Origin: Phoronis australis
Lineage: Eukaryota; Animalia; Phoronida
Direction: 5' to 3'
NCBI GenBank assembly: GCA_002633005.1
Contig: NMRA01000167.1
Coordinates: forward strand, 364,460 to 428,459
DNA: 64,000 bases
Shown: one piece after another, positions 1-64,000 of the stretch
How the letters are laid out: each line of letters opens with the position of its first letter
Numbering within the stretch: position 1 is the stretch's first letter
Program-made: the position numbers and the translations under genes
The notes under the pieces: model-generated
What the model saw: the letters and a program-made list of their open reading frames with translations, nothing else
Database searches by the model: none
What the model was told of the DNA's origin: nothing

Positions 1-3000
1 ACAAATTATTATAAAGTCAATTTCAGGAAAGGTGCGTTATGGCTGCTACAGAGTGTCAAATGTGGCCGAAAATGGCTTCAGTGAAAACCTGAAAAATAAC
101 CGTTTTTGCCTCACAAATTCAAAACGTATAAATTTAAAAATGGATTTTGAAAGTTATGCCATTACATTATTTAGCCATTGCCCTTTCAATTCGTATTATT
201 CATTTGTTTTAACCGTTTCATACATGCTAGTAAAATGCATTCAAACATGCCTACTTCGACGCCCAATTTTGTTGCAAAATGGAGGTACAGAGAAAGAAAA
301 ATAATGAAGGAAAATTCTTAAAAAGTGAGGTTTTTCTACTTCTCAACAAATCAAACTTATGTGCTAAGTTTCAAAAAAATCGGTGATTTTTGGTATAGAC
401 TCTACCTGTTGGTTTTTATATGGAGTCACTCTTAAGTTGTGAAGTCAGGCAGACATGGACCATAAATTTGCGTGGAGAAGAAAACACGGGCAAAGAATTC
501 TAACTACTATGCTATGCTTTTTGCGACACTGACGTTATCTCAAGTTCTTCGAATCAGCTAAGGTTTCACTGTTATTTTAAAGTGCAGTGATCAACATGGA
601 AAAATAATTGTATTACTATTTTGATTCCACGGAAATAGGACAAGAAAATTACGAAATTCATTGCAGCACAATTTTTCAGTTAATATTTCATTTTTTATAT
701 TTCAGAATGAATCGTTTCCGTCGAACTCTTAATACCATTGAATGGTCCAATGTTTTAACTTGTATATTTCAAAAACTGAAAACTCTAATGAATTAATTGT
801 AAAATAAACTTAACTAATTATTTTAATAACTAGTTTAAAAACACCACAGAAATCCTTACTGTACAAACACACAAACATAGAAATATTGAGAAAACTCGTT
901 ACATTAACGTTTCAACTAACCAGTAATTTTGTAACTTTTACAGCGAATTATTAATTAAACAGACCCACAAGTGTAGTTTCCACTGGAGACTTTTCCCACC
1001 AACCTAAGCAGTACCTACATACCTATCTATAGACAGCGTCGGCTACACTTTGAACGCGTACTGTATGCGTACGTGTGAGCCACAGTAATCACAGGTTCAC
1101 CCTCGCGTGTGCGTTGCTTTCCGTTTAGGCGATTCGGCTACACCTAAAACACGAACACAAACATGCGATTAATCAGAGGTCACAGCGCCACAAAATAGTG
1201 CCGCTGCCGGAAATAGGAGGCGTTACGACACGGGTGAAAACAAGCAATATCCCAGGTATAAAATTCTTCGCTGTCGTTAGTGATTTTGTGCAAAACGGCA
1301 GAAAATATTTTCTGTATACATGTCGTAAAGCAATTATCACTTAGTACTGTTTTTTAATTAAGGTATTCTTCTTTTTGCTGTTTTGAATAAAATAATACAT
1401 GACTGAGTTTTTTGTAACATGAACCACCCATTACCAACCGATTACTGTGACTTGTCTGTGAAAATTACCAACCCGCAAAGGGCTTCAGAATAACAAAGCA
1501 AATTTTTCTAACATGCAACCAGATACGACACGTGCACTAAGCAACACAGTCTACTGGGTGGCTAGAATTTCTTTTAAATATAATTAAGTATCTTTTAAAC
1601 GATAAATTGGCAACTAAAATTCACGTTCTGAACTTAACCGATATCAGTTGTCTTCACCTAAGTGCAGGTATTATTTTTATGCGTTTCCTAGTACCTGCAT
1701 ATATCTTCGGAGATACGACGACGTCTTCCCGTTTTTGCGTAAACTGGAACAAGCACAGATTCGTATTGATAAGTTGGTTTATCATTATAAACCAAACATC
1801 TACATGTACATGTATGGCGATGAAACCTACCAGAGTATTACAGCGGGTTTGTAACTCACTGACAGGAAAGAATAGTTGTTTGGCCGAGTGTTGTGTATTG
1901 GCAATGCTACTTGTGGTTTTCCTTAGAATATGGTCACGTGTTATTTATGCCGAGGTCTCAATAATTGACCATTCGTAAGCTCCGCCCCCTTACGTAATGT
2001 CGACTAACGAACAATAAGTTTTAACCGGCAACGGGTTGTTTGTCGGGTAAAATGGCGGCTTGCAAACGAAGGTGTGTCAATAATACTGCGCTCTAAATGG
2101 TCCGTTAAGCCTCAGTCATAATCCTGGCGATAGGTCAATTCAGTTATCAGTATGATTCAACAAATCAGCTGGTAGTAGGATCTTGGAATACTGATGGCTT
2201 ATTGAGCAAGCCTAAGCCATCTTCGGGTGAAATCTAAGAAGTGAGATATTTTCGTTTAAGAATCATTCCAACAATGATCAGCACATGAGTTTGAAGGCTT
2301 GGTACCCTGGGCACACGGTGTTGGTTGATACGACCTTTCAGGGCTTGTTTGGTTTTCCCGATGTATGCTTTCCCACACCATGGTTCCGAGCATGAAATGC
2401 CATTTGATTTTTTTTCTCTGTCGTGGTCTTATCTTTCACATTCATCAGTTTCAAAGACATGGACAGTTTAGAGAATGGCATTTCTTTTTTAAGGGATGGA
2501 CAGCTGAAACTTTCTAATTTTGTTGCCTCGAGAAACAGTAAACAGTAAAAACTCTCCACTTCAGAATGACAGGTTACTAAAAATCTCAAAAGTTTCATAA
2601 AACGAGACCGATACTGTAAGTATTTCAGAAAACCGCACCAGCATTTTCATCTTGTGCATTTTGTAGTGTTTCTTTGTTGAAAAAGCCTTTTGGTAGGTAT
2701 CGCAGAACCCTTGAAAGAGAGGCGTCCTGGTTTGAATTCAAGCTTGGGGACGTTACCATGGAGATAGCGTTGGGAACCTAACCTTATTTCATTTTGCATA
2801 TGCTCATGTCCATTGATATGCGCTAACTGCGAAGCGATACCGAAGCTAGTTTACAGTGAAACAACACATGTAGATGAGATAAAAGGTCATATATATTATG
2901 ACAAACTAAACTACTACAGATATCGGTAATTACAAAAGTTATATAATATGTTGAACTGAAAAGGTGGGTGACAATCTATTCTGAAGTTAATTTTGTGATC

Positions 3001-6000
3001 AAAAAGTGGAAATTTTGTAATTTTTCTGTCTCTTCTGCGATGCTGTACAATTTTTAGCGCAAACGTTCCAAAGATATAATGCAAGCACACGTGCTACTAG
3101 GCCAACTTGCCTATTAAAGCGATGCTTCGCATCAACGCATCGCGGCATAAATTTATGTAATGGGGACGTTTTCTTTCGATAACGTGAATAATGCCCTTGC
3201 CATACGAGTGAAATACTCTCGTTTATACGAGTGCACAACTTCGCTCCTTAACAGCCAGGTGGACTCGCGCACAGGTCTTACGGTTTCATACACTTGTTTA
3301 TAGCGGGCATCAGCAGGGGCGCTGCATAAGAACAAAAAGTGAAATAACAAATCACGTGACCACATGAGTAGAAAAAAAATTGTTGTCACAATAAAAATGG
3401 AATATTAATTAAAAACATTTCACATACTTCCAAAACGCCTTTTTATAACTACAGATCCGCATATATACATTATTGAAATTGTCATGTTGTTCGCAACAGA
3501 GTCTATGTTACAACGGTTTGAATTTCGAGACTATATGGTTTCAAACAGTACAAACTACTAGTTCACCACGCTAGCAGGAATTCCTTTTGTAGGTGCAAAG
3601 ACAAGTAATACAGGATAGCTAAAGAAACGTAGCGTTTCCCTGACACCTCAGCACCCTCTACATGCGTTTTATTTGTGAAAAAAACGTCTGCCTGTCGCTG
3701 TAATTATTATTGTTTAGTATAAGCTGAAGTATAGTATATAATTCCAATGGCATTTGGGGAAATTATGTTAGTTCAAATGCATACTTCGACCTCCGGCTTT
3801 GGATCGCCCAAGCAGCGGTGCGCGAAATTTCAGTCAAACTAGTCGAGCTCGAGGGGAGTTCGTCAAATTTAGCTGAGTGAGCTCTTTGGAACTATTCAAT
3901 GTGTAAACCTACAAGATGGACTAAGAATGGCGAAAATAACATCCTCTTCTAGCCCAGACTAAAAATTTTGGGAATGCAGAAATTTAATGGCACGTCGGAG
4001 AGCAGACCTCTTGACAGCTTCTCGTCTTGTCGGTTTATACACTGTAAACAACTGAAAATTAGGTTCTATACAGAGAAGAAGGTTATTGAATTATATTCCC
4101 ATGTAGTATAAAATAAATATTCCCAAAAATTTCATAAAAGTTCTATATCTCAGTGATTGTCTTGTCGACTGACCTGGAAAACTTCCCAGGCCCTAGAAGC
4201 ACTTCTTTGAGAATTTCAGCGAAAGCATTATGGATTCTGTCTATGCAATGACTTTATGAATTCTGTCTGTGCAATGACTTATATGATCGTTTTGGCCATG
4301 CATGGGGTCACACGTTTACACTGCTTTATGTTACCAATATTTTAAAACCTCGTCAGTATTTAAAATTTCAAATTTTATTCTGAAAATTTCCGGCTTCCAT
4401 AAGACCAGCATATCGTTCATCACCAAGTGTAGGGCACGCGTTGTCTGTCTCGCGAGCAGTTCCTGTCATGTAGCCTCATTGCGTCAGACTACATGTATAA
4501 CTGGACTGATGATGGACATTAAATTGGCAGTGCTTGACATAAGAACTATCCAAAAGTATCATTGGCCATATTGATAAAGTATATGTACCATGACAGCACG
4601 TATACAAGCCACAATGCATGTACATGGCTGGACAACAAAGTGGCGCAGAAGAGCGGTCTAGAGGAAAACTAAAAGAGCAATACCAGCGACCTCTTTTTGT
4701 TTGTCAGTAGTCAAAATGGCCAGTTTTTAACGGTAATTGTTGGCTTTCGACCGCAAAAATGTTCTGTCCTCTTTCATATTAGAATTGCTGCAATGTCAAT
4801 CTATAATGAAAGCGTGAATCCGGAAGTCGTGGCCGCTCAGTTCTGTTGAATGAGAACGCTTATTTTTCACTCTTTCATACTCGGCATGATAAGGCCACTG
4901 AATCACGTTAAAATTATACCATATAAAAATCATGTGCACACATTTTAGCGTGTACTATAATATTCCAAACAAGTGCACTTCACGCGTACAGTACCTACGC
5001 TCTGGCTGCGAAACAAGGAAACTGAGTGTGCACTCGTATGAACAAATGGAACCTAGCTTGAAGCCAGGCTCATCTAAAACATTTTATACGAGTGCACTTT
5101 ACTCCTCAGAGCCAGCATCAGCAGTGAAAGAACAAATTTATGAACACGTTAATACAAGCAATGAGTCTAACATAGCTTATCGAGTACAAGTGCATTTCAC
5201 TCGTGGAATACCTGGTGATGAAGGAACGAAGCTATGCACTCGTTGGAGTTAAAGTAATCCACGTGTGCACTGCACTCCTATGACGCGTGCATTACCCATG
5301 TTTTCAAAAAACACGTTCACGTACCGTAAGTGTACACATTTTCGACACGTGTTCACAGTGGTTTTGACTTCTATATACATTCTGTGGTATTTCTTGAAAA
5401 GCGTAATCCATGCAATAAAAAGGTCTTACCCAGGAGAAATACAGTAGGCCAAAAGAATTAAATTTCATGCTCAACAAAAGACAATGGACTCACTTAACTC
5501 AAGCATGCGCCGCGAACAATCGACACCCTACAACTCAACGTTTCCGAAATCATACATTGCAAATCATTTCCCACCGAGTAATTATTTAATTAAGATAAAT
5601 TTACGATTATGTGCATCATTTAATGCAAATCTCTCAAAAATCGAAACCTCTCAACAGTTTGCCTTCCCTGCCACTTCAATTCTTGTCATTGTCCGCACTC
5701 AAAAATCAAGAATTTGTAATCGTGCATTGGCGGCGCACCATAGGGAGCGTGGGGACTATAGCCCCCCTCTTGTTTGAGTGCTGTGGCAACCATGGTCTAC
5801 GGGAGGAACACCACAGGGGGGCTGGGGACTACAGTCCCACTTTTTTTAGTGCTGCGCAACCCATCTCGTGCGATTCAGCAACCATGCCAGAGGTCCTGCG
5901 TGCGGTGTTGGATGCCATAGACGTCGAGGGAATCCAATGTAGCAGGTTAGATCGTTAAATAGCTAATCTAACGAAATTATCAAGGGTGTCGATCGTGGAT

Positions 6001-7793
6001 GTGTTGTAGATTTTGGGTACACTAGTGGTTTGCAGTGTACACGTAACTAAATGCTACTCTCATATTCAGTTGAAGGGCTGGTATGAAAGCATCGGCATCC
6101 AATGGATCGACAAATTCACCGTGGGGATAAGGAAAATGCGGTATGTGGTTTTCTATTTTTTTATAAAGAGATCAAAGACAGAACAAATGTACCAAATCGG
6201 TTTGCATAAACAATGCTAAGTTTTCGTCTCAATTTGAAGTGCCTTGGCGTCATTTTTGAAAACCAAGGCGGCCGCCCTTGTTTTGGGGGCTTAGGCTACT
6301 CGAGAGTCTACAGTTGAGCTATCAATAGTAAATTCAACACAGCAACATTGTACCATGGCTGTGCCACACACACAGCCAGGAAATTCCATCCGCAATATCT
6401 CAAACAAAAACTTGGAATACAGTGCTCTATTTGGCGACCTGCAGTTCGCTAATGTAGCTTTTAGATTTTTGTTTGACAACCCAAAAAAATCTAGGCATGT
6501 CCCGGATAATATTTAAATGATGCGCTCGTGACATGCTCGTTACCAGAGATGAAAAGGAGACCAAGACAGGCTATATGAGGTAATTTATTTGGACGAAGAA
6601 GCCCTGACCTTATTGCTCACTAAAGACACCTGGCGGATATAGTCGTCTGCTAATCATGGTCTGCCACACAGAGGAAATGTATAGGTACAACGTTCAGACC
6701 CGTAAATTGTGCGTTTATGCCTTTTAGTGTTTTTTCGGACTTTTTATTTTTCGGAGGCGGATCCGTTTGCCCACTTCACTCAATGGGGGGAGGTTTCGTT
6801 CGAGCACCCCGAGCTCCCCTGGGTGCGCGCATGTGACTAAAGACAGTGTGGACTCTAGCCAGCCAGCCAGCTGCCAGTCAGTACTCAGCTCTGTAAACTT
6901 GTAGGGTTGGTTAGTTACCGACTACAGCTGTATCAAGACTATCGTACCGCGTGTGTTGAGCTCCGTTAGATCCCGAAGTTTCACACACCCCTTGATTCCC
7001 CGGGTATTGTTAACTTACACTTGTATAACACTTATATAATCATTGGTGGCAAAATGGTATTCTCTAAGAGGTGGTTTGAGAAAGGTTTCCATACTGAGGC
7101 TGACTTGATTCATCCCTCAGGGCTACTTATCAATTATACTGAATTCTGTAAAAAGGCTGGCTTTTGTCTCCCTTTTACAGATTTTTTTCGGCATTCACCA
7201 AACCATTTTTAGACGATAGAATGCAATCTTGATTACAAACACACTGTTGTGTTGTTACCAGTATGGTTCAAAGTGTATGAAGTTGTAACTAGATCGCCAA
7301 AAGGCATTGATGACTTTCACGATTTACTTGTTAAAAATTAGTACTGTAAACCTTTAGAAGCAAAGTGAATTGAAGCTTAACCAAGACCAATGAATGTATG
7401 GATTGAGTTTCCTTAAATAGTGCTACTGGCAGGTATACCGATACAAAAATGAAGTGGTTTAATTATATAATTGTACATAACATTCTTCCAACAGGCTTGT
7501 CAGACAATTGACTGTGGGTTTGTTTAAAGGCGAAGGCAACCTTTTTCCATGTCATTTTGAGCTAAAATAAGGTTGGTTGGTTATCCTTGACATATTTACC
7601 ACTTACTTACAGCTTTTCGTAATTTTATTAATTACTCGTCCGCTACTCCGGAAGTGACGTTTTAGGAGGCAAGCATTTCGCGCCAATTTCTTTTCATGTA
7701 GTCTTGACTGTGAGAGCTGCCGAGTCAGTCATTGTTCTACCTCGGTTGTGTTATGTTCCGTCGTCGTTTGCTTTCATTTACTAGTCAGTCAGC

Positions 7794-8023
7794 ATGCCAC
7801 ACTGTTGCTGCGTACCAGGATGTACTAATTATCGGCTCACGCGCGCTTTGGGAGTACCTTTGCATCGCTTTCCGACGGATGACACACTTTGCCGTACTTG
7901 GCTCGTTCGTGTGAAGAACGCAGCGTTACCCGTCCACGCAACGTACAAAGCAGTGGAGAATTACCGTGTGTGTGGCAAGCACTTTCTGCCGTCCGATTAC
8001 GAAAGGGATTTGTACGCTGAACT
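7794..8023 (+). CDS. THAP zinc-finger N-terminus (transposon-encoded; runs into the gap)
   Basis: MPHCCCVPGCTN...LHRFP....W.....RVCGKHF..DY matches the C2CH THAP signature. Confidence 0.85.
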
Positions 8024-8664
8024 NNNNNNNNNNNNNNNNNNNNNNNNNNNNNNNNNNNNNNNNNNNNNNNNNNNNNNNNNNNNNNNNNNNNNNNNNNNNN
8101 NNNNNNNNNNNNNNNNNNNNNNNNNNNNNNNNNNNNNNNNNNNNNNNNNNNNNNNNNNNNNNNNNNNNNNNNNNNNNNNNNNNNNNNNNNNNNNNNNNNN
8201 NNNNNNNNNNNNNNNNNNNNNNNNNNNNNNNNNNNNNNNNNNNNNNNNNNNNNNNNNNNNNNNNNNNNNNNNNNNNNNNNNNNNNNNNNNNNNNNNNNNN
8301 NNNNNNNNNNNNNNNNNNNNNNNNNNNNNNNNNNNNNNNNNNNNNNNNNNNNNNNNNNNNNNNNNNNNNNNNNNNNNNNNNNNNNNNNNNNNNNNNNNNN
8401 NNNNNNNNNNNNNNNNNNNNNNNNNNNNNNNNNNNNNNNNNNNNNNNNNNNNNNNNNNNNNNNNNNNNNNNNNNNNNNNNNNNNNNNNNNNNNNNNNNNN
8501 NNNNNNNNNNNNNNNNNNNNNNNNNNNNNNNNNNNNNNNNNNNNNNNNNNNNNNNNNNNNNNNNNNNNNNNNNNNNNNNNNNNNNNNNNNNNNNNNNNNN
8601 NNNNNNNNNNNNNNNNNNNNNNNNNNNNNNNNNNNNNNNNNNNNNNNNNNNNNNNNNNNNNNNN
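8024..8664. other. Assembly gap (N run)
   Basis: Run of n characters. Confidence 1.
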
Positions 8665-11067
8665 AAGTGGCGGGAAACGCTTGCCTCCTAAAACGTCACT
8701 TCCGGAGTAGCGGACGAGTAATTTATAAAATTACGAAAAGCTGTAATTAAGTAGAAAATATGTCTAGGATAACCAACCAACCTTATTTTAGCTCAAAATG
8801 ACATGGAAAAAGGTTGCCTTCGCCTTTAAAAGGTAGCTATACTTTGAGGTTGTGCGTAGATGGAGATTGAATAATCAAATCCAGTAATTAATTTATTATA
8901 TGATAACCCCTAATTAGACAAATGAAACCTATTGTTAATTAAGTAATCAAATACAAAGAGTAACTACGCTAGTGCCCTTTTTAAGATTACTTCGTTAATC
9001 AATAAACCAAAATAATCAGATGTCTTATCTGCTATCCAAGCTAGGACTCTCCACTTGTTGAACGTCTGTCCTGTTGGTGAATCTTCGAACTACACACACA
9101 CACTGTATAGCGACAGTGTACTCGCTGGTCACCGTCTCTGGTGATGCAACATTTGCAGGCAATTTCTTCTACCCGCGATTCTTCTTGCTGGTCACAGTCT
9201 CTGGCTGATGACGCAACACTTCAGGTAGTATCTCACTACTCACAATGCAAGTGACAAGCTCTTGACCTTGCCAAGATCCTTTCTAGAATCTTCCACGAGA
9301 TGGCTCTGTCGCACAATTGCTTCTGTACACCGTAGCAAGTCTTTATGCTTCAACTACTATAGCGCATCTAATTATCTTGTAGATTTCAGCCCATAATATA
9401 ACATTCTACTTATTAAGTGATTGGCTAATAAAACCACAGGATCATATCCAATTATATTATTGGCTGTTACCATTTGTTCTCAGAATTTTCTAGAATCTCT
9501 AGAGTACTTTGACCCCAGAACCCAAAATTGTAAACACCATCTAAAATAGATTTTGACGTTAAAGTACATGTCAACAAGTCTGACCCCATGATTTAAAAGT
9601 ACATATGCACAAATTTTAGGCACCTTGAAATGGATCTATTCTTACTAATTACTTAATCAATATTTATTCTGACAAAGCTGTTTTCTCAAAAATGGTATTG
9701 TTAACTCAAATCTTTGTTCTTCTTGCAGCGAAGACCCTGAATCTATTGTACATGTGTTCTGTCAGTGTAGATATGTTAAAATTTTGTGGAACAAATCACT
9801 GTTTTGGATCAAGTAGATTTTTCACAACAATATGAATATTTCCGTAAAAAGGCTTTGTTAAGTTTTTGCAATAGAAGTTTGTTTGTATATGATATCATAT
9901 TTTGCTTAACGAAAATATTTATATATAGGGAGAACTTTAAAGAAGCTATATACAATTCTTGATAATTTACGAGTTTATATCATAGATTATTGTAAAATTG
10001 ACTACGTGATTTGTAAACAAAAGTTTGAGTTAGAGCGACATATGACTAAGTCGAAAGATCTTGCATAATTTTTATTTAGATTCTCTGTACTTATCATACT
10101 TGGTATTTATTGTTGTTAGTTGTGACTAAGAGTGCACACATGCTACGTATATTATGCTTTGTAAATACGTTTTTTTCTGCATAAATAAAAAAATAAAAAA
10201 AACCCACACTTGCATGTTCGTCACCTCGTCGTAAAACTTACATGTACATCATCATGTAGAGCTAACGGACCGGCGGGGGTGCATCAAAAATCTGTTAGTC
10301 AACCGACACTCACCTTGTTCGTAGAAGCAGTTTAAGTGGAAAAATTATTTTCTACCATAATTTGACGCCTTTTGTAATAAAAAGGAAACTTTGTAGTCCG
10401 TTTTCCAAAACATCACGCTCGTTACAGGACGGTGCACGCGCCATTTCCTAAAATTTTTTGACGTCTTTCGAGAGATGAGAACCGCTTCGCAGCAGCAAAG
10501 TTTGCGCTAAAATTCAGTTTGTTGGAATTAAGATATTAAAACCTTGTAACGAAATGGTAGAGTCAGATGGGCCTTACTGACTATAAGTGGTTAGAAGGCA
10601 GAAGATTGAGAGTGGGATCTAGGGAGCGACTGTTGACACCATTGTCTCACAGAGAGAAACTTGGAAAGTAGTCAAGTCAAGTCCAGTCTAGTGTTGTGCT
10701 GAGTCATCATCTGGAGTGAGGAAATTTCTAATACTTGGGATCTGAGGCTCCTGTTATGTGACTATCATGGGGAAGTTGCAGCTCAAAGTCGCAGCAATGT
10801 TGGTGCTGTAATTTGCTGTATTTGAGTGCTTTTCCATGTTCATTTGCAGCACCCTCCCACAACGCTGGAACTTGATTACGTCAAGAAGTTCTGGGTATGC
10901 GCCGAGTCGTAACGAGACATCTAATCTCGTTTGGCCATGTCTTCGAGGAGATCAGTGAGGTTTGCTCTTGATCCACGGCAGGTGAACAGAAGATCAGACC
11001 GCCTATACTCCTCCTGTCTTTCCTTAAACGTGAATTGACCAAAGCAATTCATGCCCAGACGTCTTAA

Positions 11068-11460
11068 AGGAGAATGCCACCCGATTTAATTAGTCTTTTT
11101 TACTGTCTTAATCGGTCTGTATCCACATCGCCTCTTATACGGTCGACCTCACTTTGCCGAGAGGTGTCCTCTTAACCTGTGATGAAGGTGAGAAGCGATG
11201 CAACGATGTCAGTGGTTTGTCTGCAGAGTGAATGCCGTTATATTGCGGTGCATCGGTTCCCGCTTGTCCGAACTATGAAGCAGCGAAGAAAGCGGGTATA
11301 TCGGTTTTTCGACTTCCTCGATAGCCTGAAATGCTTAAGAAGTTACTCGCTGTAGTGAAGAATGAAAGGTATGCTGTTAATAGCAAGTATGAGGCTGTGA
11401 TACATTTCCGTGTCTGTGGCCGGCATTTCATCGACGAATTCCGGCTTACCAAAGAACTAT
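11068..11460 (+). mobile_element. Degenerate Kolobok-like left end with THAP pseudo-ORF (ATG at 11232)
   Basis: ttaa|aggagaatgccac terminus. MPLYCGASVPACPNY...VFRLPR*PEMLKKLLAVVKN...FRVCGRHF is related to the THAP at 7794 and has an internal stop. The right end was not located. Confidence 0.65.
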
Positions 11461-14197
11461 CCATACGTTCCGTTGCCTATGCATGCTCACAGCGCCTCTC
11501 TAGTATTTCTTGATCAGTGTGTTCCGGTTCGAACTGATAGCTTGTGAAACCTTACGATCCGACCCGTGAAGTCTTCGTTGGATGAGCTCTTAACTGAATC
11601 GGAATTGGCGACGGGCGAGATGCCATGTAGACGTTTTTTATTCTGCGTTGTGTTTCAAAATGATTTATTTTCATCCTAAAAGGATCCTAACCAATGCTTA
11701 TATGAAACTGCAATAAGGTAAGACATTGCAAACTGAATCTTCTGCAAATGATTTAGTATAACGAGGAGTGTGTAGAAGCTGTCATTGTCTACTGTAATAC
11801 TCTTGAGAAGACCCGCGGGTTATTAAATTGAACGTGATAAAAATGAAGGCAAGAAATTATGAACATATATGTAGAAAAATTTGATAAATAACAATATGCA
11901 TATACAAGTCCTTTATTTTGAGTACCTGCGTAGGACTAAATGAATGACCTGTATGGGCATTAAAAATACTAGATGTGATAATACAAACTAGAAGAAAAAA
12001 TCTGATGACAGAATGTCTCACATTCTCCCTATCGACTTCATTAAAAATAAGTGGGGGCTTCTCTGTCTCTGGAAATCTTGTAGTCTCGCGATTTGAGTTA
12101 CAACATAATGCTGCTCAGAAAAATTTCAAGCAGTGCAACACAGAGGACACAGTGCGCTATTACTTAACAACCATGCGAGATAGTGGTTTTTCTTTCTTGT
12201 TATAATCTCTCTCAAAGCCAAGTATAGAAAACAAAATCAAAATCGCTAAATGGGAGACAAGAATACCTGTAAAGACATAGTCGGCCTTGTCTATCTCCGG
12301 AAGCAAGGTTTTTCCACTGCGCTGGCTGATGACGATCTTTGATCTTTTGCATTCTGTTAGCAGTGATCACGTTAAACCGCCATAATTTAAATACCCAGGG
12401 TGTAAGTGCAGAAGCAATCTTTGTCGATCTGAACCGAGATGTGCGTGTGAGGAGAAGTCGACCTTTCTCCTTTGACACCACGACTACCATCAGCTCTAAC
12501 GATGACAAAGTGACTGTCGTGAGGAGGTGGATCTGATTCCAGATATATGAACCGCCAGTATCCGAAGAAACTCGCATCCAAAGAGTTGTGCAAGTCCTGT
12601 CTCGAAATAGTCCCGAAATTATTTGACTCCAAAGACATTGGTATGTGAAGTTTTGGTCGGTGAGTGCCCTGAGCCCAACTAGCGTTTCGATCTGTGTCTT
12701 AAATTTTGTAATGAATCTCCTTCCATATGATCCTTGTTAGCATATTTGTTGAATAATTTACGTGCTTCGCGTAACTACGAGGACTAAGCGCTTGAGTTCG
12801 AAATCTAACGCCACTGTTACCAAGATTCCACGAGTCACTGGTTTCAATTCCATAGAGATTCTGAAAAGGAGCTCTTCTAAATGAAGCAGTGGATCTCCGT
12901 TTTGTTTTGTTTTTTTCAACAGACGAGCTCGTTGTGTTTCTAGTCGTTGCGCTCGTCCTTTGGAATGGACGATGTGACATGGCTGCTAAATGATACGCAC
13001 TAATGCAGTTGAACAGTAGTTTGTCCTTCAAACAGAGGGCTCTTGCTTCTGCATTTAGACGTCTGGCCTCTTCGGCGGTCTTGCTGCTTTTAAGTGCGCC
13101 TTTTACGTAACAGTCGCGGTGGCGAAGTAATTTCTGTTCTCGTTGGCAATCTGTCGTTGACAGAATAATCAAAATGTTATGTCTATAACAACAATAATGT
13201 AAAAATAATTACATTTCTGTTACAAAGATACCAAAGTCGATATTGGACTATTGACGAATGCTAAAACCGACTTTCTCTCCTAGTTCTCTGAGACAAAACA
13301 ATGCTCTGGAACCGCGTTTGAACCAAAGGAAAATTGCTTTCAAAGGTAGTTAATCGGGCAAGCATAACTTACACTTTTAGACTCTTAGACGCCAAATGTG
13401 GGAAAAGAATGCCCACCAAGAACCATAGCGTTCTATCTGTGACATATGGAGTATGAATTTTTAATTGATTCCCCCATTTAGCTTTGGAGATTGACGCCAA
13501 TGGCGCATTAGAAGGTTACAGAACGAGGATTGGTGGAAATCATCAAGACGGGGTTTAATGTCCTTTTAATAACATAACGATAAAAGTGAAAGTAATAACG
13601 ATAAGAAGATCGGTTATAACAATAAAAAAGTAGAAATAAACGTTATTATTACTCGTATAAACAATAAGAATTTTAGCAATATCTGTACAGTATGTTTTAT
13701 AAGTAGTCACACAACGCAACTTTTGAGCCAGAGGCCGTCTAAAATGATGACATTTTAATAACCTTATAAAACCTAAGGTGGCGGATTTATGTGAAATGTG
13801 AATGAGACGCAAACATAAAAGGGAACGGTATTTTATTCTGACTACATTTTTCCTAGTTTTCTATGAATTAATGATTATTTGCACAAAAAAATCACCAGCG
13901 AAAGGTAATCTTATATTCTCTTACGAGGCTTAAAAATCCCCCGTTTGGAGTACTGCTTCTTGTGACGTATTTGGTGGGCTGAAGTCACTGTTAGCGTGCA
14001 GTCAAGTGGCGTTCTTCAAATTGTCGGCATAAGAAATTTTAGTGTCAGATGTAGAGTCACCAGGGATTCCTGTTTGACTGAGCTGAAGCAACACAAAGTG
14101 GTACCCAGTCGTCGTCATTGTCAGACGAAAATTTGCCGGACGTGCAACCAGTCTGTATCAACAATTTACACTGGCGTGACTGTGGGCAGTGTGGAGT

Positions 14198-16566
14198 CTA
14201 GCCTTCGTACAAAGCTGTATACTAAATATGCAGCTTTGCAACGATGTGGGTAAATAGTGGTAAGATAAAATCTGACACAAAATTAGGGTCATTAAAAACT
14301 TCAGTCTTCGTTGAGTAAACTAAATTGTTTAACGATGTTGAATAAAATGGCGTTCTACCGTTATTCTGCTGCTAAAGTTTTGGAGCGATGTTTAGCGACG
14401 GCTTTCGGCGCCATGGAATATTGCGTCACCTATTGGCCAGTTTCTTTTTTCGCCGATTCTTCAATCAACTGTTCTTTTTTCACGAGGTTGCGTACACGTC
14501 ACAACAAATTATCGGAACTGGTTTCACTTCATTATAAGTTTTTAGAATTTCGATACCTAAAAACAGAAATACAGAAGAAATTTTGCTGCTGCCAAGCTAT
14601 CATCATCTCCCAATAAATGTTACAAAAACTTAGAAAATGGCGCGTGTGCGCGTGTCGAGCGTACTGTTTTCAAAACGACGACATTATTTTTCTTTGTTAG
14701 AAAAGGCGGAGGATTACCCAAGAAAATGACGTTTATTAGATTGGTTTCCACTTAAACGACTGTAACGGGCACGGTGAGTGTCGTTTGATTCCCAGATTTT
14801 TCAAAGCAACCCGTTCGGTTTTTAGCTCTACATATTGATACAGGTTTCACGGCTAGGTGACGAGCAGAACTACCATGGTTGTGTGGAATTTTGGGGTCTA
14901 CGGAAGAAAAACAAAAGGTGGTACCTAGCCTTGGTACAAAGCTGTATTCTAAATATATTGTACAGCTTTGCACCGATGTGGGTAAGAAAGTGGCAAGATA
15001 AAATCTAACACAAAATTAGTTTCATTAAAACCTACAGTGTTCCTTGAGTAAACTAAGTTATTTAACGGTGTTGGGGAAAATGACGTTCTACCGTTATTTT
15101 TCTGCTGAAGTTGTGGAGCTATCTTTAGCGACGACTTTCGGCGCCATAAAATATTGCGTCACCTACTGTATTGACGAGCTTCTTTTTTCGCCAATTCTTC
15201 AATCAACTATTCTTCTTTCACGATGTTGCATACACGTCACAACAAATTATCGGAACTGGTTTCACTTCATTGTAAGTTTTTAGAATTTTGATACCGAAAA
15301 AGAGAATTTACGAAGAAATTTTGCTGTTGCCAAGCTATCATTGTCTCCCGGGAGATGTCACAAAAATTTAGGAAAGGGCACTTGCGCGTGACACGAGCGT
15401 ACTATTTTCAAAACGACGAGTTACTTTTCATTGTTAGAAAAGGCGGAGAGTTACGCAAGAAAATGACGTTTATTGCATTGTTTTTCAGTTAAACGGGTGT
15501 AACGGGCAAGGTGAGTGTCACTTGATTCCCAGAATTTGCATACACCACGTCTGGTCTTTAGCTTCACATGTTGATGCAAGTTTCTCGGCGAGGTGACGAG
15601 CAGAACTACCCTGGCTGTGCGCAATTTCGGGGCCTACGGAAGAAATACACTCCGTGGTACCTAGGTGTAATTTGACGACAATCTTCATAGACCTAGCTGG
15701 CTGGCCAAGTACCTAGCTGTATTTTGACGACAGTCTTTATACAGCTAGCTGGCTGGACATGTGGACTCTACCTAGCCAGCCAATTGTCAGTTAATACTCA
15801 GCTCTGAAAACTTGAAGGGTTGTTTAGTTACCGACTCTAGTTATATGAGAACAATCATGCCACTGTGTTGAGTTCCGTTGAGAGGCTGAATTTTCACACA
15901 GCCCGAAGTTGCCTACCCGGATATACATGTAGTTACGCTCGTCAGCTCGCCGTAAATCTTACATCGACATGTAGAGCTAACGGACTGGTGGGGGAACATG
16001 GAGAATATGGTAGTCAACCGACACTCACCTGCAGCCGTTTAAGCGGAAAAGTATACCATATTCGCCGTCTTTTGAAACAAAGAAAAGTGTCAAAAACAGT
16101 AAGCTCGTGACACGGCGTACGCGTCATTTCCTAAAATTATGCAATTTCTTTCGGGAGATGATGACAGGTTAACAGCAGTAAGGTTTGTTGTAAAATTCGG
16201 TTTGCTGGTGTTAAAACACTAAAAACTTGAAATAGAATGAAAAAAGTTCCGATAATATGGTGGGACATGTACGCAACCTTTTGCTGGCAAACAAGAACAT
16301 TTGATAAACGAATGAGAGGAAAAGAACGGTTATCAAAGCCAGGTGACGTAATCGCCAAAAGCCGACACAAGGAATCGGATCACAATTTTAGTAGCAGCAG
16401 ATTAACGGCAGAACGCTAACTTTTTCAACATCGATAAATAAGTTAGTTTGCTCAAGGAAGAGGGTAGTTTTAAAGAAAATAATTTAGAGCCAGACTTTAT
16501 TTGTCCATTTTTATCCATATCGGCGCAAAAATGCATGCTTAGTGTACAGCTTTGGGCCAAGGCTAG
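14198..16566. repeat. ~730-bp unit present twice in tandem (14198-14924, 14925-15660) plus a diverged inverted copy (~15925-16566)
   Basis: Both direct units start ctagcctt(c/g)gtacaaagctgtat and end gtggtac. The inverted copy ends cagctttgggccaaggctag. Confidence 0.8.
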
Positions 16567-17133
16567 GGTAGCCGATGGTATATAATGACCACCCCCTTAG
16601 GCTAAGAAGACATCTTTTTCGAAGAGTTCGAACGACTAGGAGCCATACAAAAAGGCATGGCGAACCTTTTACAGCACTGTGGCCAAACAGTAAAAAATAT
16701 GAAGGGTTGATACACTGATAAAATACGGTGTAAACTCTTTTCAATATGACACACCAATATGTGATCATAGATACTCGTTATCTACAGTTATGTATACATG
16801 TAGTTGATGATGTGGAATAAGCAGTTGGAGCATGACAGCCAATCAGCTGTCAGGATTACAGTCTTTCGACGATAACTACGAATGAGGTTTTGTTTAGCGC
16901 GCACGTCGGGCAAATGTGAGATTTATTTGTATATTAGAACCGGTTAATTGCTACATTATTTTTACTCTTTTAAGGTAACTTGAACGTAATCCGCAACCCC
17001 AGGTTGGGTTTCCGTGACGTCTTAGCATTCCGCTCAGTACAGATGAAAATACTTGCACATAAACTTAGTGTGGCAGCGTGATTTGCTTGCATTTAAAATG
17101 ATGATATCTCACGACGATGCCCATCATCTATAG

Positions 17134-17458
17134 CTGTTTTGCAGCAGGAATCTGCGCCACGGAGCGAACATGTACTTGTATCCACAATGTGGTGCTGGAG
17201 ACCCCTTTCATCTCCATTTGCGGTTGTTCTATGTCAAGGTTTCTATTATTCGTCGCAGTCAGGAGGAATCCATGATGGTCAACCATGAAGTCACCATGAA
17301 CTTCCAAGACATGAACTCGACTTCCATATTGGGGGACTTGTATTTTAACAAAGTCCATGAACTTGAAGCCACATTTAAAGAGAAAGCAAAGAGTGCACAC
17401 CTTAATATATCGGGTAATGTGACCACAATGGACAACATGGACCTGGTCGCTATCGCTG
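17134..17458 (+). CDS. Candidate exon, SEA-domain-like (acceptor uncertain: 17133, 17144 or 17147)
   Basis: Open frame ...FYVKVSIIRRSQEESMMVNHEVTMNF...LVAIAG resembles the SEA core (beta strand, GSVVV-like site). Phase-1 donor GCT G|gtacag is compatible with the next exon. Confidence 0.45.
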
Positions 17459-20400
17459 GTACAGTTATTTTCTAACATCTTACCTAGTGATGTTTCACTT
17501 GTAATTTTGAAATCATTTCAGTGGTTCTTTGAAAACATGTTCATAAGTAGGCCAACTGTGCAGCTACAGGCCGTACTACAAGAAACATTTTCAAATAACC
17601 TTGCCTGATCTTGCGTGCTCACTGGTTCTGTTGTGATAGCTCGTGACACTATAGACTACATGTACACCGAGATATGGACTGCCAACTCCCGTTAGAGCGC
17701 GTTGAGCATGTCGCGGACCAAGGGACACAATCACTAACGATAAGAGGGCGTTGCACACACAGGATAGAAAACTTTCGGTTTTACGGAGCGGCCGTTCTTT
17801 CGTTTCAAGATCTGGTTACGTAATGAGTCGAATTGCTTGATTTTTTGAAGATTATAGGACTTGTAAAATAAAATGCGTATATTGTCCTCTGTCATGTCAT
17901 TTAAATCAGTCACAAGATGATTCATACTGTACATGTCATGAGTTATTAACGCATGAAAGGTCTTCAGCTGATTTTCCCCATATTTACACTTACAGTCGCA
18001 TCAGCTGATTTTTTGCTGGAAGCAGTATTAGTGTTTGTGTAAATTTAGTACCGTACAAATCAGCTCATTATCATAAGTATAAGTCTTAAACCAACAAAAA
18101 TGAATTTGTAACAATGTTACACAATGATAAATATTTGTGTAATTCATATAGCTTTGTTCCAGGGGAGGGCCAAAGGCTCACTGACATTGACATATCATTT
18201 GCAAAACCTGAGTGTCGAAAACCTGCTGTCACAAGTATCATTGACCAAAAGTACATTGTAGGACAACTTCTAAACGTATTTATGATTATGCAAAATTGGT
18301 TCGATACACGGCACTTGTTGTTAACAATCTTTATTCCATTCCATTCAGATCCTCGGAACAAAGTTCGACAATCAACAAAACATTGGTAAAGAAACTGACC
18401 AAGAGACATGATTAAAAGACAAACGATATTTCGAAACATATTTGTTTCATTTTCAAGTGGAAACAAAATGACGTAGTATTACCATCACAGGGCAAAAGCT
18501 AGTAAAATGCCTAATGGGACACAGCAGGTGTGGAGTACTGCAAAGACTGACAAATGGATGGGGTAACAAGAATATCGCACAAAAAAAATTACACTATAAA
18601 ATTTCAATGAAATTTAAATCAATTTCATTTCTGTTCATGCACGCACCCAGCCTAAAATATATGGGGGGTCGTTCAGAGNGGGCTCGAATATTTCGGTATG
18701 CGGACCTTTTAATGGAAAAAAATCAGCGAGGACTAAAAAAACGGAGCCACGAGGTCCAGGCCTACGAATTGTGCATCTGCACCGAATTCCTGTGGACTTT
18801 TGTCTCCTTTTTTGGGACTTTTTGTTTCACTGAAGCGGACCTTTTTGCATAATTCGAGCCCCCCCGAGTCCCCCTGGGTACGCTCATGCTTTCAAATAAT
18901 GTAGGAATTGGGCTGTGTTGTGTTGGTGACCATACAAAAAGTTAAATTGAATTTATAAAATATTCTGTACCATTTTAATGAAAATATTTCACCAATTTGG
19001 GCCACTTTATGTATTCTAGAAAAGTTTTGACTGGTTCTGTTTAACACGTCACCAATCAAGTTTGAGTTCAATTTGAACCCTGGAAAGGTCAACATGGTTC
19101 TCGAAAAATGACTGAATTTACCTTTTTGGAAGTGCTCCTAAATGGAAAAGGTGAGATGAAGTGAAAAATTTGCGGGGAAAGGATTAAGAGGTGAGGTTGA
19201 GTGTACATGTACACTTTCAGGATTTTTCCAGGTGAGAGAACAACAAGACATTCACTTAAAAAAACTACATCAAAAATGATAAGTGTATACTTAAGGCTGA
19301 TTTTTTAGCAAACAGTTTGATATCAGTGGCGGATTTTGAGGGGGCCAAGGCCCCCAAAAATTCTCCCATACTCCATTTGGCAATTCGGGGGTGAGAACGT
19401 CTGAAGGGCAAAATCCTGGCTAATACTCTGCCCAGCCCCCCACAACACAAAATCTTGGATCCACCCCTGGATATACATATCGTTAAAATCGGTTCAGTAA
19501 CGGCCATTTAGCATCTGAAAGTTTATCCTTTTCTATAGCTTATAGTATACACCTGTAAGTCACAAGAATTTACGGGTGAGTGAAAAATTTGTCAAATGCT
19601 CTCAGTACATGTTCTTCGATTCTTAAACATATTCGTTGATGTCCCCATTTGTTGAAACGGACATCAAAAGAGAGAACAAATTTAAATAATTCGCTGGCAT
19701 ACTTTTCATTTTCCACTATTTGCTTGCTAACAGATAACAGCTTCTGAAAATCATAAAAAATGGCAACATTCGCTCTTACTGAATTTTGCTTCGGCTCATG
19801 TATCGTAGGCGTAACGACGAATGAGAAACTACTATAAACTTCTTACAAAATCACAAAAATTCAAGCTTAATTTCGTTATAAACGACTGAGAATTCAAGTA
19901 AATGAAAATAATTATCCAATTAACTCAGCTTATTCATTGAGCCAAACTCCTCGATTCTTGTGTTGAACTGTGAGAGCATTAGGGCCGATCAACAACAACT
20001 TGTCAAGCTAATTCCGACAAGTTTTGCAGCAATAATCCGACTTGGATGGCTCACACACGCGATTTAGTTTACATTAAACACAAACAATTAGTTTCAAACT
20101 CAAAAATTTGCGTGACGTGCGCGAAATAAAAACCAAAGTTTACCTTCGTTATTATGCTTAGCCATGAGACCGGAAGTTTTGAATCCTGCTCACGCACATT
20201 TGCGTCAGGCCGCGAGACTTCACGGGGTGGGGAATCTCTTTACGAATATCTATGGTGACACATCTTGCACATAAGTTGTTGATAACACAATAGACTAAAC
20301 GACAAAATCCATGATCGTGCAAACGATGCGTAACCAACACTATTGGCAGAGAATTTACTATTCACTGTTTTAGTGTTGGCAAGTAAGTAGTTCACTCAAT

Positions 20401-23400
20401 AACTGTTTAGTTGGGCTTTTTCTGTGAATTCTCTATGGAATATGGGAGGTGTAAATCTTTTGTCTATGTTCTGTGGTAACATAAAAAGGCGTATGGTACT
20501 TTTAATTACCTCTGCAATTCCTTACTGAAGACTTGAGACTCATTTACTTAACGTGGTCGTTTTGTATGAGCTACAGGGAAGTAGGCAAACTTCCATCATA
20601 AAATTGGCAGGAAGGATGAGACACCCAGACTATTCATTTTAGACAGGACCGATTTGTCTCATTTCGCCCATGCGCAAACTTAAAAAAAAACGTATGAACG
20701 CACCGTTTATCTGACTTTGGTCACACATTCCCGCGATAGGAAAGTATTACCTTCACCAACTCAAATCACAAGCAATGCGTAGAGCTTACAGAATCGTATC
20801 CAAAGAACAATGGAAAAATAGTACATGTAGCTGTTTTCGAGTAGCAAGTTTTATCGTGACACATGTGTGCGTAATATCTGCCGTCCAGTTTACCTGGCAT
20901 TTAAGTGCACGTTACACGACCATGTACAGTACATCCTATTATGTATTGGAGGAACCATTGCTTTGTTTAAGTAATTCAAAGTATGAGCTATGTTTTTGTT
21001 CAACCTTATGAACTTCAAAGACATTGCTTTTTTCCTGCCTAAATACACGATTGAGGTGAGTTGTTGAGCGAGATGTCCCATTTGTTTCATGAGTGTTGGA
21101 CATTAGTTGGATAGTATAGTTTTGTTTTATTTATAGTTCTGACGACGTGAACTCGAAAGCTGCAGTACGCCCTAGACTGATAATTCATCCAAAACTCTCT
21201 AATTACCAATTCCGAGCCTACAGTGAATAAAAATACTCAAAACTCCAGATAGGTTTTGAAACATACCAATTCCCTTTAATATGAAGCTTAAGCGTTTTAT
21301 TCAATGACTGGGGTCCAGGGGCTTTAACTTAACATATACAACTTTTTACCAGTGGTATTGTTAAATAGTTCACAGCAAGGTGTGAACTAATCAAGGTGAC
21401 CTATACATTGGTGCGGTGAACGTTTTAGTCAAATATTGCAGGATGGACGTTGTGGAGCAGTTGGAGCAAGTGTGTTCCAATATCTGGGTGTGGACACGGT
21501 AACAGAACGAGGACCAGACGATACTGCATGGAGTCGTGCTGGGATCCAGACTTAATATTGGATTTTGAAACATCTTATGAAGGATGTTTTCGCCCATGCA
21601 GTAAGTTAAGACAACGCGTTTAACTAATCATCGGTGCAATTCGCTACATTTGCCTTCGAAATATGTTGCGGTTCTGCCACCTCCCAATTATGTGACTACG
21701 TTGTCTGACAACGTGCAGTCAATAGAATTTACGACCTGCCCGTGGAGTTCAATCTCGTCATGAACTATTTGAAGCGAAGTGAAACTCCTTGAAATTTTAC
21801 ACGCCGAGTTAATATTAGAAGCTGACAATCCAGGTTGATAAAATCAATTGTAAAACAAAAATCGTAGGTGTTGTTTTTGATCGTGCTTATTCAAAATCAA
21901 TTAAGCCAACCTTGTATAAACCTTTTGCAAGAATTATTTTGCAACTTGGTTAATGTCTAATCTTTGATAGAATTTATCGTACTATTATTGCGCCTGTCAG
22001 CTAATGATCCATTTGCGTAATGGAGCTCCTCTGTTAGTTAACGCAATTTCGACTAAGACGACTTGAAACCTGGTGTAGGGGCCTAGACGTCCGACAAATG
22101 CACGATAACGTTATGAGAGCAACTTATGCTAAAGCGTGTTGTTCTTGCTACTCACTACAACAGGTGGACCAACACAGCTCACGTTGTTCGAAAACGGAAA
22201 AGTAGTTGGCAATAGTCTGGCCGTCCTGCCAGAATACCTGTTGAAGTTGGAGTGCAAAACGGATAACGTTCAGCCCGCAGTGAGGTTTACGTGGAATCTC
22301 TCGAGGGGAGACAACTCGTCTGTTCAATCCTCTCGTCCTGCTAACAACACCAGTACTTTGACTGTCCGTGTTAGAAAACAGCACAACGAGGTTGACGTAG
22401 TGTGTTTGGCAAGAAATACGGGGAGCGGGAAGGAACTGAATAAATCTGTAACTCTCATCGTCATGTGTAAGTATAGCTCTACATCATTTTTGGCAGAGTT
22501 ATGGTGCTATGCCTACTTTGAAAAATTGATCTCCGTAACCTATGTGGAAAAGACACTTTACTGGTCAAATGTCTGTGATTTCAGTTGGTCCGACTGTAAT
22601 GGAGTTATTGGTGAACAATGGACAGTGTGATCCCCAAACTTCCAAGTGCCAAGTCAATGTCGGGTCTTCTTCAGTTGTCACTTGCAAGACAGACGACGTG
22701 AGCCCTGATGTAAATATAACGTGGCTGGTGCTCACACCTGACAAGTGCATGGACAGAAATAAAACTTCACTGTTTTCTAACTATTCCGAAGAAAAATCTC
22801 TTGGACTTTATCGAGGGTCGGCCACTCTGGTGCGCAAGGTCGTGTTTGTTGCTCACCAGGAGAACGATGGCTGCAAGGGACGCTGTAAGGGAGAAAATAC
22901 GTTATCAGGGCGTGAAGTGCACATGAATTTGACATTGGATGTGATTTGTAAGTTACTGCTTCTTTGTACACACAGAAATTTATGCCAATAACTTTGTTCT
23001 TTGAGACGTATATGTAACGATGACAGAACCTGCATATTGAATCCAAAATCAAGGTGCAGATACCCAACGTAAAATTGCTGATATCACTCCAACTACTGCA
23101 TTGATGATACGGCGTCTAGCATGCTACGTTTTGTTTTACAAAATACCACATTGAATGCTTTAGCGTCAGCAATTATTTTCTTTCACTTTGCTCTGACATC
23201 ATTATCACTAAAAGCTGCATTATGATTAATTTCACAAACATAATTAATTCAAGCTGAAATCGCCAATTAAGTAAGCGTGGATATTTTCAATGTATCGCTC
23301 TAGATAGTTTGAACCTCCGTGATGATCGCTGCTGGAATTTGCTCAGTGGTATGTTCCTGCTGGGTGGATCAGAAGTAACACTTGCCTAGCACCATACACA

Positions 23401-26400
23401 AACTTGTCTGACCATAGCTAGGTCAACGTTACTAGACCTGCTACCCATCGCTGAATGGGAACGAGCATTTATAAGAAGACAGACCTAGAAATTTGTCGGG
23501 TGGAACCCAACATGAACCTAGCAAACTGTTCGATTCACATTGCTAATTTTAGGAGTCTGGTAAAAGGCTGGTCAGTGTAGCAATAGTGTGGAAATTCATT
23601 GAAAAAAGTTAAAATACCCTTGGTAGCCCACAATAGATATTCTTGATTATAGATTCAAAACATTTGCAGTGAATACTCAAAAGTCACATGTCAGCTGATC
23701 TGCCGTGCGTCGTTTCAACTAAGTCTTACACTGTATTAGAAAAAAACGGTTAAACTGTGGACGTTCATGTACGTTTTCAAACAGACTTGATACCTCGGCA
23801 ATTTTGAAAAACCTACAGTTCCTGTTCAACCTTGGCTCTTGAATAATGAACAGTACCACATCTAACGGTGCAAGTATTAATAGGCCAACAAAAGATCACC
23901 ATCAGGAAAGTCGCTTACAGGTCATGGAGAAGTACTTTAAAGAGTCATTAGGGAGCGCCTTGGTTACATAAATGACTCAAAGGCTGACAATTTGCTTCTC
24001 TAGACTGAACGATATATAAGACTGGGTGTAAAAATATTCTTGACGTCCAGACACGGCCACGGGGTGCTCGTAAAAATTAATCAGTGAAAGTGAGGGGTTT
24101 GCAAATCGCTGGATTATCAAGAGCCGTACCCCAAGAATTTTGCTTAATGTTTCCATTATGAAGATAAAATAACAAAATGAAAAGGAAGCTGATGAAATTA
24201 GGCATTATTCAATAAATATAACACTAATTAAAACTCCGTCTAGCGGACAACCTGAAATACGGCGTGTGAATTGCAACACTAGAGAGCACGGTTTCTGTGA
24301 TTTTGTGCAATTCTAGAGTTTTTTTTACGGAAATCGTACAATTGCCATTTCGTTACATGTCATACAAAAGTGAAGCATTGCACCGAAACTGCCTAACATC
24401 GTTGTGGAGAACGGTGTATAAAGCGTAGTGTCTGAAAGTTTCATGTGAATTTTAGCATTTTTGGGATTCAATTTTCCGAAATCATTCCACTTTTGGAGAT
24501 GTTCTAGGGTCGGCATACGTGCATCCTTGACTTCAACTATGTCGACTACAGTCACAACATTCATGAATTAACTGTGTTTGTACCGGTATTGAACATTTAA
24601 GTTATTGTTGAACACGTTACTCTTATCGAACAAGAAACGCTGTCTCTTGGCACTCAGATGGGCCAGACGACTCTGCAAAACTCATGCTCACTGGTGTGGC
24701 TGAAGCCGCTGAGCACGCCGTGGTGGAAGGAGAACCTGTGAACGTCACGTGCAGCACGCGGAAATGCAACCCCAGCTGTAACATTTCGTATTTCTGGCAT
24801 CGACCTGGTCAGGAGTATTACTCCAGTTTGACAACTAAGAAGCTGGAATTTGTGGCTGATAAGATAGATCACAATCAGACTTTAACGTGCGTGATAACAA
24901 ACTCCAGGAACAAACATTTCCGAAAGAATTTGAAAGCAGCTATTTCTGTCTTGTGTAAGTTCCTTTTCCATGTTCGTTTAATCCTACAAACTCGATAATG
25001 AAGAAGTTCTTACACCGGCGCATATTTAAGCAGACAAGAATGCACTAAGTGTCTCCTTTTTGTGACACCAGCGCGTAACGCGCTTTTTGCGTGTCAACTG
25101 TTTTGGCCAACATTGTCAGTGGGTGTTGAGTTGTAGGATCATATTTCGTAAGTGCTTTCATAAGACAATTTATTATTTTCTTCGCTGACAAAATGAATTA
25201 TTTATATTCATTACTTAAAAGTTTGCACATTTTCAGCAAAAACGGAATTTGTGTTCATCCATTTTTCTAACTACGCTTTGCAGTTGGCCCTAGCTCGGTG
25301 TCTATAGAAGGCGTGCTCGTGAAGAATGGCACAGCGATAATAAGCAGAGGTCAGAAGACGGCGTTGACCTGCAAGTCGGACGATGCTTACAAACAAGTAG
25401 AAATACGCTGGTTGACTACTATACCTGGCCAGAGTATAAACACCTCAGCTGTTGTTGGTGGATACACTTTCACTAGCAGCTTCAGCTTTTCTCCAAGTAT
25501 CTCTGATGATCAGAAGACGATTACTTGTCTCGGACAGAACAGAAACAGTCGAATTACTGCAGCAACAGAAGGACCCATAGTAATACGAGTTGCAGGTACA
25601 ACTGATTTTTAAAAATGCCATTTCGGCCTTTTACAATTTAAGTGATCATTTCTGCTTTTTGTACATGTAACCTTTTCTATTTCCGTTTCTCTGTAAATGT
25701 CTCTTTGTCATACCATTTTCAAGATTCACGAAATGTCGATTTTGACGACATCAGGGCAATAGGTGAGTCGACAGGTGGACATGACGGACTTGCCAGCTCT
25801 CAACTTTGTTCCCATGTTTTGAGTTAAATTTAACCATTAATGTAATTGTTGATCTTGAAGACGGACCTTATCAAGAAAATATCACCTTACGTGTTGACGG
25901 AAAGGTCATCGAGGGCGGCAGAGTTACTCTGACGTGTCTGACACCTGGCTGCTACCCGGCGTGCTTCTTTCGGTTGACAGGTCGCTCGTTTAGCAATACG
26001 TCTGCTACATCACACCTCCAATTTACACAGAGTTTCGTAGCTTCCCGAGATGACCACATGCGAGTCATTCGTTGTACTGCCAGTAACAAACTTTTACCCA
26101 ACAGGACAGCAACCGCCCAAGTGAAACTGAACGTTAGTTGTGAGTTTAAGTTTTTACTAAGTTGATTATAGCTTTACTTCCAAATAACCTGACGTGCAGT
26201 ACATGTAAGTGCATTGTTGACAACACATCAAGTTATTCTTTTCTGAGACGCTTAAAGTGCTAACTGTTGTCGCATCGATGTCACGTGATGTCACAGATGT
26301 TTACTATTAAGTATACGTGTCTCATGTTATACGTTATCTAAATCTGATTGAAGTTTGATTAACAAATTTCCCAAAAAACACCGCGGAGAATCCGTTAACT

Positions 26401-29400
26401 GATCTAATTCGTAAATACAGACGAAGAATATGTCAGTTGTTCGGATTTTTTTTCGTAGCTGACCTCAGTCAAGAGGGTCACTGTTTTCCATCTTGATGAT
26501 CGTTTTTGAATTCCTTTGACACCGGATTTTTCCATTCAATGGCCGCGAGTATTCTTCCAAGGTATCCTCACTCCGTCTTCGTACGACAAATCTGACATTG
26601 AAGCACAATCAGTTGCGACAGTCATGTTTGCATGAGGGCTTTATTACATCGTGTAAGAAAAACAGCATTAAAATCTAAACGGTCACTCGATGTGATACTT
26701 AAAAATATACCAAACCAAGTTTTTGCCTATTAACAGACACAAAAATTGACTTTCCCATCTACATGTAATTTTCTGAAAATTATGCTCCATAACCTACGAT
26801 GGTCCTAAAAATGTTGGAGAATCGTTAAGCGAGCAAGCGTAACCCATGCTTTATACGATTTACCCAACAATTTTAGGGAAAGACGAACCCCCGCAGAGCC
26901 GCAAAATCCAACTTGTGAATCAGAGAGTATGAATTTTTGCTTTATTTTTGCCTTCAATATTCAAGTGGGACGCCAGTGATGCATTCGCAGGTGATGTACA
27001 GAACGAGGATTGGTTGAAGTCAACGAAACAAGGCTCAGTATTCTTTCACTAATCAACTTGTAAATAGGCTACAATCACAACACTCACAAACGGTGCATAC
27101 TTTGCACGTAGACAACGTCACCGTCTGTACTCACCAGTTGAGACAGTGGTGCTCACATAGGGCCTTCATACGCCGGAGGTTTTTCAGCGAATTACATCTC
27201 ATACTGATAACCATCGAAGTCACGTTGGAACCTTTTGAATATAAAATGACACCAAGTACTGCCGTAGACAAAAACCTTTTTCGAACAGTTCTTTATTTGT
27301 TCAGTTTCCCTAAACGGCAACTGGTCATTCATACACTGCGCACGCCAGGAAATATGACGTCATATCATGGAAAAGTACTTAAACCATTGTGACTTTGATC
27401 GTTTACTTACTATGACTGAGAAACAATTTGCCGAAAAGCTTCAAGTGTATGAAGGACCTAAAGAAGACATGTTTGTATCCATTAGCAATGTTGCGTAAAT
27501 CGGGAAACCAATTCATCGTTTAATAAAGTAAAATGCGGCAAAAAAGTAGTCAAATTTTTTCAAAAAGTCACTTGATTTCTCGAAATGTCGACAACCATTA
27601 TGGCCATGATGGCCAAAACCCACCTACCGACTCATTACATGTAAGTATAGAAATAACTGCAAAAATATTGAGTTTTATCCCATGGGCGTTGAATCAGTCG
27701 AGTGCAATACAGCCATGTGATATTGTTTTCCGTATTCACCTCCCGCACTGCTTCAACAGTGACCTCTGACAGGGAAAGTTCAAAAGGTAGGTCAATGTCG
27801 ACTGGGAAGCCGTCAGTCGGTTCAATCATCAAACTTACCCAAAATAGTTTAATCTAATACACTTACTGTAGTGTAAATAACACTCAACACGCAATCAGGT
27901 CCCAGATGTAACATCTGATACAAAACTGTGAATTGTGTGACTTTTCTGTCTCAGTTTTCAGTTAGAAAATATTATACCGTTTGCAACTCAGGCGCTTATT
28001 CCCCGGTTACAACAAAATCAAATACTGTTACTATTTTACTGTTATTATTTAACTATTTTCAGAAAACGTTACAAATTCAGTGCACAATTGCCGTTCTTTT
28101 CATCTTCGTTATCTCTTTTCAAGCAATAAATCGTTACATTAAAACTTGTTTCTTTTACTTGAGAAAGCTTGTAACCTAACGCGCAAGTACATACAAAAAG
28201 GTAAAGAGAGTTATCCCGCACGTGAACAGTATTAGTGAAGTATTTTAAAAAATCTGCCGAAAAATAAAAGAAACTCGCGAATTCGAAGTGTATAGGATAA
28301 ATAAAAAACGTGCCTCGATTGGCGTAGATGAAGTAACATCCCATTTGGAACTACATGTATTCTGCGGAAAAATGTCTCGTGGAATATTACTTCATCTATG
28401 GCACTCTCGGTACGTTTTACGTATACACTGTACTTACTTGTACATGAACACCAACCCTTGGCCTATTTACATCAGTAGGTATTCTTTCACGATTGGCCGC
28501 GCTATTAGGTAGACGAGCACGATAGTGGGGAATACTAACGGAGATCAGTGATTATATTTTGGTTTACCCTGGTGCAAGGTGCGTAATAAGCAAATGTCAA
28601 AACATAACGCTGACGTGCAGGTCGGACTATTATTACAAACTCGTAGAAAAGCGCTTGTTTAGTACGACATCTGCCTCCCGTTCTGCAACGCTAGGACCTC
28701 GCTAAACAGCAAGACTTCGCGAGATTACGTGAGATGTTGTCGTGTATTTCAAATGAGATCACGTGACTTTGGCTAGACTTTAGATAGGTTCTAGCGTAGG
28801 TGTAAACGCCTCGGCGGTAGTTGGGGGAAACACAATCACTACCAGCTTCAGCTTTTCACGCAGTTTCTCTAATGATCTGAGGACGATTGGTCTTGTCTCG
28901 AGCACGGAACAGGGACAGTCGAATTGGTACAGTGATAGAAAGACCTACAACAATACGCGTTGCAGGCAGAACATAGTTTTAAGTTTATGTTACACAAGGC
29001 TTCAATGCATGGCCAAGCCTTCATTCCTGTTTTCGATAACATTTTCTATTTCCTTTCCTCTCAAATTGTCCCTTTGTCAAATTGCACTGGATGGGATTCA
29101 TGAAGTGTCGTCGATTTCCACGACATAATGGGAGTTCTTGGTGAGCTGGCTTGAGGAATATACCTTCTCGGCAGCTCTTGACTATGTCGGTGTTTTTAAT
29201 GAGATTTAACCATTGAAGTAATTGTTTATCTCGAAGACGGACCTGATCAAGAAAACATTACTGTACTTGTTGACGGAAAGGCAACCGAGGGCGGCAGAAT
29301 GACTCTGACGTGTCTGACACCCGTCTGCTACCCGGCGTGTTTCTTTGAGTGGACAGGTCGCCCGTTCAGCAAGTCGTCCGCTGCCTCGCACCTCCAGTCT

Positions 29401-32400
29401 ACACAGTCTTTCGTGGCCTCCCGAGATGATCACATGCGAGTTATTAGTTGTACAGCCAAGAACAGGGTTGCACCCAACATGTCAGCAACCGCCCATGTGA
29501 AATTGAACATTAGTTGTGAGTTTGAATTCCATAAAATTCGTTAGATTTACATCCAAATAACCTGAAGTGCAGTACATGTAACTGCATTGACAATAAAACT
29601 TCTAAGTTACAATTGTCTATTGAGCCGCTGAAAGTGATAACTGCTCTCGTCAATGTCACGTAATGTCGCAAACTTTTAGAATTCAGTATACGTTCGTAAT
29701 TATAGTCGTTATTTAAATCTAATTGAGTTCCAAGTATCAAATGTAAAAAACACGGAAAATTATTTATCTGATCCAATTCGTAAAAAGAAACCAAGATTAA
29801 TTGTGTCAGCTGGTAGTGCCTGGCTAACACATCGTTAGATTTTTTGATAGCCGAGCCGCCAAGGAAAATTCTTCTAGACCTCTGTCAATCAGGTCACCGT
29901 CCTCCGGATCGTTTTCAAATTTTTCCAACAACAAATGTGTCGATTCAATGGTCAAGTAGCTTTTGCCTTAAAACAGAAGCATGATATACAAATTTGATCA
30001 AGTTTGTAAGCACACTGGGATAAAAAAAACATTAGCCTTAGAAATCCACGATTAGTCGGATTGGTCTAATATACATGTATTCTAGGTAACATTATGATTC
30101 TCAGATGATCAAAAATGGGCATTTACAGATAAAATGATATTCATTCTCAATAAAACTATAACCAAAGTTATGTTGAAATAAAGAACATATTCGCAGGTCT
30201 TCATCCATTGATACGTTTCGATCTATCTAATACGGCGCTATTGCAGCACTTCTACATGTATTGACACCTAAAAGGTTTTACAGAATTTAATATGGACATT
30301 CTCAATGTAGATGGTGTGGTATTTATTGTTATTGAATTGCCTGAATCTATTTAACGCTGCTCATCTCATCTTCATTAAATTATTTAATTCACTTTCCCAC
30401 CACGGTGGCTGACTTTTCTTTACAAAAAGGACGAGTCTCAACAAGACGATATCAACGAACAAGAAACTGCCAGGTGATCTGATTCATAGTAACATTCCAC
30501 CTTAAAGTCAGTCACTTGTTTAAACAAATCAGTTGATACAATTATATTTTTCCTTAGAAATCATTAGTCTTAGAAATCCATGATTAGTCAGCTCCGTCTA
30601 ATATATTCTAGGTACATTCTAAGTCTAAGATCATCAAAAATGGGCATATGCAGATAAAGTGATATTCATCCTAAATCATATTATAACCAAATTTCTGGTT
30701 GTTCTTAGCTTTATTGTAGCATAGGAAACCGAATTCAAAATTACTTAACTGTTTGTCATGAGACTGAAAGATTTCTACTATAACAGTAATTTGAAATTTT
30801 GAAAGAAAGTCAAGTGCATCATCATGCATTCATTAGCTATTCCTTTAGCGTTCCAACACACAATCTGGAAAGCGTTTATATGCGGACCGATGGGGATTGT
30901 TAGGCTGTATCTTCACTACGGGGATACCGCCGGTTAACTCCAGATAGAATGTAATGTTTGCGCTGGTTCAGTTCATCAATCCTATGGAGATTGAAATTGT
31001 AGACGTGAGCCACGCTATTAGTAAATAGCCTGTAAAATATCACATGTGCTTTTTCATCGGCTATAGCTTTTAGTATCTACTGACCCAACTTCCTCCCGAT
31101 ATCTTTCATCCTCTCTGTGTAGTCTGGCGTCACTCTGCTATCATTACCTTGCAGTTTCCTCTAGAACTTTTGATTACCAATTACTTGTACTTGCAACTAT
31201 TAAATTTCGCTATGGCTGGACGGGTAACACCTTTTGCTCTTTGTAACCGATGTGCTCTGTCAATAGGGATGTTGTCAGTTTCTTCAATTTCAAGTGTATC
31301 ATGCATGAATATCTAGACCTTGAAACTACTACAAAAAATGCGCAATGACTGTATTTCATTGTTATTTTTGGTATGTAAGCACGGTGGGCCGATGGCCTCG
31401 AGTATGGTCAATATATATATATGTTAAAAATGTGTCGATTCCCAAGTCGCGAGTATTCTTCGAAGATTTCCTCACTCTCTCTGGTTCGTGCTACAAATCC
31501 CACAATTGAGCACAATCAGTTGAGGCCATCATGGTCAAGCTGGAAGATAAAACTGCTTGTTGTTCGCGTGTGGGCTTTGTTACAACGCCATTAAAAAAAT
31601 ATCTTCTAAAAACCTGTGGAATCTCCCTACACGTAATTTAGAAATCCAGTGTCATCTTGATAGGTTGCAGTCATTAGATTAACAAATTGTGTATACTTTC
31701 CTCGTAGAATTTTTAATTCAAAAGCAACCAGATTTGTCGTCTAACACACTCTCGAAAAGAGTTGATATCGATAAGAAACGCGGCAGATTACTATTGAAAC
31801 CACAGGTAATACGAAGGACTGCATCAATCATAAAACCTGTAGTCTCATTCATTTCATCTGTGCAGTTAACCAAAAGGTAGGACATAGTCAAAACCTTTTC
31901 AAAAAGGTCACTTGATTTCTGCCTATACATGTACATGTAAGTGTGAGTTGTCATTTTCCTGACTGAAGTTGATAATCATCACGGCCATGATAGGTGTACC
32001 TACCTACGGATTCACTACATGTAGGTATAGAGAAGCAACTGCAAAAATATTGATCTATATACATCACCTCTTAGTCTATTTACATCAGCAGGAACTGCTT
32101 CTCGTGTTGCAGCGCTATTAGGAAAACGAGCACAACAGTGTGGAATACTAACGGGGGTCAATGATTAGATTTCCGCTGCGCCCTGGGGCATGGTGGGTAA
32201 TAAAAAAGACCAAAATATGACGCTGACCTGCCGGCCATACTATTATTACAAACAAGAAGACATGCACTGGTTGAGTACGATAACTGGCCAGAGTATAAAC
32301 ACCACGGCGGTGGTTCACTGGCAGCTTCACCTGTTCATTAAGAATGTCTGATGATCTGAAGACGATTACTTGTCTCGGACAGAGCAGTGCTAGAAGGACC

Positions 32401-35400
32401 CATAACAACTGAGTTTAAAATGTTATATTTGGCTTCAAACAAATGCCAAGAGTTGATTTCTGCTTTCAGTAACCTTTTCTATTTCTTTTTCTTTCAAACT
32501 GTCCCTTTGTCAAACTACACGCGAGTGGATTCACGAAATTTCGTCTAGTTCCTCGACATGGTGACAGTTCTAGGTGAGACGATTTGTGGACGAGACGGAC
32601 TCATCAGGTCTTGACTGTGATTGAGTGTTTTTAATGAGATTTAATCACTGAACTAATTGTTTATCCCGAAGACGGACCTGATCAAGAAAATCTCACTCTA
32701 CGTGTTGACGGAAAGGCAACCGAGGGAAGAAAAATGACATTGACGTGTCTGACACCAGTCTGCAACCCGGCATGCTACTTTGAGTGGACAGGTCGCTCGT
32801 TCTACAAACCGTCTTTTGCCTCTCACCTCCAGTCTACACAGACTTTCGTGGCTTCCCAAGATGACAACATGCGAGTCATTCGTTGTACTGCCACCAACAA
32901 AGTTGAACCCAACAAGACAGCAACCGCCCAAGTGAAACTGAACGTTAGTTGTGAGTTTAAATTAATTCAGAATAATTAACTTTTCTTCCAAATAACCTGA
33001 AGTGCAGTACATGTAAGTGCATTGTTGACAACACTTGAAGCGCATACGGTCTCGCCAGCTCATGACTGTGATTGGATGTTTTTAATGAGATCTAACTATT
33101 TTAATTATGAAATTGTTGATCTTGAAGACGGACCTTATCAAGAAAACATCACTCTAGTTGTTGATGGAAAGGCCATTGAAGGCAGCAGAATGACACTGAC
33201 GTGTCTGACACCTGTCTGTTACCCGGCGTGCTACTTTGAGTGGACAGGTCGCCCGTTCCACCAACCTTCCACTACCACACAGCTCCAGTCTACACAGGTA
33301 TTCGTGGCCTCCAGAGATGACCACATGCGAGCCTTTCGTTGCATAGCCAGAAACAAAGTTGAACCGAGCACAACGGCAAACGCCCATGTGAAACTGAACA
33401 TAAGTTGTGAGTTTGAGTTCAATTAAATTAATTAGCTTTACTTCCAAATATTTTGAAGTGCAGCTCGTGTACATTGTTGACGAACACTGCAAGTTACATT
33501 TCTCTATCGAGACGCTGTCTCATCGATGTCACGTGATGTCATAAATGTTTATAATTTAGTATACGTTCCTCAATCGTTGTAGTCGATACTTACATTTGAC
33601 TAAAGTTTAATTGTCAAGTTTAAAAAAAAATGAGAATTTATTACCTGATCTACTTCGTCACAAGAAGCAAAGACTGTCAGGTGGTGGTTCTTGGCCAATT
33701 CATCGTCTGATTTTTTCGATAGCCGAGCCGCCAAAGTACATTGTTCTCACCTCCGTTAATCGGGAATGTATTCTCTATCTTGACGATGGTTTTCGAATTC
33801 GTCCAACAATGAATTTTTCCATTCACAAGGCGCGGGTATTCTTCCAAGATACCCTCACTCACTGTCTTCCACTGGCGCACAGTTTGTTGAGAAAACCATT
33901 AACAAATGGGAAGATAAACCGCTTTTGTACTCATAATGGGTGACTTAAACGCCCGAACCGACTCTCTTGATGACTTTATTTTGGACGACAATTCAAAATA
34001 TTTACCTTGTCACGACTGGTACGAGTCAGGTAGGTTTTCTCTGTCAAGGAACTCCCAAGATGACACAGTAAATAACTTTGGTAACGCCCTCATTGACATG
34101 TGTTTTGAACTTAATGTGCATATTGCAAATGTTCGGTTTCCAGATGATGCGACGTGTGGTAATTTTGTATGTTTTGCTTCAGGAGGCTGCAGTTTAGTTG
34201 ATTTTTTACTTATATCTACTGATTTGTTTGAAATTGTAAATGATTTTAAAGTAGATGTCTGGGACGAGTCAGATCACTTGCCTATCATATGAAGCTTTAC
34301 ACGTGAAGAACCAATGATTACGTCGTGTGATGAGACCCATGAAAAACTCAATTCACGTTGTGACATAAATAACATCTACTTAGATATGCATGCTACAAAT
34401 ATTAATTCACTATTATATGCAGATGACAGGGTTTCGTGTTCTCTAACAGCGTCTAACTTGCAACGTATGTTGAATTGTCTCAATGATTTAATGATTCATG
34501 GGGTATGGCTGTGAGTTTAAAGAAAACCTAAATAATTGTATTTTGAAATGGAGTTCCCTTGAGACATTTTGGTAAATGGTTTTTTAACAAACAGCAAGTT
34601 GATGCTGTATCTCATGATAAAAAAATCTTGGTGTTTTTATCACACCTAAATTGTCATGGTCGAAAGCGACAACAAATCTTTCTTGTCAAGCAAATAAAGC
34701 TGCATCATGTGTTTTGAAACTGCAGCGCAGATGTCGCGATATGCCCCATTAACTTGCCTTTCAGTTATTTGATAAACTGGTGTACCCAACATTGTGTTAT
34801 GGTGCCGAGACTTGGGGTTTTAAAGAATACGACTGTTTAGGGGGACTCTTAAAATTCTCCCAGATTCCACCTGGCAGTTCAGGGGTGCGAATGTCTGAAG
34901 GGCAAAATCCTGTTTAATACTCTGGCCTGCCCCCTTAACTTAAAATCCTGCCGGGTCCACCTTTGTCCACTGTCCTAAAGACGTGTCTCTTCAGAGCTCA
35001 TAGATCCCGAATATACGTTAAATGCGTGTAAAATATACGTTAACTTCTTGTCTCACACTGCCTCTGACTAATATTCCTTCGCCAACAATATCGTAAAATG
35101 TAACATAGAGTGTAAGATGAAGGTATCATGTTTATCATGTTAATGGTTATATTACCCAAACGGCATCCCTTGTCAAACATAGCACGAGGTGATTTAGGTC
35201 AATCACTGCTATGTTACCGCTGTAATTCGTCAACAAAAAATGCGCATGTGCAACTTTGCAGATGGGCCAACTTCAGTGGTATTTACAAATAGGCAGACCG
35301 TGTGCTCAAACGGCACGTGCATAGCAACAGCTGGAAAGCAGGTCAGCATCGCCTGCCGAACCGATGAGGTAAATCCTTCCGTGTTGATGGAAATTGAAGT

Positions 35401-38400
35401 CAGTATTGGTGAACATACATCTACCATAGCGCCGACCAAGCAGTGGGACAGTGACAACATGGTTACGGGCACACATACGTTCACGGTCACCCCCGACCAT
35501 CATGCAAGTCGAGTAGTGTGCACCGCCAACAATTCTCTCCATCCAACCATACACGCCTTCTCCAACTTTGTGCTGGACGTTTCAGGTTGGACACCATACC
35601 CATCACATTTGTTACTAATTAGGTTTTGTCTTCGGGCGGTAAGTTTATGACCGGGTGGGCGGATGCATCATTCTGCCGCATCTCTGGCAGACTGTCACCA
35701 GCTGTTTCAGCTCAACGTATTATGTAATTTTTATATTTATCGATATTCATAGTAGTTTAGTTTGTCATATTATATACGAATTTTATTCACCCTCACGTGT
35801 TGTTTCACTATAAACTACCTTTGTTATCGCTTCGCAGTGAATATCGTTTAAGCAAAAATATATTTTATGTAAGTTATACTGCTTCGTCCTCATTGTCATA
35901 TTGTTGTGATGGGCAGGTGACCCTCGTTGTACTCCCACTATTGGTTTAATTATACCACGTGATTTCTTTGTCTCGTCGCAACACTCTGCTATCGCAGTTA
36001 GTGCATATAAATGACGTTCCGACCGAATGGAGCAGCAGACTGTCTGTAAAGATGAGAACATTATTGCCAATCATGACGCTGTATAATCCTCGTTATTTAG
36101 CTGTCAAAAACAAACACTGTATCAAACCAATCTTGCTCCTATGATTGAACGTTTAATTATCTTTGTCGTGATGAGACTTCATATATGTTAGAAACATCAT
36201 CGAAATCCTCAGCGTTTGTTAAATTTGAGTTGGCCAACTCAAAATTACGAGTTCGAAAATCGCGCGTGTATGCACATGCATCTGGCTGAGTTGTCTCATT
36301 CAGAATCATTGAGCTCACATATGTGGGATACTGGGCAGGGATTCTAATCTTTAGTCATAAGGGAACTCGAAATTATGTTTTGGCATTTTCTACCCTACTT
36401 TTGTGCGAACTCAATATAAGTGTCTTTTATTTTATGCTCGAGTACCTAACGACTTACGTGGATATCTTTAAGTCCTGGTTTGTAGTTGGTAAACCTAACA
36501 TTAAAGCTAAACTTTAAAGTTTGAACGCGAAATTTCGAGTTTTTACTCGAGTTTGTGGCACGAATATCAGGGTCATCATGTGCAAACTTGGACTAGAAAC
36601 TCATATGCGCAATCTATAAACATAGTCAAATAACCCCTTATGTTGAGTTCGCACAAAAGTAGCAGACAAATACCCAAAATATTTTCGCAACTGTTCCGAG
36701 TACAAAGATTAGATCCAGGCCCTGAGTTAAATCCCAAATAGGTTCAGTTAATGTTCAATAGAACCTTGATGACAAAACTTTGTTTTCGGTAGAATATCTG
36801 CAAATTTATTGATAGTTAACTCAAAAAACGTACATATTTTCTAAAAGTAGAAAGCCTGAAGAATTTGAGAGTTTTACTTTGTTACCAGTTTCCCTCTAAA
36901 TGTGTCACGTAACACTGCGTTTTCGTAAAATTTAGCAAAGATGTTATCATATCAACAATATGACCAAATTTTTTTATATGAATGGCAGATTTCTAAAATG
37001 CTGTAACAGATCTTTAAAATAACGACAAGTCGTTTTCGTTCGATGCAATTTTTTCGCAAAAGCCCTATTTTTAATAGCCGTTGATGAAAAAGTGGAACAT
37101 TTTAAAAGCAATTCGTAATGGCATTTCAAAATTGTGCTGAAAACACTGTATCTGAAAGTCATAAATATGTTCAGCAATTTTCGAGATTATAAACAAGGGA
37201 TTTAGCCAAATTTCAGGGTCCTAAATAACCTACAGAATTCATATATTGACAGTGCTAAAAGCGGAAGAATAATCCTAATTCGAGGCTTTCAACTTTTCAG
37301 TTGGACCAGCAAATGTGTACTTTCACCAGGCCGGAGGTTTTATGAAAGACAACACGGTCTTTGCTTGGCCTGGTCACGTGGTCTCATTGAAGTGTTCGAC
37401 AGACTTTATCAGACCCGATGCATCGATGTATTTCTTGGGTAAGTTAATGGACGAAAGGTGATAACATGTGGCATTAACAGGTAGATATTCACAAATCCAA
37501 TATGACGGATGGTACATGTACCTGAGTTTCGACTTCCCGCTTGCAATCAGTAAAAGTTTGAGGAAAGTTATGCCTGCTCACGGAACTAGGTCGCATGCTC
37601 GTCGCATACAGTAGATATCGATAGATAGGCGTATCCATAGTTCACTTTGTTTTTCTTTCCTATAATAAAGATAATGGCAAGGGTTTATCGGTAACAGCCT
37701 GGTGTACTCCATAGGTACGATTTCCATGCGATCTGAATTGTTATGTCCAAGAAAGAAGCAACAAACAAAACAACGGAAGTGTCCCAAAGGCGATAACCAT
37801 GCGACGCGCTTAGGCTCATCGTATGGTTATCGCAAATTGAACGATGCCTTGCGACCTCTGTACGACGTCATTTCGCATAGGTGAGCAAAAATCGTTCAAA
37901 AGCCAACAGCAGGTAATCCTTCATTTAGAATAGATTAAAGAAATAAGCAAATGCACGAAACTTAAAACCTGGCTATTCAAGCAGGCGCCAAATTTTAATA
38001 AAATTGCGTGAGACAAATTCAATCGTGGCCACCTTAAATTAAGACTGGCTACCTGAACAACGTGTACATGTATGTAACTCTCATATCTTGAGTCCTGAGT
38101 TACAAACACTGCACAGGTATCTGATAATCTCAGTTCATCAAATTACAAATGCAATGCTCAATTGATTTAGTTTGGCGAATTACTCGTCCAAACACCCAGC
38201 TCAAGCCCCAGCACCGTTATTTAGTCCATGCATCGTGTTTACGAGTCTGGGCACGAGATTGCTGGATTCGTAAAACGTAAATAATTAAGTTTAAATTGTG
38301 GATTTCCTCACAGGCATTTTTACAGAGCAGGCTTTCTGCTCTCCTTGAGCTACTGTACAAACATTTAAACCGTACTAAAATTTTGTAGATCATTTGCATT

Positions 38401-41400
38401 TTGTACTTGATCATGGCTCACGACTGTTAATACTGCAACCGTTGCTAGAGCGTTCTGGATTGCTAAACGCAAATGTATTACAACACTGTAATCCAAATAA
38501 CACAAGGCTTTCCACCGGAAGAAGATTATCAGTTACTATATGTACTGGCTCTGTCTGCTGCCCACCAATCAGTATTTGTTATCATACATGTACAAGCCAA
38601 CTTTATTGGGAAGAATACAGAAAATTATTCACAAGTATCAAGCATGGCTTCGAATTTATAATAAGGTGACTTCCTCTACATGTAGATACAACCCATTACC
38701 TCACAGGTGGTTGAAAATAGTGCTTCAGTACCAATTTCCTTGCCGAGTCTGTTTGACATAAACAGCGGGTTATAGAGAATATCTCGTCGGCAAAAAAGCA
38801 GCATGTAATTCAACATCACAGCCCTACCTCCTCACCTTGTTGTTGCCACTCGACGTGTATTCGAGTTCCAAATGTTTGCCGGGTAACTATGTAGAAAAGT
38901 AAAAAATTCTAAACATTCGGAACTTGGTCATTTTTACAACCTCGAAATATTCATCGGAGTTGAGCGTTGTGTGCGTACTTGTATGTGCGAGGTCCAGTCA
39001 TGAAACCAATCGTTCATCAGTTTGAAAGTCACATGGTGGGCACTGTGATTGAAACTCGCACATGGCAGATGACATTTTATCTCTGAGTGGGAACTAATGA
39101 AGTTAGGCGACCGGTGTAATATTATCATTTGGTGTACATTAAGGCCAGAACAAGAAACTGAGGCCGTTGACGAAAAACCAACGCAGCAACGGAACACGGG
39201 AGATTGAAGTGAAACTGTCCATTAAGGAAAGTGAACGCGGGCAAGAAATCACGTGCAAGGCTTTCAACTCACGTGATAACGACCTGGCAGCAATCGGGAA
39301 AGTTAGCATCGATGTCATTGGTAAGACATGAAAAAGCGTCTCTCTCGTACACATTGTCCGTGCTGAAAAACGGATTCTTTAAATTTGTAACCCTTCCTTT
39401 TCTCTGATGGTCAAGCTCCTCTATGTCTTGTGAATAGCCTCCTATTCTTCACTGAAAATGGCGCGCGGTCTAAGACCACAGTTCTGCCTTTTTGTCACTA
39501 AAAGTAGAACAGCAATCGAGACAAAGGTGTCATTGCTTTATTGCGTCCCCGCGAGTGTGCGGTTCATTTGGCGATCAGTATCAACAAGTGAAAAGTCCCG
39601 GAGGAAGTGGTATGTACATGCAAACAGGTACTTTGGGGCATATATTGACCATATAGTCGCCAAGGCAAAAACATGTGGCAGTGTGAATATAATATGCATA
39701 TTGCATAAGCATCGACACGCAATGGGGACCTGGTGACAATATCTATCACAATGAGGACCTTTATAATGTTTACTTGCGTGGCTTACTCGTAAAACAGTGA
39801 CTTTAGAAAGACATCTTAGCATAAAACCTAATAAAATAACACATGCGTGTGTCGTATTTATCGAGGTGTAATTGCTCTTACAAAACAACGTCGCGATCCG
39901 TTGCTGGATCCAAATTGCTGACAACAAAGTGATTGGATATCTCTTTATCTCTTGGGCCGTGAAAATGCTAAATAGGAACCATCTTTGACAATTGGCAAGC
40001 AACCTACAGTGTACTAGGGCTTTAAACCCGAGTATTGACTACTTTAATACTCAAAAACTGGAGCAAAACTCAGTAACTCCAGGAGCTCGCTGAAAAGCAA
40101 GACTTCGCGAGATTACTTATGATATTGTCGTGTACTTTAAATGATAAAACGTGATTCTGGCTAGATTTTATAGAAGCCTTTGCGTTACTGGACTGTACAT
40201 AGGTTTAGCGAAGTATATTTTAATATGTTTAAATACCGACTTTGCTCTTAAGTATTTGGAATAAACATATTGTACTTTTAAATGTCGATTCAATTTTGAC
40301 AACAGCTTACACACTATGGGAGTAAATCGACAAGCATGACTTAGACTTCAGTAGAGTTATTAGACTACTTTGGTGTGAAAAATACAACTCAACTCACCGA
40401 CACCAATATGTCAGAAAGTGGAGACAGAGTTTTTGCAAATCTATGTTTTAGTCTCTCCCGGGAAGTAATAATTACCCATTAGCAATTGACCGAAGCGATT
40501 TCAGGGGAATTCACCAGAGTATAGTTTGGTATCTTTCCGCAATGGGCCGTCTTCGTTGTCAAGGCTTGAATGTCTTTGTATTTTTAAAATTCGTGTTCAT
40601 CACAGGCTTTGCTCGGATTTTCCAGATGATTGAAATAATTACGTTTTTTCTAAAGTATCGTCATTTTTCACGGACACTTACATGTACATATTTTTCACAA
40701 GCATAAATCTTTTCACACGAAACCTGCAAATCACATTTATTTGTTTCAATAGCTAAAATGATGTAAAGACACCAAGATTGGAATTTCTTTTGCTTTTGGC
40801 CTTGGTTGTTAAGAATTAGTACTTTTTTCAATAAAAGGTCATTTTCGGCAGTGGTGATTTCAAGTTAATTTACCCAGACAGGCTTTTGTTACTTACATGT
40901 ATAGAGAGAAACATGATTTACAAGTTGTATCAGCAAAATATGATGTGTCCAAAATTACGTCTATGTCGTGAGTATTAAATATTTGAAAATCGCGGCCATA
41001 CTTGCGAACATGTGGACATTAATTTTATGCGCATGTATTTCTGTAAGCCTGATACTAATGCTTGCAATTATCTAAGAAATATATTAGAAGTTATACTTTT
41101 ATCAATGCGTCACTTTCAGTTGGTCCCACACGAATTACCAGTTTTGACTGTACTGGAGCGAAGCGACACGGTAATATCTGCGAAGCTACACTTGGAGAGG
41201 CACTTCATCTGAACTGCATCACTGATAAGGTGCTTCCAAATGCTTCCATCATTTTCACGATTAAGAAGACACGTGGCCCCTCTGTAATCGTAAAGCCGCA
41301 AGTGACAAAACGTTCTCTGGACATTTACAGCGCAGTGACTGTGGTTGAAGTGTCACGTGCACATGACAAAAGTGAGCTGACGTGTGAAGCTAGGAACGCT

Positions 41401-44400
41401 ATTGACATTTCCCTCGTTGTTTCCCAACGTATACTTCTCGAATACAAGCCTTCTTGTAAGTTATATTTTTAGGGTAAAAACTAATGTTTGTGCAAGAGCA
41501 TTGTACAAGCAAAACGCGTAACCTTGAACACTGGCCAATTTATTTCGACTGGCCATTCCACGTCAAGTGCTCAACAAAATACTAAAAGAGGCGTCATCTT
41601 ACCGACGTTCTGAATATCCAAAGCTTATGCGCATTTCAATTAGCTGTTAAAGGTGAAGGCAACCTTTTTCCATGTCATTTTGAGCTAAAATAAGGTTGGT
41701 TGGTTATCCTAGACATATTTACCACTTAATTACAGCTTTTCGTAATTTTATTAATTACTCGTCCGCTACTCCGGAAGTGACGTTTTAGGAGGCAAGCATT
41801 TCGCGCCAATTTCTTTTCATGTAGTCTGACTGTGAGAGCTGCCGAGTCAGTCATTGTTCTACCTCGGTTGTGTTATGTTCCGTCGTCGTTTGCTTTCATT
41901 TACTAGTTAGTCAACATGCCACACTGTTGCTGCGTACCAGGATGTACTAATTATCGGCTCACGCGCGCTTTGGGAGTACCTTTGCATCGCTTTCCGATGG
42001 ATGACACACTTCGCCGTACTTGGCTCGTTCGTGTGAAAAACGCAGCGTTACCCGTCCACGCAACGTACAAAGCAGTGGAGAATTACCGTGTGTGTGGCAA
42101 GCACTTTCNTTATCACATAAAACAGAAAAGGTATACTTAGGAATTGCCAATCACGTAAACGTGAAAATTATTGACAAAAGCAATGTTCTTTACAAGTACG
42201 AGGTGCAAAACGTACGGGGTAAACAACATGACGTAATGCATCCCATTCTTTGTACAGTTCTCATAAAAGGTCCACACTCCGTGAGTATGACATTTACTGG
42301 TGGACGTGTATCCAAAAACAAGCTAGTGACGTCGGACGGTTTTGCCATCAGCATTGTTTGCCTATCCGGCGTGGCCAACTGGGGTTCGGACGTCTTCATA
42401 ACTGCCACGAAGCACGGCGGCAAGGCAACCTACCTCGCCGTAACTAAGCAGTCGTTTACCAACAACACTGACCTGGCAAAGGCTAACTTAGACGTGACAC
42501 TGGACTACACGTCGGGTGTGATTACGTGCATAGCTAAAAACAATCGGGACTATAGAATTGAAGTAAAGAAATCTATCAAACTTGACGTGACAGGTACTGA
42601 TGAAGGGCAGTGGCAAATTTAACTATTGATTAATTCAATTTATAAAAAAATCCGACTTTGATACTGCGGGGCATTTCCTAACCAGCTTTCCATAGATAGG
42701 TGAAGTGTTGCACCTCGTTAAAAATGCACCGAGATTCAAAAATAGCCATCTATTGTTCTATTCACATGAGCCTGACATGTATTCTCAGTCCAAAATTAAA
42801 GTAAAATATCGTAATAATACGATCACACCCGAGAAATCGTGTTTGCATTTTTCCAGGTTGTCAATCACTCCTTTACATACACTCACTAGCACCACTGACG
42901 TCAGAGGAGCAGTATACACCTTTTTGCGATGCTTCATTGTCAGACAACATAGCCTAGATTTAAATTCTGGTCTTCCAAACGGGAGCCCGGAGCTCAAACC
43001 ACTAGACCACTTTGTCTCATCCATCTAAATAAATCTTTTTACAGTCCAATTACAAAAAGCGACCACGTCGTTTGTTTCCACTTCCGCCAAGGAAAGGCTG
43101 TCTGGTTTAAAGTGATTTGAACCATAACTTAAAGTACAATGCTCTGACAAGTGGCTACATTGTCAGCATCATTAAACCTTCCATTATATCACTATAAATC
43201 AAAATCGTGAATTCAATATTCCCCAAAACAAGAAAACAGAGGGAAAACGAAAGTTTCTTTCTAAGTGTGACGGATGAACGTACTCAGCGCCAATTTTCGT
43301 GTCCACCAGCAGGCAAACTTGTGTCATGGTAATTGCGCCACAGTAATGTCCCGGCATCGTGAAAAGAGCCACAGCGCGATCAAATACTGAGTTGTCACAA
43401 TCACTGACAATGCAACGCTTCGTCATTCTTCATTACACCATAAAACATGGAAAAAACGAGAGGCTATATCAGTCTCCCGTTCAGTAACGCTAGGACCTCG
43501 CTAACAAGCAAGACTTCGCGAGATTACGTGAGATATTGCCGTGCATTTTAAATAAGAACACGTGACTTTAACTAGGTTTTAGCTAGGTCCTAGCGTCTAC
43601 TGAACGCACACCTGTTTTTTACACTGAAGCAAGGGAGTATGACAAATGCTGTGGTTGGTTCTCCTGATTGTACGTAGTGCGTATCGACCAACAAATACTG
43701 GTAACTCAACCTCAGCTAATTAACATATTGTCAGATTGTGTTACCAGATCATCGACTCGGAGTTAATTTTTGTTATTTTTGTATGGAATTAATGATGTTA
43801 AGCACTTTAAACATTTGAATTGATCGCTGCACCCATTTACAGTTACGGCTCACGTATAGGCACGTAGAAACTAAGTCAATAAATGTTCGAAAGTGACTAA
43901 ATTTGATTGGTTTGCTTTTAGCAAGTTACGTTCTTACAATCCCAACATTAACGAGTACGGAGGTAATGTAATACAATTAAATTGTGTGGACAGACGGAAA
44001 TTTGTGTGGAGCATGTTCATATTTCTGCATGAACCGGCGACTTCTTTCATCACCTGATTATTCCTTTCCTTTCCTACAACCGGCAAATTTTTTTCATTAA
44101 GGCATTCCCAAAACTTGGGGTTTTCTATCTGAACCGTAGTTTCAGCATTACCATTAAAGCTTTATAGGTTCTTATTGAAAAGTCAGTATATTTAGCCAAA
44201 TATCTAAAGAGTACCTACCTTTTTTAGCAGAAGTAGATTATTTTCTGAAATTAGAATTCCTCAGAATCGGATTATGACGTCATCAACCTGGCACTAATTA
44301 GGTCACATGACCTTGGCTTTTTAGGAAAATGTAAGAAAAAGGAAAGGTACAATCATAACTAAACAATAAGATCAAACATAGAATCAAATTTTGTATCATG

Positions 44401-47400
44401 TACGTGTATATATTCAAGATAAATCACAAAACACTGTCTTTGCAATTGGTGTTTCGTTTTCTTTGTATCCAACTTGCCTTTTTTAATAAAACTCATGTAA
44501 ATCCTACTTTTGAAGGCCCTTCATGCAACAGCGGGAAATTTTAAAAATATATATAATAGTAAATTAGAAAACACTGAATAAAATATAGTGAGTGAAAGTT
44601 TCACGTGTATTTGTCCAGTAATTTCTGAGATACGATGTTCCGAAATTGGCTAAACTTGGACATATCCATTACTGTGACGAAAAGCAGGAGGTGTTTACAT
44701 CATGTTCGTTGTCAGAACTGATAAGAAATACAGGTTCTTGTTCCTATGACAGGGGGTCCAAAGACCGTGACGCTGCAGGGTATAGACGGTGTTAGTCGAG
44801 TTCAGGGAGGCGAGTACGTAGTAAACAACGGCTCGATCTCCGTATTGCAGTGTATGGCCAAAGGATATCCGTCAATTGCCATGGAGTTCGTGGCAGGAAA
44901 TACGAAGTCGAGAGATGAGAGAAGGCACACAAGTACAGGTGGCGTAGTTGAGGTTACACAGACGATGACCATAGTGCGTACGTTCGCTTCGGATCAGCAG
45001 GAGAAGTTCAACTGTAGAGCTGTGAACACTCGTGACAACAGAATAAGAGCTAATGCAACGATCAAGCTTAAAGTTGTGGGTAAGTCAACGGCCTAACGCG
45101 ACACTTTTGTTCAAGAATATGTTAGAAATATGCAATTTGCACCTTTTGCGCTAAACTGAGTGGAATACCAGAAAAAAGCAATGACCATAAAAGTGATAAT
45201 TTGAAGTAATTTGATTTCGTGACCTAGTGAAGGGCTTGAAAAAGTTAGAGATGGTCGAACTGAACGCATTATAAAAATGAGACAGTCTCGTCCCCTCTGG
45301 CGTACCAAAGGGGGTAGGAGAGGTTTGTGTTTTTGCCACCTTTCTGATCTAATTTTCAGGGACTTCTCCCAAGTTCACCCCCCGTAGAGCTCAACTTTTA
45401 CCACCTTTGCACCTGAAGTACACGTATATTATTTTTTGACCACCTGTCCATTCTTTGGTTCAATGATTGGAATACATGAAACCTGTGGAACACGCAGCCA
45501 ACTCTCGTTATGACATTTTCAGGATCTTACTAATCTTCATGCCGTTGAATTTAGACCGCTCAATGTTCTGACCATATTTTTGCAGTTGATTTATACTATA
45601 TCGATTCGACCGAACAAAGGGTCTTAGTTACCGCAATACTCCATCCAAATGCTAAGCATGGGTTGAAAGCGTCGCTGAACATGAAACAGAAATGCTCTTA
45701 CAACCCCGGTACGTCTGCATGGAGATGAAATACAGACCTGTTATTGTACATTTCACGTAGACTTCTACGCTAATCGTGAGTGCATAAAGAAACAAATGGA
45801 GAACTTGCCGGAACTGAAAGGTGTTCAAGACGAAAAGAAATTGACATTTAGTCTCAGTAGTGTGCGTCGAAGATTTGACGAACCTCGAAGCTCTCCAGGG
45901 AAATGTTTCATGACAGTGACTTAAGATTTGACACAGAAATTTTTAATTTTGTTCCTGCTTCACAATCGTTACTAGAACAAGGTTTAACCAGGTAAATAAA
46001 AACTAACTACATTCTAAAAACACTTTATATAGAAATCATCTCAATAATTAGCTGCTATTGTGCGTGTACATTACCTGAGACTGCCCTTTTACCTAAGTGA
46101 TATTTATATATTTTTATGAAATATTCATGTGGAGTGTAAGACCAAATTCCAAAAATTTCTGTTATAAGCCCACACCTTTAAGTACATGTAAGAGCAAACC
46201 TGGTATTAGGATGAAAAACGTGTAGCTGCGGTAAGTAACAGGACGTTCTAGTGGCTTGAAGAACTTTAGCGATCAAACTGTTTTGGAGAAGCCTGGACTT
46301 GTCGGCATATAACCTCCAGCATGAGCACTGCAATGACAAGTTGCAAAGCTCCTTGAAAGCGCCTGCGTCGAAGAGACAGATACATGTACTACAAGAGAGG
46401 ACAAATACATGTACTAGGCATTCATTCATAACATCTTTCTTAAGCTGCTACTGTTGCTTATTTCACAAGAATGACACACATAGCTGAGGCTTCTGATTTT
46501 TTTGAAAACTTTCGGCAGTCTTGTCAGCCTTCGCGGATGAACGTGGTTCTCCAAGTGAAAGAAACAAAGGCTCTCTGTTGTTGCAAAGTTGCTGCAAGCT
46601 GTCGTCGTAGGTGTTTCACAGTTGCTCTGCCATATGTTATGTCCACACGCTGGCACTCCGTGCTGTTTGATTGATTTTCTCCAGGGTCGCTATCCTAGAG
46701 ATGAATAAGTAAGCACCAGGTTTGACTGGTATAGAGATGTCTGACAAGAATCGGGAGATGATGCAACGACCCTGTGAAGTTAGTGTTGATCATGATCCCT
46801 TTGTTACCAATCAGCTGCCGAAGAGATATAAAGAGAGTGAGGGAGGGAGATGAGAGAGAGGCAGCCATGGGATGCACGAGTAACCGATACATTGAAGTCT
46901 GGTGATAATATTATGATGGGGGCTCCTCACGACCGAGAATTTTATCTTCAGCAGGTGGGTATCGCAAGTTAATCTCAGGTCCTGATGACTGCTATCTCTG
47001 GCAAGGAATAATGCGAGAAGTTAGTGGCGACGCATGTACCTTTGCTCTGCAGGTCTGATGGATTTGTTCTTAGCTGTTGGAATGCCGTGTTTGGATGGAA
47101 TGGTAGAATGGAACAGTATATAGACATTGGTTCCACTGTCAAACTTTTGGGGCTTAATGGCGTCTGACTGCTCTCCATGCATGCGCGCAGTCACCGGTTG
47201 TCACGCAAGTTCATTTCTATAAGGGAAAGAACAGAGCAGTGTTGTAAAGATCGAGGTTGTCTGACGTGAGGGTAGCGTGGTTATGGCACACGACTTGTCT
47301 GACACCGTATAACCTCTCATCTTCCCCCAGTGCCTTAGGTCACTTTTAACATCACATACGTCAACATGGGATCAACAAATGAACAGCCCTGAAGTCTCAT

Positions 47401-50400
47401 TATTGCTTAGAACATCTGCCAGCATGCTATGGCGTGCCTTTAGATTCCACATCCATATCCTATTGTAGAAACAACTGGGTACAAAGACCCACCTCATAAG
47501 TCAAACACATCGCTGGAGATATTCAAGATAATGTCTCTTTTCCACTGAGTGCTCATTTTGACCCAGTTCCACCTAAACTGAGTGTTATGATCTATTGTCA
47601 AGGTACAGCACTGGGTAAGAAGTTCGTCGCTGATTCGTGTGGCTGTCACAAATAGCTTCTTTCATGCACGACATACTGCAGTTACTCTGATGGAGAGGGC
47701 TGCTGCAATAAACACACCGACGGACGGGCTGCTTGGATTGATGATGACATGGACCAAGAGCATAATTTGGGCGGAATCATTTACAATGAACGATGCACAA
47801 TACTAGCAGGAAGAAGGCACTGTTGAGGGACATATTTTGTTGTACTGTATTACCGAGATGGTGATTTGACTTACGATCCATAAACAGATCAAAGAGTAGA
47901 ACCCACAACAACACTTATTGCTTTGGATCGTTTATGATATCCGAAAAGGCCTTATGACTGAACATATGTCGTCGGCTGATCGAAAACACAAGACCTTTTT
48001 GTAACAAATTATCTATCAAACGCTGGGGTCCTGCCTAAGGCTTGGTTACAATCTTCGTTCATTGAAAGATTTAATGTGTTTTTTAATTAAATCAAATTGT
48101 GGCCATTGTAATATTAAAAACCGGACGATTGCCGCACAAATGAAAAATATCCGCCTGCATTATGGCCCTCAAATATTAAAGCTGATTCGCAATGTTCAGA
48201 AGTCTCTCTGCCGACCAGGCGACTGCATTGTGACATTGATTTCGTCATCAAATGCCAACGACTCCATCTGATCCCCACTTTCTCCATGTTGAAGCCAGCT
48301 AATGCCAGAAGTTTGTCACAACATGATTTCAAGAGACTACAAGAAAAGTTGCTTTCCACTGAGTTGAGTAACAATAGGAAAAGTAAAATAAAGTTGCTTG
48401 AGGAGTACAGCAATCTGTCACGTGAATTACGTTCATCTGTTGTATTCCTGATTTGGATTTCCATTGAGCAGTTACTGAAAACCTCTTGCAAAGCAGTGAC
48501 AGAAAACAGGAAAGTTCGGCATGCTAGTAAGAACGTCAGTCTTAAACGCAATTATGGCTACAAGGTTGTCGTCAATTTGTCTAGTACTCCAATTAGTGAT
48601 GCTGAAAGAGCACTCTTTAGCAAAGGGTTAACCTTCGGTATCCCCAATCAACACATCAATGCCATGCCATTGGGCACTAAATTATTCTAAAACAACACCA
48701 CTTCTACCCTAATCCCTGACAAAATGAGGTTATAACATCGCCTTCGGGAACTGTGTTATCGCTACACCTATGCATGTAGATATAACAGTAAACAACTTCA
48801 GAATGTCACACGGGATAAGTACCAGGGTTTGTATTTTCTGTCACAACGTCAAGACATCACCATCGCGCGTCCTGGCAAAGGCAACAGTATTGTGATCATA
48901 GAAAAGATTGACTGCCTCTCTGAGTTCCATGACATCGTTAATGACAGTTCTAAATTCGTCAAGCTCGATCATGACCCGACAGCTAAACGCGAACAACATC
49001 TACAGAACTGTTTATATAATCTTAAACGGACAGGTGCATTGGACCTGGACACTTACAATGGTATAAGACCATGCCGGTCAAAGCCAGCACTTCTGTACGG
49101 CCTCCCTAAGACACGCATGGATGGTGTACCGCTGCGACCTATTGTATCCTGTGTCGGAAATTACACTCATGAGCTTGACAAATTCTTAGTTAAAATTCTC
49201 AAACTTATTAGTGAGAATGACGCACTTAAAGATTCTTTTCAGTTTGTTAATGAAGTCCGGGCACTTAATAATAATAATGATAATGATAATAATCATTTAT
49301 CGTACATCCTAGGCTTTGCCTACTCATACATAAATACATAAATTCAAACGTATATTCAGAATATTTACACGGAGAGCAGTTCTTCTCTTAAAGCCATAGC
49401 CTTCTGAATATACAATGCGAGGCGCTGGATGCCGTTATGATTTTTCTGTTGGAATGAACTAACAAGAGGATAGTTAGCATTCACAAGCTCTGGTAGAGGA
49501 TTTCTTCTTAGGTCTCCAAGAACAGAGCATCGACACAAGAAATGAGACTCATCTTCAATTTCACCCAGACAGCATATTCCGCATTTTCTCTCACGTCTTT
49601 GAATACCCATATGCGTCCTTTTCTCTATGTTAACTAAGTGACCTGAACATCGAAATTGCGCGTAAACAATTCACATATTGCTTGCTAACAAGATCACATT
49701 TAATTAGACCATAAAATTCATGTTTACATGTATTTGACCTACCTATTTCCAGTTACCATACCTGTACGCCACATTCCAATAATCTCTGTTTGAATACAAT
49801 AATAAAACCAGCGCTATTGCCTGGGCCAAACAACCACACTTCTGCCTAGCCGTACTTATACAACATTTCTTTGACACTGTGTGCCCAGTTACAATTACCA
49901 TTTTCACCTTGTTCCCTAAGCATACTATAACACTTCAGTGGGTACCCATGTTTTTCCATATCGACTGCAGTAATTTTGTCCGATAGATAATTGGTTTATT
50001 TTGTAATTAACAATTGTCTCCCACATTCACCACGAACCATAGCATTTGGTGTTTTAATACTCAATCAGTATGAACTTTTCAATAGATTCACACATTGATG
50101 TGCATAAAATAAACGAGAAATATCTACACTATCAAATGCCTGACCACTCCAATTCAGTAATATGATTATTATCAGGCTTTGTAGTGTATACAGGCTCTGA
50201 CAAGCTTTGTTTTATAATATTCCAAACTCTATTAGGATTCCTCACTGACTCACAAAGCTCACCTTGTTTATCGTTATAGTATCACCTTCTCGTCATTTTA
50301 CATAACTTTTTGTATTCATTTCTACTAGCAAGATAATTTCTCTGGTCTAATTCACTCCGAGACACCCTAAATTTTCGCAGTAGACGCTTCTTTTGTAGTT

Positions 50401-53400
50401 TCCTCTCTTTGCACTCACTGTCAAACCATGCGGGTCTACGTGGTTTTCTTACACACCTGTTTTGCCTCACGAACATGCCCGCTCGACATGACTGGAGCAA
50501 GTCCACTAAGCCTTTAACACTCTCATTTTTGTCAAAGTCAACACAGCTTATAATTTCTCGACAATTAACTTTTGGTTCCTGGCTTTGTAATTTTCCTAAA
50601 AATACACCTGCTTTCTCATTATGCCATCTATATCTTACTCGTTCTTGCAATACTATAGAAGGTCCAACAGTGTCTTTCTGACATAATTTTGCAGGGGTAC
50701 TGGGGGTAAAAATTAAAGGAAAATGCAACGATAAATCACATTGCAATACTTTAAAATCTTGAATGTACTCGAACAACGATATCTCGGCAAGAACATAATC
50801 AATGGTGCTACAACCTCTCGTCGAAACAAAAGTAAAATTGCCATCAGGATCATATTTCAATCTACCATTAACAATGTGGATACCATGACCCATACACAAA
50901 TCAATTAAAGTTTTACCAAAATTATTAGTTTTGTAATCTTGGTTTTTCCTTGGTTTGGCAAAATCCTCCTCTACACAGACACAGCTATCTTCTACATGTA
51001 TAACACGGACACTTAATGATGCACCATTTATGGGTAGTCTAGATGTTTGCAGCCTCTTCACTAATGTACCTGTAGGTGAAGTCATTGAATTGTGTCTTAG
51101 CAAGGTGTATACTGATAGTGACGAGGTCCATAAATTGACTCGTGACCAATTTCGTAAGTTACTCACAATCGCAGTTAAACAGAACCATTCTCTGTTTGAT
51201 GATAACTTTTACGATCAGATTGACGGAGTGGCCATGGCTTCACCCCTGGGACCAGTGGTAGCTAATATTTTCATGTACAATCTCGAGACTGAGGCTCTGG
51301 CTAGTTGTATACCGATTGTAAACCGCAATTTTATCGTAGGTATGTGGACGATACGCTTGTTGTGTTTTCATCCAAGAACTCAGTCATTACCTTTTTCAAT
51401 CACATCAACAATACACATCCATCCATCAACTTCACCGGTGAATCTGAGCAGCAGTCGTGTTTATCGTTTCTAGATTTATTGATTAAACGTGAGAATAGCA
51501 CCGTTGTTACATCTATGTATCGTAAACCTAGTTTTTCTGGGCTTTACTTTAAATTTGATGGTTTTGTGCCGATCCAATACAAGAGGGGACAAGTTAGTTG
51601 CTTGTTACACCGTGCCTAGAGAATTTATCCCACCAATTTAAATTTTGATAGTGACGTAGGTAGGATTTTCCATTTATTGTGTACATGTACCAGTGGTTAC
51701 TCTCTGAATTTTTCGAATATCTGTAAAAGGCACTTCCTTTCAAAAATTAATGAGGCAGATAAGGTAGCTGTTATTGGACCTGAGGAAAAGAAAGTTTGAT
51801 TTTATCTTGGTTACACCGTGCCAAGTAGTATAAAATTGAAACGTCAATTATCTCGCCTTACTCATTGCATAGACCCAGCCGTTGTTTTCAAAACTCTTTC
51901 CAATATGCTTTGTAAACTGAAGTCACCCATCCCTTTGTTGAACAAGAGCAATGTTGTTTATCCGGTTGAATGTGACAACTGCAAGGAATTCTATATCGGA
52001 CTCACACAGAGACGCCTCTGTGGCAGGCTGAAAGGACATCACATCTCTGAGAAAAGAAACATTTATAGGCATTGTGTAAGAAACAATCATCAAACCTGTT
52101 CTGTTGTGTTATCTGCAGAGAAGCTAAAAAGGAACTACTATACATTAAAGAGTCATCTGCCATTCAGAACCAGCATGCTACTGATTATTTGAATAACATG
52201 CAGAGCTCAGTTGCCCTGCAACTATGGTGATGACCAGCTACTGAATAGATTACCTGTATCTCTCACTTCACTTCATAGATGTCATCTGAGCTTTATGTTT
52301 GGAACTTGCTGTCCTTTATAAATATCCTTATGGTATCTCATGAATAGACGGAACGTTGATTTAACATGAACTTTTTCATTTGTGCGGCGATCCTCCGGTT
52401 TTTAGTGTCTTTTTGTAAGCCAAAATGGGTCACATCGAATAAAAAATAGATGTTGATGTGGAATGTTACCCTGAACCAATAACCAATTACAATTTGCTGT
52501 CACCTTGTGTTGTTCAAATCATTTGAAAGCACTCTGTGACTTCACGTGAGCTTTAAAATGTTTGTCAAAACACGGCCGCTTACAACACTTAAAAATCCAC
52601 TGGCTAGAATTCATTGTCATTGCAAAATATGAAATCCCCGTATAACGGTTCAAGAAGCTTTTTTTTTAAATGAAAACCTAAACAAACGACATCATGATCA
52701 CCCGTTTGTGTATTTTTCAGTTGACGGCAACTGGGCAGCGTGGAAGGAATGGGGAGACTGTTCATCGACATGCGGAAATGGTTGGCGCGAAAGCATTCGC
52801 ACGTGCTCCAACCCGCCACCTTCTTCCAATGGAGGTAGATTCTGCCCTGGACACAATTCGCTTTTTGGCGTTTGCACTGGAAACTTCCCGTGTGACTACT
52901 ACAAGAGAGGTTTGTCAAGCTTTAATAGGCCTGTTTATTGTCTGGTAAAGGACTTTTTCAATTGCAGATAAATCGGTGAAGGAAAATGCACACCATGTGA
53001 TTTATACATGTGCATGTAAATACTTGTACATGTACACTGTCAACCTTCGCTGTGTTCTTTCACCTAGAAGCAGGTACATGTAGCTGTTTAAACTGCCATT
53101 CCCCGACAACATAAGTTAACATATATATATTTATTAAACGTCTGAAAGGGCAACGTTTTATCATCACGTTAGCACCATTAAGAAAATGTCAGTTCTTTCT
53201 GAAAAACCGGTGTAAATTCAAATTCATGCCGCTTTGAGTTTCAAATTTGTTCTGGAAGTTCTTACACAGCGAAGCGAGTCTTGCATCTTTGTGTGAAACC
53301 GCGGTGATATCAGACATCAGTGACGCGTCTTAACACAACGTCCCAATTCATCATCTTGTTGATTGCTTATATATTTGTTGAGAGGTCAATAAATTTGTGA

Positions 53401-56400
53401 CTGTTTCCTTGGCGATAGACTGAAGTGGAGTAAAATGCTCACGCCTCAACCCGTATGCTGAAGAAAAGCTGTTGTTTAGATCTCCCAAAAGGTACCAAAA
53501 CCGAACGGCCAATAACGGTTTTCTAAGACGTTCATTTACAAGACCCATTTAGCTCACCAACTGGGAACATGAAATAGTTAATTTATCTGAAGAAATGGTT
53601 TGAGTTCTAGTGATAAATATCGATTATTAAAATGCATTTCATGAATATGGAATTTCTGAAAAGAATATTCCACAAAGGTTGACCATCACTTAAGGGGATT
53701 CCGGTGTAAACAACTTAACGTTTTTAACCTCTTTTAGTCGTATTGAAAGACTTTGAACCATTAAAACGGTGGAACTTTATTAGTTAGACCACATCCTCTG
53801 TTTAAGCCAATCCTATTTGGTGTGCCTCGGGCTACAGACATTAGGTCGCAAGTTCTTGTACTGAGATTTCTTAGTTCACAGTGTAGATACGCTGGATGTA
53901 TCCACAACAAAACGTTTTTCAGCGGCTTTTGTTTGGTACACATGTGAATGTAGATTTTGGCCTGATAATGTTTTAGGAACCCAATTCTAAACAAATTTAC
54001 CATAGTACATGTACACGCAAATTTACATTTACTCCACCTGGAGACTGCACACCAACAGTGAGACATGGCCTCTAACGTTGTGCATGCCGCCATGTACATG
54101 TATAGTGTACACGGAATGGCTCTACTTTCCCGTATTTCACGGCATATACTTAACGACGTTTTGAATGCCCGTATTTACACATATAAGGGCGAGAGCGTCT
54201 CATTTTAAAATTTTCCTGGTTATTGTTCAGCGTTTATTTCTCAGCCGTTGTTCGTGGATTGTGATTAAACAAGCGTATAATTTGCAAGATGGAAAAAAGG
54301 CTTAAAAGAAGGTTTGGAAGGTTTTAAAGACATGTGCATACGCAATAGAAAATTTTTAAAGGATTTTCTTTCAAACTCATGGGACCTAGTGAGTATGAGA
54401 ACAAAGACTGGGGTCTGCTGTAATTAGGAGTCATTATCGCATTCTTGAGTACGATTAGGTTATGCGCAGTGTTTGTGAGAGGATTTGGTTAACCGTGCTT
54501 AACTAAGCCACAGTTGATTTTCAAGGGACAATTTTAGGAGCGTTCCCCCAGGTCATTGGGGAAAAACGATTTCATTGACGCACTGTCACGCCTTAACTTG
54601 GGACAACGAACCATTAAAAGTAGAAGTGAAAAATGAGAAAATTTATAAGGCCCATATAGCCGTCAAAGTGACCAATAGACTTTGTGGGTCAATTCACTCA
54701 AACCTAAGTTTTTCTAAAACGATTCTTTTTGTCTTTTTGAAAAGCGAAGTAATTTTTGTTGGTGTTTTACAGCTTATGGATATCTCTGGTCTTGGGTGAA
54801 GGATCCTGTAGCTGTAAAAAAAGTGTCGATCTTTGCCGCCTTGACAGCCATCTTTTCCGGCTTAGTACTTTATTCGTGGTACATGCGCACCGTTCACATT
54901 CGGGAGACCAAAGACTTGATAAACCAAGACAGGCACGACTTTGACGCCTTTGTAAGAAAACTAGCTGCCTACCTACAAGGAAACGAGGAAACATCTGAAA
55001 TAGAAAGCAAAGACGACGAATGTCCATGGGAAAAAAGCCGCAGCGTTGTGAGACAAAAGTTAAAAGAGCTTAAAGGTACAACGGGCACTAATGAAACGCC
55101 AAACGTTGCCCTGAAATCTTTCCTACAATCGTGTATGATGAAGCGCAAGAACGGTGGTCAATCAATGGACAGTGAAAATGCAAACACTGTGAAACAGAAG
55201 CACAAGCTGCAGTTGAATGCATTTGGATCGCGCATAAGTTTGCTGAAGTCGCAAAGCTGTAGCAAATTGATGAACCGTGACGGCTTGGACAATGAGCTTG
55301 CTTATCGAAAACAAGAGTTCGAGAATAGACTTGGCTCGTGCATGAATTTGTTGTGGCGAAAGAGCAATCCTGGGTTGGTGGACAGAGACTGTTTGAACAA
55401 GGCGTTTGCTAACTTGAAGCACGAGTTCCTGAAGACTAAGGTCGTCCAAGCAAACAAGACGTCGTGTTTTAATACTATCAGAACTGCCCTGAATGGTTAC
55501 AATCTCTTTGTACATGCGAACGAGCAATATGAAATAGTCGCAGACAAAGCGCTGGTGCGTGACACCCAGCGACATTTACTTGCACTTGCCTTGAAGTCAC
55601 AGTACCAGGATGCGTTAAATGCAGAAGATGACGAATCGATGCAGTGGATTGCGCGTGTGGTCGAAGCAAACGGTCTCCAAACCTTTATTGACGTTGACCT
55701 CAAAGTGGGGTACGAAACGCGAAAGTCGCAACAATTTTTTCAACAACTGAGCCTGGCAATCTTCAAAATGAATAGAAAGCACCTCCACGATTTAAAACGA
55801 CTGACACAACCTTCAGCAGAACTGCATGACACCCTTGCTGCAACACTCATCGTGCTTGGTGAACGAGAGGAGGACACACGTGACTGGAGATTTTGCCAAA
55901 CTATGTGTCATGATTCAAACACGTTATACAACAAGGGCCTGTTTTGGCGCATACACCGTTTCAAGGTAGATGAGGTATCCTATCACGAAGCGTCAAGAGT
56001 TCTGGAAATGTTAAACAAACATAACATTCAAACGGTGATGGAAAAGAGCTCTTTGGCCGGAAGACTCCACCAATGGGCACATGCGGCGGCATGTCAAAGG
56101 CTGAACACCACGGAAAGGCGGATGTCTTTGCCATCAAGAACGTGTGATGAGCATGGCCAACAACATATAAGAGATTCTGAAAAATCAGTACAAAAAGCTG
56201 TTTCACACGATACTACTACGGATTTTACTGCTCGACATCACTTTTCAGTAACAACTGTATCTTCAAGACTGAAACAGAGAACAAGTCCCTGGAGGAAGAC
56301 TTCCGCAGAAATCCCCAGGCACATGACTAGATATACAGTGCGTTCACACTCACTAAGACCACATGAGTCAGCCACCTCTTTCTCAACAAAGCATCGCAAA

Positions 56401-56676
56401 GTTGCTCCACAGCCACAACTTTTGCACGGTCGCGACCTAGCTTCGCGAAAAAGTATCTCTGATACCGCATCACCGCCAAAAGGAACAAGCTTGGCAGCTT
56501 CAGCAAACCCTGGCCAGGAGACACATGTACACCCTAGCATTCTTCAGCAGGCAAACACGCCTATAGCGGCCAAAACGTTGGAGAAAGAGTGCAAAGGAAA
56601 CGAGTCACCTGAATCGAGTAGTGTGGAGAACAAGAAATTGGAGAAACATCACAAAGATATTGTCAGCGAAGACTAG
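17134..56676 (+). CDS. Multi-exon type-I membrane receptor (SEA-like? - TSP1 - 13x Ig-like - TSP1 - TM - cytoplasmic tail with dynein-MTBD-like domain); 5' end not identified
   Basis: 18 exons with AG/GT boundaries splice in one frame. Internal exons are all phase 1-1 (159, 303, 363, 297, 312, 279x4, 324, 138, 177, 336, 336, 327, 189 nt). Summed CDS is 6606 nt from 17134 to the TAG at 56676 if all exons are included. Confidence 0.8.
18636..18888. mobile_element. Short MITE-like element
   Basis: Imperfect TIRs catgcacgcacccag ... ctgggtacgctcatg. A similar right end occurs at ~6800-6834. Confidence 0.5.
21442..21600 (+). CDS. Exon: thrombospondin type-1 repeat (absent from the ORF track)
   Basis: attgcag|GA TGG ... 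TGC A|gtaagt. Translates to GWTLWSSWSKCVPISGCGHGNRTRTRRYC...GCFRPC (WxxWxxW, CxxG, RxRxR motifs). Confidence 0.85.
22164..22466 (+). CDS. Exon: Ig-like domain 1
   Basis: cag|GT GGA CCA ... ATG T|gtaagt. Ig pattern LKLECKTD..P....W....HNEVDVVCLARN. Confidence 0.9.
22585..22947 (+). CDS. Exon: Ig-like domain 2
   Basis: ttcag|TT GGT CCG ... ATT T|gtaagt. VTCKTDDVSPDVNITW...NDGCKGRCKGEN. Confidence 0.9.
24658..24954 (+). CDS. Exon: Ig-like domain 3
   Basis: ctcag|AT GGG CCA ... TTG T|gtaagt. VEGEPVNVTCSTRKCNPSCNISYFW...HNQTLTCVITN. Confidence 0.9.
25284..25595 (+). CDS. Exon: Ig-like domain 4
   Basis: tttgcag|TT GGC CCT ... GCA G|gtacaa. LTCKSD....W...DDQKTITCLGQN. Confidence 0.88.
25861..26139 (+). 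CDS. Exon: repeated Ig-like domain, copy a
   Basis: cttgaag|AC GGA CCT ... AGT T|gtgagt; 279 nt; LTCLTPGCYPAC...DDHMRVIRCTASN. Confidence 0.85.
28580..28965 (+). pseudogene. Decayed partial copy of the Ig-4 exon, interrupted by a ~125 bp MITE
   Basis: Aligns by eye to about 25335-25595. It has indels, lacks the 5' acceptor, and the donor is changed from gt to gc (tgcag|gcaga). Confidence 0.75.
28676..28800. mobile_element. ~130-bp MITE family, copy 1
   Basis: Core agcaagacttcgcgagattac is shared with 40071-40191 and 43478-43606. Confidence 0.65.
29237..29515 (+). CDS. Exon: repeated Ig-like domain, copy b
   Basis: ctcgaag|AC GGA CCT ... AGT T|gtgagt; 279 nt; open frame. Confidence 0.85.
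30038..30690 (+). repeat. Diverged ~125-bp direct repeat pair (30038-30165, 30569-30690)
   Basis: cttagaaatcca(c/t)gattagtc...atcaaaaatgggcat...gatattcat...tataaccaaa occurs in both. Confidence 0.7.
32195..32410 (+). pseudogene. Second decayed partial copy of the Ig-4 exon
   Basis: ggccagagtataaacacc...gatgatctgaagacgattacttgtctcggacag matches the Ig-4 exon. It carries deletions and has no donor. Confidence 0.75.
32672..32950 (+). CDS. Exon: repeated Ig-like domain, copy c
   Basis: cccgaag|AC GGA CCT ... AGT T|gtgagt; 279 nt; open frame. Confidence 0.85.
33128..33406 (+). CDS. Exon: repeated Ig-like domain, copy d
   Basis: cttgaag|AC GGA CCT ... AGT T|gtgagt; 279 nt; open frame. Confidence 0.85.
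33905..34840 (+). mobile_element. Degenerate CR1/L2-type LINE fragment (APE endonuclease plus RT remnants)
   Basis: MGDLNART, NNFGNALIDMC, SLVDFLL and SDHLPI (endonuclease); LLYADD (RT). Many stops and deletions. Confidence 0.8.
35262..35585 (+). CDS. Exon: Ig-like domain 9
   Basis: tttgcag|AT GGG CCA ... TCA G|gttgga. VSIACRTDEVNP...HHASRVVCTANN. Confidence 0.85.
36310..36745. mobile_element. Old MITE-like inverted repeat
   Basis: ctacttttgtgcgaactcaa (~36395) is the reverse complement of ttgagttcgcacaaaagtag (~36643). Outer arms are imperfect. Confidence 0.55.
37301..37438 (+). CDS. Exon: N-terminal half of Ig-like domain 10 (absent from the ORF track)
   Basis: ttttcag|TT GGA CCA GCA ... 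TTG G|gtaagt. GPANVYFHQAGGFMKDNTVFAWPGHVVSLKCSTDFIRPDASMYFL. Confidence 0.8.
39144..39320 (+). CDS. Exon: C-terminal half of Ig-like domain 10 (absent from the ORF track)
   Basis: cattaag|GC CAG ... ATT G|gtaaga. ...EIEVKLSIKESERGQEITCKAFNSRDNDLAAIGKVSIDVI supplies the second Cys and the G strand. Confidence 0.8.
40071..40191. mobile_element. ~130-bp MITE family, copy 2
   Basis: Same core as the copies at 28676 and 43478. Confidence 0.6.
41120..41455 (+). CDS. Exon: Ig-like domain 11
   Basis: tttcag|TT GGT CCC ... TCT T|gtaagt. LHLNCITDKVLP...HDKSELTCEARN. Confidence 0.88.
41651..42108 (+). mobile_element. Kolobok-like THAP element, left end (truncated at an N)
   Basis: ttaa|aggtgaaggcaacc; near-identical to 7528-7986; THAP ORF from 41916. 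Confidence 0.85.
42258..42593 (+). CDS. Exon: Ig-like domain 12
   Basis: tgtacag|TT CTC ATA AAA GGT CCA ... ACA G|gtactg. ISIVCLS...GVITCIAKN. Confidence 0.82.
43230..43426 (-). pseudogene. Possible THAP remnant
   Basis: MTKRCIVSDCDNS....VALFTMP resembles a THAP N-terminus. The rest is degenerate. Confidence 0.35.
43478..43606. mobile_element. ~130-bp MITE family, copy 3 (best-preserved TIRs)
   Basis: cgttcagtaacgctaggacct ... aggtcctagcgtctactgaacg. Confidence 0.7.
44753..45079 (+). CDS. Exon: Ig-like domain 13
   Basis: tgacag|GG GGT CCA ... GTG G|gtaagt. VLQCMAKGYP...QQEKFNCRAVN. Confidence 0.88.
48100..52230 (+). mobile_element. Degenerate Penelope-like retroelement (RT plus GIY-YIG endonuclease)
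   Basis: VVNLSS..ISDAE..LFSKGLTF, YGLPKT....PLRPIVS, SLDVCSLFTNVP, GVAMASPLGPVVANIFM, RYVDD, SFLD, VVY..ECDNC.EFYIGLT.R.L..R. Confidence 0.88.
49270..51005 (-). mobile_element. CR1/L2-type LINE fragment inserted in the Penelope-like element
   Basis: Minus-strand endonuclease motifs (NNFGKTLIDLC, IVNGR, GCSTIDY, AWFDSEC) and C-terminal CGICCLGEIEDESHFLCRC. (ATT/ATC)n tail at 49270-49294. Flanking repeat cgg(g/a)cacttaat. Confidence 0.8.
52721..52909 (+). CDS. Exon: thrombospondin type-1 repeat
   Basis: ttttcag|TT GAC GGC ... AGA G|gtttgt. VDGNWAAWKEWGDCSSTCGNGWRESIRTCSNPPPSSNGGRFCPG is a canonical TSP1. Confidence 0.92.
54773..56676 (+). CDS. Terminal exon: transmembrane helix plus long cytoplasmic tail
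   Basis: Phase-1 acceptor gttttacag|CT TAT GGA is in frame with the 626-aa ORF. Hydrophobic VSIFAALTAIFSGLVLYSWYM at 54823-54885, then a helical/coiled region, an MTBD-like segment at about 55747-56094, and a low-complexity S/T/H-rich end. Confidence 0.85.
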
Positions 56677-57800
56677 ACATCATTACGTACTACGAAAGGC
56701 ACAAAGAATTCTGACTATTCAAGTCATGTGGCCACAGCTAACCAATTCTCTGCCCAGTGTATGAAAGTAAACATGAGTCATGTTAAAAATCTTCCCTCGT
56801 CGAACTTTGAAATCAGATGAACAAGATACACGTATCAGAATTTTATAAAACTGAATAAGTATACATGTGAGCCACCACGAGGTGAAAGCATGCCTACGAA
56901 ACATAAAAAAAAAACAATATCAACACCAAAACTCCTAAATATTCGACAGATTGCATACTTCAATCTAAATTGAGCCGTTTCGATACCTGGCACAAAATGT
57001 GACGCATTTCAATTTTCCAGGCATTGAAGATCTGAGAGCAAAAAGAAATCCAGCGGGATAATGAATGGGGTAAATCTAAAAATTACACATAACATCTGAC
57101 CATAACAAAGCGAGATTCAGAAAACGGTACCCTAGAGTCAAGACTTAATTAGCATTTCCGCCTGGTGTAGATATTTGACATCAGGTTCTCGATTCTCCAA
57201 TCAATAATGAGATCTAACGGTTTACAAAAATTATTGGAGCACACTTCGCATAATATAATAAAATAAGTTCACACGACAGTAGCGTTCCAGGCTGAACATT
57301 GGTTTGGTTACAGAACTATTGCAAGTTACTCAAAAAGGGGAACAGAATTCAATTCAAATCACGCACTAGTATAAACTTTTGTCTAAGAAATGAGAAAATA
57401 ATGGCATCTGATTTTTGAACAAGTGCCTTTTCGTTTTAGATAGCTGAATGTGATTATCTACATTGTACAGCTGTACACCATACTAGTTTCGTTTAGTGGG
57501 AAAAAGACGCAAACGGATACGTGACCAAAAATAGGTGAAAGTCAAACCATTCAATACATCGTGGCGAATACCATACTCAAGTAGACACCATTATCAGTGA
57601 AAATCCGTAGCTTAGTACATCCCTGCGATGGGTAGCCTCTGTGGCGATGTAGTGTGACCAGTGCTGTAGAGGACACAGAAGCGTAATGCCCGGAGACAAT
57701 AAGCTGCCGGCGTTTTTTAATCGCCCTTGGGATGTGTCCTGGGGGCCCTTCGGTCCCCCTTTATCCGCCTATGGCATGACACCGTAATTGTTACTTTATC

Positions 57801-58413
57801 CACAGGCGTCCTCAGCTTCTGATCGTCCCCAATACACTACATATAATACTACAAGGTATGACACTTCCGACCAGAAATTCCACGGGTGCTTCACTTCAGC
57901 CGTCCATAGCAAACATAAAACTCAATAAATTTACACAAAACAGAGGTTCAACAAACCATGAAGAATTGTTCTTTCTCCCAATACCATTTACGGTGTCCTG
58001 TTGCCGCTCGAGGTCAAGGACGGTACGGAAATTGCCGGTGAGTTACGGAAGTACCGACATCGGTCGCGTAAAGTCACGATGTCGGTACTTCCGTAACTCA
58101 CCGGCAATTTCCATACCGTCCTTAACCTCGAGCGGCAACCGATGGACGTGCGCGGGGTTTTTTTGTGAACATTTTTGTTCTTTGACTGCGAATTTCTTAC
58201 GAAGTCGCCGGAACAGGACACCGTGAATGGTATTGGGAGAAAGAACAATTCTTCATGGTTTGTTGAACCTCTGTTTTGTGTAAATTTATTGAGTTTTATG
58301 TTTGCTATGGACGGCTGAAGTGAAGCACCCGTGGAATTTCTGGTCGGAAGTGTCATACCTTGTAGTATTATATGTAGTGTATTGGGGACGATCAGAAGCT
58401 GAGGACGCCTGTG
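57801..58413. mobile_element. Foldback MITE with 8-bp TSD (P- or hAT-like termini) and an internal hairpin
   Basis: TSD ACTTTATC at 57793-57800 and 58414-58421. Near-perfect TIRs of ~200 bp starting CACAGGCGTC. Second palindrome at 58000-58139. Confidence 0.9.
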
Positions 58414-58867
58414 ACTTTATCATGAAAAACTAATCTAACATTCATTACTGAGCGAGCATATGTGTATGTTACTCCGAACGCTTCAAAGACTAATTACACA
58501 AACAAAATGTTTCACAAGCAACGATGTTTCAATGATTACCCGGTACAGTGTGCACACGTGCATGAACTCGAGTGCGCGAACTTGAAGTGGGCATTCTTGA
58601 AAGCAGCTGTTGTTATTTTTAACATGATTTTAAAGTTAGTAAAAAATCAGATACTACTGACCAGTCCAAGTTACACGATTATCTGTTATCTGCACTCACC
58701 AGCTCCGCCTTATCGAATCATCCACGTTTCGACATAAGGTTTTGGGACGAACATGACCATTTGATCTTGCCAAACAGTGAGTTGGAGGTATTTTCTAACA
58801 GCAAACAGGAGCGTTCGTCTGTTTGAACAGATATTAAAATATCCGATTCATTTCTCTGAATCTTCGT

Positions 58868-59655
58868 TCACAGTCAGCTGTACTCCAATCGCCAGAAGGC
58901 AATTGTTTATGCAGAACGAACAACTGTGGACGAAACACTAAGGTTTATTGAGAGCTAAATAGAATGAAAGTTACCAGCGCAAAATGGCAGACGGCAGAGA
59001 GAGGGTGCTGACTACAGCTAAACGACACCTGGCGGACTGGCGTGATTTCTCTTTCTCCACAAAAACATAAACTAACAACAAATAAGTAGGCTAATAAACG
59101 TGAGGAAACTTTCACTGTCCTTAGTTAAGTACGTAATCCTGTAAATACGAGGGTGGGCGGTGAGAACGTGGCGTCCGGAGGCAGCGACAATGTCTGAGGA
59201 ACAGGCGGACGCTGTAGATCAGGAGGCAACGTGACTGACGAAGAATCGGCTGACACCGGCATACCAACAGGACGAGTGTCATTGGAGTACGGTACATCGT
59301 CGTCATCCAGCGTCGGAGCTGGTGAAGGCAACTCGGCACGCGCAGAGAAAAACTCTGGCACAACGTAGCAATCATCCAGTTTGACTTTGTAAGATGTGGA
59401 GCGTAGTTGTCAACCAACAAACTTGCGGATATAACACCAGTCGTCCTCGATGGACACTACCAAGTATCGATCACGAGCCTTTGTCTTGTCGCGACCTGCG
59501 TGGAGGTACTCTAGATCACCTACAGCCAAAGAGGTAGGGCGAAGCCGGTGTCGTCTCTGGGGATTCTTCGAGCTTTTGCTGTGTGAATGATTCACAGTCC
59601 GGGCACGGTCATTTGTTGTAAGATCATTTCTCTGTCAGACACAAGGAGTTGTTCA
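58868..59655 (-). mobile_element. LTR retrotransposon (Gypsy-like) 3' fragment: pol C-terminus, polypurine tract, LTR remnant
   Basis: LAVGDLEYL...DKTKARDRYLVV and terminal RSHRPPSYLQDYV. Purine tract ggagaaagagaaa on the minus strand at ~59046-59058. LTR limits are approximate. Confidence 0.65.
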
Positions 59656-59659
59656 TTAA

Positions 59660-60043
59660 AGGCGAAGGCAACCCTTTTCAATGTCATTTTGAGCTAAAAT
59701 AAGGTTGGTTGGTTATCCTAGACATAATTTCCACTTAATTACAGCTTTTCGTAATTTTATAAATTACTCGTCCGCTACTCCGGAAGTGACGTTTTAGGAG
59801 GCAAGCGTTTCCCGCCACTTGGTTTTGCGTTGACTTTACCGTGCGAATCTGTTCTGTTCTACTTTTGTTTTGTGCTGTTTTTCAACAATTGTCGCCACCA
59901 CTTTCCATCGGCGAGTACTCTGCGGCAACATAGGTTAGTAGAGAACTAAACTACGTTGGATTTAGGGATAGCTCCAACACTTTAGACAAGTCCACAATAA
60001 ACTTATCAAAGTTTGGCTCACCGATCTGTTCACTGGACGACGA
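59660..60043 (-). mobile_element. Kolobok-like element, right end in inverted orientation, fused to the duplicated exon
   Basis: ttaa|aggcgaaggcaacc TIR carries the right-end variant gcaagcgtttcccgccactt (reverse complement of 8665-8684). Confidence 0.8.
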
Positions 60044-61913
60044 ACTGTGAAAAAGTGTCGATCTTTGCCGCCTTGACAGCCTTCTTCTCCGGCTTTGTAC
60101 TTTACATATGGTACATGCGTATCGTTCACATCCGGGAGACAAAAGCCTTGATAACCAAAGACAGGTACGACTTTGAAGCATTTGTAAGAAAACTAGCTGC
60201 CTACCTACAAGAAAACGAAGGCATATCTGAAACAGAAGGCAAAGACGAAGAATGTCCATGGGAAAAAAGCCGCAGGGCTGTGAGACAGAAGTTACAAGAG
60301 CTTAAAAGTACAGAGGGCACCAATGAAACACCACACGTGGCCTTGAAATCTTTCCTTCAATCGTGGATGGTGAAGCACAAGAGCGGTGGTCAATCAGTAG
60401 ACAATGAAACTACAAACACTGTGCAACAGAAGCACGAGCAGCAGTTGAATGCATTTGGGTCGTGCATTAGTTTGCTGAAATCGCACAGCTGTAGCGAATT
60501 GATGAACCGTAACGGCTTGGACACTGAGCTTGCTTATCGAAAACAAGAGTTCGAGAATAGTCTTGGCTCGTGCATGAATTTGTTGTGGCGAAAGAGCAAT
60601 CCTGAGTTGGTGGACAGAGACTGTTTGAACAAGGCGTTTGCTAACTTGAAGCACGAGTTCCTGAAGACTAAGTCATCCAAGCAAACAAGACGTCGTGTTT
60701 TTCAACTGTCAGAATTGCATTGAATGCTTATAATGGCTTTATACATGCAAACAAGCAATATAAAATAGTTGCAGACAAAGCGCTGGTGCGTGACACCCAG
60801 CGACATTTACTAGTACTTGCGTTGAAGTCACATTACCAGGATGCGCTAAATGCAGGAGATGATGAATCGATGCAGTGGATTCCGCGTGTGGTCGAAGCAA
60901 ACGGTCTCCAAACCTTTATTGACGTTGACCTGAAAGTTGGGTACGAAACGCGAAAATCGCAACAGTTTTTTCAACACTTGAGCCTGGCAATCCTCAAAAT
61001 GAACAGAAAGCACCTGCACGATTTAAAACGACTGACACAACCTTCAATAGAACTGCACAACTCCCTTGCTGCAGCGCTCATCATGCTTGGTGAACGAGAG
61101 GAGGACACACGTGACTGGCGGTTTTGCCAAACTATGTGTCATAACACAAACACGCTATACAACAAGGGCCTGTTTTGGCGCATACAACGTTTCAAGGTAG
61201 ATAGTGAGGTTTCCGATCACGAAACGTCAAGAGCTCTGGAAATTTTAAACAAACATAACATTCAAACGGTCATGGAAAAGAGCTCATTGGCCGGAAGACT
61301 CCACCAATGGGCACATGAGGCGGCGTGTCAAAGGCTGAACACCACGGAAAGGCGATCGTCTTTGGCATCAAGAACGTGTGATAAGCATGGCCAAGAGCAT
61401 ATAAGAATGTCTGAAAATTCACTGCAAAGAGCGGTTTCACACGACACCACTACGGGCTCTACTGCAAGACGTCACTACTCAGTAACAACTGTATCTTCAA
61501 GACTGAAACAGAGAACATTCAAGTCCCTGGAGGAAGATTTCCGCAGAAATCAACAAGCACAAGACTAGAGATACAATGCATTCACATTCACCGAAATCAC
61601 ATGAATCAGCGACATGTTCCTCAACAAAGCATCGCAAAGTAGTGCCACAGCCGCAACTTTTGCAAGGTCGAGACCTAGCTTCGCGAAAAAGTCTCTCTGA
61701 TACCGCGTCACTGCCGAAAGGGACGACCTTGGGAGCTTCAACAAACCCTGGCCAGAAGACAAATGTACACCCTAGCATTCTTCAACAGGCAAACAAGCCT
61801 ATAGCGGTCAAAACGTTGAGGAAAGAGTGCAAAGGAAACGAGTCACCTGAAACGAGTTGTGCGGAGGACAAGAATTTGGAGAACATCACAAAGATATAGG
61901 CAGCGAAGACTAG
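60044..61913 (+). pseudogene. Frameshifted duplicate of the terminal exon
   Basis: Colinear with about 54812-56676. Frameshifts near 60671 (-1), 61517 (+4) and 61882 (-1). The acceptor region is replaced by transposon sequence. Confidence 0.85.
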
Positions 61914-63430
61914 ACATCATCACGTACCAAAGGGAACTAAGAATTCTCACTATTCTGGTCATGTGATCGCAGTTAACTACTTTCCCACCAGGTGCGTGAA
62001 AGTAAAGGTCGTGTTAAAAATCTCCCCTCTTCGAACTTTTGAAATCAGGCGAACAAATACACGTACTAAAAATTGACAAAACTGAATAAGCCTATATGTG
62101 TAGCCCCGTGAGGTGAAAAGCATACCAACATGTTAGAAACGCGGAAAAAAACAGTATCAACACCAAAACTCAACAATTTACGCGTGATTGAATACTTCAA
62201 TCTAAATTGAGCCGTTTCGATACCTGGCACAAAATGCCATGCATTTAATTTTCTCCAGATATTGAAGATGTGAGAATAAAAGAAATCCAGCGGGACAATA
62301 AAATTATTGTCGTTGTAAAAAATCCACATATAACCTCACCCTTAACAAAGAGAGACTTAGAAAATAGTGCTCTAGAGCCACTACTAGCATTTGCGCCTGG
62401 TGTAGATCTTTGACATCTGGTTCTTGATTCGTCAATCAATGATGACATCTAACGGTTTATTTAAATTGTTGGAGCACACGTTGCATCAGAGGTGAAGCAA
62501 TTGGCGTAACCTGAACTATACTTCAATAGGCTCACACGACAGTAGCGTTCTAGGCTAAACATTGTATTGGCCCTTACAGAACAACTGTGCAGTTTTCTGC
62601 GCGTTGTTTAAAAAGCAATGGAATTCAAATATCACGCAACAGCGTAAATTTTGCCTCAGAAATAAGAAAAATAGGAAACAATTCGAAATGTTGAAATACC
62701 CAAATACATCAGATTTTTTATCAAGTGTCTCTGTATTGATATATGAATCTGACTATCTACATCAGACTTGTTTTGTTAAGTGAGAAAAACACCCAAACGG
62801 ATACCAAAATCTTTGAAAGTCAAACCATTCGATACCATGGCGAATTCCATACCCACTGATGTAGATATACCCAATATCAGGAAAATCCATAGCCTAGTAG
62901 AACCCCACAAGGGGAAGCTTCTGTGGCAATGTAGTGAGACCAGTGCTGTAGGTGTAAAATAAGAGGCAAGTAGACGCTCAATGCCCACCGTATCACCTTG
63001 AGCATTAATCTGCATTGAATTCGCAAAACCTGACTCACAAACATGTACACTGTAGGCCCAACTACACATAGTAGGAAGGCAAAGGTCAGCGAGCATTTCA
63101 AGCGTCCTCTGAAAGGGGGGGGGGGACATAATTTTAAGGGACACAGGCGCGTAATGCCCAGAAACGATATGCTGGCGGCCTTTTTTAATCGCCCGTGGGG
63201 TATTTGTGTCCTCTGGGCCCTTCGATCCCCCGGCCTTTATCCGCCCATGGTATGACGCCGTAATTGGTACTTTATCTTGAAGTATTAACTCTACCTTTCA
63301 TTACTTGGCGAGCATATACATATTTATGTTAATCCCTACACTTCAAAGACTAATGACACAAACACGATGTTTCAAAAGCAACGATGTTTCAATGAGTACC
63401 CGGTACCGATGTGCACACGTGCATGCACTC
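60044..63430 (+). repeat. Segmental tandem duplicate of about 54812-58570 (terminal exon plus downstream flank)
   Basis: Similarity continues past the stop codon (e.g. atacttcaatctaaattgagccgtttcgatacctggcacaaaatg at ~56955 and ~62191) up to gtgcacacgtgcatg. Confidence 0.85.
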
Positions 63431-64000
63431 ATTCATGACCGCTTTTTCCCGTTCAGTGATTTTACCTGACGTAGAGGGTGATAACATCTAGCTTCCATGT
63501 TGACTGCCAACTGCCAAGCACAGTCTTTTGTCTGGTATGACAACAGGCACATTACGGCGTTTTTCCCAACTTGTTCGATTCTACAGACCAACAACAAGTT
63601 GGCAAGTTTACCCCTGTAGCCAATATCTTACACGACTGCCTACTCCATTCTGGCGTTCATGATTGGAGGGCCAGCTCTCCTTTGTTCGATAAATGCTCTA
63701 TTCTTCAATAAGATTGTATCTAGCCTGACTCGGGGCTGTGCTGTTAAAAATAAAAGTTAAGTTATAACATATTTGAACATAAACCAATAGCATCTCTGAA
63801 ATCCTCGTCAAATGGTGATCGTGTTCAGTTTTTGAATCCCAACTGCAACCGAAGTTACAAATCTATTCTTTCTGGATTTGACGGTGTTCACATGTGGTCT
63901 GTGATAAGCCTGGTAGACAATTGACAAGCCTGTTGTCATAACAGACGAAAGATTGTGCTTGGCAGTTAACAAAGAAGCTAGATGATATCACACGGGAACA

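Follow-up and report, generated by a model that had tools for sequence, protein, structure and literature searches.

Does one gene at this locus encode a large cell-surface receptor of Ig and TSP1 domains whose cytoplasmic tail carries a domain like the microtubule-binding domain (MTBD) at the tip of the dynein stalk, and what would such a tail do? Ig and TSP1 exons are joined here to a predicted membrane anchor and to an inner domain with the predicted fold of the dynein tip, and the protein may therefore, at about even odds, link cell-surface contacts to microtubules. The window, which is the whole stretch of 64,000 nucleotides of Phoronis australis DNA that was analysed, is animal DNA rich in introns, with a GC content of about 40%. 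All features of the gene model lie on its plus strand.

Gene model, expression and predicted topology

The original prediction started from an apparently isolated open reading frame of 626 aa that lacked an ATG start. The first Met is indeed found at tail aa 37, past the hydrophobic segment, in a frame that stays open over 652 codons (54718-56676). The splice signals that the prediction relied on, the donor AGA G|gtttgt at 52909 and the acceptor gttttacag|CT at 54773, are both present in the sequence and both in phase 1. RNA reads from three raw RNA-Seq runs of the same species and one contig set (X1-X4) were placed on 41310-61300, using about one fifth of each raw run. The joint 52909>54773, for which a lack of reads had been named beforehand as fatal to the prediction, is crossed in each of X1 and X2 by 23 reads with 17 start places; it skips 1,863 nt with GT..AG ends, and the protein across it reads ...CDYYKR-A-YGYLWSW. 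Three upstream joints are also crossed by reads from X1 and X2, namely 41455>42258 (13 and 5 reads), 42593>44753 (15 and 5), and 45079>52721 (22 and 31). Each of the four joints is bounded by GT..AG, and the first mates of its reads map to the minus strand, so that by the usual library convention the RNA comes from the plus strand. The read depth over the tail exon (54773..56676) is 21-30 on a single strand in X1 and X2. Over the same 41310-61300 region, X3 and X4 gave zero reads for 52909>54773 and likewise none for the other three joints, and expression thus varies among samples; the last four joints and the expression were seen in two of the three RNA-Seq samples.

The model TSP1-13xIg-TSP1-TM-tail comprises 16 phase-1 junctions and 2,092 aa with zero internal stops. 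Reads support four of the junctions, the most upstream of which leaves the Ig exon that starts at 41120, and the other 12 are placed by splice consensus and phase alone. Two TSP1 exons flank the Ig array as predicted: the first (21442..21600, WTLWSSWSKC...RTRRYC) was recognised by its motif, within consensus splice sites, and the membrane-proximal one (52721..52909) by Pfam TSP_1 at E 2.8e-9, with reads at both ends. The thirteen predicted Ig domains are likewise recovered, 12 as single exons and one split. Ig exon 1 (22164..22466, Pfam Ig_3 E 2e-4) and Ig exon 2 (22585..22947, blank in Pfam but with tblastn likeness to Ig1 and Ig4) are both phase 1-1, and are followed by Ig exon 3 (24658..24954, Ig_2 E 7e-5) and Ig exon 4 (25284..25595, C2-set_2 E 6e-10). 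Ig exons 5 to 8 (25861..26139, 29237..29515, 32672..32950, and 33128..33406), found by Pfam scan and tblastn likeness, are four repeats 70-76% identical. Ig5-8 have weak gaag acceptors and adjoin broken copies of Ig4. Ig exon 9 (35262..35585) has a weak Pfam match and resembles Ig5 and Ig6. Ig 10 consists of a first half at 37301..37438 (local Ig profile E 2e-4, splice consensus) and a second half at 39144..39320 (local Ig profile E 7e-5, phase 1-1). In Ig exon 11 (41120..41455) the donor is backed by 13+5 reads, whereas Ig exon 12 (42258..42593) and Ig exon 13 (44753..45079, Ig_3 E 2e-4) have reads at both ends. The Pfam Ig matches of most Ig exons fall below the curated cut-offs.

A candidate upstream coding exon (17145..17458) has an open frame and a phase-1 donor that fits the first TSP1 exon, with its acceptor at 17134, 17145, 17259, or 17263; zero Pfam matches were found for the exon (17134-17458). 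Its addition extends the model to 2,158-2,201 aa. The claim of a single, all-phase-1 protein of at least ~2,200 aa is borne out by reads for the last four junctions and is in keeping with consensus and phase for the other 12, in an open frame of 2,092 aa, whereas the 17134 exon is a candidate member. Hydrophobic exons at 1904-1974 and 13802-13904 are candidate first or signal exons by phase alone. In addition, a minor internal acceptor at 44851 in Ig exon 13 (3+3 reads) shifts the frame and leads to a stop 22 codons past the joint, and this minor isoform would undergo decay or else yield a secreted ectodomain.

The last coding exon (54773..56676, acceptor backed by reads) encodes 633 aa with a predicted TM helix and a cytoplasmic tail. 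Hydropathy places the helix at tail aa 17-37 (54823..54885), and tail aa 17-35 form the most hydrophobic 19-mer in the whole model, with a Kyte-Doolittle value of 1.79 against 1.62 for the runner-up. Counted on a 2,189-aa version, 36 N-glycosylation sequons and 57 Cys precede the TM exon, and four sequons lie in the last 600 aa. A run of Ig domains with a single TM helix after it is the trait of type I IgSF proteins, and three Ig exons, the TSP1 exon, and the TM exon are chained here by junction reads. The full TSP1-13xIg-TSP1 rod, the TM helix, the type I topology, and the fold are predicted. The tail itself contains a helical bundle at aa 213-320 (55411..55734), recognised by the family profile and helical in the model, a dynein stalk-tip/MTBD-like domain at aa 321-441 (55735..56097), and a C-terminal stretch (56110..56673) that is Ser/Thr-rich (24% Ser+Thr), basic (30 K+R vs 21 D+E), and likely disordered. 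This receptor architecture is real, expressed, and lineage-restricted, and is absent from the searches run.

Predicted fold and relatives of the tail

No Pfam family was found in the 633-aa tail. Direct matches of the tail to dynein have E 0.08-0.6, weaker than a GDNF match (E 0.007) that was dismissed as a chance hit, given that the region is helical and lies in the cytoplasm. The AlphaFold2 model of the module (tail aa 213-441) has a pLDDT of 89.7 and a pTM of 0.71. An unbiased structure search with this model over 48,161 chains returned only dynein stalk/MTBD structures in its top five rows (Z 16.9-12.5), the best being 3err and 5ayh at Z 16.9, with an rmsd of 3.4 over 148 aligned residues, and the top Foldseek match was also 3err (E 8e-4). 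The six-helix MTBD at the tip of CC1/CC2 is therefore present in the predicted model. Moreover, a profile built from the window domain together with 17 relatives retrieved 58 PDB sequences (best E 1.8e-11), each of which is, as judged by its name or its length, a dynein heavy chain or a fragment of one. Folding of tail aa 1-452 from the single sequence gave a low pLDDT of 39.8, and the module fold is thus alignment-dependent. ESM Atlas gave nothing for tail aa 1-215; for the module it gave leads below 0.9 to mollusc clusters (top 0.87), in which PF12777 occurs in 14% of members.

Ranks 6, 7, and 9 of the structure search are taken by non-dynein chains, all of them from microtubule assemblies. 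A chain of a Toxoplasma intraconoidal microtubule structure, 9ya2_L, aligns at Z 10.5 and rmsd 3.0 over 125 residues. This chain is probably ICMAP2, judging by size, as its 162 modelled residues fit the resolved domain; in the accessible text of PMC12819142 that domain makes up a tenth of the 1,678 aa and binds the microtubule surface between protofilaments. The title of entry 9YA2 and the list in that text disagree on which microtubule is concerned. Radial-spoke chains also share the fold, namely 7jrj_I (Z 7.7, rmsd 1.5, 74 aligned) and, by Foldseek, 7jtk_C.

An exhaustive sequence search over 1.84 billion representatives, with the tail as query, gave 34 remote matches (E 4e-9 to 9e-4), all on tail aa about 211-451. 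Twelve of these relatives are KY/hillarin-like with a KY Ig-like domain, and their match lies close to the C-terminus; one has an LRR, and six touch PF12777, one of them above the cut-off. Extracellular Ig or TSP1 Pfam families occur in none of the 34. Names are carried by four of the ten relatives looked up (from Ridgeia, Apostichopus, and Pecten), and all are uncharacterised or mis-named. A Met-Gly start, which we take to be a myristoylation-type motif, is found in 8/34. Three segments in the relatives match the TM helix of the window in hydrophobicity, and all of them lie within soluble domains. A profile made from 31 relatives, with the window left out, covers tail aa 213-441 at positions 20-237 of 244 with 126.6 bits, although this agreement is partly circular because the window query had retrieved the members; P0002, P0008, and P0024, which have long inserts or a duplicated domain, were excluded from it.

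As judged by sequence comparison, the tail domain is a diverged copy of a non-motor module that is composed of a helical bundle and an MTBD fold and has a scattered distribution. The module is already spread in invertebrate and other eukaryotic proteins, and the window copy was most likely not taken directly from dynein. The alignment of the upstream helices with the non-motor family, together with the marginal direct resemblance to dynein, makes a member of that family the most likely donor. The dynein-like tail domain of the original prediction is thus upheld as a predicted fold (Z 16.9, Foldseek 3err), whereas its source is most likely the non-motor module rather than dynein itself. The tail as a piece of a dynein gene was rejected, as Pfam finds no AAA family in it and it ends 190 aa past the domain. 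No orthologue of the gene was found by word-index protein searches at near and longer lengths, by the exhaustive search, or by a metagenome locus scan, which gave 38 pattern matches and no relative; the word-index blanks weigh little because the alignment-based one missed family members already known.

Comparison with known receptors and microtubule proteins

The domain order had been claimed to be unlike that of any named family, and no family with this order appeared in the searches run. UNC5 netrin receptors have 2 Ig, 2 TSP1, a TM helix, and ZU5-UPA-death. They share with the window protein the single-pass layout of Ig and TSP1, and the window TSP1 exon hits UNC5B (E 1.5e-15) just as it hits thrombospondin and properdin. 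In contrast, the window has 13 Ig domains between two single TSP1 domains, and Pfam detects neither ZU5 nor UPA nor a death domain in its tail. The cytoplasmic kinase or PTP domain of receptor kinases and phosphatases is likewise absent from the Pfam results for the tail. The nephrin/Kirre, Dscam, L1, and hemicentin-type IgSF proteins resemble the window in having successive Ig domains of the C2/I type, most of them encoded by a single phase-1 exon each, with weak C2-set_2 matches; the window ORFs scanned showed no FnIII, vWA/G2F, or EGF domains. Dscam-like proteins are marked by FnIII repeats and by arrays of mutually exclusive Ig exons. Moreover, the link of the nephrin/Kirre, Dscam, L1, and hemicentin-type proteins to the cytoskeleton is made by adaptors rather than by a folded domain of dynein type within the protein, and adhesion receptors in general usually reach microtubules through adaptors.

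On the cytoplasmic side, the dynein stalk-tip/MTBD (PF12777; 3err, 5ayh, 6rzb) shares with the tail the predicted fold, short CC1-/CC2-like helices, and a conserved P, LG, W, W pattern. In contrast to the dynein heavy chain, which is defined by an AAA+ ring and a long coiled-coil stalk, the tail has neither; it is 18% identical, gives no PF12777 hit, does not keep R3382 and K3298, and carries its domain behind a predicted TM helix. The KY/hillarin-like, LRR, and stand-alone proteins (e.g. of Ridgeia, Pecten, and Apostichopus) align with aa 213-441 over nearly the whole module, whereas the window copy sits on a receptor and is divergent, and neither the transglutaminase-like core of KY/hillarin nor the KY Ig-like domains were matched by the 17 window ORFs scanned. 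Non-motor microtubule-associated chains (9ya2_L, 9fqr_Xl, and 9e5c_2e) match the fold within microtubule assemblies at Z 8.5-11.6, a range in which the tool marks matches between helical folds as uncertain; they are not surface receptors. The 'MTBD-like' motif of TTLL11 is unrelated to dynein in the accessible text of PMC12366701. No relevant paper on this architecture or module was found in the literature searched, which lay largely outside subscription journals. The parts of the protein are all of known kinds, and the combination was not found in the searches run.

Proposed function and competing explanations

In mouse dynein, K3298 in H1 and R3382 in H6 are proposed tubulin contacts within a strongly positive interface, according to the accessible text of PMC4987762; our numbering is anchored on these two residues from that source. 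The window residues at K3298, K3299, E3304, R3306, and R3382 are N, R, D, K, and E, and the Glu at the R3382 position is adjoined by K. In H1, at tail aa 334, 339, and 341, the basic or acidic character of K3299 (R), E3304 (D), and R3306 (K) is kept. The E3304 position is Glu in 31/31 relatives, the window being the sole one of 32 sequences without it, and the R3306 position is R or K in 25/31; K3298, K3299, and R3382 are not conserved in the family, with R at R3382 in 3/31. The MTBD-like domain is weakly basic (16 K+R vs 14 D+E), unlike the dynein interface. As only the E3304/R3306 pair is kept in the family and R3382 is Glu here, weak, avidity-dependent binding is allowed. The tail may therefore bind microtubules, and direct coupling of the receptor to them is a possible reading.

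The reading that we prefer, at a probability of roughly 45%, is that the receptor is an ATP-independent tether linking surface contact to microtubules. One spliced gene would give a predicted single-pass receptor with an Ig/TSP1 rod outside and a dynein-tip-like tail inside, and the rod would bind a ligand on another cell or in the matrix. Clustering would then present several weak MTBD-like domains to the microtubule lattice, helped by the basic C-terminal stretch. There would be no motor cycle, as there is no AAA ring, and the helical bundle would consequently set the stalk register. Phase-1 exon shuffling probably joined the Ig/TSP1 ectodomain to a member of the older non-motor module family, several relatives of which carry N-termini that look lipid-anchored. 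The broader proposal, in which a giant Ig/TSP1 adhesion receptor has taken up a motor-free MTBD as its effector in the cytoplasm and grips microtubules without adaptors, as the transmembrane member of an overlooked and often lipid-anchored tether family of invertebrates and other eukaryotes, is a tentative one. If true, membrane-microtubule coupling by a receptor that itself carries a dynein-type binding domain would be of a new design, and it would offer a natural test of how an MTBD behaves without ATP-driven sliding of the stalk. A binding assay on the tail would give a first function to the module of 34 mostly unnamed proteins.

A broken tandem copy of the tail exon (60050..61900), 87% identical, allows selection on the tail to be estimated. 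The copy lacks the acceptor and the first 14 codons, is frameshifted, with indels of -1, +3, +4, and -1, and has a depth of 0 over 60653-61300, a bin found in this copy alone, in 4/4 runs. Between the tail exon and the copy, dN/dS is 0.31 in the helical part and 0.32 in the MTBD-like part, compared with 0.65 and 0.54 in the flanks. In the module, 31 of 58 changes are nonsynonymous (p 0.0004 vs neutrality, with an assumed site share of 0.745), which shows that the module is under purifying selection, with a dN/dS of about 0.3 against the broken duplicate. The lower dN/dS in the module than in the flanks is suggestive, as the contrast is not significant (p 0.07).

Purifying selection speaks to the fold and not to the partner bound, and it would also fit a real receptor that keeps the dynein MTBD fold as a non-microtubule scaffold for protein interaction or oligomerisation in signalling. 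The Glu at R3382, the Asn at K3298, the near-neutral charge, the contacts that vary in the family, and the radial-spoke chains with the same fold (7jrj_I and 7jtk_C) agree with such a scaffold. On the other hand, the acidic/basic pair of H1 is kept family-wide (E 31/31; R/K 25/31) and conservatively here, and the non-dynein structural rows 6, 7, and 9 come from microtubule assemblies. The scaffold is possible, though less probable than the tether.

It is improbable that the tail belongs to a shorter receptor of at least three Ig domains, TSP1, and TM, with the upstream Ig/TSP1 exons being a separate gene or partly skipped, or Ig5-8 being alternatives. The reads do extend only to the 41120 exon, and Ig5-8, with their weak acceptors, stand beside the broken Ig4 copies. 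However, the Ig/TSP1 exons are all phase 1-1 on a single strand with consensus donors and one open frame, nothing that looks like a TM, stop, or signal exon turned up between them, and the pairwise dN/dS of Ig5-8 is 0.31-0.62. Also improbable, finally, is that the module is a recently captured passenger in decay and that the protein functions by way of its ectodomain, its TM helix, and the disordered part of its tail. In favour of this stand the divergence of the domain, its change at the otherwise invariant Glu, the lack of a detectable orthologue, and the unstable locus with its duplicated and broken exons, but dN/dS is lowest in the module although one copy is a pseudo-exon, and the 633-codon exon is intact and expressed.

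Duplicated exons of the receptor gene

The Ig exons have undergone an internal tandem duplication across 25284-33406. Four intact Ig exons with mutual identities of 70-76% lie in this stretch, together with two frameshifted copies of Ig4, the first near 28500-28960, where it is split by a repeat at 28669-28797, and the second near 32150-32400. At 60050-63430 there is also a tandem duplicate of the tail exon together with the sequence flanking it on the 3' side. This duplicate has repeat DNA in place of the acceptor and a shifted reading frame, and no RNA read depth was found in the bin unique to it.

Transcripts and candidate 5' exons

The receptor gene is expressed in two of the three RNA-Seq runs of one study from the same species (X1 and X2, not X3). 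Many fixed differences separate the reads of these runs from the window, and the reads thus represent another haplotype. A minor, frameshifting acceptor inside Ig13 (42593>44851) is supported by 3+3 reads, whereas the main Ig13 acceptor has 15+5; its product would be a soluble truncated ectodomain, or would undergo decay. Two short hydrophobic ORFs, at 1823-1974 and 13802-13904, end at donors whose phases match the acceptors at 17145 and 21442, and are candidate signal-peptide exons.

Repeats and mobile-element remains

An element that has an inverted-repeat end is present in copies with 95-98% identity at 7524-8830, 41641-42108, and 59656-59820, and one of these copies adjoins the Ig12 exon. 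The element's ORF begins MPHCCCVPGC..., which we take to be THAP-like. Decayed retroelement remains are present in introns on both strands (48100-52200 and 33900-34500), their ORF translations presumably being reverse-transcriptase and endonuclease-like. A tandem repeat of ~730 nt, 84% identical, occupies 14198-16566, with an inverted partial copy.

The tail module in other proteins

The 34 remote proteins matching the tail (P0001-P0034) have in common a non-motor module consisting of a helical bundle and a dynein MTBD-like region, seemingly without an established name. It is located at the C-terminus, in KY/hillarin-like and other proteins, and the N-terminal sequence is myristoylation-like in 8 of the 34.

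Follow-up and report, generated by a model that had tools for sequence, protein, structure and literature searches.

The microtubule-binding domain (MTBD) that tips the dynein stalk is normally regarded as a part of dyneins only. A locus of Phoronis australis raises the question of whether such a domain also occurs in a protein without a motor, and what it might do there. The window analysed here is the whole stretch of 64,000 nucleotides taken from contig NMRA01000167.1; an initial annotation, made from its letters alone, had described a dynein stalk-tip-like module outside a dynein at positions 55747–56094 of the forward strand, and the in-frame translation reproduces the residues quoted for it. 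The evidence presented below points to a dynein-type MTBD that was shuffled into a large, expressed Ig/TSP1 receptor, on its predicted inner side, and has been maintained there by selection.

Homology and fold of the stalk-tip-like module

Profile searches and a predicted structure show the segment to be a homolog of the dynein stalk tip and MTBD. At E ≤ 0.001, exhaustive searching with HMMER gave 35 proteins, 34 of which cover the flagged region. The resulting alignment (A1) holds 36 rows, comprising two rows from the window, 28 of these 35 proteins, and six cluster members, and omits P0008, P0010, P0011, P0012, P0016, and P0025, as well as P0002, which was rejected as a homolog, its match being to a low-complexity repeat. 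Compared against PDB sequences, the A1 profile matches 59 at E ≤ 0.01 (56 labelled dynein or of axonemal heavy-chain size), including the MTBDs of yeast, mouse, human, and axonemal dyneins, with the yeast dynein MTBD the best at E = 8.6e-11. A profile built from the 34 homolog rows, with the window rows removed, scores this frame at 99 bits and a second, tandem copy of it at 92 bits, whereas the domain sequence shuffled 1,000 times reaches 7.8 bits at most, a control that leans favourable as the homologs were originally selected by likeness to the query.

Searches with the window protein itself give a fainter signal. The Pfam MT profile (PF12777), which the initial annotation had named as a check, returns no match at E ≤ 10, its gathering threshold of 24 not being reached, and single-sequence phmmer comparison with the PDB places dyneins at E values of 0.025–1.4, ranked below a GDNF match (E = 0.01, 47 residues). 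The GDNF match was rejected as chance, the model being all-helical and no GDNF appearing among the 59 profile matches. A lead from the ESM Atlas, to mollusc clusters bearing PF12777, lay at 0.88–0.89, under the Atlas mark of 0.9.

AlphaFold2 modelling on A1 yields a pLDDT of 90.3 and a pTM of 0.72, with hairpin helices leading into a CC1-like helix of 29 residues, six MTBD-like helices, and a CC2-like helix of 22 residues, the CC1-like helix agreeing with the short stalk-like segment that had been noted ahead of the module. Without the homolog alignment, on which this model depends, folding of the 652-residue frame is uninformative (pLDDT 39.9). A structural search of 48,161 chains returned nine at Z ≥ 8, six of them dynein stalk/MTBD entries, and the five best matches are all dynein stalk/MTBD chains, with Z values of 15.2, 15.1, 13.1, 12.5, and 11.2 over 123–146 residues; VIA-align superpositions include those on 5ayh_A (Z 15.2, rmsd 4.4, 145 aligned), 3err_B (Z 15.1, rmsd 3.6, 143 aligned), and 6l4p_B (Z 12.5, rmsd 2.5, 123 aligned). 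Three further chains at Z ≥ 8 are unlike a dynein MTBD by length or numbering, namely 9fqr_Xl (Z 10.2), 9ya2_L (Z 9.0), and 9e5c_2e (Z 8.2). The first of these may be EFCAB5, a protein of fitting length, although the passages searched, PMC12423330 among them, gave no confirmation of this identity. With Foldseek, dynein-containing entries come top at a probability of 1.00, the best E value being 1.4e-3 and none reaching E ≤ 0.001.

A chance or convergent resemblance between helical bundles would account for the silence of Pfam MT, the weak single-sequence and Foldseek E values, and the low pLDDT of the single-sequence fold, and the structural tool itself warns that helical bundles can score Z near 13. 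This reading is however largely refuted, and is the least probable of those considered here: a transitive sequence link joins the segment to dyneins through relatives of which 5 of 30 match Pfam MT, and the structural matches cover the whole domain and exceed the best unrelated row (Z 7.7) by a wide margin.

Gene structure and predicted membrane topology

The module had been likened to stand-alone ones; the RNA junction reads show that it is not stand-alone. The MTBD-like segment lies in the final exon of an invertebrate gene, spliced and transcribed, that has at least 2,088 codons and encodes a large Ig/TSP1 protein with a single predicted pass through the membrane. The DNA of the window is that of an animal and contains introns, exons for Ig and TSP1 domains, and abundant repeats. 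Seventeen exons (Table 1), all of the same phase, join into a single open frame encoding 2,088 residues, and the exons for the Ig-like domains each have a length divisible by 3. A TSP1 domain lies on either side of the 13 Ig-like domains, and the second of these TSP1 domains is followed by one predicted membrane helix, then by helical hairpins, the MTBD-like domain, and a basic, likely disordered tail; the stop-to-stop frame around the segment has 652 codons (54718–56676). An Ig-type Pfam match at E ≤ 0.1 is found in 11 of the 14 Ig exons, above the curated cut-off in two.

Transcription was followed in three stranded raw runs from the same species and a single study (X1, X2, and X3), using ~18–19% of each, with reads aligned over 21500–41499 and 43500–63000. 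Strand-specific depth over 54567–56519 in the last exon is 17–29 in X1 and X2 and ~0 in X3. The GT..AG junction from the Ig exon to the membrane-proximal TSP1 exon is crossed by 22 (X1) and 31 (X2) reads, that from the TSP1 exon to the last exon (52909>54773) by 23 in each of these runs, and 12 more junctions upstream, from 21600 to 41120, by 4–18 reads each per run. Read support thus extends to 14 of the 16 introns; the other two, 41456–42269 and 42594–44752, are predicted from splice signals and phase, and lie in or across the gap in alignment at 41500–43499.

The predicted membrane helix has the highest hydropathy in the 2,088-residue model, although it is moderately hydrophobic and its neighbouring lysines lie N-terminal of it. 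The 1,471 residues before the helix contain 34 N-glycosylation sequons, 57 cysteines, and four WxxW motifs, compared with four sequons, 11 cysteines, and no WxxW in the 596 residues after it, a contrast expected for the predicted type I membrane protein. The tandem Ig domains and the single membrane helix after them, which is predicted from hydropathy, correspond to the layout of a type I Ig-superfamily receptor, in which the Ig/TSP1 rod would bind a ligand or a neighbouring cell. On the predicted cytoplasmic side, the MTBD begins 287 residues beyond the membrane helix, and the stop codon lies 190 residues beyond the domain. The tail carries a net charge of +11 over residues 497–600 (104 residues) and, in the low-confidence single-sequence model, no secondary structure beyond residue 496; the MTBD core is weakly basic (net +3). 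A motif scan of the cytoplasmic part found no ITAM, ITIM, ITSM, NPxY, SxIP, PDZ, or Walker A motif, and no AAA Pfam family is matched, in agreement with the earlier view that no AAA+ ring accompanies the module.

An error in the gene model, such that the hydrophobic stretch is no membrane helix and the protein is secreted, or that the Ig array belongs to two genes, appears improbable. The hydropathy of 1.79, the placement of the lysines, and the two junctions that are predicted only (41455>42270 and 42593>44753) leave some room for it, as does the signal-peptide exon, for which a strict scan of 1–21400 gave no candidate, RNA reads being aligned only from 21500. Nevertheless, sequons and cysteines drop sharply past the helix, the same-phase exons share one open frame, and the link from Ig through TSP1 and helix to MTBD is supported by reads.

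Table 1. Positions in the window of the exons, predicted domains, and tandem copy of the receptor gene
Feature	Position	Strand	Evidence
First located exon, TSP1-like	21442..21600	+	Donor 21600 read-supported; acceptor predicted; Pfam TSP_1 E 0.008, below cut-off
14 exons, 13 Ig-like domains	22164..45079	+	X1/X2 junction reads; Pfam Ig-type hits
Ig exons 1–5	22164–22466, 22585–22947, 24658–24954, 25284–25595, 25861–26139	+	
Ig exons 6–9	29237–29515, 32672–32950, 33128–33406, 35262–35585	+	
Ig domain split over two exons	37301–37438 and 39144–39320	+	
Last three Ig exons	41120–41455, 42270–42593, 44753–45079	+	
Membrane-proximal TSP1 exon	52721..52909	+	Pfam TSP_1 E 6e-10; read-supported splicing on both sides
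Last coding exon: predicted membrane helix and whole predicted cytoplasmic part (596 aa)	54773..56676	+	GT..AG junction; RNA depth
Predicted single transmembrane helix, 21 uncharged residues	54823..54885	+	Kyte-Doolittle 1.79 over 19 aa
Helical hairpin stack before the stalk	55285..55686	+	Model helices 2–26, 34–58, 62–78, 88–112, 116–128
Short stalk, MTBD-like H1–H6, and CC2-like helix (includes 55747–56094)	55687..56118	+	VIA-align Z; profile E; dN/dS
Basic, Ser/Thr-rich, likely disordered C-terminal tail	56119..56676	+	Charge; low-confidence model
Tandem copy of the last exon and 3' flank	60050..62951	+	blastn, 82.6% identical; alignment gaps

Constraint on the module and its motor-less relatives

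The tandem copy lacks the splice acceptor and the first 45 bases of the last exon, carries frameshifts near 60672, 61516, and 61882, and has an RNA depth of 0–0.4 over 60426–62378; it is likely a pseudogene fragment. Between the copies dS is ~0.19, similar to the 3' non-coding distance of 0.21, and dN/dS is 0.28 for the stalk and MTBD, 0.42 for the hairpins, 0.54 for the tail, and 0.57 near the membrane. Changes in the stalk and MTBD amount to 15/90 synonymous and 16/318 non-synonymous (Fisher p = 0.001), and replacements are scarcer in the MTBD, both against the tail (p = 0.003) and against the juxtamembrane part (p = 0.007), the test being made on one sequence pair with small counts. Purifying selection acts on the MTBD-like domain, which is the most constrained part of the exon. 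The ratios likely understate this constraint, since one of the branches was probably neutral part of the time.

These results bear on whether the segment could be a non-functional passenger, a captured fragment retained only through its position in a coding exon. The decaying tandem copy and the many repeats nearby favour such an origin, and neither word-index searches nor a scan of metagenome contigs found a close homolog of the receptor's cytoplasmic part, although this is weak evidence. The low dN/dS and scarcity of replacements, together with intact core motifs and a confidently predicted fold, argue against a passenger, which we consider even less probable than an error in the gene model.

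Motor-less MTBD-like modules occur widely, by sequence comparison, in many invertebrate proteins. The nearest relatives by sequence are motor-less MTBD-like proteins (E 2e-9 to 1e-3, 17–31% identity; for example XP_071100651.1, WAQ98341.1, PIK57548.1, and XP_067667795.1), and the earlier statement that similar modules exist in uncharacterised invertebrate proteins is borne out. Among 20 clusters looked up, 13 name an organism, and all are invertebrates (molluscs, annelids, a sea cucumber, and a tunicate). Scanning of 30 relatives gave five matches to Pfam MT, one of them above the cut-off, ten proteins with KY Ig-like domains, eight of which also have a transglutaminase-like core, and one with LRRs. 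The hillarin/LTD-1/KY-type, EF-hand-like, LRR, and coiled-coil relatives have, as the receptor does, an MTBD-like module, usually near the C-terminus; in them it follows a helical unit. They differ in that none of the 30 has an Ig C2/I-set or TSP1 Pfam match and none examined has this receptor layout; a hydrophobic window is present in 3 of 44, each within a globular domain and judged not to be a membrane helix. Conversely, none of the exons of the receptor gene, neither the 16 upstream nor the last, has a transglutaminase-like or KY Ig-like match. The profile of the relatives' preceding unit scores 0.4 bits on the window protein, and the helix pattern is similar in the model.

The window's copy is the most diverged of this motor-less family, with the longest end branch (1.79) in a family tree that is poorly resolved, has unsettled bootstrap support, contains no dynein rows, and does not identify the donor. 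The module's probable source, through domain shuffling, is this invertebrate family of motor-less MTBDs (hillarin/LTD-1-like and others), and not a fresh acquisition from a dynein heavy chain. Given the longest end branch, the function of the window's domain may have drifted.

Predicted function and comparison with known systems

Residues that contact the microtubule were compared in mouse numbering, taken from the 6rzb alignment and anchored on K3299 and R3337 as given in passages of PMC6629372. The contacts on the H1 side are kept (K3299 to R, Q3300 to K, E3304 to D, R3306 to K, and K3334 to R), whilst K3298 is replaced by N, R3337 of H3 by Q, and R3382 of H6 by E, with a lysine one position after this E. 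In 28 non-redundant homologs, obtained by dropping 8 of 36 rows (two window rows, three fragments, and three near-duplicates), position 3304 is E in 28/28 and position 3306 is R or K in 24/28, position 3337 is Q in 23/28, and position 3382 is R or K in 6/28. Passages of PMC4298687 propose that Dictyostelium E3390 and R3469/K3472 form key salt bridges with α-tubulin that couple binding to ATPase activation, with R3469 pairing with α-tubulin E416. We infer that Dictyostelium E3390 and R3469 correspond to mouse E3304 and R3382. Retention of the H1 half and loss of the H6 half would be compatible both with a binder whose signalling to a motor has been lost and with a protein that does not bind.

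Our preferred reading, which we would put just short of an even chance, is that of a predicted type I receptor whose internal, motor-less dynein MTBD homolog serves as a putative static microtubule tether. At ~290 residues inside the membrane, the hairpin stack would hold CC1 and CC2 in a fixed register, taking the place of the AAA+ ring, and with the register fixed the MTBD would bind with neither release nor stepping driven by ATP. Affinity would be raised by the basic disordered tail through the acidic tails of tubulin. An unlikely extension of this tether is that an adhesion or recognition receptor grips microtubules directly through its dynein-derived MTBD, with no adaptor, and that a pull on the 13-Ig ectodomain might, by way of the short stalk and its bracing hairpins, shift the CC1/CC2 register and so switch affinity, putting dynein's register switch to use without ATP.

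The same receptor may instead use the MTBD fold for protein interaction or dimerisation, in signalling or scaffolding, with no binding to microtubules. This second reading is a serious contender, a shade less probable than the tether, and the two likely stand close together. The replaced arginines of H3 and H6, with charge reversal at R3382, are consistent with it, as is the long branch of the window's domain. Similar folds are also present in non-dynein axonemal chains and in the radial-spoke chains 7jrj_I (Z 6.5) and 7jtk_C (Foldseek), and the radial spoke head and neck are not seated on the doublet lattice. Furthermore, 10 of the 30 scanned relatives are of hillarin/LTD-1/KY type, and a literature search, covering few subscription papers, found no link between hillarin and dynein. 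Against such a repurposing stand the conserved acidic and basic H1 contacts, the missing motifs of a classical signalling tail (ITAM, ITIM, ITSM, NPxY, and PDZ), and the likely precedent of ICMAP2, which binds microtubules according to the passages discussed below. Should the domain bind, it would link the membrane directly to microtubules where cells meet, and would offer a natural test of the behaviour of an MTBD whose stalk register is fixed and whose H6 arginine is missing. Should it not, the fold would serve some second purpose in an invertebrate family that is widespread and unstudied and counts hillarin/LTD-1-like proteins among its members.

The nearest parallel for a motor-less domain on microtubules comes from 9ya2_L, a chain of 162 resolved residues numbered to 1457, which aligns with our model at Z 9.0 (rmsd 3.0, 125 aligned, 12% identity). 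From its numbering and resolved length, chain L of PDB 9YA2 is likely the globular domain of Toxoplasma ICMAP2; the accession list in PMC12819142 would give 9YA2 a different assignment from that in the PDB title. Passages of the same paper describe ICMAP2 as a protein of 1,678 residues, 10% of it resolved, whose dimer sits on the outer microtubule surface between protofilaments, with 8-nm periodicity and without a motor (PMC12819142). In the main text 'dynein' occurs twice and 'microtubule-binding domain' never, and the passages draw no likeness to dynein. ICMAP2 is a protist cytoskeletal protein with no ectodomain, in which it is unlike the Phoronis australis receptor.

On its outer side, the receptor resembles nephrin/Kirre, sialoadhesin, UNC5, and L1CAM, which are type I proteins whose tandem Ig domains, C2/I-set-like, are encoded by exons of the same phase, and UNC5 likewise pairs Ig with TSP1 domains before the membrane. 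The tails of Ig-superfamily receptors reach the cytoskeleton by short motifs, by ZU5 or death domains, or by adaptors (ankyrin, ezrin, and MAPs), and we know of no Ig-superfamily adhesion or guidance receptor with a dynein-type MTBD. The literature search, within the same scope, found no description of an Ig/TSP1 receptor with an MTBD. Judged by their titles, the papers listed on microtubule-binding domains deal with dynein or its regulators, and those that name PF12777 are genome or transcriptome papers; the "MTBD-like" region of TTLL11 is an unrelated motif of that name.

In comparison with dynein heavy chains (PDB 5AYH, 3ERR, 6RZB, 6KIO, 8I3J, 6L4P, and 2RR7), the modelled receptor domain likewise places a six-helix MTBD between CC1 and CC2, and shares the core motifs and H1 contact charges at 10–20% identity, with the PP motif of dynein reduced to one proline. 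Unlike dynein, the receptor lacks the AAA+ ring, linker, and tail, and has Ig and TSP1 exons upstream. Whilst the dynein stalk extends over ~15 nm as an antiparallel CC1/CC2 pair, that of the receptor is predicted to span ~29 residues and to be continued by helical hairpins.

Duplications and repeats in the region of the predicted receptor's gene

The last exon of the receptor gene, which encodes the predicted membrane helix and a predicted cytoplasmic part including the MTBD-like (dynein microtubule-binding domain-like) domain, has a tandem copy downstream that extends into the 3′ flank (see table). The 5′ cut of this duplicate adjoins a high-copy repeat, with loose read ends at 59968-60048, and RNA cover is absent over the duplicate. 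Internal duplication is also seen among the Ig exons, where four near-identical 279-base exons are all spliced in. The exon at 25284 has a further, degenerate copy at about 28800-29128, which RNA reads skip.

Copies of the dispersed repeat at 7785 and 41907 presumably encode a Cys-rich THAP-like zinc finger, as judged by reading, and the broken intronic frames are, from their motifs, taken by us to be of LINE type. The long inverted repeat, at which many partial RNA reads are found, is probably a MITE-like element.

Duplications, repeats and minus-strand joints, in window coordinates
Feature	Position	Strand	Details
Tandem duplicate of last exon and 3′ flank	60050-63430		Truncated at 5′ end, frameshifted
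Internal duplications of Ig exons	25284-33860		DNA identity 70-80%
Dispersed repeat	7524-7986, 8665-8835, 41647-42108, 59656-59826		Identity 93-98%
Broken reverse-transcriptase- and endonuclease-like frames, within introns	48118-52192 and 33918-34292
Long inverted repeat	57801-58413		202 bases, 99.5%
Joints with CT..AC ends, 36043>37522 and 38886>39273	36043-38886	minus	X1 and X2 reads

Expression and possible antisense transcription

Across the receptor gene (window 21500-56900), RNA cover is present in the stranded runs X1 and X2 and essentially absent from X3, a run of the same study, and expression is therefore tissue-, stage- or individual-dependent. The CT..AC joints suggest a spliced antisense transcript overlapping both introns and exons of the gene.

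MTBD-like domains outside dynein motors

Homolog searches revealed an unannotated MTBD-like domain, mostly C-terminal, in hillarin/LTD-1/KY-type proteins of molluscs and annelids (P0005, P0008, P0010-P0012, P0020-P0022, P0024 and P0025), with the Pinctada protein P0008 carrying three. A short abalone protein without a motor (P0018 cluster, XP_067667795.1, 356 aa) bears the automatic label ‘cytoplasmic dynein 2 heavy chain 1-like’.

Comparison of our AlphaFold2 model of the MTBD-like domain with PDB structures reveals a similar fold in the non-dynein axonemal or radial-spoke chains 9fqr_Xl, 9e5c_2e, 7jrj_I and 7jtk_C (Z scores of 10.2, 8.2 and 6.5 for the first three respectively). The model also matches chain L of the Toxoplasma intraconoidal microtubule structure 9ya2 (Z = 9.0), which is likely ICMAP2; the available part of the source paper (PMC12819142) does not mention a likeness to dynein. 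In 9ya2 chain L, the structure of a microtubule-bound MTBD that lacks a motor may already have been solved.
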